Assembly: GCF_046119375.1 (NCBI RefSeq)
Contig: NW_027362762.1
Span: 667,058,001 to 667,122,000, forward strand
Origin: Phyllobates terribilis
Lineage: Eukaryota
Length of the DNA: 64,000 nt
Direction of reading: 5' to 3'
In this document: positions 1 to 64,000 of the stretch, in pieces
How the letters are laid out: each line of letters starts with the position of its first letter
Position numbering within the stretch: the stretch's first letter is position 1
Notes under the pieces: model-generated
The model's input: only the letters and a program-made list of their open reading frames with translations
Told to the model about the DNA's origin: nothing
Database searches by the model: none
Translations under genes and position numbers: made by a program

Positions 1-369
1 AGAACTGTGAGTAAAGGCCCTGGACTGCATCACTGACTCCGTGTCGTTACTGCTGCTGCCCTGCACCATCACCCCCATCCTCCGCATACACTGCCCTGAG
101 GCTATACTCCTCCCGTGGGGAGTTATGCTACGCTCTGCTGCACCCACAACACCAGCCTCAGCGGTCTGCCCTGGAGCGGCGGTTCACTCTGACCGCAATC
201 CACGGGTGGCGTAGTCGGACATTTAAACATCAAAACCACATAAATAGTTCCGCCACTGGTTTGACCGCCCTGAGCCACGGAACCGGGTCGCCGCCACGGA
301 TACTACAACCACCAGCATCCACCAAAAAGGGTCCGGCTCCGGGTGTCCCAAGGCCCAGGGGGCGCGTCA
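1..369 (+). mobile_element. Gypsy solo LTR, 3' part (cargo in hAT copy A)
   Basis: Ends GGGGCGCGTCA like the Gypsy LTR at 60848-61822, followed by GAAC (the 4-bp TSD deduced from copy C-right). Reverse complement of 58404-58772. Confidence 0.85.
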
Positions 370-820
370 GAACATTTTCATCACCTTTCACAATCACCAA
401 TGGGACAAGGCAGGGATGTTCTCTGTCCCCTCTCTTATACATCCTAGTGACGGAGCACCTGCTCTCATCAATTCGCCATAACCACAATATTAGGTGGATT
501 GAGGTGGGAGGCACCGAGTACAAGTGCTCTCTATTTGCTGATGATGTCCTAGTATATATCACTCAATCACATATATCCATCCATGCTGTTATGGCTGAAA
601 TAGATCACTTTGTTACATTGTCAAATTTTAAAATCAATGCAGCGAAGTCTGAGGCCCTCGATGTCTCCCTCCCCAAATCCATATAGGATTCCATCCAGTC
701 CAACTTTCCCTTTGCCTGGCCCTCACAGGGTATCAAATACTTAGGAATTCCTATTCATAGAGACCTCTCCCATCTATGTTATCTTAATTTTGGGCCCTTT
801 ATTGAACAACTCCATACAGA
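370..820 (+). pseudogene. L1/Tx1-type ORF2 reverse transcriptase fragment (cargo)
   Basis: Encodes NGTRQGCSLSPLLY and LFADDVLVY RT motifs and FKINAAKSE; same sequence as 7070-7505. Confidence 0.9.
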
Positions 821-891
821 CCACGGTTGGCAAGTTAGAACTGTAAGATTCACTACGTGAACCACTGGTGTTTTGTGGAAAAGCACATGTA

Positions 892-2255
892 CACTGTGTT
901 CCAAATTATTATGCAAAAAGTGTTTAGGAGTGATAAGGGAAGAATTTGTTTGTTTGTCAGTTAAACTCATTGATGGTGATGTGTGTCAGGGCTCTTTATA
1001 TCACTGTAAGCAATTGCAGACACCTGTGCTAATTAGTTTGGCAGGTGTGTCCAATGAAAGGCAAGACTACTTAAGAAGGCTGTCTCACATTATTAAGCAG
1101 CCTACATTTTCTGCCAAAATGGGAAAGAAAAAGGATGTGTCGGCTGCTGAGAAGCAACAAATTGTGGAGTGTTTAGGTCAAGGCATGACTACAATCAACA
1201 TTGTGCGATGATCAGGATGAAGTGTCTTGGCAATCAAGAAGTATGTAGCTGATTCACAGTACACACGTGTGCGTGCTGATAAGGGCAAATTGAGGACTCT
1301 TTCCTACAGGCAATTACGTCAGGTTGAAAGAGCAGCGGCAAAAAAGCCTTGTCAAAGCAGCAGATAAGTTTTTGAAGCTGCTGGTGCCTCCAACGTCCCC
1401 CGAACAACAAGATGCAGGGTCCTTCAGAGGTTTGCAGCTGTGCATACGCCATCCTGTCGACCTCCTCTATCCACTTCACACAAGCAGAAACGGCTCCAGT
1501 GGGCCAAACATTACATGAAGACTGATTTCAAAACTGTTTTGTTCACGGATGAGTGCCGTGCAGCGCTCGATGGTCCAGATGGATGGAGTGGAGGATGGCT
1601 GGTTGATGGACACCCCACGCAAACACGGCTACAGCGCCAACAAGGAGGAGGTGGAGTAATGTTTTGGGCTGGAATCATGGGGAGAGAGATTGTCGGCCCC
1701 TTTAGGATCCCTGAAGGCGCTAAAGATGAACTCCATAATGTATGTGGATTTTCTCAAACAGTACTTCCTGCCATGGTTCAAGAAGAAGAACCATGTATTT
1801 CACAGCAAGATCATTTTTTTGCATGATAATGCACCATCTCATGCTGCACATAAAACATCTGCATCTCTGGCTGATATGGGCATAAAAGGGGACAAACTTA
1901 TGGTGTGACCCCCATGCTCCCCTGACCTCTACCCCATTCAGAACCTTTGGAGCATCATTAAAAGGAGTGTCTATGATGGCGGGAGGCAGTTCACATCTAA
2001 GCAACAGCTCTGGGAGGGTATTCTGTCCTCATGCAAAACAATTGAAGCAGAAACCATCCAAAACCTGACAAATTCAATGGACGAGAGAGTTCAGAAGCTC
2101 CTTTCGAACAAGGGGTCCTATGTGAAAATGTAACATCACCTAGAATAAAGTTTTGAGTTGAAAACTGTTTGATTTCAGTTTCTAACAACCTGCTAATGCT
2201 TATAATTTTAAAAATGACCATTTTTTTGGTCTTTATTAAAATGAAAAGGTTGATC
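892..2255 (+). mobile_element. Tc1/mariner element (defective) nested in hAT copy A; transposase remnant 1119-2133
   Basis: TA then CACTGTGTTCCAAATTATTATGC terminal sequence; MGKKKDVSAAEK start; FTDEC, HDNAPSH and DLYPIQNLW motifs. Frameshifts present and right TIR missing. Confidence 0.9.
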
Positions 2256-2399
2256 GAAAAGTTTGGGGGATCTAAGAGTGTGGCAACCCAGTAGTCATGA
2301 TTACTTCAAATTCTGACAATATGAGGGTCATGCTGCAGGTAGTGCAGCAAGAAGGCACTTATGTGTCTTGCGCATCTCGGAGCCCCAAAATTATTTTCC

Positions 2400-2665
2400 G
2401 GGCTAGATGCAGCTAAAAATTATTATTAATTTTAAATCTGGTGAAGCTTTAGTATAGATGGCCTAATAGGATCAGTGCTGCACACTGCTACAAAGCCCAA
2501 ATTATTTTCCAGTCAAGATACAGATAAACATGATTAGTAATTTTAAATCTGGTGGAGCTTATTATAGATGGCCTAATAGAATCAGTGCTGCACACTGCTA
2601 CAAAGCCCAAATTATTTTCCAGCCAAGATACAGATAAACATGATTAGTAATTTGAAAGCTTAAAA
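2400..2665. repeat. ~110-bp hAT-internal tandem repeat, ~2.5 copies, downstream of the transposase
   Basis: Unit GATGGCCTAATAG..CACACTGCTACAAAGCCCAAATTATTTTCC..CAAGATACAGATAAAC repeated. Confidence 0.85.
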
Positions 2666-2701
2666 CGGTTGGTAGGGTGATTTTAACCAATCATCAAGCT
2701 T

Positions 2702-4133
2702 TTACTCTCCCCAGGATGACACAGGGGTAGAAAAGTCGTTTCGGATCCATGATTTGTTCATCTTTATGAACGTGAGTCTGTCTACATTATCAGTGGAGAG
2801 CCGCGTGCGCTTATCTGTCAGCACACCACCAGCAGCGCTGAACACACGTTCAGACAGAACGCTGGCTGCGGGGCATGACAAGATCTCCAAGGCGTAAGTG
2901 GCTAGCTCCGGCCATTTATCCAGATTGGAAGCCCAAAAAGAGCAAGGGTCCAGTGACACAGTCATGGCTTCAATGTTTACTTGGAGATACTCCTGTACCA
3001 TCGTCTCTAGGCGTTGACTATGTGTCAGACTTCTTGTCTCCTGTGGCCTTGCAAAGGATGGGCTAAAAAAGTGGTGAAATGATTCCGCAAAATTGATGTT
3101 ACCAGCAGATACTGTGGTTCTGTTATGGTTTGAGTGCTGAACACTTGACGGTCCCACGGTTGGCAAGTTGGAACTGTGAGATTCACTACGTGCAACACTG
3201 GTATTTTGTGGAAAAGCACATGTAAGATTCTGCAACAGTCTCTGCTGATACTCCTGCATGCGTGCATCTCTTTCTATGGCAGGAATAATTTCTGCAAATT
3301 TACTTTTGTACCGGGGATCTAACAGTGTGGCAACCCAGTAGTCAGGATTATTTCTAATTCTCACAATTCGAGGGTCATGTTGCAGGTAGTGCAGCAAGAA
3401 GGCACTCATGTGTCTTGCGCATCCAGGAGCACCAAGTCCCTGTTGTGTTGGTGGCGAGGTAACAATCATGCTTCCTTCCTCTGCCCTCTAGCCCCAACCT
3501 CGCACAACAGAAATGTGATCATGGTCTCCCTCATCTGATGAGTCTTCCATCAGTCGTCCTCCACTTCTTCCTGGGCTCCTGCACCTTCCTCACTAGTTTG
3601 GCTGCTACCATGCGCCCTGGTAAAACCATCTCCCCCACCCTCACATGCTTGCCGCCTTGGTGCTGCCGACCGTCTGGACCTTGCAGATGTTAGCCCTTCC
3701 GCATACAACTCCTCCTCCTCTACCTCCTCTTGTGCCACCACCTGACTCCGAATTCTGTTTAACATGTGCTCCAGCATGTAAATCACCAGAATAGTCATGC
3801 AGATAATGGCATCGTCAGCAATAAACATCTTCGTCGCCATTTCAAAACTGTGCAGAAGGGTGCATAGGTCCCTGATCTGAGACCACTCCTCCATCGTGAT
3901 TTGCCCCACCTCTGGATCTCGTTGGCCCAGGCTATACATCAGAATGTATTGCACCAGGGCTTGTCGGTGCTGCCACAGTCGCTGCAACATGTGCAGAGTT
4001 GAATTCCACCCGGTAGGCACATCGCATTTTAGCCAGTGAAGTGGCAGGCCCAACGGCTTCAGTAGAGATGTAAGTCGCTGAGCTGCGGGATGCGAACGGC
4101 GGAAGTGAGCACACAGCGACCGTGCCCTCTGTA
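2702..4133 (-). pseudogene. hAT transposase C-terminal half (copy A)
   Basis: ORFs 2702-3469 and 3550-4053: LKCDVPTGWNST, YWVATLLDPRYK, and dimerisation domain WPELATYALEILSCPAASVLSERVFS. Confidence 0.92.
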
Positions 4134-5218
4134 TGGAGTATGTATACAGTATGGAGGACTATGTGATGCCCATAATACTGTATGGAGGACTATGTGGTGC
4201 CCATAACAGTGTATGGAGGACTATATGGTGCCCATAACACTGTATGGAGGACTATGTGGTGCCCATAACACTGTGTGGAGAACTGTGTGGTGCCCATAAT
4301 ACTTTATGGAGGACAGTGTGGTGCCCATAATACTGTATGGTGGACTATGTGGTGCCAATAATACTGTATGGAGGACTATGTGGTGCACACTCTACTGTAT
4401 GGAGGACTATGTGGTGCCCATAATACTGTATGAAGGACTATGTGGTGCCCATAATACTGTATGGACAACTATGTGGTGCCTATAATACTGTATGGAGGAC
4501 TATGTGGTGCCCATAATACTGTATGGAGGACTATGTGATGCCCATAATACTGTATGGAGGACTATGTGATGCCCATAATACTGTATGAAGGACTATGTGG
4601 TGCCCATAACAGGGTATGGAGGACTATGTGGTGCCCATAACACTGTATGGAGTACTATGTGGTGCCCATAACACTGTATGTAGGACTGTGTGGTGCCCAT
4701 AATACTGTATGGAGGACTATGTGGTGCCCATAACAGTGTATGGAGGACTATATGGTGCCCATAACACTGTATGGAGTACTATGTGGTGCCCATAACACTG
4801 TATGGAGGACTGTGTGGTGCCCATAATACTGTATGGAGAACTATGTGGTGCCTATAACGCTGTATGGAGGCCTAAGTGGTGCCCATAACAGTACATGGAG
4901 GACTATGTGGTGCCCATAACAGTGTATGGAGGACTATGTGGTGCCAATAACACTGTATGGAGGACTATGTGGTGCCCATAACACTGTATGGAGGACTATG
5001 TGGTGACCATAATACTGTATGGAGAACTATGTGGTGCCTATAATACTGTATAGAGGCCTATGTGGTGCCTATAATACTGTATGGAGGACTATGTGATGCC
5101 CATAATATTGTATTGAGGACTATGTGGTGTCCATAACAGTGTATGGAGGACTATATGGTGCCCATAACACTGTATGGAGGACTATGTGGTACCCATAATA
5201 CTGTATGGAGGACTATAC
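4134..5218. repeat. 31-bp minisatellite, ~35 copies
   Basis: Unit GGACTATGTGGTGCCCATAATACTGTATGGA tandemly repeated. Confidence 0.97.
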
Positions 5219-5945
5219 TGTCTGGTCTCCACTGTGCACTGCGAGGATTCGCCGGTTTCTGAGCTATTGTAGAATTTAAAATAGGCTAGAATTATAACTC
5301 GTTTGAAGCCAGGAAAATGCCCGGGGGTTCGGGAGAACTATAGACCCATTTCTCTTTTGAACTGTGATGTTAAAATATTTTCAAAATGAATAGCTTCTGG
5401 GGTAAGTAAGGTGATACCTCACTTAGTGGCCCAGACCAGGTTGGATTTGTGACAGGACGGTAAAGCGAAGGATGGAACGAGATGGATGATAAATTTAATT
5501 ACGATAGCAGAGCTGTCCGGTAATCCTAGTGCACTCTTGTCCTTGTATGCCGAGACGGCCTTTGATCGGGTGCACTGGGGATACCTGGAGGAAGTTTTCA
5601 CAAAATTTGGTCTCTTGGGTTTTATTAGATCTGTAACTAGATCCTTGTTTTCCAATCCTAGGGCAGTGGTTTCATCTCCGGGTTCTATGTCCTCTAAGTT
5701 TAATATCACTAATGGAACCCTCCAGGGGTGCCCACTATCCCCAATTATTTTACATTGGAACCTTTGGCGGAGTCCATCCTTGTTAATCCAGATATTTCAG
5801 ACATAAAAGTAGGTGATTTGGATCATGTAATCGGACTTTATTCGGACAATGTTATTTTAACGTGCACAAATGCGGAAAAATCCCTCCAGGCCATTAACAG
5901 AAATTTGGTGAATCTTTCCGCTGTTTCATACTATAAACTTAACGG
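5219..5945 (+). pseudogene. L1 ORF2 RT fragment, left part (target of hAT copy B)
   Basis: LSLYAETAFDRVHW, NGTLQGCPLSP, YSDNV motifs; reading continues YYKLNG|SKAL across the hAT insertion. Confidence 0.88.
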
Positions 5946-6431
5946 TAGAGTTGAGCCACCCCCGTAGTGTTCGAGTTCGGTTCGTCGAACACCCGTATGT
6001 TCGTCGAACTGTTCGTTGAACACCTGCGAACACCGTTAAAACCAATGGCAGGCAAACAAAAACACATAGAAACACACAGAAAACACCTTCAAAGGTGTCC
6101 AAAAGCTGACAAACTGCTCAGAAGACACAACTAACACATGGAAAAGTGACAAGTACATATAGTCATGCGAAAAGAAAAGAGGAGGAGGAGTAAAAGGAGG
6201 GGGAGACACAGATATAGGCATGTCATGCCCTTCTAAAACCAAAAAAGTGCGAAGCTGACACGGCCAGTCCGTTCCTGCCCGTGCGACCTCCGTGTCGCCG
6301 GGTTTGTGCCAGAGCTGCGGTGGACCCTGACGGCCAGCCCCCCTCTCCCAATACTGGTGCCTGTCCGCTGGTGGGTCGAGCGAGCCCCCCTGCGGTTGAG
6401 GCAGGTCTAAGCTTTTTAATTTAAATTGTCT

Positions 6432-6699
6432 CTGTAATTTGAATGAGTACACTTTAAATCCTTTTACAAGAATCTCTGGAGGGCAAGTCTCATGCCAGCA
6501 GCCGCGTAATTCCAGCTCCAGTAGCGTCCACTAAAGCTGCTGCAGTTAAAAAGCTTTTATAAGGATCGAGCTTGGCGGTCCACCGCAAGGCGTCCCACTG
6601 CCAGTCCCAGCCCCTGTGCCTTGGGGTGCCTCCACGATGCTCTTCACTGAGTGTCCCGGGGGCCCGAAGCATTTCCTTTGAAAAAATTAAGTGTCCAAA
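6432..6699 (+). pseudogene. 18S rRNA fragment (530-loop/helix 18 region into V4) inside hAT copy B
   Basis: Colinear with eukaryotic 18S: CTGTAATT.GAATGAGT.CACTTTAAATCC...GGAGGGCAAGTCT..TGCCAGCAGCCGCG-TAATTCCAGCTCC...GCTGCAGTTAAAAAGCT...GATGCTCTT..CTGAGTGTCCC..GGGCCCGAAGC.TTT.CTTTGAAAAAATTA. Degenerate and partial. Confidence 0.92.
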
Positions 6700-6904
6700 C
6701 TACAGGTGGTGTAGCTTGCTTAACAGGTGGGATAATAAGCTGACTAGCAGACACTGCTACCACGTCCAAAGTATTTCCTGGGCTAGATGCAGTTAAAAAT
6801 TTGTAATTAGATCTACAGGCGGTGGCTACTCCGCTGACTAGCAGACACTGCTACTAGGCCCAAAGTATTGCCTGGGCTAGATGCAGTTAAAAATTTGTAA
6901 TTAG

Positions 6905-7660
6905 ATACTCTCGTTGGATGCTGAGAAAGCATTCCATAAAGTCTCCTGGCACGCCATATATTATTCTCTTAAAAAGCTTGGGGTAGGGGTCTAGGGGACC
7001 CTTTTATAGCCAGAATCATGGCCCTGTATCGCAATCCGTCAGCTAGGCTGAAGATAAATGGAACATTGTCATCACCTTTCATAATGACCAATGGGACAAG
7101 GCAGGGATGTCCTCTGTCCCCTCTCTTATACATCCTAGTGACGGAGCACCTGCTCTCATCAATTCGCCATAACCCCAATATTAGGTGGATTGAGGTGGGA
7201 GGCACCGAGTACAAGTGCTCTGCATTTGCTGATGATGTCTTAGTATATATCACTCAATCACATATATCCATCCCTACTGTTATGGCTGAAATAGATCACC
7301 TTGTTACATGGTCAAATTTTAAAATCAATGCAGCGAAGTCTGAGGCCCTCGATGTCTCCCTCCCCAAATCCATACAGGATTCCATCCAGTGCAACTTTCC
7401 CTTTGCCTGGCCCTCACAGGGTATCAAATACTTAGGAATTCGTATTCATAGAGACCTCTCCCGTCTATTTTATCTTAATTTTGGGCCCTTTATTGAACAA
7501 CTCCATAAAGATCTTACTTCTTGGATGGTGAAGGATTTTTCCTGGTTCGGCAGAATAAGTATACTAAAAATGAACGTCCTACCTAAACTCTTATACCTCT
7601 TCCAAACCATTCCCTTGGTAATTCCCTCAAATTTTTGGAAAAGACTACGCAGTAGCTTTT
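6905..7660 (+). pseudogene. L1 ORF2 RT fragment (cargo in hAT copy B, not interrupted by an LTR)
   Basis: LSLDAEKAFHKVSW, ORF 7018-7662 with QGCPLSPLLY, FADD, YLGI, GRISILKMNVLPKLLYLFQ. Confidence 0.92.
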
Positions 7661-7910
7661 AGTCTCCCCAGGATGACACAGGTGGGGCAGATGGTGGTTG
7701 TCCCAACCTGCTAGGCCGCATTGTAGCACAGTGAGCTTCGCACTGCAACTTATGCTTCATATCCATGTGACGGTTCATGCATGAAGTACTCAAACTATGT
7801 ATTTTTTGGCCTCTACTTAGCTTTTGGTGACAAATGTTACAGATAACACGAGTTGGGTCATCCTTAGCGATCTGAAAAAATGCACAGGCTATGCAAGGTT
7901 TAGAGCCCAT
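7659..7910 (-). pseudogene. Deletion-derived BED-finger-only hAT mini-ORF (83 aa)
   Basis: MGSKPC..CNICHQKLSRG..CMNRHMDMKH fused in frame to the transposase terminal PVSSWGD*. Confidence 0.7.
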
Positions 7911-8519
7911 GCGACTCTGCTACTAGCAATACTATCAAATGATTGGCTGGGTTAGATGCAGAGCATCTGGGTTTGGTTGAGGGTCCCCACAGTCTGCCTA
8001 GGCTAGATGCAGTTAAAAATTCTCATTAGATACACAGGCGGTGTAGCTTGCTTCGCAGCTGGGCTAATACGCCCTGTCAGGCAAAATGTATTTTTGGTCC
8101 CAGTTTTAAAAAATGAAAGCTGTCTTAAATTTCCACCCCTGTCCATTGGTAAGACATAGAACTGCAGTGCTGGCCCCCACCCTAAGAATTTTTATTAGCG
8201 TCGTAAACCCTCAGTGTAGAGCAGTTTCTAGCTCAAACTAGATTATTCCCTCCAAAATTCCCATTGTTTAAAAGCTTGTACAGTTAATGTAGAATTTAGT
8301 ACCGCACAGGACTGTCACTAACCGAAGGACCACATTTTTGGAATGCTCACATTTTCCTGGTTACAATGATATATTTTTCATAACTGGGATACCCCCAGAA
8401 ATCGAGGAATTGGTTTCTTAGCTTCAGAGCATCATAGAGAGGTCCTGTTTAATATCCATCTGCTTGAAAATTAGTGACGGCCAACATGATGTCTCCATCT
8501 TGGATGTGGGACCCCCCCC

Positions 8520-9255
8520 CCACACCAAGATATGAAATCTGAAGGTTTTTATGTTCTATGCAGCTGGGTGGTTTCACAAAACCGAGCCCCCTTGTGAGGT
8601 GAACAAAATGGGTGTTTCCTAATCGTTTGGCCCGTTAGTAAAAACCAGAACGGCCATTTTCCAAGTCATTCTTCTCAGGGACGTCAGACGCATGCCCACC
8701 ACGCTGCGTAGAAGAATCACCTCTAAATTCCGGGGAGCTGTCCCCCCCACAGAATCTGAGACCCTCACCTTGTGAAGCAGGTTTTGCTATTACTTATCCC
8801 TTTTATTTTAATAACTGTTTATGCATATATGTAAATTGTCTCTTTTGTAATATCTTGTATATATTTTGTAAACACTGCCCCCCTTTTGGGAGTAAATCCT
8901 TAATATTTACCAGTTTCGTTCTTCATGTCCTATGTCGAGCAAACACATTCCTCACCCGCTAATTCACGTTACCTACCAGGTACCTGATCCACCTGTTAAG
9001 CGATCGGTGGTGGCAGTATACCAGTATTTATGTGATATTGTGGTTTGAGGGTGGCTGGTCAGAGGTATATACGTTCCTGGAAGGAACTGGTGGTATATAT
9101 ACGTCCTGCCACATCACGTGCAGCAATAGTCGACATAAAATAGAGCAGCTGCATCCGTGCTTATCCTCGGTCAATACCGTGTTTGACCAGCAGGATAAGG
9201 GGGCGCCAGAGAGCTGCAAGGTCTGACCCAAAAGTGGGTGTCATTTTCGTGACAC
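8520..9255. mobile_element. Possible LTR-retroelement LTR/leader fragment (cargo in copy B)
   Basis: Absent from other hAT copies; AT-rich U3-like tract, TGGTGGCAG motif, ends ...CGTGACA. No coding support. Confidence 0.3.
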
Positions 9256-9689
9256 GCCCAAAGTATTGGTAGACTCTATACTAAATAAGGAAGGATTCAC
9301 TGACTGTGGTGGCCCCTCCGTGGGCCATGGCGATTGGTGGAGATTTGGTGGATGATTATAGGAGAAAGCTCCTTAATAGAGAAAGTTGGTGGATTTATAC
9401 TTTAAATACACGTGTACCAGCGGGTTTAAACATCAGACATGATTTGATGTATGAGATTATGAGTGATCATTTATAGATTATTATTATATGTATGTTCCCT
9501 TTTTCTTCTTTTCTTTTTGATTATTTACATTTATATGCATTGTTTCTATGCTATACGATTTTAACATGGTGCATGTGTTTAAATTTCTGATTAACTCAGC
9601 CTTGAACAGGTGCATAGCAGGACATGACATATAAATACCACTTCCTTGCTGTTTTTTTGCTATGCAATGATTAAGAACTCGTATATATA

Positions 9690-10245
9690 TTGTGCAGAAA
9701 GAAGGGTGAAAGTCCGCCCAGGCGGGAGGAAATTGGAGTTTCATAACACATATTTGAACTGGAGAGGTATTAGAGGCCTGCAATGGCCACAGGTACTAAT
9801 GGAGGTAATCAAGGCAGGGAGAGAGGCAAGAGGTCCGGTCATCTTAGTTATACAGGCCGGGGGAAATCACATAGCTTACCACAAGAGCGCATAACTAATG
9901 GCAATAATGAAACTAGACACTGAGCGCTTCAGAGAATTTTTCACAAAACTAACTATAGTATGGTCAGAGATTGTGCCGAGAACGGTATAGCAAGGTGCGT
10001 GAGACATCACGCCCATCGAACGGACAAGTCAGGTAATAAATATTCGGATGGCAAAATTTATAAGAGACAGAGGCCGTGTAGTGATACGACACCAACAAAT
10101 GGAAGGAGATAAAGCAGGCCTCATACGGCCCGATGGTGTTCACTTAATGGATATTGGACTGGACATATTCCTGTCAGGACTCCAGGACGGAGTGGAACAA
10201 GCGTTAAGAGTGATGGATGGGGGTCGGAGTCCTGCATACAAGTAA
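9690..10245 (+). pseudogene. SGNH-hydrolase ORF remnant, probably from a DIRS/Ngaro tyrosine-recombinase retrotransposon
   Basis: W-GIRGLQW, VILVIQAGGNH, IVWSEIVPR and RPDGVHL motifs in ORFs 9646-9894 and 10048-10245, with stops between them. Confidence 0.7.
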
Positions 10246-11083
10246 GCAGGATCCTCCGTGGCCTGGAAATAGAAAGGACATGTTGGAGAGTTACACTTGT
10301 TGGCCAACTTGCCGTTGTGTAGACTGGAGACACAGGGCATGCTGCAACAAGCTGAATTATTTTAGAAATAAAATGCATTTCTAATGGAATGAGTATAAAC
10401 AGTTAATAAAGCTGTGAACGATCCTCACCCATCCAGTTGTAAGAGTTACATGATTGTATTGTCAATAAAAGGGGGGCATTAGGGGGCTGAGCGTCTGGGT
10501 TTGGTTAGTGGTCCCCACAGTCTGCCTAGGCTAGATGCATTTAAAAATCATTATTAGATACACAGGCGGTGCAGCTTGCTTCGCAGCTGGGTTACTACGC
10601 TGACTAGCAGACACTGAAGCTTTTGAGCAGACCTCTGAGTAAACAGCTCTTCAGACTCAACCATCTGTGTTACCCCAAGCCATAGTGTATGTATTTTCTT
10701 ACGGTTAAAAGGGGGGGGGGGAGAACCAACCCACCTCTAATTGACGATGGCAACGTCACGTAAAACAAAGCAAGGGAACTCCAAAAAGAGTCTCCATTTT
10801 TTCCAAAAATTTGAGGCACAGACACCACTTAAGTGGCATCAATTGCCCCAGAGTTGCTTAAAACGGTTGGTTAGAATGAGTACCACAAAATTATTTTCCA
10901 GACAAGATGCAGCTAAAAATTATTAGTAATTTGCAAACTGGTAGTATAGATGGCATAATAGAATGAGTACCGCACACTGCTACAGGCCCAAAATTATTTT
11001 CCAGACAAGATGCAGCTAAAAATTATTAGTAATTTGAAAGCTTAAAATGGTTGGTGAGGTGATTTTACGAAATCCTCCAGCTT

Positions 11084-14000
11084 TTACTCTCCCCAGGATG
11101 ACACAGGGGTAGAAAAGTCCTTGCGGATCCATGATTTGTTCATCTTTATGAACGTGAGTCTGTCTACATTCTCAGTGGACAGCCGCGTGCGCTTATCTGT
11201 CAGCACACCACCAGCAGCGCTGAACACACGTTCAGAGAGAACGCTGGCTGCGGGGCATGACAAGATCTCCAAGGCGTAAGTGGCGAGCTCCGGCCATTTA
11301 TCCAGATTGGAAGCCCAAAAAGAGCAAGGGTCCAGTGACACAGTCATGGCTTCGATGTTTACTTGGAGATACTCCTGTACCATCATCTCTAGGCGTTGAC
11401 TATGAGTCAGACTTCTTGTCTCCTGTGGCCTTGCAAAGGATAGGCTAAAAAAGCTGTGAAATGATTCCGCAAAATTGCTGTTACCAGCAGATACTGTATT
11501 TCTGTTACGGTTTGAGTGCTGAACACTCGACAGTCTCACGGTTGGCAAGTTAGAACTGTGAGATTCACTACGTACACAACTGGTGGTTTGTGGAAAAGCA
11601 CATGTAAGATTCTGCAACAGTCTCTGCTGATACTCCTGCATACGTGAATCCCTTTCTATGGCAGGAATTATTTCGGCAAATTTACTTTTGTACCGGGGAT
11701 CTAACAGTGTGGCAACCCAGTAGTCAGGATTATTTCTAATTCTGACAATTCGAGGGTCATGTTGCAGGTAGTGCAGCAAGAAGGCACTCATGTGTCTTGC
11801 GCATCCAGGAGCACCAAGTCCCCGTTGTGTTGGTGGCGAGGTAACAATCATGCTTCCTTCCTCTGTCCTCTCCCCCCAACCTCGCACAACAGAAATGTGA
11901 TCAAGGTCTCCCTCATCTGATGAGTCTTCCATCAGTTCGTCCTCCACTTCTTCCTGGGCTCCTGCACCTTCCTCACTAGTTTGGCTGCTACCATGCGCCC
12001 TGGTAAATCCATCTCCCCCACCCTCACATGCCTGCCGCCTTGGTGCTGCCGACCGTCTGAACCTTGCAGATGTTAGCCCTTCCGCATACAACTCCTCTAC
12101 TTCCTCCACCTCCTCTTGTCGCACCACCTGACTCCGAATTCTGTTTAACATGTGCTCCAGCATGTAAAGCACCGGAATAGTCATGCTGATAATGGCATCG
12201 TCAGCACTAAACATCTTCGTCGCCATTTCAAAACTGTGCAGAAGGGTGCATAGGTCCCTGATCTGAGACCACTCCTCCAGCGTGATTTGCCCCACCTCTG
12301 GATCCCGTTGGCCCAGGCTATACATCAGAACGTATTGCACCAGGGCTTGTCGGTGCTGCCACAGTTGCTGCAACATGTGCAGAGTTGAATTCCACCGGGT
12401 AGGCACATCGCATTTTAGTCGGTGAAGTGGCAGGCCCAACGACTTCTGTAGAGATGTAAGTCGCTGAGTTGCGGGATGCGAACGGCAGAAGTGAGCACAC
12501 AGCGACCGTGCCCTCTGCAGAAGGCCATCTAGTCCGGGATAGTGGGCTAAAAATTGCTGGACAACCAGGTTTAACACGTGAGCCATACAAGGCACGTGTG
12601 TGACATTGCCCCGGTGAAGGGCCGCACCCAGGTTTGCAGCATTGTCGCACACGGCCTTCTCTGGTTTCAGGTCCAGTGGAGACAACCATTCTTGAAACTG
12701 GTTCTCCAGAGCTGACCACAACTCCTCAGCTGTGTGACTCACATTTCCCAGACATTTCAAAGTAAAAACCGCCTGATGACATTGAGCTCTGCTGCCAGCA
12801 TAGTAAGGAGGTGGGCAGTATCCCTTCTGCGCAGTTAGAAAGCGTGTGGCATGACCAGACAGGCTTTGGATGCAGGTGGAGGACCGAGAGGAGGTTGAGG
12901 AGGCAGAAGCAGTGGAGGAACTTTGAGATAAAGAGGATTGACGCACAACTCGTGGGGACGGCAAGACTTGGACAGCAGCCCCTTGTCCTGCTGTCACCAT
13001 AGTTACCCAGTGCCCAGTCAGCGACATGTAACGCCCCTGTCCATGCCTACTCGTCCAAGTGTCTGTGGTGAAATGCACCCTGTCACACACAGAGTTTCTC
13101 AAAGAAGCGGTGATGTTGTGTGCGACATGCTGGTGGAGCGCAGGCACACCTTTCTTTGAGAAGTAGTGCCGACTGGGCATCTTGGACTGGGGCACTGCGA
13201 CGGACATGAGGTCTCGAAAATCCTCTGTGTCCACCAGGCGGAAAGGCAGCATTTCTGTAGCCAAGAGCTTGCAGATGGTGAAATTCAACCTCTTAGCTTT
13301 CTCATGGCTAGGGGGAAATGGTCTTTTACTTGTCCACATCTGAGGGACCGAGGGCTGGCTGTTGTGCTTAGACGGGGTTCAGAAGGGTGTCCCTGGCAAA
13401 CTGCCGGTCTGTGAGGAAGATGCAGGCGGACATGTTAGGTTGCCTTGATCCAAAGGTGGTGCTCTCGATGTCGGAGAGCGCTCAACACCAGCTGGTGTTT
13501 CCACCTCCAAAGAAAATGATGACCTGCCAATCACGCTGGCTGTTGCGGGTAAAGAGGTGGCAGGTCTGCGTCCCAAAACAGGTGTGACTGCTGTCCCCCC
13601 AGTCACAGAGGATGAAGACGCCGCGGATGCACAAGATGGGGCAGACGGTGGTTGGCCCGGCCCGCTAGGCCGCATTGTAGCACAGTGAGCTTCCCACTGG
13701 AACTTATGCTTCATATCCATGTGACGGTTCATGCATGAAGTACTCAAACTATGGATTTTTTGGCCTCTACTTAGCTTTTGGTGACAAATGTTACAGATAA
13801 CACGAGTTGGGTCATCCTTATCGATCTGAAAAAATGCCCAGGATATGCAAGGCTTAGCACCCATACGACCTGAAGAGCCACCACGACTTGTGGTCAGAGG
13901 CAGAGTTGTGTTTGAGGATGCAGTTGTTGACATGCTTCCAGTGCTACGTCTCTGTCCAGGAAGGCGCAACCTGACCTCGTCATCACTAGCATCCTCCTCC

Positions 14001-14735
14001 ACCTCCTCTGCTGACCTCATCAACTGGCTGACTGTGGGTTGACAGTAAGTGGGATCTGCAACCTCGTCATCATCACTCTGTGTGTTCTCACACCCGTCGT
14101 CCTCAGAGCCAACCTCTTCCTGCCCTGACAAAAAACTCAAGTTGTCGCTCCAATCAGGTATTTGAGTCTCATCATCGTCTTCCTCATTGTCTCCACCAAC
14201 AGGAGTTACAGTTTGGGAACGAGGGTCTACATTATGGTCTGAACCTTCTGCGTCTGGTCCTGGATCCGACTCATAAAGATTCTGCGCATCAGTGCAGATC
14301 ATTCCCTCGTCTGGATTCACAGAACCTCTGGAGCCAACTTCTGATTCCCAGGCTATAGTATGAGTAAACAGCTCTGCAGACTCAACCATCTGTTCTACCC
14401 CATACTCAGACGGGCAGCTGGAGACTTGGGAGCTGTGAGGAAGCAAGTGCGATTGGGGTGACACCTCTGAGGACGGGAGTATTTGTGATGTTGAAGTTGA
14501 GATGGAGGAGAGCCCACTTAAAGGAGCTCTTGATATCCGTTGAAGCACCTGCTGTTTTTGTGCCTCATCTGGAATTTGTAGCGATTGGCGTGGCCGTAAG
14601 AAAGGGATCGTATCACATTGTCCGCTAAAAGAAGTAGACATCTTAGTTTGGCTGAAAGATGGTCTTTCTTCTGCAGATGTTACTGTTGCTTTAACACCTA
14701 CCCCACGGACACAACCTTTTATTCCCTTCCCAAAT
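11084..14735 (-). pseudogene. hAT transposase of copy B (BED + DDE + dimerisation domain); one frameshift near 13380 and start deleted
   Basis: ORFs 13379-14755 and 11084-13339: BED CNIC..H..MKH; TTDTWTS, CDNAAN, SERVFS catalytic residues; HVPCMAH CxxH motif. Confidence 0.95.
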
Positions 14736-15290
14736 GGACTAAGAATAAGTCCCACACACTGCTACAAGCCCAAAATTATTTTCCGAGCTAGATGCAGCTA
14801 AAAATTATTTGTAATTTGCAAGCTGGTGGAGCTTAATATAGATGGACTAAGAATAAGTCCCACACACTGCTACAAGCCCAAAATTATTTTCCGAGCTAGA
14901 TGCAGATAAAAATTATTTGTAATTTGCAAGCTGGTGGAGCTTAGTGTAGATGGACTAAGAATAAGTCCCACACACTGCTACAAGCCCAAAATTATTTTCC
15001 GAGCTAGATGCAGATAAAAATTATTTCTAATTTGCAAGCTGGTGGAGCTTAGTATAGATGGACTAAGAATAAGTCCCACACACTGCTACAAGCCCAAAAT
15101 TATTTTCCGAGCTAGATGCAGATAAAAATTATTTGTAATTTGCAAGCTGGTGGAGCTTAGTATAGATGGACTAAGAATAAGTCCCACACACTGCTACAAG
15201 CCCAAAATTATTTTCCGAGCTAGATGCAGATAAAATTATTAGTAATTTGGAAGCTGGTGGAGCTTAGTGTATATGGCCTAATAGAATGAT
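14730..15290. repeat. 108-bp tandem repeat, ~5 copies, upstream of the copy B transposase
   Basis: GATGGACTAAGAATAAG at 14841, 14949 and onward with period 108. Confidence 0.93.
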
Positions 15291-16204
15291 GCTATGCCCA
15301 AAAGGTTTCACTTGGCTAGGTACAGTAAAAAAAATTGTATTCTATACACAGGTGGTGTAGCTTGCAACACAGATACGCTACTCCACTGACTAACACACAC
15401 TGCAAGAGGCCAAAAAGGATTTGCTTAGCTAGATTTAGCCAAATGCTGTGAAAAACACTTGCACAGCACTGGCACAGACCTGCCTGGCAAAAAGTCCTAG
15501 GAAATGCTGTAAACTAGTTCTCAAAAGGACTGCAATTACAATTAGTCACTACTCCCAACCTATCTATTTAAGAGCACAGACCTGCCTGCTAAAAGTCGTA
15601 GGAAATGCTGTAACCTAGTCCTCAAAAGGACTGCAATCACAACTATTCCCTACTCCCAAGCTATCTGTAGATTTCTGAGAAAATTGGCTTGAAATTAACA
15701 CTGAAAATATAGCGCACACAGCAACAGCGGTGCCGTCTAACACGCAGCTGCAGCAGTGAGAAAATGGTGGCGACGGGGAAAATGGCTGGGTCTTATAGGG
15801 CAAGGACATGTGACATACACAGCCAATGACACATGCCCTTGCTTGTGTGAAAAAAAGCAGTTCGCTCCGTGTGTGCGCTGCTGATAGGCTGACAGATTGC
15901 ACCTCCCCACTGCAAATGCGGGAAAGAGAAAAAAAAATGGAGATCTTCATTGTTCCTGCAGAGATCCATCCCCTGCCCCTCCCCCCACCCCGCTGTACAC
16001 TCAAACTGCGTTTTAACATTGATTATCAGCATTACTGTGAAAAAATCTAGTTATGATTTTGGTGCACGAACAGTTATCGAACATAACCTCGAACAGCCGG
16101 ATTTTTTTCAAATCGTTCGTGTTCGCCGAACGGCTCGAACACCGCCCAAAACAGCTCGAATTTGAGATTGGCGAACAGTTCGAGTCGAACATCACTCATC
16201 TCTA

Positions 16205-17170
16205 CTTAACGGGTCTAAGGCATTAATTTTTCCTATTCATATTACCTATCAAACTAACAGTAAGATAGAGACTTTATTCCCCTTTAAGTGGGCTGAAAAG
16301 GGAATTTCATATCTATGTATATTTCTTACATCTCCACATCTATTGGTACAGGAGGATTCTGACACCATATATAGCTCACTTAAAATGAAGCTGGAAAGAT
16401 ACGATTCCCCCATCATGGATAGTTAGGATAAATTCTTTTAAAATGACCTTACTTCCCAAATTATTATATTTATTTAGATATATAAATTGTAAGCTGATTA
16501 ACAAATTTCAATTATTAATTGAGAAATTCATATGGGTGGAGAGAAAAACAAGAGTCTTAAAAAATTGATTTCCTATCCTTTTAGTCTGGGTGGTATGGGA
16601 GATCCGGATGTCTTGCCATATTATAAAGCTACTATTCCTGACTCAACGAAGGATGGGTGGCTGGAAGAAGGCTCTCATAGATGGATGCAATGGAATCCTT
16701 TTATGCTAACGGTGGTTCTACAAGGAGAACTCCTGAAATTGAACATCTAAAGCCAACAGTTTCTTCTCCTTGTTACCAACTATGGTGGCAACTATACTGT
16801 ATATGCTTGGAACAACCGGGCTAGAAGGAATCTGTCTATTTCATTGGCAAATATTTCCATTAGGTCTATAGAATTTCATATGCCATATCTAAATCTAGCA
16901 TGATGGCATCAGAGTGGAATTAATACATTAGCAGATATATGTGACGGTTCAGGTCTTATGCCATGTGATGTTATTAGAAATAAGAATCGTTTCAGAAAAA
17001 GTTGTTTTTATCAATATTTACAAATTAGACGTTTCCCAGCGTCATGTTTCCTAGATAAAAGAAATACTAGAGGTCCGCTTCAAAATGTGACCTCCACCAC
17101 TAAAGGAATGTCTTTAATCTATGAAATCTTAAGTCGTCCACTAGAGGAGGGGGAATTGCCGTATATGCTT
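16205..17170 (+). pseudogene. L1 ORF2 fragment, right part
   Basis: Continues the 5219-5945 reading (NGSKALIF, YLHI, LGGMGDPDVLPYYKA, FYQYLQIRRF); ends at a TTAA insertion. Confidence 0.8.
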
Positions 17171-17172
17171 AA

Positions 17173-17584
17173 AGGGAAGGTGCCGTGATTTTTTCTTAAG
17201 TATATAAAAAAAAAAATACATAAAAAGTTTTTTAAGCTAAGCTTCACTACATTGTATGTATGTTTTTTTTTAATAATAAGTTATTATTGCAGCCACAGGG
17301 GACGGCCATTTTACATTGCAGATCTGTAAGGTCGCTGGACGCCACTTACAGTCTGCAAATACGGCAGTCCCTGTGCATAGGACATAGCGGTCAGACACCG
17401 ACCCTATCTCCAACATTGCAGCCGCATCAGCTGTGAACTGGGCGCGCCCCTGTGGGCTGTCCAATCCACAGCTGTAGGTGCGGCCGGGCGCCATTTTTTT
17501 ATAGCCTAGAGCTATCCGCTGAGCTCGATTTATACTCTATCACAGGACTTGTTATGCTGGAAGCTGTAACTTCCGGCAGCCAGT

Positions 17585-17585
<1 letters not shown>
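17173..17585. mobile_element. Kolobok/T2-type MITE fragment
   Basis: TTAA then AGGGAAGGTGCC start interrupting the L1; other end lost. Confidence 0.5.
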
Positions 17586-18899
<1,314 letters not shown>

Positions 18900-18901
18900 T
18901 A

Positions 18902-21900
18902 TGACGTCATTATACTGTGGAGCACTATATGATGCCATTATACTGTGGGGCACTATTTGATGCCATTATACTGTGGGGCACTATATGACGCCATTATACT
19001 GTGGGGCACTATATGAGGCCATTATACTGTGGAGCACTATATGACGCCATTATACTGTGGAGCACTATATGACGCCATTATACTGTAGAGCACTATATGA
19101 CACCATTATACCGTGGAGCACTATATCACGCCGTTATACTGTGGAGCATTATATGATGCCATTATACTGTGGAGCACTATATCACGCCATTATACTGTGG
19201 AGCACTCTATGATGCCATTATACTGTGGGGCACTATATGACGTCATTATACTGTGGAGCACTGTCTGACGCCATTATACTGTGGAGCACTATATTACGCC
19301 ATTACACTATGGAGCACTATATCACGCCATTATACTGTGGAGCACTATATCACGCCATTATACTGTGGAGCACCATATGACGCCATTATAGTGTGGATCA
19401 CCATATGACGCCATTATACTGTGGATCACTATATGGGGCCATTATACTATGGAGCACTATATGACGCCATTATACTGTGGAGCACTATATCACGCCATTA
19501 TACTGTGGGGCACTATATGACACCATTATACTGTGGAGCACTATGTGACTCCATTATACTGTGGAGCACTATATGACACCATTATACTGTGGAGCACTAT
19601 ATGGGGTCATTATACTGTGGAGCACTATATGATGCCATTATACTGTGGAGCACTATATGACGCCATTATACTGTGGGGCACTATATGATGCCATTATACT
19701 GTGGAGCACTATTTGGGGTCATTATACTATGGGGCACTATATGATGCCATTATACTGTGGAGCACTATATGACACCATTATACTGTGGAGCACTATATGA
19801 CGCCATTATACTGTGGGGCACTATATGACACCATTATACTGTGGAGCACTATATGACGCCATTATACTGTGGGGCACTATATGACACCATTATACTGTGG
19901 AGCACTATATGACGCCATTATACTGTGGAGCACTATATGACGCCATTATACTGTAAAGCACTATATGACGCCATTATACTGTGGAGCACTATATGACGTC
20001 ATTATACTCTGGAGCACTATATGACGTCATTATACTGTGGAGCACTATATGAGGCCATTATACTGTGGAGCACTATATGAGGCCATTATACTGTGGAGCA
20101 CTATATGAGGCCATTATACTGTGGAGCACTATATGAGGCCATTATACTGTGGAGCACTATATGAGGCCATTATACTGTGGAGCACTATATGACGCCATTA
20201 TACTGTGGAGCACTATATGACGCCATTATACTGTGGAGCACTATATGACGCCATTATACTGTGGAGCACTATATGACACCATTAAACCGTGGAGCACTAT
20301 ATCACGCCGTTATACTGTGCAGCATTATATGATGCCATTATACTGTGGAGCACTATATCACGCCATTATACTGTGGAGCACTCTATGATGCCATTATACT
20401 GTGGGGCACTATATGACGTCATTATACTGTGGAGCACTGTCTGACGCCATTATACTGTGGAGCACTATATTACGCCATTATACTGTGGAGCACTATATCA
20501 CGCCATTATACTGTGGAGCACTATATGATGCCATTATACTTTGGAGCACCATATGACGCCATTATACTGTGGATCACTATATGGGGCCATTATACTGTGG
20601 AGCACTATATCACGCCATTATACTGTGGGGCACTATATGACACCATTATACTGTGGAGCACTATATGACTCCATTATACTGTGGGGCACTATATGAGGCC
20701 ATTACACTGTGGAGCACTATATGACACCATTATACTGTGGAGCACTATATGGGGTCATTATACTGTTGAGCACTGTATGACGCCATTATACTGTGGAGCA
20801 CTATATGATACCATTATACTGTGGAGCACTATATCATGCCATTATACTGTGGGGCACTATATGATGCCATTATACTGTGGAGCACTATATGATGCCATTA
20901 TAATGTGGAGCACTATATGACGCCATTATACTGTGGAGCACTATATGACGCCATTATACTGTGGAGCACTATATGATGCCATTATACTGTGGAGCACTAT
21001 TTGGGGTCATTATACTATGGGGCACTATATGACGCCATTATACTGTGGAGCACTATATGACACCATTATACTGTGGAGCACTATATGACGCCATTATACT
21101 GTGGGGCACTATATGACACCATTATACTGTGGAGCACTATATGACGCCATTATACTGTGGAGCACTATATGACGCCATTATACTGTGGAGCACCATATGA
21201 CGCCATTATACTGTGGAGCACTATATGACACCATTATACTGTAGAGCACTATATGACGCCATTATACTGTGGAGCACTATATGACACCATTATACTGTAG
21301 AGCACTATATGACGCCATTATACTGTGGAGCACTATATGACGGCATTATACTGTGGAGCACTGTATGACGCCATTATACTGAGGAGCACTGTATGACGCC
21401 ATTATACTGAGGAGCACTGTATGACGCCATTATACTGTGGAGCATTATATGATGCCATTATACTATGGAGCACTATATGACGCCATTATACTGTGGAGGA
21501 CTATATGACGCCATTATACTGTGGAGCACTATATGATGCCATTATACTGTGGGGCACTATATGACACCATTATACTGTGGAGCACTATATGATGCCATTT
21601 TACTGTGGAACACTATATGACGCCATTATACTGTGGGTCACTATATTAAGCCATTATACTGTGGGGCAGTATATGACACCATTATACTGTGGAGCACTAT
21701 ATGAGGCCATTATACTGTGGAGCACTGTATGGGGCCATTATACTGTGGAGCACTATATGACGCCATTATACTGTGGAGCACTATATGAGGCCATTATACT
21801 GTGGAGCACTGTATGATGCCATTATACTGTGGAGCACTATATGACGCCATTATACTGTGGGGCACTATATGACGCCATTATACTGTGGAGCACTATATGA

Positions 21901-21940
21901 GGCCATTATACTGTGGAGCACTGTATGGGGCCATTATACA
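18902..21940. repeat. 28-bp minisatellite, ~108 copies
   Basis: Unit CACTATATGACGCCATTATACTGTGGAG. Confidence 0.98.
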
Positions 21941-22620
21941 GAGGACTCGGCGACTCTGATGAGCGGTGTAGTTACTCATCACAGCCGCCGGGTCTCATGG
22001 CTGCTGCAGCCTATGGAGCGTCGTTCTCTGAACAAGCCTCCATAGCCTTTAGACTCAGATTCGTGGATCGTCGTATGGGCGCCATGGACAACGTCAAGCC
22101 TGCATGGTTTTTTTTGCAAAATAAATTGGTGAACCAGGGAAAGTGTCGGGGAGTCTTCAAGAAACATTTATTTTTCTGTTTTTTTTTCATTATTGGATTA
22201 GTAATGGGGGTGTCTGAGAGACCCCTCTCCATTACTAACCACAGGGCTGGATGCCAGATGTGTTTTTTGACAATTCACAGATTATATCAACCCCAACTTT
22301 ATTATCCCGATTGCCCCCGCACCAGGGCAATCAGGAAGAGGCGGGCAAAGCGTCAGAATTGGTGTATGTAATGTGATGGGCATCTAATGCGATGCACCAA
22401 TTCTGGGGCGGCTGCGGACTGATATTTGTAGGCTGGAAATGGCCCAAAAACCAGGGACCTTCCCAGCCTGATAATATACACCCGCAGCTGTCTGCTTTAC
22501 CTTGCCTGGTACCAAAAATAGGCGAGAGGAGGACACCACACTGTTTTTTATCATTTATTAGGGTAAACACCTTTAAGTGCCACATAATAGGCATTAAAGG
22601 GTGCAAGTTTATTATATATA
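21941..22620. mobile_element. Fragment of a non-autonomous DNA-transposon internal sequence
   Basis: Shares TTAGTAATGGGGGTGTC..AGAC.CC..TCCATTACTAACC and CAGAATTGG blocks with 37755-37930 and 40615-40800. Confidence 0.6.
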
Positions 22621-23149
22621 GGGGCTTGTGAAATTATATATCTGCAGGACATTTATCCATTCTATTACACCCCTGCTCCTATAGAAGCGGACAGAGCGAG
22701 GTCATGCATTACACCACTACTCCCATGGAAGTGGATGCAGAGGGGTCACACATTTCTAAGGGAGTAGTTGTGTAATTAGTGACCCTGCTCTGTCCATTTC
22801 TATGGGGGAAGTGGTGAAATATTTGACCCTGTTCCGTCAACTTCTATTGGGCCAGTGGTGTAATGCGTGGTCTCACTCCGTCCACTTCTATGGGCCAGTG
22901 GTGTAATGCGTGATGGCATCTTCCCTTTAACTGGGAAACGGATGTAGATATATCAGTACCAATTCAGAATTGACATAATGCAATTACCTGGATATAAAAA
23001 GCATCAATATGTATTAATCATCTTGAACAACTGAAGAAGATCCATATGAGATAGTATCTCTCTGCGTCTAAATTAACACATTGTAGTCTGAGTTATTTGG
23101 ATAAATGCTGAAAGGAACGTCTCCATGTCGCTACATTACACCAGGTATG

Positions 23150-23725
23150 GTGGTGTTCTCCTAAGATAGGACCCTTTTGGTCTTTGGTTTTCGGATTGAT
23201 CTCCGGTTTAATAGGGGCTCATCTAGCACTGAATCCAGCTCTGGCGATGTTGAATATTGGAATAGATACAATTCCACATAAGCTCAGATGGATGGTAATA
23301 CATGGTGTGATTTCAGCTGGACAATGCTTAGCACTGAAATGGAAATCTCCTCTCATTCCCACGATGGAAGATTTGATTGGGAAAATTAACACCTATTATT
23401 ATTATGAATATATGCTAGCATTCTCACAACAAAATGGAAAGAAAATGATGGATAGATGGAAATTGTGGACCCTGTCCCCGTGGTGGGCCATTCCTATTAA
23501 CACATGATGATTTCAGTAAATTTATGCTGTCTCCTAATGTGATATGTTGGGGTAAATGTTGCACTCCTTTTGTGATTTTGAAATATTGAACTTTTTCTCT
23601 TTGACAAAGGAAGTGTAATTGTATGTTTGTGTTTTATGTTCTGTTTATACTTAAGGGTGATGGATTTCATTTTTGATGTTGTAAAAGTTGGAAAAATTTA
23701 ATAAAGAATAAGGATAAAAAAAGGA
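23150..23725 (+). mobile_element. 5'-truncated L1 3' end with A-rich tail
   Basis: ORF 23184-23507 (CLALKWKSPLIPT..WKLW) resembles an L1 ORF2 C-terminus; AATAAA and an A-rich tail at ~23700-23725. Confidence 0.72.
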
Positions 23726-23908
23726 TATAAAAACCTGTCCTAATCTAACCTGAGAAAACCTCTGTGATCTTAAGCAGCTATGACTCTTTCCTCCATTTCT
23801 GCATCTAGTACTGATACTCAGCCTATGGTTTTACCGTCTTAGGGGTTTCTAGGCAACTTCATTTTAAATAGAGTTATATTTTTAATAGTATATCACAGGA
23901 TTCCATGA

Positions 23909-23978
23909 TGACATCATTGATGATTCTATAACTGGCCATCACTAAGATTTCATTATGACATCATCACTGATGACATCA
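23909..23978 (+). promoter_or_regulatory. Three TGACATCA (CRE-variant) motifs upstream of the kinase ATG
   Basis: TGACATCA at 23909, 23956 and 23971, about 105-175 bp before ATG 24084. Function is inferred only. Confidence 0.35.
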
Positions 23979-24083
23979 CAATACACCCTCACTACTTACA
24001 CAAGTGTTTACAGCCCCGGTGTCATTGTTGTCAGTGATTAGCTAGAGATAGTGATAAACTGATCGCGCTTGGATTTGATTGAA

Positions 24084-24311
24084 ATGTCTGGAATTCCTCC
24101 AGACAATCTTCAGGTGTTGGCACTACTTCAGGGGATTCTTACCAACTATGCCCCTGACATTGTGCTACCACTACCCGATGGCGTCCTTAGCTTCACTTAC
24201 CGGCTGGTTATGGAGCTTGTAAGAGACTGCCTGACCAAACATCAACTAGGTCGAATAACCTCAGAATACCTCGAACATTTACAGCAGAACATAAGGACAT
24301 TAATACAACAG
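24084..24311 (+). CDS. MAST-like exon 1 (MSGIPP..RTLIQQ)
   Basis: ATG; donor GTAAGC; phase 0. Confidence 0.82.
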
Positions 24312-27300
24312 GTAAGCAGCAGAAAATCTCTTCAAAACCTACAACAATAATAATAGAAAATAATAGCTGAATACCAGTTACTTTCATTTAAATGTTTTTA
24401 AAGAGGTCAGCACGCCGTGAGTATTCAGTACTCAGCGTGACTGCAGACTTGTACCGCAAGGCCGGACAACCCCTTTAAGGCCTACATTAATATAATATAT
24501 AACCTATTCCAAATACCCAGATATGTAGTATTGTACTTGCTGATGCCAGAAATAACATGAGATAAAATAACGTCCTCCATTGCGCACATTCTCTTATGAT
24601 TTTCTTTTCCTGTTTATTTTCATCTTTATAGGCTGAGGAAAAATCCCAAACTGGAGAACTGGCCTTATTTCAACAACTGGCCCAAAATGTCCTGTCTATA
24701 CTGGAGTATCCGGCCCACTCACTGGAGCGCCTGGTAAGTGTCCATCACCTTCTATATCACATGTCCTTGTTTTCTGACCTTCTCCAGATGACCAGTCATA
24801 TCGCAGATGGTCATCTGTATGATCTTAGGGGCTTCCCTGTCACCACCAGGCAGGTATAGGATATTTGATGACAGCCGGTCTCTGTGGCTCCATCATCATT
24901 AATGAGCAGTTGTATATACAAGTCCCTTATATATTAGCATGGATTTACTGGAGGGAGTGTATAGTCCTTCCAATACTGAAATTAAATCCAGTTTTTGTCC
25001 TTTCTATCTAATGAATACTGTAATTTAACATATGTGAACTATTATATTAATTGTATATATTATAACCATTAGGAAACATCAGAAGGTGTCTCCAAAGAGG
25101 GGCAAAGCCTTAATATCCCTGACCCTAATACCAGTCAGCAGGGGCTACACATTGATGTGATTGAAGGTAAGCCGATCATCTAATGTCTTACACTTATCTA
25201 AATACCTAAGAGAACGCCAGAGAATATGTAGATTTACTGTTCATACTCTGTATGAGGAAGGTGACGGATCCTGGACCCCCTATAACGGTTCATGTAATTC
25301 TGATTCTCTCCTCTCTGCTCTTCTCAGATTCACAATGTATATTAAGGCTCATAGGCAGGGCTGCCACCACCCAAAACAGTCCTGGACAGCTCGGAAATAT
25401 AGGGCACTTTTTTGACCTGTCCATTAAAATCATTTTAAGTAGCCATGATTTTTTTGAAGCTGAAGAATCTCATACAGGTTATTTTGACTGTAATTATCAT
25501 CATTTTACAGTGAATGCAGCTGATGTCTTCATATCAGAATTATGGGCTGTAGACATGTATCACTTATAATCATAATGATTTCTTATGGTTTACCAATATG
25601 TCCATGAAAAATATTGTCTGTCTGTGATTTTTTGATTACCTGTCCAGAAATACTAAGAAGTCAAGTTGGCAACTCTCATAGGCAGTGGACATATAGCACT
25701 TCTAATCAATGGTTTATTATGGTTTCCAATGTGTCCATAAAAAATATTGTTTCTCTGTCATTTTTGGTAAGCTCTCAAGAAAAAAAAGAAGCCAAGTTAG
25801 CAGTCCCTGTAATAGGGTCCTCATTCATATAATTGTTGTGCATTCGATCAGGTCTTCAGCAATCACACATTTATAGCACAGAATATCTATCTATAGATGT
25901 GCCATAGATATATACAGTATGTACAGAATATCTATCTATAGATGAGCCATAGATATATACAGTATGTACAGAATATCTATCTATAGATGTGCCATAGATA
26001 TATACAGTATGTACAGAATATCTATCTATAGATGTGCCATAGATATATACAGTATATACAGAATATCTATCTATAGATGTTCCATAGATATATACAGTAT
26101 GCACAGGATATCTATCTATAGATGTGCCATAGATATATACAGTATATACAGGATATCTATAGATGTGCTATAGATATATACAGTATGTACAGAATATCTA
26201 TCTATAGATGTGCCATATATATATACAGTATGTACAGTATATCTATCTATAGATGTGCCATAGATATATACAGTATGTACAGGATATCTATCTATAGATG
26301 TGCCATAGATATATACAGTATGTACAGGATATCTATCTATAGATGTGCCATAGATATATACAGTATGTACAGGATATCTATCTATACATGAGCCATAGAT
26401 ATATACAGTATGTACAGAATATCCATATAACTAGTATTATACCATTACAGACGTCTTGTCATTTCTTTATAGTGATGTGTTATATAGTAAGTGCTGATAT
26501 AGTCTAATACATGACGTCTCTTCATTTCTTTAGATATAACTGTGCCGGCAAATACTGATGGTGGAGTGTGTGAGACCCCAGAGATCATCCACGAATCTGC
26601 CAGTGTAAGTATCAGAGGGAGACGTCTGTATATCATCAGATAGCGGGGTATGAATTACATCCCATATTATTCCCAATATGACCATGGGATATCCCTATTG
26701 TTAATGTAGATCAGACCTATTGTGTGTGATGATGGCAGTTTTATACCTGCCTCCTATGATATCCCTTACCATCCCCTGCAGTACAATGATTTCTGTGTAT
26801 GGAGGATATCCCCTATAATATAATAGTGTCAGTGGAGGGTCCGGCTTGTATCACGTCCCCCACATCTGCTGCCGTGTAATCAGCGATGACATAATATAGT
26901 TCCTGCATCTGGAGCTTTTATGTTCCTGCACCTTCTATGTCTAAATGTCATTTCTTGTTCCTTTTAGGCCTTGATTGCATCATTGACCCCAGGGAGAAAG
27001 CCGTGTGACAGCGACTATGATCCCATCAAGCTGATCAGCAGTGGATCCTTTGGGTGAGCTTTATTTTGGCATAATGTATATTTCCCAGGGTTCCTTATGG
27101 TAAACTCTCTGTCTCTGTGCCCTGTTAATGCAATGTTACTATATAGAAATTCTATAAGTCCACATCACTGTCCACATGTAATTGTCACTATTCAGGTCAG
27201 GTAGGATGTCACCTGCATGAGGACGTCCCATTGGTGATCATTTATGTGGTGTTATTTTATCTATGTCCAGACATGGATTTCTAGTGATGGACGTAGTATT

Positions 27301-30300
27301 AATCATTAGTAGAAGATAACACAAACATAAAGAATATTTTAATATTTCATTCTCGGTCTTGTGCTGGATTTGTGAAGGTCTTATTAAGAATTCTTTATAA
27401 TCATGGATTTTCCTCCTCTCCAGGGCCGTCCACTTAGTGCGCCATAAGGACACCAGCCAGATATTGGCTATGAAGAAACTGGACAAGCAGAACCTGAGAA
27501 ATCCAATACTACGTGATCTGGCCTTTCTAGAGAGGGACATCCAAATATTCTCTGATTGTCCCTTTGTGGCCTCCATGTTCTGCTCCTTTCAGACTAAACA
27601 TCATCTGTGTATGGTCATGGACTATGTAGCAGGTAGGCCATATACATTGTATCTCTATCCAGCCCATGTCTGCTCATCTCCGAGCTCCTTATACCTAATC
27701 TGAATGTGTGTGCATGGACGGTTACATGTCCTCACTGCATTTATTATACGCTTTCTATTAGCATGATGATGGAAATCATTCATCTCTTTCAGAGTCTCCG
27801 GCCGATGTCCTCACTAAGCATTACAGCAATGTCCACTATGGAGAAAAAGAGGATTTGGTTTTATTCTAACAGTTTGCATAGATGAGAAATAAATCAGAGT
27901 CCTGTACATGAAGCCCGGCGCTGTCTCTGTGTGTAGGGTCACACATTGAGTATACAGTATACACTCTGCATTATACACTATATCTCTATGTATGGCACCT
28001 TGCTCCAATGTCTCAGCGTAGTTGTCATTCACAATCACCCTGTGTGATCTACATTGTAACAAACCCTCTCCTGTCATATTTTCTTTCCCCTGTAGGAGGA
28101 GACTGTGACAATCTTCTAAAGTCCAATGGTCCTTTATCTGTCACCTTGGCCCGTATCTACATTGCAGAAACGGTTCTAGCTGTGGAATACCTGCACAGCT
28201 ATGGTGTGGTGCACAGAGACCTGAAGCCTGAAAAGTAAGTGACCCTTGTAGTATAATGAGGGAGAAGAAATATATTTTGTTATAGTCTATGGGTTATTAC
28301 TTGGGACTGACACCATCTTTTCTTTCACAGTCTCCTGATAACATCATCTGGTCATATTAAAGTCACCGATTTTGGGATTTCAAAAGTCGGCCTCATGAGA
28401 CCAACATCAGATGTCTACAAGGCTCCAATTGGGGACATCACAAGAGAGTTCCGTGATAATGAGGTCAGCTTTACTTACAGGATCTTGTTCTTTACAGATC
28501 CCATCTATTTCTCCTTGTCTGATATTATTTATCACAATTCTATCACTGATCATCTTCTTCTTCTGTTGGCTTCCAGATAATGGGCACCCCTGCTTACTTG
28601 GCCCCAGAAGTCATCTTAAAGTTCGGCTATGGAAGGCCTGTGGACTGGTGGTCAGTAGGGATCATCCTACATCAGTTTCTTGTAGGACATGTACCTTTTA
28701 CTGCACCGACCAGATCTGAGCTCTTCAATAAGATCCTGAGAGGTAAGAAATCTCATCTAAAGCTCCATGATGTCCTTGTTATTTGGATGGATCGGTCATT
28801 GCTTTAGTTACTAGTTGTGTTATGGAAATGTTTTTTTTATGAAAGGAAATGAAGATATTTTATTTTCTGTAATATTTGCTTTTTTCACAACAGATGACAT
28901 AACTTGGAAATATTGTGATGACTCTCTCCCACCTGATGCTCAGGACTTCATCTCTGAGCTGCTGAGAAAAAATCCAGCACGTCGACTTGGGACAGGTAAT
29001 AGATATAATAGTAATTATTATAGTAGTATTATTCTGTATATATACACTGCACAGCACCACTTCTCCTGCCCTATATACTGGGTGTAATTCTCTGTATTAT
29101 TCTGTGTATATACACTGCACAGCACCACTTCTCCTGTCCTATATACTGGGTGTAATTCTCTGTATTATTCTGTATATATACACTGCACAGCACCACTTCT
29201 CCTGTCCTATATACTGGGTGTAATTCTCTGTATTATTCTGTATATATACACTGCACAACACCACTTCTCCTGTCCTATATACTGGGTGTAATTCTCTGTA
29301 TTATTCTGTGTATATACACTTCACAGCACCACTTCTCCTGTCCTATATACTAGGTGTAATTCTCTGTATTATTCTGTATATATACACTGCACAGTACCAC
29401 TTCTCCTGTCCTATATACTGGGTGTAATTCTCTGTATTATTCTGTATATATACACTGCACAACACCACTTCTCCTGTCCTATATACTGGGTGTAATTCTC
29501 TGTATTATTCTGTGTATATACACTTCACAGCACCACTTCTCCTGTCCTATATACTGGGTGTAATTCTCTGTATTATTCTGTATATATACGCTGCACAGCA
29601 CCACTTCTCCTGTCCTATATACTGGGTGTAATTCTCTGTATTATTCTGTATATATACGCTGCACAACACCACTTCTCCTGTCCTATATACTGGGTGTAAT
29701 TCTCTGTATTATTCTGTGTATATACACTTCACAGCACCACTTCTCCTGTCCTATATACTGGGTGTAATTCTCTGTATTATTCTGTATATATACGCTGCAC
29801 AGCACCACTTCTCCTGTCCTATATACTGGGTGTAATTCTCTGTATTATTCTGTATATATACGCTGCACAGCACCACTTCTCCTGCCCTATATACTGGGTG
29901 TAATTCTCTGTATTATTCTGTATATATACACTGCACAGCACCACTTCTCCTGTCCTATATACTGAGTGTAATTCTCTGTATTATTCTGTATATATACACT
30001 GCACAGCACCACTTCTCCTGTCCTATATACTGGGCGTAATACTCTGTATTCTTCTGTATATATACGCTGCACAGCACCACTTCTCCTGTCCTATATACTG
30101 GGTGTAATTCTCTGTATTATTCTGTATATATACGCTGCACAGCAACACTTCTCCTGTCCTTTATTCTGAGTGTAATTCTCTGTATTATTCTGTATATATA
30201 CGCTGCACAGCACCACTTCTCCTGTCCTTTATTCTGAGTGTAATTCTCTGTATTATTCTGTATATATACGCTGCACAGCACCACTTCTCCTGTCCTTTAT

Positions 30301-32792
30301 TCTGAGTGTAATCCTCTGTATTATTCTGTGTATATACGCTGCTCAGCACCACTTATCCTGTATTCTGGGTGTAATTCTCTGTATTATTCTGTATATATAC
30401 ACTGCACAGCACCACTTCTCCTGTCCTTTATTCTGAGTGTAATTCTCTGTATTATTCTGTATATATACGCTGCACAGCACCACTTCTCCTGTCCTTTATT
30501 CTGAGTGTAATCCTCTGTATTATTCTGTGTATATACGCTGCTCAGCACCACTTATCCTGTATTCTGGGTGTAATTCTCTGTATTATTCTGTAGAGATATG
30601 GAGCCATCTCTGACAAAGTCTGCATCACTTTTTTCTTGTTTCTATTTTCCAGGAGGAGCAAATGAGATAAAGATTCATCCATTCATGAGGGACTTAGACT
30701 TTGAGAACCTTCTAAGTCAGGAGCCTCTGTATGTTCCTCATCTTGTGTCAGATGTGGATACCCACTGCTTCTCCAGTAAGTAGAAGGAGATGTCATCTGG
30801 AGTTTGTCTTTCATTCTATGTGACAATCAGTTCCCATCATTATTAGTGATCACACGGCGATTGTCTGTGGCCGTTTACTATATGTCTGTGTGTTATAGTA
30901 ATAATCTCTGGTAACACTTGTATTTTGTAGCTCGTTCTATTAGACACAATCATATGGATTCAGACGAGTGGGACATTAGTGAGGACTATGACTTTGTAGA
31001 CATCCAAAACTTTGTATCATCTTCTCAAAAGCATTCTAAAGTAAGTGTGTGACTGATAAAATCTATGAATCCTTCAATGAAATTTTTTTTTTACACATAT
31101 ATGTATATTTTATTTTTCTTTGTGTGTTTTAGCTCTGTTCTACCAGTACCAGGATGATGAACAAGGATGATCCCAAATCTTCCTCTTCTAGAACTGATGG
31201 CGACAATCAGAGTTTCACTGCTGATGGCAGCGAGTCATCCTCGTCCACATTGTCAGGTATGTACACCTCTATAGGACATCCTCCTATAGCCTAGGATCTA
31301 ACAGTGTAATGTGAATGTGCACATGAAGGCTCAGAAAGTTACATCTTATTTGCGCCCTTAAAGCAGTGAACAGTCCAACACTTCAATGTGTAAATTCTCA
31401 CTCTTATGTCATACATTAAAAGTTTTAAGAGGCCATACAATCTTGTGCCAAACTAATCCTGAAAACCGCCCCCATGGCTCGATATGGGCCTATACTCAAA
31501 CTCTTTTTGCCTTAAAGTTACACCAAAGTTTTATCTAAGTGATTATATGATAATACTGTGGTATGCAGCAACGAATGCCGTATTAATAAGGGAGCGTAGG
31601 CAGTTACAATATTTTTGCACATCTAAGAGTTGCGCAAAAGTTTTACAACTTCTCAAAGCAATTTAAAGAGGTTGTGCAGTCCAGAACTATAAGTCCGCAG
31701 TCTCTCTGTGTGACTGCAGACTTATGAATCCCCCCAGTATACGCTTTGTGGGCTGCGGGGATTCGCTTGTTTCTTAGCTGGGACCGGAGGGTATGTATGA
31801 GCTATTCATACTCCCGGCTAGAGCCCGTCCAGTGGGCACGGCCTCGTTCCATACACTTGTACTGAGCAAGTATATGGAGCAAGGCAACATCCACTGGACT
31901 GGCTCTGGCCGGGAGTATGTATAACACATACATACCCTCCATTCCCAGCTCAGAAACCGGCGAATCCCCACAGCGCACAAAGCTTGGGGGGATTCTTAAG
32001 TCTGCAGTCACAAAGAGTGACTGCAGACTTGTCGATTTGGACTGGACAACCCCTTTAAGCCAAAGTAATTGCACTGATTAATTTGGACCAAAGTTTTTTA
32101 GGGAGACACCAAATGATGGGACTCAGAAAACCTTCAGGCTCCTATTAATCAGATCACAAAGCAATCTAATTCTCAATCCCTTAGGTGATATTATGTATAT
32201 ATGCATATTTTCCCTCTTAAGGCACAATACCTGATTACCAGGACTGCAGGATACAAGAATAACATGACTTTACTATATAAAGATACAAAGCTAAACTTAT
32301 AGCAGGTTATAACATCTTTTTCTCACTTTCTCATAAGAATTTCCAGTTCAGAAGACAAGAAAATCTGCAAAGAAACAGAGAAAACAACAAAAAGCAGAAA
32401 GCGTAGAAGAGGGAGAACGCAGAAGAGGTAAGTGTGACAATAATCTCCATGTTGTATGATGTCAGTGAGGATAGTTCATGTGGAGCAGATGTTATCTGTC
32501 AGTGGTCGGACGGTCACATGTATGATGGTGACAATGATTCCGTACCTCTGTATGGATAAGATTCCTCTACCGTCCTGTCACAGTGACACCCCATTAGTGT
32601 CCTCTAATATGGAGCCCTATTACTTACATTAGTTCTTCATCTCTTCTCATAGGTTCTCGCTTCCGCCGGTTTATATCATCCTGCCGGCGTGGATTATCCA
32701 GGGCTGCTCGCGCTATCAGAGGAAGCTGCCTTTTTGCAATGTGTCACCAGGGCAGCAGTAACAACTCTGATGAAGAAAGCTTCCACATCTAG
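24084..32792 (+). CDS. MAST-family (AGC) Ser/Thr kinase-like gene, 15 coding exons, 638 aa: partial DUF1908 + kinase + AGC tail, no PDZ
   Basis: 14 GT-AG introns with consistent phases give a 1917-nt CDS. Motifs SSGSFG, AMKK, alphaC Glu (LERD), [20 protein letters not shown] and DWWSVG are intact; DGVLSF..ELVRDCL is MAST-like. In-frame TGA at 24060 precedes the ATG. Confidence 0.9.
24402..24474. mobile_element. 73-bp Kolobok/T2 MITE deletion derivative in intron 1
   Basis: TTAA on both sides; ends AGAGGT.. and GGACAACCCCT as in 31667-32054. Confidence 0.7.
24632..24733 (+). CDS. MAST-like exon 2 (AEEKSQ..SLERL)
   Basis: TTTATAG acceptor, GTAAGT donor; resembles MAST ..RPARLLECL. Confidence 0.88.
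25073..25166 (+). CDS. MAST-like exon 3 ([11 protein letters not shown]..)
   Basis: CATTAG acceptor, GTAAGC donor; resembles MAST EGHAKEGQ. Confidence 0.82.
25870..26425. repeat. 45-bp minisatellite, ~12 copies (intron 3)
   Basis: Unit GTACAGAATATCTATCTATAGATGTGCCATAGATATATACAGTAT. Confidence 0.96.
26534..26604 (+). CDS. MAST-like exon 4
   Basis: TTTCTTTAG acceptor, GTAAGT donor; phase 1 to 0 fits. Confidence 0.75.
26968..27053 (+). CDS. MAST-like exon 5 ([20 protein letters not shown])
   Basis: CCTTTTAG acceptor, GTGAGC donor; glycine loop. Confidence 0.9.
27424..27632 (+). CDS. MAST-like exon 6 (subdomains II-V)
   Basis: CTCTCCAG acceptor, GTAGGC donor; [12 protein letters not shown]. 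Confidence 0.93.
28096..28234 (+). CDS. MAST-like exon 7 (HRDLKPE)
   Basis: CCTGTAG acceptor, GTAAGT donor. Confidence 0.94.
28331..28463 (+). CDS. MAST-like exon 8 (DFG)
   Basis: TTCACAG acceptor, GTCAGC donor. Confidence 0.92.
28577..28742 (+). CDS. MAST-like exon 9 (GTPAYLAPE)
   Basis: CTTCCAG acceptor, GTAAGA donor. Confidence 0.94.
28894..28995 (+). CDS. MAST-like exon 10 ([18 protein letters not shown])
   Basis: CAACAG acceptor, GTAATA donor. Confidence 0.92.
29025..30590. repeat. 68-bp minisatellite, ~23 copies (intron 10)
   Basis: Unit TATTATTCTGTATATATACACTGCACAGCACCACTTCTCCTGTCCTATATACTGGGTGTAATTCTCTG. Confidence 0.97.
30653..30775 (+). CDS. MAST-like exon 11 ([15 protein letters not shown])
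   Basis: TTTTCCAG acceptor, GTAAGT donor. Confidence 0.92.
30931..31040 (+). CDS. MAST-like exon 12 ([11 protein letters not shown]..)
   Basis: TTTTGTAG acceptor, GTAAGT donor; resembles MAST TRSERYHHMDS. Confidence 0.88.
31133..31256 (+). CDS. MAST-like exon 13 (Ser/Asp-rich)
   Basis: GTTTTAG acceptor, GTATGT donor; open in the required phase. Confidence 0.78.
31667..32054. mobile_element. Kolobok/T2-type MITE in intron 13
   Basis: TTAA TSD on both sides; TIR AGAGGTTGTGCAGTCC / GGACTGGACAACCCCT; internally palindromic. Confidence 0.85.
32338..32427 (+). CDS. MAST-like exon 14 (Lys/Arg-rich)
   Basis: TTTCTCATAAG acceptor, GTAAGT donor; phase 1 to 1. Confidence 0.72.
32653..32792 (+). CDS. 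MAST-like exon 15 (terminal coding exon, TAG stop)
   Basis: TTCTCATAG acceptor; [37 protein letters not shown]. Confidence 0.75.
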
Positions 32793-32865
32793 CGCCCTGA
32801 AGAAAGTACAGCAGGTCCACCATCACAGCTGTACTTGTGTGCAAGATCTTGTACCATCTCACAGG

Positions 32866-33000
32866 GCAACACGGTGGCTCAGTGGTTAGCACTGCAGCTT
32901 TACATCTGTAAGGAGTTTGTATGTTCTCCCCGTGTTTGCGTGGGTTTCCTCCGGGTCCTCCGGTTTCCTCCCATATTCCAAAGACATATTGATAGGGAAT
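32866..33000 (+). mobile_element. V-domain tRNA-derived SINE (internally deleted) just downstream of the kinase stop
   Basis: A-box GGTGGCTCAGTGGTTAGCAC plus V-core GGAGTTTGTATGTTCTCCCCGTG..GTGGGTTTCCTCCGGG..CTCCGGTTTCCTCCC. Confidence 0.82.
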
Positions 33001-33295
33001 TTATAAAACATCTGCAGAAGGTGAAGGCCCCCCCAAGAACATCTCTTCATCCTTCAATGCAATTATTAATTAAATTAAAAAAAATCAAATTGATTAATGT
33101 CTCTTTCCATCATTTAATAGAATACTATTGACATTTATGGTATCAGTATTATATGTCACATATGTCTGATGAGTGGGGTCCAAAACAGGAGAATATAGGT
33201 TACATGTCTCCCATTGATCCTCTAAACCACGGCCAAAAGTGGAGAAGAGCACCGGTGTCTGTTATTGCTAGGAAATCAAACTAAGGAGAAACGTG

Positions 33296-33555
33296 GCACT
33301 CCAATGTTACTAGCACTCCATGTTACTAGCACTCCGATGTTACTAGCACTCCAATGTTACTAGCACTACATGTTACTAGCACTCCATGTTACTAGCACTA
33401 CAATGTTACTAGCACTACAATGTTACTATCACTCCGATGTTACTAGCACTCCAATGTTACTAGCACTCCATGTTACTAGCACTCCATGTTACTAGCACTA
33501 CAATGTTACTAGCACTCCGATGTTACTAGCACTACGATGTTACTGGCACTACAAT
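33296..33555. repeat. 17-bp minisatellite, array 1
   Basis: Unit ACTCCAATGTTACTAGC with 16/17-bp variants. Confidence 0.95.
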
Positions 33556-33559
33556 CTGC

Positions 33560-33857
33560 AAGGTCATCCTATTTGCTTCTTATTGATTTTCTAATGTGTA
33601 TGTTATATAAATAATTTTTTTGCTTATGATTATATATTTATGACCTTATATTTGGATGTCTCTTTAGATAACCTTGATAAAGGCAAATAGCCGAAATGTT
33701 GGATGGATTGTACTATCTTCCATTTTTGGGTCGCTCTGAATAAAATTTCCTTTTTGGCATTACACTAGTAATCTTTCTTTTGTGCCGAGGGTATTAAATA
33801 TAAATATGTTACTTTTCCCTCTGAGCACAATTAGTTGTCCGTGCGAATCCATTCTGT
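33560..33857 (+). mobile_element. Possible Penelope-like element 3' fragment splitting the 17-bp array
   Basis: CTTGATAAAGG...CCGAAATGTTG...AATAAA arrangement typical of Penelope ends; no ORF support. Confidence 0.4.
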
Positions 33858-34365
33858 CTTTACTAGCACTACGATGTTACTAGCACTACGATGTTACTAG
33901 CACTCCAATGTTACTAGCACTCCAATGTTACTAGCACTCCAATGTTACTAGCACTCCGATGTTACTAGCACTCCGATGTTACTAGCACTCCAATGTTACT
34001 AGCACTACGATGTTACTAGCACTCCAATGTTACTAGAACTACGATGTTACTAGCACTACGATGTTACTAGCACCCCGATATTACTAGCACTCCTATGTTA
34101 CTAGCACTCCAATGTTACTAGCACTCCAATGTTACTAGAACTACGATGTTACTAGCACTACGATGTTACTAGCACCCCGATATTACTAGCACTCCTATGT
34201 TACTAGCACTCCAATGTTACTAGCACTCCAATGTTACTAGAACTACGATGTTACTAGCACTACGATGTTACTAGCACCCCGATATTACTAGCACTCCAAT
34301 GTTACTAGCACCTTAATGTTACTAGCACTCTGATGTTACTAGCACTCTGATGTTACTAGCACTCT
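33858..34365. repeat. 17-bp minisatellite, array 2 (~30 copies)
   Basis: Same unit as 33296-33555. Confidence 0.95.
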
Positions 34366-34380
34366 GGCCCTTTTAACAAC

Positions 34381-35111
34381 GGGCTCGTCAGTTTTTTACA
34401 TACGCCTTCTATTAGGGTATGAGTACACGGTCAGGAGCCGCTGCGGGTTTGATGCTACGTGCTTATGCAGCAACAAACCCGCAGCAGCCAGATGTTACAG
34501 CATAGTGGATGGGATTTGTAGAAATCCCATGTCCACTATGCGTCTGCGGCTCACCCGCGGAAACTGACATGCGGCGTGTATTTCCAGACCGCAGCATGTC
34601 AATTTCTCCGGCGGGTCCACATGCGAGCTTTCCACATATTCCTAACCTCTATGAGGAAAATCTGCAGGTGAAAAAAAAAATGGAGCAGCTCATCTGCATT
34701 ACATGAGCAAAAGCCGCCGGCGGCTCCAGACAGTGTGCACATAGCCTTAGTGCTTTACAAAAATATTAGTGAATAGGGCTGCTCATATGCCCGTGATCTT
34801 TCTCAGACCGAGAAGTCTGGACAAAATCGCGGAGACATGTCCGTTATTAATCCGATTACATTAGACAATGCAAGTCTATGGGTTCGTGAAAAAATTGGAA
34901 ATCATTCAGATGGCATCCAAGTTCTGTTCTATTTTCACAGACTGTTAGATAAGGAAAGGTGGAGAAACTTTTCACATACGAGAAAAACTGACAGAAATTA
35001 GACTAAACCCTGATGAAACTCTGATGACACTGATGAAATTCTGATGACAATCGCTGGTGAAAGTCAGTTTGTTTTTCTCATATGTGAAGAAAGCTGTGTC
35101 TGAATGAGCCC
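34381..35111. mobile_element. Probable outer Harbinger-type MITE hosting the 34415-34746 MITE
   Basis: Ends GGGCTCGTCAG and TCTGAATGAGCCC are approximate inverted repeats. Confidence 0.45.
34415..34746. mobile_element. PIF/Harbinger MITE
   Basis: TTA TSD on both sides; GGGTATGAGTACAC / GTGCACATAGCC termini. Confidence 0.75.
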
Positions 35112-35249
35112 TGAATGTGTCTCTCTTTCAGGTCTATGCACATGAACAAGATGGATTTGGTGGGGAGCATCCTGGGGTCTTAGCCGTCACATCCCCCTCA
35201 CTGTTCACATAAAAAGACATCCTGTATTCCAATGAGATGTCTCACCCAC

Positions 35250-35463
35250 CAGAGCTGTGGAGTCAGTAAGCCAACCTTACCAACGCCAACTATAATAATG
35301 AGTAATGATACATTTACTGCAATAAATAACAGTAAATATTCAGCAAGCTTTGAGTGAAATAATGCATACAACACAATATTGATAATATATCATTTGTAAC
35401 ATTGTTATTCTGCACTCGGAGTTGGAGTCGGTACATTCTTCTAATTCCAGCTCCACAGCCCTG
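35250..35463. mobile_element. Small MITE with CAG(A/G)GCTGTGGAG termini (hAT-like)
   Basis: CAGAGCTGTGGAGTC versus CTCCACAGCCCTG; TSD not recognisable. Confidence 0.55.
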
Positions 35464-36659
35464 CTTTACACTCTTTCCTGCTCCCCAACATACAAGTACT
35501 GCACTTTCCAGGAGTTGTACTTTATTTATGGGACATATTTGGGATAAGAAGAAAGAATTTTGCTGCAGTTTTTATATTTAGTGTTTTATACACCGATATA
35601 TAAAATAATCCTAAATTATGCTACAATTATTTAGTTAACTAGCCATTACTGAAGTGTTAAAGAGAGCCTGACAGCTGACACTGGACTCAGCATAAATGAG
35701 TACACCCAACAGATTTGTTAGAAAACCTTTAGTTTCCTTTCAGAATCAAGATGTACAATATAATTTTTTTAAATTATGATACCGCGTTAGCCAGAAAAAT
35801 CAATGTAAATACTTTTATTCCCAAAAAGACAAAAATATTCTAAGAGTGATTCCCTTATTGGCTAAGCAGAAAACCGGAAAAATGATACTTGCAAGCTTTC
35901 TAATTAAGAGGCATATAACATGACAGCAGCAGATTAGACACTGGAAACCTGATGGCAGCTCACCTTTAACTTCCTAAGCTAATAGGGTTTTTCTAGTGTT
36001 AGGCTGAGTGCCCACGATTAGTGTTGAGCATTCCGATACTGAAATATCGGGTATCGGCCGATATTCGCGATATCAGAATTCCGATACTTAATTCCGATAC
36101 TTTTACAATATCGAATACCGGAATCGGAAGTTCCCATAATGCCTGCGCTCTGCAGTGTCTCTGAACGATGACAAGCTGGATGGCAGCGCTCAGCTGTGAT
36201 CCAGCCTGTCATCAGAATGCCATCCCAGCGTGGGAGAATTCTCCTGATTGTTTAAAAGCCGGCGCGCGGTAAAAAGCCGCCGGCTTTTAAACAATCACAC
36301 AGCCCCATACTGCTTCCCCGCAGCCTCCCACCCCGATCCTCCGCTCCCCTCGCCACCTCCCATCCCGATCGTAAGTTAGGACCGGGCGGGCAGGGCAGCA
36401 CCAAGGAGAGGGGAGCGAAGGACCCGGGCGGGGAAGCCGGCAGTGAAAAGACTTCACCGCCGGCTTTCCCGTTCTGTGCTGCGCTTTCCCGCCGGTTATT
36501 TCAAATGAACAGCTGAGGTATCAGGTGATGCCGATCAGCTGTTCATTTGAAGTCGCCGCGGTGCCCTCAGAGGGTTCATGTGAGTTCATGCTTGACTGCA
36601 TTGCATGAACTTTCCCACAGCCGCACAGGTCAGCCTCACCTCCCAGACCATCAGCCCGT

Positions 36660-36900
36660 CATGATTGGTGTGTGTGGGTGTCTGTGCGTGTGTCTGCGAG
36701 TGTGTGCGGTGTCTGTGCGGTGTCTGTGCGATGTCTGCGGGTGTGTGCGGGTGTCTGTGCCTGTGTCTGCGAGTGTGTGCGGTGTCTGTGCGGTGTCTGT
36801 GCGATGTCTGCGGGTGTGTGCGGTGTCTGTGCGGTGTCTGCGAGTGTGTGCGGTGTCTGTGCGGTGTCTGTGCGATGTCTGCGGGTGTGTGCGTGCAGGC
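36660..36900. repeat. GTGTCTGTGCG-type low-complexity repeat
   Basis: Visible short-period G/T/C repeat; explains the Cys/Val-rich ORFs. Confidence 0.9.
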
Positions 36901-38354
36901 AGACATAGGCCGATGTGACACTACTACTCCCATCGGCCTATGTCTGTCCCCCGTCCACTCGTGCCAGCAGGATCAGCTCGATGGGAGCAGTAGTTCCCAT
37001 CAGCCTGATCCTGCTATATAAATTGCCCTACTGTGTCCCCAATAAATTTTAAATACATGTCATTGGTGGCCAGTGGTTACCTAAAATAAATTAGTTTATA
37101 CATTACCTGTCCCCGCCGATCGCCACCTAAAATAAAGTAAAAACTAAAAAACTACACCTATACTCACCTAGACGCCTAATTCCCCGAAGCCATCGATCTC
37201 CTGTAATAAAATATAAAATAATAAACCACAACCTTATCCTTACCCCTCCGTAGTAGTCCACGAGTGTCCCACGAAGATCTCCAGTTCAGAGCAGCCACAC
37301 AGAATGTGACCGCTCTGAACCGCTGCCGCCGCTAGAATGAAGGGGCCGTAAAGCAGCCCCGTCATTCCATAAACGGGTTCGCCGGAGTTCAGGCAGCGCT
37401 GCTCCGGTTAGCTGCTTTACGGCCCCGCTGTATCGTGAGAAATTCCCACGGTACAGCAGTGCCGTAAAGGAGGTCTCCGGAGCAGCGCTGACTGAATGCA
37501 CTCCGGTGACCTCAGTCCGGGGCTCACGCTGCCGGGAGCGGACGTGTTCCCGGCAGCGTGAGCTTACAGCAGCCATGCACAGCTGTCACCATTTCCAGAT
37601 GTGACAGCTGTGCATGGGAGATCAGCGCAGGAACGTGGACAGGTAACTATTTTTTTTTAGTAAACTAAGAATTAAATAAAATGGTGTGTTTTATTTCAAA
37701 TAAATTATTTTTTTCTGGGTGTAGTGTGTGTTTTTTCTTTTTAACACTTTGTAGGTTAGTAATGGGGGTGTCTTATAGACGCCCATCATTACTAACCTGG
37801 GCTTCATGGCAGCTGGCGCTGACATGAACCCCAGCCCTATTACCCCCTGCCACCGCACCAGGGCAGCGTGGAAGAGCGAGGCTAAGTGCCAGAATTGGCG
37901 CATCCTATGGATGCGCCATTTCTGGGGCGGCTGACGGCTGGTGTTTCTAGCCTGGGAGGGGGCCAATATTCATGGCACCCTTCCTGGGCTATTAATATCA
38001 GCCCCCAGCTGTCTGCCTAGCCTTTGCTAGCTATTAAAATAGGGGGGACCCCACGTCATTTTTTTTGGGGGGTCCCCCATTTTAATAGCTAGTAAAGGCT
38101 AGGTATTCAGCTGGGGGCTGATATTAGTAGTCTGGGAAGCTCCGTGGGTATTACCCCCTTCCGAGGCTTCAAACATCTGCCCCAGCCGTCTGCTTAACCT
38201 CCGCTAGAGACTAAAATTATGGGGGATCCCACGCCAATTTTTTTTTTTTTAAATAAATCCTTTATTTTAACGCTAAATGACACTTGAGGAGTTAATAAAG
38301 ATGCAGTCCCTAAATTATTATTTATTTTTTAATTAATTTTTCCCAAAAATTTTG

Positions 38355-39400
38355 ACGTGGGCTTTGCCATATCTTTGTATGCCAGCCAGGCACAGCATCC
38401 AGCTTCTATGAACGCTCCATTTTTCGGGCTGGCTGCGGACTGCAATTTGCATCAGATGGGGCCCAGAAAGCTTGGGTCTCCCTGCGCTGCAGATTCCATC
38501 CCCCAGCTGCCTAGTTGTACCTGGCTGGACACAAAAATAGGGAGAAGCCCCACGTATTTTTTTTTTTAATTATTTCATGAAATTCATGAAATAATAAAGA
38601 AAAAAAGTGCTTCCCTATATTGTTGTGTCCGGCCAGGTACAAATAGGCAGCTGGTGGTTGGGCGCAGCCCGTTCCTGCCTGCTGTACCTGGCTGGTCACA
38701 AATATAGTGCGAAGCCCCACGTCAATTTTTTTTAAATTATTTCAGGAAATTCATGAAATAATTAAAAAAAAATTGATGTGGGGCTTCGCCCTATATTTGT
38801 GTCCAGCCAGGTACAGCAGGCAGGAACGGGCTGCCCCCAACCACCAGCTGCCTATTTGTACCTGGCCGGACACAACAATATAGGGAAGCCCTTTTTTTAA
38901 AAAATTATTTCATGAAATAATTAAAAAAAAATTGACGTGGAGCTTCGCACTATATTTGGGTCCAGCCAGGTACAGCAGGCAGGAACGGGCTGCCCCCAAC
39001 CACCAGCTGCCTATTTGTGCCTGGCCGGACACAACAATATAGGGAAGCCCTTTTTTTAAAAAATTATTTCATGAAATAATTAAAAAAAAATTGACGTGGA
39101 GCTTCGCACTATATTTGGGTCCAGCCAGGTACAGCAGGCAGGAACGGGCTGCCCCCAACCACCAGCTGCCTATTTGTACCTGGCCGGACACAACAATATA
39201 GGGAAGCCCTTTTTTTCTTAATTATTTCATGAATTTCATGAAATAATTTAAAAAAAAATACGTTGAGCTTCGCCCTATTTTTGAGTCCAGCCAGGTACAA
39301 CTAGGCAGCTAGGGGCTGGAATCTGCAGCGCAGGGAGGTCCAAGCTTTCTGGGCCCCATCCGCTGCAAATTGCAGTCCGCAGTCACCCCGGAAAATGGCG
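38355..39400. repeat. Imperfect palindrome with a 159-bp unit repeated in the right arm
   Basis: 38355-38790 mirrors 38790-39400; TTGACGTGG at 38932 and 39091; AATTATTTCATGAAATAATT palindromes at unit joints. Confidence 0.8.
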
Positions 39401-39589
39401 CGTTCATAGAAGCGCCATCTTCTGGCGCTGTACCCAACTCATCCAGGGCCCTGGTGCGGTGGCTCACTGGGTAATAAAGGGATTAAGGCCAGCTTGGCAT
39501 TATCAGCTGGCCCTAAGCCCGAAATTCATGGGGTCACGCCAATATTAGACATGACCACCATGAATTTCTAGTAAAGTATTTAAAAAAAA

Positions 39590-40590
39590 ACACAACACCC
39601 AGAATAAAGTCCTTTAATTGAAATAAAGACACAATTCTTTATTGTTCTAAATTAAACCATACTTACCGTCGCGCCCATTCCAGCTGAAGCCAACGATCTC
39701 CTGCAATAAAAGAAAAATAATAAACCAACATCATCCTTACCTTTCCATGGTTCCCAGGACAGCTTCAGCTCTGCTACATCGAGATGACAGGCTGGACCGC
39801 AGCAGAAAGCTGCCATCCAGCCTGTCATCCCGCAGACACTGAGAAGAGCAGGCATGCTTGCGCTCCTCAGTGTCTCTCTGTGACGGCATAAAGATGAGCC
39901 GAGGTCATGTCCAATGATCTCGGCTCACCTCATGCACGTCACTGACAGCGTGGGAAAATTCTCACGCTGAAGCGCTGAGTGCAGGAGAATTTTCCCACGC
40001 TGTCAGTGACGTGCATGAGGTGAGGTCATGTCCAATAAACTCGGCTCACCTCATGCACGTCACTGACAGCGTGGGAAAATTCTCCTGCACTCAGCGCTTC
40101 AGCGTGAGAATTCTCCCACGCTGTCAGTGACGTACATGAGGTGAGCTGAGTTCATTGGACATGACCTCACCTCATGCACGTCACTGACAGAGTGGGAAAA
40201 TTCTCACGCTGAAGCGCTGAGTGCAGGAGAATTCTCCCACGCTGTCAGTGACGTGCATGAGGTGAGCCGAGTTCATTGTCGGCTCATCTGGATGCCGTCA
40301 CAGAGAGACACTGAGGAGCGCAAGCAAGTCTGCGCTTCTCAGTGTCTGCGGGATGACAGGCTGGATGGCAGCTTTCTCCTGCGATCCAGCCTGTCATCTC
40401 GATGTAGCAGAGCTGGAGCCGTCCTGGGAACCATGGAAAGGTAAGGATGATGTTGGTTTATTATTTTTCTTTTATTGCAGGAGATCGTTGGCTTCAGCTG
40501 GAATGGGCGTGATGGTAAGTATGGTTTAATTTAGAACAATAAAGAATTGTGTGTTTATTTCAATTAAAGGACTTTATTCTGGGTGTTTGC
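39590..40590. repeat. ~1-kb imperfect palindrome with nested inverted repeats at its centre
   Basis: 39590-39900 is the reverse complement of ~40270-40590; central CACGCTGTCAGTGACGTGCATGAGGTGAG blocks alternate in orientation. Confidence 0.85.
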
Positions 40591-41114
40591 GTTTTTTTTT
40601 TAACTTTGACTATGGGGTTAGTAATGGGGGTGTCTTATAGACGCCTCTCCATTACCAGCCTGGGCTTAATGTCAGCTGGCATTATAAGCTGACATCAACC
40701 CCAGCCCTATTACCCCACTGCCACCGCTACAGGGCAGTGGGAAGAGCGAGGCTAAGTGCCAGAATTGGCGCATCCTATGGATGCGCCATTTCTGAGGCGG
40801 CTGACGGCTGGTGTTTCTAGCCTGGGAGGGGGCCAATATTCATGGCACCCTTCCTGGGCTATTAATATCAGCCCCCAGCTGTCTGCCTAGCCTTTGCTAG
40901 CTATTAAATTAGGGGGGACCCCACGTCATTTTTTTATGGGGGGTCCCCCATTTTAATAGCTAGTAAAGGCTATGTATTCAGCTGGGGGCTGATATTAGTA
41001 GCCCGGGAAGCTCCGTGGGTATTACCCCCTTCCCAGGCTTCAAACATCTGCCCCAGCTGTCTGCTTAAACTCCGCTAGAGACTAAAATTAAGGGGAACCC
41101 CACGCCAATTTTTT

Positions 41115-41690
41115 TTTAAATAAATCCTTTATTTTAACACTAAATGACAAGTACAGTAATCAACACTGTCACTGTACTTCTTATATATGTGACTGACATG
41201 TTTCTATCTATCTAATCTATGTATGATTCTCTATTCCTTCTATTCTAAATTGTCGGGTACAGATGCTGAATTGCCGGCCGGCTTTCTTAAAGAGACGGTG
41301 CATGAAAACACTATTATTTTTTTAAATAAATCCTTTACACTAAATGACAAGTACAGTAACCAACACTATCACTGTACTTCTTATATATGTGACTGACATG
41401 TTTCTATCTATCTAATCTATGTGTGAAGCTCTATTCTGTCTGTTATAAATTGTCAGGTACCGCTGCTGAATTGCCGGCCGGCTTTTTTAAAGAGACGGTG
41501 CATGAAAACACTATTATTTTTTTTAATAAATCCTTTACACTAAATGACAAGTACAGTAACCAGCACTGTCACTGTACTTCATATATATGTGACTGACATG
41601 TTTCTAACTATCTAATCTATGTGTGAAGCTCTATTCTTTCTGTTGTAAATTGTCGGGTACCGGTGTATGCGCTGATGAATTGCCGGCTTT
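41115..41690. repeat. ~200-bp tandem repeat, 3 copies
   Basis: TAAATAAATCCTTT..CACTAAATGACAAGTACAGTAA recurs at ~41120, 41325 and 41525. Confidence 0.85.
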
Positions 41691-42737
41691 TCGCATACAT
41701 TCTACATTATTCTTAGTTGTTTTACTTCATGTAGAATTAACCTACAAGGAAAGAAAGGGTTTATTTTCATTCCGATATTTGTGTCCCATTGACTTGCATT
41801 GGTTTCCGGTATCGGAATCGGCGATATCCGATACTTTTTGAGTATCGGTCCGATTCAATCCGATACGATATTTCCTGATATCTGAAGGTATCGCTCAACA
41901 CTACCCACGATGCGTTTTTCAAGTGTTTATGCTGCGGAATTTCCGCAGCATAAACGCTTCAAAAACGAATGGTAATCCGCCCCCCATGGTCCCCAATGAC
42001 AAGCCGCACTGTCAATGGCCATGCTGCGGATTTTTCCACAGTGTTTATGCTGCGCTCAAAAATCCGCAGCATGTCCATTAATTTTGCGGGAGCGCGGCGT
42101 AATCGCCGCCATTGACTTGCATTGAGACGCATATAATCCGTGTCAGTACATTTGTACTCACGGATTATATGCGTTTCAATGTGCGGATGGTACCCAAGTC
42201 TGGAGGAGAGGAGACTCCCATCCAGACCTGAGTACCATTGTACCTGTAAAAAAAGAATCAAATAACAAATAAAGATAATATACACCTTCCGACGGCCCCC
42301 GGTCTCCTTCCCTGTGCTTGCGGGCAGGACTGAAGGACCTGCGGTGATGTCACAGTCATGTGACCACAGGCCCTTCAGTGCACTGTCCCGCGATCAGCTG
42401 GCAGCCAGGAAAGAGCGCAGCTACACATGCCGGGCCATAGGAAGGTAAGTATAGGTTTATTTTTTTATTTTTAAACATTCTTATGGTTACACTATATAAA
42501 TCCATGCTGTTTGCATGGATTCATATAGTGTGACCTAGTTGTCAAGCACTTTCCAAGTGATGCTAATCGCCTGGAAAGCGCTTGTCAATCCGCATGCAGA
42601 AACGCATGTGATAACGCTTCAAATCCGCATGTATTTGGCAAGAAAAATGCATGTACAATCTGCATGCGTTTTTTCTACCAGGGAGATGCAGAAATGCTGC
42701 AGAAATTTTCTGCTTCATTTCTGCATAGTGGACACAT

Positions 42738-42884
42738 AGCTTTTATAAGGATCGAGCTTAGCGGTCCACCGCAAGGCGTCCTACCGCCAGTCCCAGCCCC
42801 TGTGCCTTGGGGTGCCTCCCCGATGCTCTTCACTGAGTGTCCCGGGGGCCCGAACCATTTCCTTTGAAAAAATTAAATGTCCAA
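42738..42884 (+). pseudogene. 18S rRNA fragment (V4 part only) in copy C-left
   Basis: Matches 6552-6699. Confidence 0.85.
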
Positions 42885-43084
42885 CCTACAGGTGGTGTAG
42901 CTTGCTTAACAGCTGGAATAATCCGCTGACTAGCAGACACTGCTACTAGGCACAAAGTATTTCCTGGGCTAGATGCAGTTAAAAATTTGTAATTAGATAC
43001 TCTCGTTGGATGCTGAGAAAGCATTCCATAGAGTCTCCTGGCACGCCATATATTATTCTCTTAAAAAGCTTGGGGTAGGGGTAC

Positions 43085-43857
43085 ACTAGCAGAAACTGCT
43101 CCAGTGGGCCAAACAATACATGAAGACTGACTTCAAAACTGTTTTGTTCACCGATGAGTGCCGTGCAACGCTCGATGGTCCAGATGGATGGAGTGGAGGA
43201 TGGCTGGTTGATGGACACCCCATGCAAACACGGCTACGGCGCCAACAAGGAGGAGGTGGAGTAATGTTTTGGGCTTGAATCATGGGGAGAGAGATTGTCG
43301 GCCCCTTTAGGATCCCTGAAGGGGTAAAGATGAACTCCATAATGTATGTGGAGTTTCTCAAACAGCACTTCCTGCCATGGTTCAAGAAGAAGAACCGGGT
43401 ATTCCGCAGCAAGATCATTTTCATGCATGATAATGCACCGTCTCATGCTGCACATAAGACATCTGCATCTCTGGCTGATATGTGCATAAAAGGGGACAAA
43501 CTTATGGTGTGACCCCCATGCTCCCCTGACCTCAACCCCATTGAGAACCTCTGGAGCATCATCAAAAGGAGTGTCTATGATGGCGGGAGGCAGTTCACAT
43601 CTAAGCAACAGCTCTGGGAGGGTATTCTGTCCTCATGCAAAGCAATTGAAGCAGAAACCATCCAAAACCTGACAAATTCAATGGACGAGAGAGTTCAGAA
43701 GCTCCTTTCGAACAAGGGGTCCTATGTGCAAATGTAACATCACCTAGAATAAAGTTTTGAGTTGAAAACTGTTTGATTTCAGTTTCCAATAACCTGCTAA
43801 TGCTTATAATTTCAAAAATGACCATTTTTTTGCTCTATATTAACTTGAAAAGGTTGA
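43085..43857 (+). mobile_element. Tc1 transposase 3' half (cargo in C-left)
   Basis: Same sequence as ~1485-2255; FTDEC, HDNAPSH, DLNPIENLW. Confidence 0.9.
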
Positions 43858-44019
43858 TCGAAGAGTGTGGGGGATCTAAGAGTGTGGCAACCCAGTAGTC
43901 AGGATTATTTCGAATTCTGACAATCTGAAGGTCATGTTGCAGGTAGTGCAGCAAGAAGGCACTCATGTGTCTTGCGCATCTATGAGCCCCAAAATTATTT
44001 TCCATGCTAGATGGAGCTA

Positions 44020-44480
44020 AACATTATTATTAATTTGAAAGCTGATGGAGTTTATTATAGATGGCCTAATAGAATCAGTACTACAAACTGCTACAAGGCC
44101 CAAATTATTTTCCAGCCAAGATACAGATAAACATGATTAGTAATTTGAAATCTGGTGGAGTTTAGTATAGATGGCCTAATAGAATCAGTACTGCACACTG
44201 CTACAAGGTCCAAATTATTTTCCAGCCAAGATACAGATAAACATGATTAGTAATTTGAAATCTGGTGGAGTTTAGTATAGATGGCCTAATAGAATCAGTA
44301 CTGCAAACTGCTACAAGGCCCAAATTATTTTCCAGCCAAGATACAGATAAACATGATTAGTAATTTGAAATCTGGTGGAGTTTAGTATAGATGGCCTAAT
44401 AGAATCAGTACTGCACACTGCTACAAGGCCCAAATTATTTTCCAGCCAAGATACAGATAAACATGATTAGTAATTTGAAA
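44020..44480. repeat. 110-bp repeat, ~4 copies, downstream of the C-left transposase
   Basis: GATGGCCTAAT at 44060, 44170, 44280 and 44390. Confidence 0.93.
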
Positions 44481-44524
44481 GCTTAAAATGGTTGGTGAGG
44501 TGATTTTAACAAATCATCAAGCTT

Positions 44525-47500
44525 TTACTCTCCCCAGGATGACACTGGGGTAGAAAAGTCGTTTCGGATCCATGATTTGTTCATCTTTGTGATCGTGAGT
44601 CTGTCTACATTATCAGTGGAGAGCCGCGTGCGCTTATCTGTCAGCACGCTGGCTGCGGGGCATGACAAGATCTCCAAGGCGTAAGTGGCGAGCTCCGGCC
44701 ATTTATCCAGATTGGAAGCCCAAAAAGAGCAAGGGTCCAGTGACACAGTCATGGCTTCAATGTTTACTTGGAGATACTCCTGTACCATCATCTCTAGGCG
44801 TTGACTATGTGTCAAACTTCTTGTCTCCTGTGGCATTGCAAAGTGGTGAAATGATTCCGCAAAATTGATGTTACCAGCAGATACTGTGTTTCTGTTACAT
44901 TTTGAGTGCTGAACACTCGACGGTCCCACTGTTGGCAAGTTGGAACTGTGAGATTCACTACGTGCACCACTAGTGTTTTGTGGAAAAGCACATGTAAGAT
45001 TCTGCAACAGTCTCTGCTGATACTCCTGCATGCGTGCATCTCTTTCTATGGCAGGAATAATTTCTGCAAATTTACTTTTGTACCGGGGATCTAACAGTGT
45101 GGCAACCCAGTAGTCAGGATTATTTCTAATTCTCACAATTCGAGGGTCATGTTGCAGGTAGTGCAGCAAGAAGGCACTCATGTGTCTTGCGCATCCAGGA
45201 GCACCAAGTCCCTGTTGTGTTGGTGGCGAGGTAACAATCATGCTTCCTTCCTCTGCCCTCTCCCCCCCAACCTCGCACAACAGAAATGTGATCAAGGTCT
45301 CCCTCATCTGATGAGTCTTCCATCAGTCGTCCTCCACTTCTTCTGGGCTCCTGCACCTTCCTCACTAGTTTGGCTGCTACCATGCGCCCTGGTAAAACTA
45401 TCTCCCCCACCCTCACATGCTTGCCGCCTTGGTGCTGCCGACCGTCTGGACCTTGCAGATGTTAGCCCTTCCGCATACAACTCCTCCTCCTCTACTTCCT
45501 CCACCTCCTCTTGTGCCACCACCTGCTCCGAATTCTGTTTAACCTGTGCTCCAGCATGTAAATCACCACAATAGTCATGCTGATAATGGCATCGTTAGCA
45601 CTAAACATCTTCGCCGCCATTTCAAAACTGTGCAGAAGGGTGCATAAGTTCCTGATCTGAGACCACTCCTCCATCGTGATTTGCCCCACCTCTGGATCTC
45701 GTTGGCCCAGGCTATACGTCAGAACTTATTGCACCAGGGCTTGTCGGTGCTGCCACAGTCGCTGCAACATGTGCAGAGTTGAATTCCACCGGTTAGGCAC
45801 ATCTCATTTTAGCCGGTGAAGTGGCAGGCCCAACGACTTCTGTAGAGATGTAAGTCGCTGAGCAGCGGGATGCGAACGGCGGAAGTGAGCACACAGCAAC
45901 CGTGCCCTCTGCAGAAGGCCATCTAGTCCGGGATAGTGGGCTAAAAATTGCTGGACAACCAGGTTCAACACGTGAGCCATACAAGGCACGTGTGTGACAT
46001 TGCCCTGGCGAAGGGCCGCACCCAAGTTTGCAGCATTGTCGCACAAGGCCTTCCCTGGTTTCAGGTCCAATGAAGACAACCATTCATGAAACTGGTTCTC
46101 CAGAGCTGACCACAACTCCTCAGCTGTGTGACTCACATTTCTCAGACATTTCAAAGTAAAAACTGCCTGATGACGTTGAGCCCTGCTGCCAGCATAGTAA
46201 GGAGGTGTGCAGGATCCCTTCTGCGCAGTTAGAAAGCTTGTGGCATGACCAGACAGGCTTTGGGTGCAGGTGGAGGACCGAGAGGAGGTTGAGGAGGCAG
46301 AAGCAGTGGAGGAACTTCGAGATAAAGAGGATTGATGCACAACTCGTGGGGACGGCAAGACTTGGACAGCAGCCCCTTGTCCTGCTGTCACCATAGTTAC
46401 CCAGTGCCCAGTCAGCGACATGTAACGCCCCTGTCCATGGCTACTCGTCCAAGTGTCTGTGGTGAAATGCACCCTGTCACACACAGAGTTTCTCAAAGAA
46501 GCGGTGATGTTGTGTGCGACATGCTGGTGGAGCGCAGGTACACCTTTCCTGGAGAAGTAGTGCCGACTGGGCATCTGGTACTGGGGCACTGCGACGGACA
46601 TAAGGTCTCGAAAATCCTCTGTGTGCACCAGGCAGAAATGCAGCATTTCTGTAGCCAAGAGCTTGCAGATGGTGAAATTCAACCTCTTAGCTTTCTCATG
46701 GCTAGGAGGAAATGGTCTTTTACTTGTCCACATCTGAGGGACTGAGGGCTGGCTGTTGTGCTTAGACGGAGTTGAGAAGGGTGTCCCCGGCAAACTGTCG
46801 GTCTGTGAGGAAGATGCAGGCGGACATGTTAGGTTGCCTTGATCCAAAGGTGGTGCTATCGATGTCGGACAGCGCTCAACACCAGCTGGTGTTTCCACCT
46901 CCAAATTAAATGATGACCTGCCAATCACGCTGGCTGTTGTGGGTAAAGAGGTGGCAGGTCTGCGTCCCAAAACAGGTGTGACTGCTGTCCCCCCAGTCAC
47001 AGAGGATGAAGAGGCCGCGGATGCACAAGATGGGGCAGACAGTGGCTGGCCCAGCCGGCTAGGCCGCATTGTAGCACAGTGAGCTTCCCACTGCAACTTA
47101 TGCTTCATATCCATGTGCTGGTTCATGCATGAAGTACTCAAACTATGTATTTTTTGGACTCTACTTAGCTTTTGCTGACAAATGTTACAGATAACACGAG
47201 TTGGGTCATCCTTATCGATCTGAAAAAATGCCCAGGCTATGCAAGGCTTAGCACCCATGCGACCTGAAGAGCCACCACGACTTGTGGTCAGAGGCAGAGT
47301 TGTGTTTGAGGATGCAGTTGTTGACGTGTTTCCAGTACTACGTCTCTGTCAAGGAAGGCACAACCTGACCTCGTCGTCACTAGCATCCTCCTCCACCTCC
47401 TCTGCTGACCTCATCGACTGGCTGACTGTGGGTTGACAGTAAGTGGGATCTCCAACCTCATCATCATCACCCTGTGTGTTATCACACCCGTCGTCCTCAG

Positions 47501-48170
47501 TGCCAACCTCTTCCTGCCCTGACAAAAAACTAAAGTTGTCGCTCCAATCAGGTATTTGAGTCTCATTATCATCTTCCTCATTGTCTCCACCAACAGGAGT
47601 TACAGTTTGGGAACGAGGGTCTACATTATGGTCAGAACCTTCTGCGTCTGGTCCTGGATCCGACTCATAAAGATTCTGCGCATCAGTGCAGATCATTTCC
47701 TCGTCTGGATTCACAGAAGCTCTGGAGCCGACCTCTGATTCCCAGGCTATAGTATGAGTAAACAGCTCTGCAGACTCAACCATCTGTTCTACCCCATACT
47801 CAGACGGGTAGCTGGAGACTTGGGAGCTGTGAAGAAGCAAGTGCGATTGGGGTGACACCTCTGAGGACTGGAGTATTTGTGATGTTGAAGTTGAGGTGGA
47901 GGAGAGCCCACTTAAAGGAGCACTTGATATCCGTTGAAGCGCTTGCTGTTTTTGTGCCTCATCTGGAATTTGTAGCGATTGGCGTGACCGTAAGAAAGGG
48001 ATCTTATCACATTGTCCGCTAAAAGAAGACATCTTAGTTTGGCTGGAAGATGGTCTTTCTTCTGCAGATGTTACTGTTGCTTTAACACCTACCCCACGGA
48101 CACAACCTTTTTTTCCCTTCCCAACACGCCTATTCCCCTTTCCACCAGCAGCAGGCCTTTTTCCACTCAT
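44525..48170 (-). pseudogene. hAT transposase of C-left, several frameshifts and deletions
   Basis: ORFs 47349-48170 (MSGKRPAAGG), 45804-47258 (BED, TTDTW, CDNAAN) and 44525-45307; the SERVFS segment is deleted. Confidence 0.93.
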
Positions 48171-48284
48171 TTTGGTGGTTAACTAATTGATAACTCTGGA
48201 GTTGTTTGCACAAAAAACAATGGATGGGAACCGAGCAGAGCTGAGTGGCCAAACCGTGGTATTAGCCCAAAAGTATTGGCTGGG

Positions 48285-48790
48285 TTAGATGCAGATAAAA
48301 ATGATTTTGAATTTGCAACCTGGTGGAGGTTAGTATAGATGGACTAATAGAACAAGTCCCACACACTGCTACAAGCCGAAATATTTTTTCAGAGCTAGAT
48401 GCAGATAAAAATTATATTGAATTTGCAACCTGGTGGAGGTTAGTATAGATGGACTAATAGAACAAGTCCCACACACTGCTACAAGCCGAAATATTTTTTC
48501 AGAGCTAGATGCAGATAAAAATTATATTGAATTTGCAACCTGGTGGAGGTTAGTATAGATGGACTAATAGAACAAGTCCCACACACTGCTACAAGCCGAA
48601 ATATTTTTTCAGAGCTACATGCAGATAAAAATTATTTTTAATTTGCAACCTGGTGGAGGTTAGTATAGATGGACTAATAGAACAAGTCCCACACACTGCT
48701 ACAAGCCGAAATATTTTTTCAGAGCTAGATGCAGATAAAAATTATATTGAACTTGCAACCTGGTGGAGGTTAGTATAGATGGACTAATAG
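48285..48790. repeat. 110-bp repeat, ~4.5 copies, upstream of the C-left transposase
   Basis: GATGGACTAATAGAAC at 48338, 48448 and onward. Confidence 0.93.
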
Positions 48791-50199
48791 AATGATGCTA
48801 TGCCCAAAAGGTTTTACTTCACTAGGTGCAGTAAAAAAAATTGTATTCTATACACAGGTGGTGTAGCTTGCAACACAGATAGGCTACTCCACTGACTAAC
48901 ACACACTGCAAGAGGCCAAAAAGGATTTGCTTTGCAAGATTTAGCCAAATGCTGTGAAAAAACTCGCACAGCACTGGCACAGACCTGCCTGGCAAAAAGT
49001 GATAGGAACTGATGTAACCTAGCCCTCAAAATGACTGCAATTACAATTAGTCTTTACTCCCAACCTATCTATTTACGAGCACAGACCTGCCTGATAAAAG
49101 TCGTAGGAAATGATGTAACCTAGTCCTCAAAAAGACTGCAATCACAACTATTCCCTACTCTCAAGCTATCTGTAGATTTGTGCGAAAATTGGCTTGAAAT
49201 TAACACTGAAAGTATAGCGCACACAGCAACAGCGGTGCCGTCTAACACTCAGCTGCAGCAGTGAGAAAATGGTGGCGACGGGGAAAATGGCTGGGTCTTA
49301 TAGGGCAAGGACATGTGACATACACTGCCAATGACAGAGCTAGATGCTCAAATTCGAGCTGTTTTGGGCGGTGTTAGAGCCGTTCGGCGAACACGAACTA
49401 TTTGAAAAAAATTCGGCTGTTCGAGGTTATGTTCGATAACTGTTTGTGCACCAAAATCATAACTGGATTTTTTCTCAGTAATGCTGAAAATTAATGTTAA
49501 TATGCAGTTTGAGTGTACAGTGGGGCGGGGGGAGGGGCAGGGGATGGATCTCTGCAGGAATAATGAAGATCTCCATTTTTTTTTCTCTTTCCTGCATTTA
49601 CAGTGGGGAGGTGCAGTCTGTCAGCCTATCAGCAGCGCACACACGGAGCGAAGTGCTTTTTTTCACACAAGCAAGGGCATGTGTCATTGGCAGTGTATGT
49701 CACATGTCCTTGCCCTATAAGACCCAGCCATTTTCCCCGTCGCCACCATTTTCTCACTGCGGCACCGCTGTTGCTGTGTGCGCTATACCTTGTTAATTTA
49801 AAGCCAATTTTCGCACAAATCTACAGATAGCTTGGGAGTAGGGAATAGTTGTGATTGCAGTCCTTTTAAGGACTAGGTTACAGCATTTCCTACGACTTTT
49901 ATCAGGCAGGTCTGTGCTCTTAAACAGATAGGTTGGGAGTAAAGACTAATTGTAATTGCAGTCCTTTTCAGGACTAAGTTAGATTAGTTCCTATCAGTTT
50001 TTGCCAGGCAGGTCTGTGCCAGTGCTGTGCAAGTTTTTTTCACAGCATTTGGCTAAATCTAGCAAAGCTAATCCTTTTTGGCCTATTGCAGAGTGTGTTA
50101 GTCAGTGGAGTAGCTTATCTGTGTTGCAAGCTACACCACCTGTGTATAGAATACCAATTTTTTTACTGCACCTAGTGAAGTAAAACCTTTTGGGCATAG

Positions 50200-52365
50200 C
50201 ATCATTCTATTAGTCCATCTATACTGACCTCCATCAGGTTGCAAATTAAAAATAATTTTTATCTGCATCTAGCTCTGAAAAAATATTTGGCCTTCTAGCA
50301 GTGTGTGGGACTTGTTCTATTAGTCCATCTATACTGACCTCCATCAGGTTGCAAATTAAAAATAATTTTTATCTGCATCTAGCTCTGAAAAAATATTTGG
50401 CCTTCTAGCAGTGTGTGGGACTTGTTCTATTAGTCCATCTATACTGACCTCCATCAGGTTGCAAATTGAATATAATTTTTTTCTGCATCTAGCTCTGAAA
50501 AAATATTTGGCCTTCTAGCAGTGTGTGGGACTTGTTCTATTAGTCCATCTATACTGACCTCCATCAGGTTGCAAATTAAAAATAATTTTTATCTGCATCT
50601 AGCTCTGAAAAAAATATTTGGCCTTCTAGCAGTGTGTGGGACTTTCTCTATTAGTCCATCTATACTGACCTCCATCAGGTTGCAAATTAAAAATAATTTT
50701 TATCTGCATCTAGCTCAGAAAAAATACTTGGCCTTCTAGCAGTGTGTGGGACTTTTTCTATTAGTCCATCTATACTGACCTCCATCAGGTTGCAAATTAA
50801 AAATAATTTTTATCTGCATCTAGCTCTGAAAAAATATTTGGCCTTCTAGCAGTGTGTGGGACTTGTTCTATTAGTCCATCTATACTGACCTCCATCAGGT
50901 TGCAAATTAAAAATAATTTTTATCTGCATCTAGCTCTGAAAAAAATATTTGGCCTTCTAGCAGTGTGTGGGACTTGTTCTATTAGTCAATCTATACTGAC
51001 CTCCATCAGGTTGCAAATTGAATATAATTTTTTCTGCATCTAGCTCTGAAAAAATATTTGGCCTTCTAGCAGTGTGTGGGACTTGTTCTATTAGTCCATC
51101 TATACTGACCTCCATCAGGTTGCAAATTGAATATAATTTTTTTCTGCATCTAGCTGTGAAAAAATATTTGACCTTCTAGCAGTGTGTGGGACTTGTTCTA
51201 TTAGTCCATCTATACTGACCTCCATCAGGTTGCAAATTAAAAATAATTTTTATCTGCATCTAGCTCTGAAAAAATATTTGGCCTTCTATCAGTGTGTGGG
51301 ACTTGTTCTATTAGTCCATCTATACTGACCTCCATCAGGTTGCAAATTGAATATAATTTTTTTCTGCATCTAGCTCTGAAAAAATATTTGGCCTTCTACC
51401 AGTGTGCGGGACTTGTTCTATTAGTCCATCTATACTGACCTCCATCAGGTTGCAAATTAAAAATAATTTTTATCTGCATCTAGCTCTGAAAAAATATTTG
51501 ACCTTCTAGCAGTGTGTGGGACTTGTTCTATTAGTCCATCTATACTGACCTCCATCAGGTTGCAAATTAAAAATAATTTTTATATGCATCTAGCTCTGAA
51601 AAAATATTTGGCCTTCTAGCAGTGTGTGGGACTTGTTCTGTTAGTCCATCTATCCTGACCTCCATCAGGTTGCAAATTGAATATAATTTTTTTCTGAATC
51701 TAGCTCTGAAAAAATATTTGGCCTTCTAGCAGTGTGTGGGACTTGTTCTATTAGTCCATCTATACTGACCTCCATCAGGTTGCAAATTAAAAATAATTTT
51801 TATCCGCATCTAGTTCTGAAAAAATATTTGGCCTTCTAGCAGTGTGTGGGACTTGTTCTATTAGTCCATCTATACTGACCTTCATCAGATTGCAAATTAA
51901 AAATAATTTTTATCTGCATCTAGCTCTGAAAAAATATTTGGCCTTCTAGCAGTGTGTTCGACTTGTTCTATTAGTCCATCTATACTGACCTCCATCAGGT
52001 TGCAAATTGAATATAATTTTTTTCTGCATATAGCTCTGAAAAAATATTTGACCTTCTAGCAGTGTGTAGGACTTGTTCTATTAGTCCATCTATACTGACC
52101 TCCATCAGGTTGCAAATTAAAAATAATTTTTATCTGCATCTAGCTCTGAAAAAATATTTGGGCTTCTAGCAGTGTGTGGGACTTGTTCTATTAGTCCATC
52201 TATACTGACCTCCATCAGGTTGCAAATTGAATATAATTTTTTTCTGCATCTAGCTCTGAAAAAATATTTGGCCTTCTAGCAGTGTGTGGGACTTGTTCTA
52301 TTAGTCCATCTATACTGACCTCCATCAGGTTGCAAATTGAATATAATTTTTTTCTGCATCTAACC
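50200..52365. repeat. 110-bp repeat expanded to 20 copies upstream of the C-right transposase
   Basis: GCAAATT(AAAAAT/GAATAT)AATTTTT recurs every ~110 bp from 50241 to 52332. Confidence 0.97.
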
Positions 52366-52478
52366 CAGACAATAGTTTTGGCCTAATACCACAGTTTGGC
52401 CACTCAGCTCTGCTCGGTTCCCATCCATTGTTTTTTTGTGCAAACAACTCCAGAGTTGTGAATTAGTTAACCACCAAA

Positions 52479-55400
52479 ATGAGTGGAAAAAGGCCTGCTG
52501 CTGGTGGACAGGGGAATAGGCGTGTTGGGAAGGGGAAAAAAGGTTGTGTCCGTGGGGTAGGTGTTAAAGCAACAGTAACATCTGCAGAAGAAAGACCATC
52601 TTCCAGCCAAACTAAAATGTCTACTTCTTTTAGCGGACAATGTGATAAGATCCCTTTCTTATGGCCACGCCAATCGCTACAAATTCCAGATGAGGCACAA
52701 AAACAGCAGGTGCTTCAACTGATATCAAGTGCTCCTTTAAGTGGGCTCTCCTCCACATCAACTTCAACATCACAAATACTCCAGTCCTCAGAGGTGTCAC
52801 CCCAATCGCACTTGCTTCCTCACAGCTCCCAAATCTCCAGCTGCCCGTCTGAGTATGAGGTAGAACAGATGGTTGAGTCTGCAGAGCTGTTTACTCATAC
52901 TATAGCCTGGGAATCAGAAGTCGGCTCCAGCGCTTCTGTGAATCCAGACGAGGAAATGATCTGCACTGATGCCCAGAATCTTTATGAGTCGGATCCAGGA
53001 CCAGACGCAGAAGGTTCTGACCATAATGTAGAGCCTCATTCCCAAACTGTAACTCCTGTTGGTGGAGACAATGAGGAAGACGATGATGAGACTCAAATAC
53101 CTGATTGGAGTGACAACTTTAGTTTTTTGTCAGGGCAGGAACAGGTTGGCTCTGAGGACGACGGGTGTGATAACACACAGGGTGATGATGATGAGGTTGG
53201 AGATCCCACTTACTGTCAACCCACAGTCAGCCAAGAGATGAGGTCAGCAGAGGAGGTGGAGGAGGATGCTAGTGACGACGAGGTCAGGTTGCGCCTTCCT
53301 GGACAGAGACGTAGTATTGGAAGCACGTCAACAACTGCATCCTCAAACACAACTCTGCCTCTGACCACAAGTCGTGGTGACTCTTCAGGTCGCATGGGTG
53401 CTAAGCCTTGCATAGCCTGGGCATTTTTTCAGATCGATAAAGATGACCCAACTCGTGTTATCTGTAACATTTGTCAACAAAAACTAAGTAGAGGCCAAAA
53501 AATACATAGTTTGAGTACTTCATGCATGAACCGGCACATGGACATGAAGCATAAGTTGCAGTGGGAAGCTCACTGTGCTACAATGCGGCCTAGCAGGCCG
53601 GGCCAACCTCCGTCTGCCCCATCTTGTGCATCTGCGGCCTCTTCATCCTCTGTGACTGGGGGGACAGCAGTCACACCTGTTTTGGGACGCAGACCTGCCA
53701 CATCTTTACCCACAACAGCCAGCGTGATTGGCAGGTCATCATTTTCTTTGGAGGTGGTAACACCAGCTGGTGTTGAGCGCTGTCCGACATCGATAGCACC
53801 ACCTTTGGATCAAGGCAACCTAACATGTCCGCCTGCATCTTCCTCACAGACCGGCAGTTTGCCGGGGACACCCTTATCAACCCCGTCTAAGCACAACAGC
53901 CAGCACTCGGTCCCTCAGATGTGGAGAAGTAAAAGACCATTTCCTCCTAGCCATGAGAAAGCTAAGAGGTTGAATTTCACCATCTGCAAGCTCTTGGCTA
54001 CAGAAATGCTGCCTTTCTGCCTGGTGGACACAGAGGATTTTCGAGACCTTATGTCCGTCGCAGTGCCTCAGTACCAGATGCCCAGTCGGCACTACTTCTC
54101 AAAGAAAGGTGTGCCTGCGCTCCACCAGCATGTCGCACACAACATCACCGCTTCTTTGAAAAACTCTGTGTGTGACAGGGTACATTTCACCACAGACACT
54201 TGGACGAGCAGGCATGGACAGGGGCGTTACATGTCGCTGACTGGGCACTGAGTAACTATGGTGACAGCAGGACAAGGGGCTCCTGTCCAAGTCTTGCCGT
54301 CCCCACGAGTTGTGCGTCAATCCTCTTTATCTCAAAGTTCCTCCACTGCTTCTGCCTACTCAACCACCTCTCGGTCCTCCACCTGCACCCAAAGCCTGTC
54401 TGGTCATGCCACAAGCTTTCTAACTGCGCAGAAGGGATCCTGCACACCTCCTTACTATGCTGGTAGTAGGGCTCAACATCATCAAGCGGTTTTTATTTTG
54501 AAATGTCTGGGAAATGTGAGTCACACAGCTGAGGAGTTGTGGTCAGCTCTGGAGAACCAGTGTCATGAATGGTTGTCTCCACTGGACCTGAAACCAGGGA
54601 AGGCCGTGTGCAACAATGCTGCAAACCTGGGTGCGGCCCTTCGCCGGGGCAATGTCACACACGTGCCTTGTATGGCTCACATGTTGAACCTGGTTGTCCA
54701 GCAATTTTTAGCCCACTATCCTGGACTAGATGGCCTTCTGCAGAGGGCACGGTTGCTGTGTGTTCACTTCCGCTGTTCGCATTCCGCAGCTCAGCAACTT
54801 ACATCTCTACAGAATTTGTTGGGCCTGCCACTTCACCGGCTAAAATGCGATGTGCCTTCCCGGTGGATTTCAACTCTGCACATGTTGCAGCGACTGTGGC
54901 AGCACCGACAAGCCCTGGTGCAATACGCTCTGACGTATAGCCTGGGCCAACGAGATCCAGAGGTGGGGCAAATCACACTGGAGGAGTGGTCTCAGATCAG
55001 GAACCTATGCACCCTTCTGCACAGTTTTGAAATGGCGACGAAGATGTTTAGTGCTGACGATGCCATTATCAGCATGACTATTCCGGTGATTTACATGCTG
55101 GAGCACATGTTAAACAGAATTCGGAGTCAGGTAGTGGCACAAGAGGAGGTGGAGGAAGTAGAGGAGGAGGAGTTGTATGCGGAAGGGCTAACATCTGCAA
55201 GGTCCAGACGGTCGGCAGCACCAAGGCGGCAGGCATGTGAGGGTGGGGGAGATGGTTTTACCAGGGCGCATGGTAGCAGCCAAACTAGTGAGGAAGGTGC
55301 AGGAGTCCAGGAAGAAGTGGAGGACGAACTGATGGAAGACTCATCAGATGAGGGAGACCTTGATCACATTTCTGTTGTGCGAGGTTGGGGGGAGAGGACA

Positions 55401-56180
55401 GAGGAAGGAAACATGATTGTTACCTCGCCACCAACACAACAGGGACTTGGTACTCCTGGATGCACAAGACACATGAGTGCCTTCTTGCTGCACTACCTGC
55501 AACATGACCCTCGAATTGTGAGAATTAGAAATAATCCTGACTACTGGGTTGCCACACTGTTAGATCTTCGGTACAAAAGTAAATTTGCAGAAATTATTCC
55601 TGCCATAGAAAGGGATGCACGCATGCAGGAGTATCAGCAGAGACTGTTGCAGAATCTTACATGTGCTTTTCCACAAAACACCAGTGGTGCACTTAGTGAA
55701 TCTCACAGTTCCAACTTGCCAACCGTGGGACCGTCGAGTGTTCAGCACTCAAACCGTAACAGAAACACAGTATCTGCTGGTAACATCAATTTTGCGGAAT
55801 CATTTCACCACTTTTTTAGCCCATCCTTTGCAAGGCCACAGGAGACAAGAAGTCTGACACATAGTCAACGCCTAGAGACGATGGTACAGGAGTATCTCCA
55901 AGTAAACATTGAAGCCATGACTGTGTCACTGGACCCTTGCTCTTTTTGGGCTTCCAATCTGGATAAATGGCCGGAGCTCGCCACTTACGCCTTGGAGATC
56001 TTGTCATGCCCCGCAGCCAGCGTTCTGTCTGAACGTGTGTTCAGCGCTGCTGGTGGTGTGCTGACAGATAAGCGCACGCGGCTCTCTACTGATAATGTAG
56101 ACAGACTCACGTTCATAAAGATGAACAAATCATGGATCCGAAACGACTTTTCTACCCCTGTGTCATCCTGGGGAGAGTAA
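52479..56180 (+). pseudogene. Near-complete 1233-codon hAT transposase with one nonsense codon (TGA 54249-54251) and a catalytic D>N change
   Basis: ORFs 52479-54251 and 54258-56180 are in the same frame. GHW became GH*; CDNAAN became CNNAAN; BED, TTDTWTS and SERVFS are present. Confidence 0.95.
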
Positions 56181-56517
56181 AAGCTTGATGATTGGTTAAA
56201 ATCACCTCACCAACCGTTTTAAGCTTTCAAATTACTAGTAATCATGTTTATCTGAATCTTGGCTGGAAAATAATTTGGGCTTTGTAGCAGTGTGCAGTAC
56301 TGATTCTATTAGGCCATCTATACTAAGCTCCACCAGATTTAAAATCAATAATAATTTTTAGCTGCATCTAGCCCGGAAAATAATTTTGGGGCTCCGAGAT
56401 GCGCAAGACACATAAATGCCTTCTTGCTGCACTACCTGCAACATGACCCTTAGATTGTCAGAATTCTAAGTAATTCTGACTACTGGGTTGCCACACTCTT
56501 AGATCCCCCACACTCTT

Positions 56518-57881
56518 CGATCAACCTTTTCATTTTAATAAAGAACAAAAAAATGGTCATTTTTGAATTTATAAAGATTAGAAGGTTATTAGAAACTGAA
56601 ATCAAACAGTTTTCAACTCAAAACTTTATTCTAGGTGATGTTACATTTGCACGTAGGACCCCTTGTTCGAAAGGAGCTTCTGAACTCTCTCGTCCATTGA
56701 ATTTGTCAGGTTTTGGATGGTTTCTGCTTCAATTGTTTTGCATGAGGACAGAATACCCTCCCAGAGCTGTTGCTTAGATGTGAACTGCCTCCCACCATCA
56801 TAGACACTCCTTTTGATGATGCTCCAGAGGTTCTGAATGGGGTAGAGGTCAGGGGAGCATGGGGGTCACACCATAAGTTTGTCCCCTTTTATGCCCATAT
56901 CAGCCAGAGATGCAGATGTGTTATGTGCAGCATGAGACGGTGCATTATCATGCATGAAAATGATGTTGCTGTGGAATACACGGTTCTTCTTCTTGAACCA
57001 TGGCAGGAAGTGCTGTTTGAGAAAATCCACATACATTATGGAGTTCATCTTTACCCCTTCAGGGATCCTAAAGGGGCCGACAATCTCTCTCCCCATGATT
57101 CCAGCCCAAAACATTACTCCACCTCCTCCTTGTTGGTGCTGTAGCCGTGTTTGCGTGGGGTGTCCATCAACCAGCCATCCTCCACTCCATCCATCTGGAC
57201 CATCGAGCGTTGCACGGCACTCATCCGTGAACAAAACAGTTTTGAAGTCAGTCTTCATGTACTGTTTGGCCCACTGGAGCCGTTTCTGCTTGTGTGCAGT
57301 GGATAGAGGAGGTTGACAGGATGGCATACGCACAGCTGCAAACCTCTGAAGGACCCTGCATCTTGTTGTTCGGGGGACGTTGGAGGCACCAGCAGCTTCA
57401 AAAACTTGTCTGCTGCTATGACAAGGCTTTTTTGCCGCTGCTCTTTTAACCTGACGTAATTGCCTGTAGGAAAGAGTCCTCAATTTGCCCTTATCAGCAC
57501 GCACACGTGTGTACTGTGAATCAGCTACATACTTCTTGATTGCCAAGACACTTCATCCTGATCATCGCACAATGTTGATTGTAATCATGCCTTGACCTAA
57601 ACACTCCACAATTTGTTGCTTCTCAGCAGCCGACACATCCTTTTTCTTTCCCATTTTGGCAGAAAATGTAGGCTGCTTAATAATGTGGGAACGCCTTCTT
57701 AAGTAGTCTTGCCTTTCATTGGACACACCTGCCAAACTAATTAGCACAGGTGTCTGCAATTGCTTACAGTGATATAAAGAGCCCTGACACACATCACCAT
57801 CAATGAGTTTAACTGACAAACAAACAAATTCTTCCCTTATCACTCCTAAACACTGTTTGCATAATAATTTGGAACACAGTG
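56518..57881 (-). mobile_element. Tc1 element (cargo in C-right)
   Basis: Reverse complement of 892-2255; ORF 56866-57546. Confidence 0.92.
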
Positions 57882-57949
57882 TACATGTGCTTTTCCACAA
57901 AACACCAGTGGTTCACGTAGTGAATCTTATAGTTCTAACTTGCCAACCG

Positions 57950-58403
57950 TGGTCTGTATGGAGTTGTTCAATAAAGGGCCCAAAATTAAGATAACATAGA
58001 CGGGAGAGGTCTCTATGAATAGGAATTCCTAAGTATTTGATACCCTGTGAGGGCCAGGCAAAGGGAAAGTTGGACTGGATGGAATCCTGTATGGATTTGG
58101 GGAGGGAGACATCGAGGGCCTCAGACTTCGCTGCATTGATTTTAAAATTTGACCATGTAACAAAGTGATCTATTTCAGCCATAACAGCAGGGATGGATAT
58201 ATGTGATTGAGTGATATATACTAGGACATCATCAGCAAATAGAGAGCACTTGTACTCGGTGCCTCCCACCTCAATCCACCTAATATTGGGGCTATGGCGA
58301 ATTGATGAGAGCAGGTGCTCCGTCACTAGGATGTATAAGAGAGGGGACAGAGCACATCCCTGCCTTGTCCCATTGGTGATTATGAAAGGTGATGAAAATG
58401 CTC
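57950..58403 (-). pseudogene. L1 RT fragment, downstream of the solo LTR (C-right)
   Basis: QGCALSPLLY, FADD and YLGI in ORF 57913-58512. Confidence 0.9.
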
Positions 58404-59617
58404 TGACGCGCCCCCTGGGCCTTGAGACACCCGGTGCCGGACCCTTTTTGGTGGATGCTGGTGGTTGTAGTCTCCGTGGCGGCGACCCGGTTCCGTGGCT
58501 CAGGGCGGTCAAACCAGTGGCGGAACTATTTTTGTGGTTTTGATGTTTAAATGTCCGACTACGCCACCCGTGGATTGCGGTCAGAGTGAACCGCCGCTGC
58601 AGGGCAGACCGCTGAGGCTGGTGTTGTGGGTGCAGCAGAGCGTAGTATAACTCCCCACGGGAGGAGTATAGCCTCAGGGTAGTGTATGCGGATGATAGGG
58701 GTGATGGTGCAGGGCAGCAGCAGTAACGACACGGAGTCAGTGATGCAGTCCAGGGCCTTTACTCACAGTTCTTATTATCCAGACCAATTCTGCAGGTAAC
58801 GGCTGCCCACGTCGTACTGTGCTCACCAGGTGAGGTGCTCAGACAACTCCCAGATAACTTTGGAGCGCTTCACAGGACCCCCTTTGTGTGTCCTTTGTCT
58901 GGCCTTTCTTACCAACCCTTCTGTCCAGCTGCCTCGGGCCTCCTCTTGGTAAACTTGGCGCCAGTTTCCCTGACCCTATGTGGTGCCTTCCTAGCGGGTG
59001 TAGCGAGGGGCTGCGCCACATAAAATGTCACAGCCTCCGGTTTCTAGCTGAGGGTCGGTTCCCGCCTCCACTAGTTTCGGGGACCGGTCTCCCCCTTTGG
59101 CCTGACCCCTCCACGCAGGTGGATTCGGGCGTGCGGTGGCGACTCGCCCGTCCGCACCCCTGGGATCCCTTCGTTCCTCGTTCCTGGAGCCTTCTCCGCT
59201 CCTCTTCCTTCCTTCTCCCTCTTCCAGGCCTAGACCTCTGTTACTAGGCCTGCCTCCGGAGCAGAGCTCATGCAGAGCCCCTGCTCCCTGTCACTTCTGC
59301 TCAGACTTCTCTGCACTGAAATAAGATGGTGCCCACCTTTTATACTCCCTTCTCAATGCACCCAGGAACTGCTTTCTCCATGCTCCTGCACTACAGGGTT
59401 CCCCTTCCTCAGTGTTCCCTCCCCCCACTCCAGCCAGGGAAAAATACTGTCGTGCCCATCTCAGGGGCATATTGGTCGCCCAGCCCCATGGCAATGTGGT
59501 GTAATGCATGCAGGTGTCGGGTACTGATCCACACTCCATCCTTACCTGAGAGTGAGATATCACACCTCTGGGTGAGGTGCAATACGTCTGTAGCAACCGA
59601 GCCCTCAGGGTGCTACA
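58404..59617 (-). mobile_element. Gypsy solo LTR, 1214 bp
   Basis: Minus-strand termini TGTAGC...GCGTCA; 4-bp TSD GAAC/GAGC (GAAC in copy A) splitting the L1 sequence ATGGAAC|ATT. Confidence 0.88.
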
Positions 59618-59780
59618 GTTCCATTTATCTTCAGCCTAGGTGATGTATTGCTATACAGGGCCGTGATTTTGGCTATAAAAGGGTCCCCTAGACCCCTACC
59701 CCAAGCTTTTTAAGAGAATAATATATGGCGTGCCAGGAGACTCTATGGAATGCTTTCTCAGCATCCAACGAGAGTATCTA
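59618..59780 (-). pseudogene. L1 RT fragment, upstream of the solo LTR (C-right)
   Basis: Reverse complement of 6905-7060 (LSLDAEKAF). Confidence 0.85.
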
Positions 59781-59888
59781 ATTACAAATTTTTAACTGCA
59801 TCTAGCCCAGGAAATACTTTGTGCCTAGTAGCAGTGTCTGCTAGTCAGCGGATTATCCCGGCTGTTAAGCAAGCTACACCACCTGTAG

Positions 59889-60156
59889 TTTGGACACTTA
59901 ATTTTTTCAAAGGAAATGCTTCGGGACCACGGGATACTCAGTGAAGAGCATCAGGAGGCACCCCAAGGCATAGGGGCTGGGACTGGCGGTAGGACACCTT
60001 GCGGTGGACAGCTGAGCTCGATCCTTATAAAAGGTTTTGAACTGCAGCAGCTTTAGTGGACGCTACTGGAGCTGGAATTACGCGGCTGCTGGCATGAGAC
60101 TTGCCCTCCAATAGATCCTTGTAAAAGGATTTAAAGTGTATTCATTCAAATTAGAG
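59889..60156 (-). pseudogene. 18S rRNA fragment in copy C-right
   Basis: Reverse complement of 6432-6699; retains GGATCTATTGGAGGGCAAG. Confidence 0.92.
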
Positions 60157-60619
60157 AGACAATTTAAATTAAAAAGCTTAGAGCTGCCTCCACCACAGGG
60201 GGGCTCGCTCGACCCACCAGCGGACAGGCACCAGTATTGGGAGAGGGGGGCTGGCCGTCAGGGTCCACCGCGGCTCTGGCACAAACCCGGCGACACGGAG
60301 GTGGCACGGGCAGGAGCGGACTGAACGTGTCGGCTTCTCACTTTTTGGATTTTTGAAGGGCATGACATGCCTATATCTGTGTCTCCCCCTCCTTTTACTC
60401 CTCCACCTCTTTTCTTTTCGCATGACTATATGTACTTGTCACTTTTACATGTGTTAGTTATGTCTTCTGAGCAGTTTGTCAGCTTTTGGACACCTTTGAA
60501 GGTGTTTTCTATGTGTTTCTATGTGTTTTTGTTTGCCTGCCATTGGTTTTAACAGTGTTCGACGAACCGAACCGAACTCGAACACTACGGGGGTGGCTCA
60601 ACACTAATAATAAATTGTT

Positions 60620-60750
60620 GCACATAAAATTGGAAGAGTGTTTCAAGTGGGGTACCACAAGGCTCTGTCCTGGCCATAGTATTGTTCAACATTTTTATAA
60701 ATGATCTAGATAAGGGAACTGAAGGTAAACAATCAAATTTGCAGATGATG
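60620..60750 (+). pseudogene. CR1 non-LTR RT fragment
   Basis: [27 protein letters not shown]...KFADD. Confidence 0.85.
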
Positions 60751-60753
60751 TAA

Positions 60754-60805
60754 GGCTGGGTGCCCACGTAGCGTTTTTCAAGCGTTTATGCTGCGGAATT
60801 TCAGA
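60754..60805. mobile_element. 5' stub of the same Harbinger MITE family as at 36002
   Basis: TAA then GGCTGGGTGCCCACGTAGCGTTTTTCAAGCGTTTATGCTGCGGAATTTC. Confidence 0.65.
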
Positions 60806-60847
60806 CAGGAACGAGCGCTGCAGCCACGCCGGGGCCTCGGGGGTGAG

Positions 60848-61822
60848 TGTGACACCCCAGGGGTCTGGTTGTCACAGTGATAGAGATATTACGTCTGAGA
60901 GCAGGTGGGAGGTCCTTTGGTCAGGGATCCTGTGCATGCCACACCTCCTGCCCAGCCTTGGGAGGGGAAGAACTTCCCCTGTATAAACCCGGGGCTGAGG
61001 CAGGGTTAGTGAGTCCAGGAAGAGTAGAGACAAGAGCAGCATAGGAAGCAGCAGAGTCACAAGGAGTCAGGGGCTGGCAGCTAAAGAGCTCGCCCTGACT
61101 AAGAAGATTCTTTACCGGACCCGGAGTCCGAGGCTGTGGGGACTAACTTCTACCCAGCAGCAGAATCCGTCAGGCAGGGGATTTCAGGTCCCCTGGCCCA
61201 GAAGCCCGAAGGCCCGGTCACACGCGTGGGACCAGCACCGCCATCGTGGAGCGGAAGCCATTAGAAGGCCCCGAGTCACCGGCCATACGGGTGAGCACCA
61301 CACGGTACACTCAGGGACGTGGGCTACTTACATCAGCTTCTAGCAAGGTAGCCAGAAGAGTACAGTCAGCTTGGGAGGCCTACAACTACGCCTGGCCAGG
61401 GGAGATCCCATCTGCTCAAGGACTGACCAGGCCCCGTTCGCTAGCAAGTACTCCGGGAGGGTCTATCGTTGTTACCAGTAAAGACCCTGAACGCTACCAT
61501 ACCGTCTCTGAGTGGTTCCTGCTACCCCCATCATCCACGTCGGCTGCCCTGAGGCCATACCCCTCCCGTTGGGGGTTATACTATCACGCTGCACCATCCT
61601 TCCACCGGCCTCAGCGGTCTGCCCTGCAGCAGCAGCCCCCTGGCTGCATTCAACGGGTGGCGTAGTCATCAACCATTTTCTACCGCTAACAGACTGCCGT
61701 CCAGTTTGACTCCCTGGGCACGGACCGGGTCACCGCCACGAGACTACAACCCTAAACAGATCCGGCTCCGGGTAAGCTCCCGCGTGCGCAACGCAGCGCG
61801 ACACAGGCCCAGGGGCGCGTCA
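60848..61822 (+). mobile_element. Gypsy 5' LTR (975 bp); the element continues beyond the window
   Basis: TGTGAC...GCGTCA termini; TATAAA at ~60982; followed by PBS, gag and pol. Confidence 0.9.
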
Positions 61823-61826
61823 ACTT

Positions 61827-61844
61827 TGGCGTAGTCGGCAGGAT
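61827..61844 (+). promoter_or_regulatory. Primer-binding site complementary to the tRNA-Ser 3' end
   Basis: TGGCGTAGTCGGCAGGAT, 4 nt after the LTR; complements ...AUCCUGCCGACUACGCCA. Confidence 0.85.
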
Positions 61845-62233
61845 CACGTGCCCGCAACCACCGGGTACTGCGTGCCTGAAAAGCAAAGACTGTTCAAACT
61901 TACCAGTGGTGAAGATTCCCGCCATCGGTGAAGATTCCCGCCATCCGGCGCCATCTTCAGCCTTCTTCCCGCCATCGGTGAAGTTTCCCGCCATCCGGCG
62001 CCATCTTCAGCCTTCTTCCCGCCATCCGTGGAGTTTTCCCGCCATTGGACGCCATCTTGAGGACGCCGCGCGGGAAGAAGAGGGGCGTGGACTCCGAAAG
62101 CGCGCGAGAACTGAAGCCCCGCCTCACGTCCGGACGTTGCGTAAGGTCCTGGAAGGAGCCCAGCAGACGCCGACGTCACAGGAGCGCGACGGAAGGTCCT
62201 CAACCCTGACGATCCACTGCGGAGCCGCGGCCT

Positions 62234-63265
62234 ATGGAACAGGATCATCGCAAGGTAGGCCACGGTCCACTAGGGGGGAGGAAGATGTCGGATACGGAGG
62301 AGAGCTCCACTGCCTCAACCCCCGCCAGCGCTACCGCTGTTGCAGTTATGCCCTTCACCATGCCCTATATCCCGGGAGCAGCTTGGCTACCCCAGTACTC
62401 AGGGGAGTCACATACCCTGCATGACTTTAGAGAAAAGCTGGATAGCCTCTTCCAGGTGTACCCCCTCACAGAAGAGCAAAAAGTGAGCATCCTGGTGGCC
62501 CAACTAACTGGGGCAGCCAAAAGGGAAGTAAAATCCTGGCCACCTGGGAGGAAGACTGTCGCAGGGATACTAACCCGGCTGAAGGACACCTTTGATACCC
62601 GCACCTCAGCCGAGATTAAACTTAGATTCTACGGGTGCAAGCAGCGAGCGCATGAGAGTATAAGGGACTATGCACTCAACCTACAAGAGGCCCTGAGGGC
62701 CATTAAGCAGACCGACCCTAATGGAGTGGGAAACGAGGACAGGCTGTTGACCGAACAATTTATAGAGGGTTTATATTGCAATGCCCACCGCACCCAGTTG
62801 CGGGCAATGGCCTTACAGGACCCTCATCTAGAATTTGCACAGTTCAAGGACAGAGCCATCCGGGTGCTCCGAGAACCGGCACCAGGTGGCGTTGCGACCC
62901 ACAGACGCCCCACTACCACTTACTACCAGGAGGCGGCGCCCTTGTCAGCAGGGCCTGTGGGAGCTGATGCGCAGGCTTTGGACAATGACCCGGCTCCAGA
63001 CCTACACCATCAGGTCCAAGAGCTAGCTAAAAGCGTTGCTGCGCTAACCCGAACTGTGCAGTCTTTACAGGTTTCCACTCCAGGGAAGATCCAGCTGGCA
63101 TCCGGACCGGAGGACATCCCGTGGCGTCGACCAAGGAGGACCCCACCGGCCAGAGGAAGACCCAGTGACCGATACAGCGAGGACGGACGACCCATCTGCC
63201 GCCGCTGCAATCAACCCGGACATATGGAAAGGTACTGTTCTTTAAACGGGCACAACCTGGGGTAG
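62234..63265 (+). CDS. gag: Gypsy Gag (start at 62234 or 62285) with a C-terminal CCHC knuckle
   Basis: Open 343-aa ORF; capsid-like LPQYSGE..FY..KQRAHESIRDY; CRRCNQPGHMERYC. Confidence 0.9.
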   Translation: MEQDHRKVGHGPLGGRKMSDTEESSTASTPASATAVAVMPFTMPYIPGAAWLPQYSGESHTLHDFREKLDSLFQVYPLTEEQKVSILVAQLTGAAKREVKSWPPGRKTVAGILTRLKDTFDTRTSAEIKLRFYGCKQRAHESIRDYALNLQEALRAIKQTDPNGVGNEDRLLTEQFIEGLYCNAHRTQLRAMALQDPHLEFAQFKDRAIRVLREPAPGGVATHRRPTTTYYQEAAPLSAGPVGADAQALDNDPAPDLHHQVQELAKSVAALTRTVQSLQVSTPGKIQLASGPEDIPWRRPRRTPPARGRPSDRYSEDGRPICRRCNQPGHMERYCSLNGHNLG

Positions 63266-63300
63266 AGGGCCAACCCCCAGGAAAAAGATCACCAGGCCCA
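63241..63300 (+). promoter_or_regulatory. -1 ribosomal frameshift signal (T TTA AAC plus stem-loop or pseudoknot)
   Basis: Heptamer in canonical X XXY YYZ register in the gag frame; CCTGGGG/CCCCAGG stem starts 8 nt downstream. Confidence 0.8.
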
Positions 63301-64000
63301 TCGAACTGGCGCGACAGATATGTGGGAGGACGTCCAGTCTTGCCTGTGGTACTGGATGGCATTCCCATGAGTGCCCTACTGGACACCGGGTCACAGGTCA
63401 CCACCATCCCGTACGTGCTCTTCAAGCAGTACTGGAATGACTCGGATATTACCCGCTACCCTGACGACGACTTGAGTATCATCGCCAGCAATGGTCAGCC
63501 CGTGCCACAGATCGGATTTAAAGAGGTGACCATCAAAATTGGTAGAGTCGAACTGGCCGCACAGGGACTGATCATTGTAGATATTGACAAACATGAGAGT
63601 CACCCAAAAATAACTCTAGGAACTAATGTAATTGAAAATTGTCTTGCAGAGGTGATTTTCCTTTTACAGCAGGTTGCCAAGAATGCCAGCTCCGGCGAGC
63701 AGCGGGTGCTCCAGAAAGAGATCCGGGCACTGATGCAACGGCAACAAGTGGAACTCTCCGGCGGTGAGATTGGTAGCGTAAGAATGTGTGACCCTTTTCC
63801 TATTGCCATGCCCCCAAAAAGTGAAATGATGATTTGGTGCCGGGCAGCTATTGGTCTGAGAGGTAGAGATTACCAGGCAATGGTAGAACCAGTTTACTCA
63901 GACAGTAGGCCCACCATTTTGACAGCACGGGGGGTGGTCAATGTACGCCATGGGAGGGTGCCCGTTCGCATAATAAATATCGGGGAGAGGGAAGTGTACC
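63241..64000 (+). CDS. pol: Gypsy Pol N-terminus (aspartic protease), -1 frame relative to gag, open to the window end
   Basis: ALLDTGSQVT protease motif; no stop codon from 63241 to 64000. Confidence 0.9.

Follow-up and report, generated by a model that had tools for sequence, protein, structure and literature searches.

Probable stepwise gain and loss of 3' cargo in a long, high-copy hAT family of Phyllobates terribilis

Introduction

How do copies of one DNA transposon come to carry different foreign DNA at the same internal position, and do such loaded copies move as units? The question is raised by the window considered here, the whole 64-kb stretch of DNA that was analysed, in which a sequence-only reading had recognised four sister hAT copies. 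It had interpreted them as Pack-like elements in which 18S, then L1, then an LTR together with a Tc1 had been progressively stacked.

Four hAT copies at one locus

All four copies are members of a single BED-hAT family and differ from one another by 3.2-4.5% in the transposase. Copy B (5946 to 16204, minus strand; 10,259 bp) is the only complete element inside the window. It has both TIRs and a perfect 8-bp TSD (CTTAACGG, at 5938-5945 and 16205-16212), which bears out the claim that a loaded unit of more than 10 kb has transposed. Its hAT transposase gene (11084 to 14790, minus strand), recognised by the zf-BED and Dimer_Tnp_hAT domains, is interrupted by an in-frame stop at 13379-13381. A tandem array of 108-110 bp units was found upstream of the gene by repeat analysis (14734 to 15281), and related units are present at 10883-11042 and in each copy.

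The other three copies were delimited by sequence comparison. Copy A (1 to 4131, minus strand) is of the C type, with LTR and Tc1, and includes the 3' part of the transposase gene (2661 to 4131, minus strand; ORF and sequence comparison). Its 5' half was lost at a 31-bp satellite (4144-5216). Its 3' TIR lies 1.9 kb to the left of the window, in the Tc1 cargo of a fifth, LTR-less family copy (L162/L001) just upstream, in which copy A is nested. C-left (42738 to 49336, minus strand) and C-right (49347 to 60606, plus strand) stand head to head, joined by a 10-bp filler. Neither end of C-left is present and its transposase is frameshifted. C-right, a C-type copy, has a 3' TIR ending at 60606, lacks the last ~38 bp including the 5' TIR, and has an in-frame stop in the transposase at 54249-54251. 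Copies A and C-right share breakpoints, as had been noticed, and are 3.2% divergent with different flanks.

The window region itself is a segmental triplication, with twins 99-100% identical to B and C-right ~140 and 300 kb upstream; however, an origin of the shared stack by local segmental duplication or gene conversion between neighbours, rather than by transposition, is refuted by unique TSDs and has next to no chance of being correct, given the divergence and differing flanks of A and C-right and the C-type copies elsewhere with TSDs of their own.

C-left had been assigned the same stack with a deletion from the L1 to mid-Tc1. The deletion was confirmed (joint at 43082/43083), and the LTR is not visible because the deletion begins before the LTR site. 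The shared LTR did not hold up: C-left has 1 of 23 alleles diagnostic of the C lineage, against 13 of 23 in C-right, and clusters with LTR-less Tc1 copies, so that it probably never carried the LTR. With only 13 of the 23 alleles, C-right would therefore be an early branch or a mosaic.

Family features and dispersal

The family is of the BED-hAT type within the hAT superfamily, a cut-and-paste transposon of 9-13 kb. Its TIRs are imperfect and ~11 bp long (TAGWGTTGAGC / TAGAGATGAGC). Among 28 paired ends tested for TSDs, 18 matched at 8/8 bases and four at 7/8; on inspection two further pairs matched at 8/8 and one pair proved to be the end of a nested element. Counted in this way, the suggested check for an individual 8-bp TSD (7/8 or more bases matching) was passed by 24 of the 27 copies open to it, and three failed (L006, 6/8; L017, 5/8; L035, 3/8). 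The types covered are B, D, C, and the inverted one. No two of the 37 left-flank 8-mers listed were the same; 33 have T as their second base and 28 have A as their seventh. On other contigs, C-type copies matched at 8/8 (L018, L019, L036, and L040) or 7/8 (L037). Confinement to this locus, or flanks shared between copies, which would have spoken against transposition, is excluded by the dispersed contigs and unique TSDs.

The 40 best 3'-end matches comprised 17 B, 10 D, 7 C, 4 inverted, and 2 deletion copies. The L1/LTR and L1/scrap junctions were each recovered full-length in 40/40 listed matches, at ~98% and on many contigs. Every cargo type is a subfamily that has moved to many places in the genome, its copies having flanks and TSDs of their own. 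In organism D the succession of scrap, L1, LTR, and 18S is contained in a single 2.8-kb contig, and in organisms B and C sequencing runs account for all of that succession piecewise. In an RNA run of organism F (X21) one read matched, which has no bearing on expression in the frog.

The transposase (1,233 aa) is Hermes-like (match to Hermes at E=2e-18), with zf-BED and Dimer_Tnp_hAT domains. The motif positions of the DDE core were located, and we take these to have catalytic roles. The reading frame is full-length in 3 of 18 copies checked (L017, L019, and L020); the youngest and most loaded subfamily (C) keeps intact transposase genes in some copies.

Family sequence makes up 14% of 400 kb of spaced genome samples. 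The copy number is estimated at ~185,000 (Poisson range 101,000-310,000, the true range being wider since ends cluster), i.e., roughly on the order of 10^5 copies, with a genome share of 7-24% and ~17 copies per Mb. This density predicts 6-7 nested copies in 39 10-kb elements and about as many were seen (L009, L010, L013, L021, L026, and three short non-autonomous ones); targeted self-insertion as a special mechanism is therefore not needed.

Cargo pieces and insertion marks

Cargo lies between the transposase stop and the rDNA module at the 3' end. The position was described correctly in the sequence-only reading; its "18S module" is in fact a 5'ETS piece joined to nt 559-837 of 18S rRNA. In copy B these are at 6246 to 6412 (plus strand; 83% to host rDNA, originating 410-574 nt upstream of the host 18S start) and 6430 to 6699 (plus strand; Rfam, 87% to the host gene). 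In C-right the 18S piece (Rfam and host rDNA comparison) is at 59889 to 60158 and the 5'ETS piece (host rDNA comparison) at 60176 to 60337, both on the minus strand. At 83-87% identity to the genome's own rDNA, these pieces are host sequence with a parental copy elsewhere.

Copy B contains the remnant of a 5'-truncated L1 insertion (6907 to 7655, plus strand; RVT_1), whose RT reading frame (6973-7662; RVT_1, E=2e-16) is uninterrupted as stated earlier. Longer copies elsewhere retain the L1 3' end, poly-A, and a TSD of ~16 bp that copies the subterminal repeat of the hAT itself. The adjacent supposed BED mini-ORF proved to be transposase sequence of the hAT itself, a 260-bp scrap in which the stop region is joined to the BED region (7656 to 7915, minus strand). 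The L1 RT piece of copy A (370 to 820, plus strand; sequence comparison) is cut at the scrap junction.

A solo LTR of 1,214 bp interrupts the L1 of A and C-right, as proposed, and has duplicated 4 bp of L1 (GAAC/GAAC in the A type, GAAC/GAGC in C-right). Copy A holds its right part (1 to 369), followed by the TSD GAAC, and C-right the whole (58404 to 59617, minus strand), which is 74% identical over 240 bp to the LTR of a Gypsy-type element at 60846-64000. The LTR-like segment of copy B is also a solo LTR (8075 to 9254; 1,180 bp, 5-bp TSD CGCCC). It is private to B and its segmental twins, being absent from 13/13 dispersed B-type copies with the junction visible, and is not shared cargo.

The Tc1 was identified by domain and sequence matches in copy A (892 to 2262, plus strand) and C-right (56510 to 57881, minus strand). 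In agreement with the earlier description it sits in a transposase scrap. Its target is a TA of hAT coding sequence, and its right TIR is missing; in copy A the flanking scraps are at 821-891 and 2266-2388 (sequence comparison). Comparison with longer copies suggests that a further piece of copy B (9255 to 10480, plus strand) is the SGNH-like end of a likely Ngaro-type retrotransposon. Older copies keep 2 kb with a recombinase region that is deleted in B. A Phage_integrase (tyrosine recombinase) match in the longer copies (E=8e-4) was below the cut-off, and Pfam and PDB searches gave no match for the SGNH domain. The SGNH label follows this recombinase match and motifs that we take to be those of the domain. 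With the recombinase region ahead of a putative SGNH hydrolase ORF, the arrangement would fit published Ngaro-type elements (PMC9210276).

Pack-type capture, in which cargo blocks are copied from neighbouring or remote genomic DNA already holding old element fragments, has been proposed for hobo_AC (PMC3014272). In its favour, no TSD flanks the rDNA join, the Ngaro-like piece, or the transposase scraps, whose formation requires template switching or deletion. For L1, LTR, and Tc1, however, capture is refuted by the TSDs, poly-A, and TA target described above; these insertions therefore occurred inside the hAT. As an account of the cargo overall Pack-type capture seems improbable, and the "Pack-like" designation is retained for the rDNA piece only.

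Order of acquisition

The L1 site was observed empty in copies of the H0 type and filled in those of the F type. When cargo was mapped on a transposase tree of 41 copies, as had been suggested, the clades followed cargo types, with supports of 1.0 for F+B+D+C, 1.0 for D+C, and 0.999 for core C. Support was weak among B copies and, near the base, for H1 and for the inverted type. An H0 copy was chosen as the root, 5 of 46 copies were omitted for short alignments, and the order is polarised by empty sites, by divergence, and by identity to rDNA. Mean divergence falls from H0 (5.4%) through B (4.0%) and D (3.5%) to core C (1.3%), and the 18S piece becomes less like host rDNA, from 87.6% identity in H0 to 84.1% in C. 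The H0, H1, and F copies, recovered via their Tx1 insertions, are a biased sample. In L038, a copy of the C clade, later deletion has left the bay almost empty, and an "empty" bay is therefore not always ancestral. No rDNA-free autonomous ancestor was found among the family copies recovered.

From the empty-site junctions and the transposase tree, the likely order is rDNA, Ngaro-like piece, L1, deletions, Tc1 replacement, and solo LTR. H0 would hold the 5'ETS and 18S pieces alone; addition of a scrap of the element's own transposase and the Ngaro-like piece would give H1, addition of L1 would give F, and two deletions from F would give B. In D, the Tc1-bearing 3' end of a dead copy would have been joined to an intact transposase, replacing the remaining B cargo. 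The youngest type, C, would have gained an LTR that was then reduced to a solo LTR. The earlier sequence from 18S to L1 is thus kept, with the Ngaro-like piece placed before the L1 and the Tc1 before the LTR rather than with it. The claim that an order can be reconstructed also stands; a linear, purely additive stack is ruled out by the deletions and by the replacement of B cargo in the Tc1 type.

Foreign elements would insert into the hAT by ordinary routes and be carried along by it, and scraps and replacements may arise by template switching or recombination between abundant copies. The stretch from the stop codon to the subterminal repeats is presumably neither coding nor transposase-bound, which would be why insertions there are tolerated. 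The rDNA piece appears to be the only host-gene capture, and would then have become the target of Tx1-clade retrotransposons. We consider it highly probable that this is a high-copy family of long hATs with dispersed cargo-bearing subfamilies, whose 3' cargo was gained and lost stepwise, mostly by ordinary TE insertions.

A probable Tx1-clade passenger in the 18S piece of sister copies

Retrotransposons of two families were found at one identical nucleotide of the 18S piece in 30/30 and 24/30 of their best 3'-end matches, in hosts spanning six cargo types (H0, H1, F, B, D, and C). The target corresponds to ~6506-6510 in copy B and is empty in every window copy retaining the site. The elements have two ORFs, with Exo_endo_phos, RVT_1, and a ZCCHC3-type ORF1, and an A-rich 3' end; domain content and site specificity suggest the Tx1 clade. 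Their share of flanks at one sequence exceeds the >20% used as a criterion of target specificity (PMC4494074).

The target belongs to a conserved part of 18S that is almost unchanged in host rDNA, and one match (L133) has a short flank with the host-type base. These elements could accordingly be true rDNA specialists for which the captured piece is a decoy, a reading that we find doubtful. None of 60 fetched 3'-end matches was located in true rDNA. Of five more distant relatives (71-74%), four are inserted at a common site of a different repeat, opening with a similar motif, and the flanks of three match BED-hAT transposase (E 1e-11 to 4e-5). The flanks and the 0/60 count therefore point to a hAT-specialised lineage.

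Nearly identical junctions across copies, and the loaded copy L004, 18,069 bp long and flanked by a TSD matching at 7/8 bases, could instead reflect one old Tx1 insertion amplified by the hAT as an 18-kb unit. This is very unlikely and is refuted as the sole cause: the hosts are up to ~5% apart across the six types, whereas their Tx1 3' ends agree at 98-99%; the site is used by two families with no more than 70-78% identity to each other; and the Tx1 tree is star-like with host types intermixed. Some co-transposition of Tx1 with the hAT may have taken place, but the insertions were likely independent and later than the spread of the hAT copies.

Opinion is evenly balanced on the fuller proposal, that the captured 18S fragment became a new dispersed landing pad colonised by hAT-specialised Tx1 elements (at least two families, probably ~1000 insertions) with true rDNA spared, and that a 10-kb autonomous hAT makes up about a tenth of the 10.6-Gb genome as a leading driver of its size. 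Among the papers listed by a literature search, no Tx1 element targeting 18S-derived sequence was seen.

Comparison with known elements

The closest precedents are hobo_AC of the lizard Anolis carolinensis and Tx1L/Tx1D of Xenopus, and the family may already be present in repeat libraries in supplements to frog genomes or in Repbase. hobo_AC is also an autonomous hAT (9-15 kb) with short TIRs starting TAG, non-autonomous families whose 8-bp TSDs have T as second and A as seventh base, cargo of class I and II fragments, structurally different lineages, recombination between copies, and a history read from embedded fragments (PMC3014272). It has ~290 copies against an order of 10^5 in the frog; its cargo was ascribed to capture of old genomic DNA, whereas the frog cargo mostly has insertion marks; and the cited part of its description mentions neither rDNA cargo nor a site-specific passenger, both present here (PMC3014272). 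The resemblance noted is one of architecture.

Multicopy Pack-TIRs are reported from only four cases in animal reference genomes, among them Pack-hAT-N8_XT, likewise a frog hAT with host-gene sequence at several sites with distinct TSDs (PMC8277862). That element is non-autonomous and carries a 291-bp UTR in three copies (PMC8277862), while the present carrier is autonomous, its host piece rDNA, and its cargo mostly mobile-element DNA. As in Pack-TIRs, the family has host sequence with a parental copy and multiple copies with distinct TSDs; gain by template switching or gap filling does not apply to L1, LTR, and Tc1.

Tx1L in Tx1D (Xenopus laevis) and Tx1-Mar in Mariner-N4_AMi are Tx1-clade elements with a preferred site inside a DNA transposon, as here (PMC4494074). 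In the frog, unlike these, insertion is into captured 18S rDNA within an autonomous hAT. A BED finger, catalytic motifs, and a C-terminal dimerisation domain are common to the frog transposase and those of Hermes and Ac-family hATs; at 1,233 aa, with long low-complexity stretches, it contrasts with the 612 aa of Hermes. The element is 3-4 times longer than typical hATs of 2-3 kb (PMC3014272).

Significance

DNA transposition has been reported to drop above ~6 kb of cargo (PMC6431247), yet ~10^5 loaded copies occupy an estimated 7-24% of this giant genome. Long autonomous hATs loaded with fragments were known from the lizard at a few hundred copies, against ~10^5 in the frog. The ordered series of seven structural types would provide a natural record of cargo gain, loss, and swap. 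In repeat annotation, the L1, Tc1, LTR, and 18S pieces carried along will be scored as bursts of their own; if our reading is true, one hAT family inflates the apparent copy numbers of L1, Tc1, LTR, and rDNA sequences. The Tx1 site is a testable case for how target-specific retrotransposons find new targets, and would, if the proposal is correct, represent a host-gene fragment turned into a retrotransposon landing pad.

Copies in the Window and Their Cargo

Self-comparison identified four related copies of a BED-hAT transposon in the window: A (1-4131), B (5946-16204), C-left (42738-49336), and C-right (49347-60606). Their transposase genes, with zf-BED and hAT dimerisation domains, diverge by 3.2-4.5%, and none of the four is intact; a full-length version in a sister copy has 1,233 aa and resembles Hermes (E=2e-18). 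Copy B is complete (10,259 bp), with imperfect TIRs and the TSD CTTAACGG. It was probably inserted into the L1 fragment (RVT_1; 5218-5945) that adjoins it on the left. Copy A breaks off at a 31-bp satellite (4144-5216), which is about 69% alike to a 28-bp satellite at 18895-21939; its 3′ end falls outside the window, 1.9 kb to the left, within the Tc1 of a fifth copy that lacks the LTR. The Tc1 cargo of this fifth copy also contains a 6.6-kb LTR retrotransposon (L001:495-7089) whose open frame encodes 1,110 aa. The window itself belongs to a segmental duplication of 140-160 kb, present in at least three units (G000:C2, about 666.76-667.12 Mb); twins of B and C-right were found about 140 and 300 kb upstream at 99-100% identity, the region being triplicated.

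Read inward from the 3′ TIR, the cargo of B begins with a 5′ETS piece (6246-6412, 83% identical to host rDNA) joined to an 18S piece (6430-6699; 18S nt 559-837, 87% to host). Beyond this rDNA module lie subterminal repeats, an L1 RT piece, a scrap of the element's own transposase, a 1,180-bp solo LTR flanked by a 5-bp TSD, and an SGNH-like remnant. The solo LTR was missing from 13 of 13 dispersed B-type copies in which the junction is visible. In A and C-right the same L1 is interrupted by a 1,214-bp solo LTR with the TSD GAAC (in C-right one of the two sides reads GAGC), and is followed by a transposase scrap carrying a Tc1 at a TA; the right TIR of this Tc1 has been deleted together with about 89 bp of scrap. 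The deletion in C-left begins before the LTR site. C-left carries one of 23 C-diagnostic alleles and C-right 13; the alternative alleles are mostly ancestral, since B shares 20 of them.

Several other elements were observed. A Gypsy-type LTR element (60846-64000), encoding gag with a zinc knuckle and a protease, has an LTR 74% identical to the cargo solo LTR over 240 bp. A separate Tc1 with a Sleeping Beauty-type HTH domain (17588-18503) had no match to the cargo Tc1 by blastn within the window. Nested inverted repeats and tandem units of 121, 159, and 200 bp occupy 37388-42726, beside the broken end of C-left. Short frames at 27401-28238 (+) resemble exons of a MAST-type protein kinase.

Dispersal and Abundance

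The best 40 matches to the 3′ end of B comprised 17 B-type copies (a count that takes in B itself, both segmental twins, and an ambiguous copy with a deletion), 10 of D type (Tc1 without the LTR), seven of C type (Tc1 plus LTR), four inverted, and two deletion derivatives; these proportions are not genome-wide, because the matches are ranked by likeness to B. Among 28 copies with paired ends, TSDs agreed at 8/8 positions in 18 and at 7/8 in four. Inspection raised L020 and L028 to 8/8, the paired end of L039 turned out to belong to a nested element, and L006, L017, and L035 failed, so that 24 of 27 testable copies have matching TSDs. All 37 left-flank 8-mers listed are different. The L1/LTR and L1/scrap junctions each gave 40 full-length matches at about 98% on many contigs, among the matches listed. 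The sequence-only reading had proposed that cargo-loaded units transposed, as against copies that share flanking DNA or occur only at this locus; the individual TSDs, distinct 8-mers, and dispersed junctions exclude the latter case, and dispersed transposition is upheld.

The genome comprises 10.6 Gb in 9,343 contigs. Forty 10-kb stretches were sampled at regular spacing on 12 large contigs (C6 and small contigs were left out); family sequence was present in 13 and covered 14.4% of the sample (bootstrap 6.9-23.6%); when only hAT-derived parts and the rDNA piece are counted, coverage was 9.1%. Fourteen element ends give a tentative estimate of about 185,000 copies, with a Poisson interval (101,000-310,000) that is too narrow because element ends cluster. 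About half of the words of a C-type stretch were present in runs of three other organisms. Aligned to the stretch, these runs span every one of its 30 bins, and scrap, L1, LTR, and 18S are all contained in a single contig of 2,777 nt from organism D. The complete bin coverage and this contig make the C type common to related organisms.

Two groups of relatives were also observed. In a dispersed subfamily (L005, L007, L008, L025, L163, L186, L201) the element middle, including the transposase, lies in inverted orientation and the 18S piece is missing; TSDs were 8/8 in all four copies tested. A non-autonomous family of 3.4-6.1 kb shares the TIRs, has long internal inverted repeats, and contains neither rDNA nor transposase. 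Three nested copies of it (L028:13152-16550; L039 and L018, oriented 3820-9009 and 8314-14405) all have a perfect 8-bp TSD.

Likely Order of Cargo Gain and Loss

Older cargo types (H0, H1, F) were recovered via the flanks of a passenger retrotransposon. The rDNA module is the sole cargo of H0. H1 adds a transposase scrap and a 3-4 kb piece, in which a tyrosine-recombinase-like frame (a weak Phage_integrase match, E=8e-4) precedes an SGNH-like frame; this is the order found in amphibian Ngaro elements, according to excerpts of PMC9210276. F has a 2.2-kb L1 with a poly-A end and a duplication of about 16 bp of subterminal repeat, and the insertion site of this L1 is intact and empty in H0. The B type likely arose from F through two deletions. 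In the D type the left part of the L1 is retained and the remainder is replaced by the Tc1-bearing scrap joined to an intact gene; the C type is D plus the LTR. In a transposase tree built from 41 copies (five of the 46 were too short), with the root placed on H0 by choice, the branching agrees with this series: support was 1.0 for F+B+D+C, 1.0 for D+C, and 0.999 for core C, with poor resolution at the base and in the B group. The progressive stack of the sequence-only reading was a real feature and mostly well seen; its order and mechanism required correction, D preceding the LTR-bearing C and B having lost cargo by deletion.

Divergence within types was 5.4% in H0, 4.0% in B, 3.5% in D, and 1.3% in core C, and identity of the 18S piece to host rDNA declines along the series from 87.6 to 84.1%. 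Of 18 copies checked, three have full 1,233-aa frames, and all three belong to the C clade; L038, also of this clade, has lost its cargo again. In four H0 copies (L151, L152, L153, L156) the 3′ region of the transposase is interrupted by inserts of 1.7-8 kb, all at a single position (about nt 450 counted from the end); this may be a second preferred site, or the copies may share an old insertion.

Cargo-loaded units have transposed, the L1, LTR, and Tc1 bear insertion marks, and subfamilies track cargo type. The 3′ bay probably tolerates insertions because it is neither coding nor required in end recognition. Template switching or recombination between the many copies could account for the scraps and replacements, and nesting at such density would require no targeting.

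A Passenger at One Nucleotide of the 18S Piece

Inserts of 7-9 kb or longer were found at an identical place in the 18S piece of three of 40 copies. They encode endonuclease, RT, and ZCCHC3-type ORF1 domains, and represent two families, 70-78% alike. Searches were made with the insert 3′ ends alone (940 candidates in the first), and 30 of 40 and 30 of 41 matches were fetched; 30 of 30 in one search and 24 of 30 in the other lie at this site, near 18S nt 640. The hosts cover six cargo types, and a tree of 21 inserts is star-like with host types mixed, which suggests that the inserts arrived independently. True rDNA holds none of the 60 fetched 3′-end matches; for one match the flank amounts to no more than a short 18S-like stretch. 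Five distant relatives were found at a similar motif elsewhere, and the flanks of three match another BED-hAT transposase. Such distant relatives (L138-L142) occupy a single position upstream of the transposase in another BED-hAT family. The passenger is likely a Tx1 lineage specialised on hATs, for which the captured 18S piece supplied a matching motif; the name Tx1 is based on domain content and site specificity rather than phylogeny.

Comparison with Known Systems

In excerpts of PMC3014272, hobo_AC of the green anole is described as autonomous, 9-15 kb long, with class I and II fragments as cargo, structural lineages, and recombinants; the frog family is the same kind of element in all these respects. 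The cargo of hobo_AC is ascribed there to capture, and its copies number about 290, whereas the frog family is estimated to number on the order of 10^5. Multicopy Pack-TIRs are few and small in animals, as stated in excerpts of PMC8277862, and only the rDNA piece of the frog hAT falls within that definition. Tx1 elements targeting DNA transposons are already known (PMC4494074); none with an 18S-derived target occurred among the literature matches listed, a set of openly accessible articles that takes in neither Repbase nor supplementary files. These precedents are exceeded by the frog family in its scale, its rDNA cargo, and its landing pad derived from rDNA.
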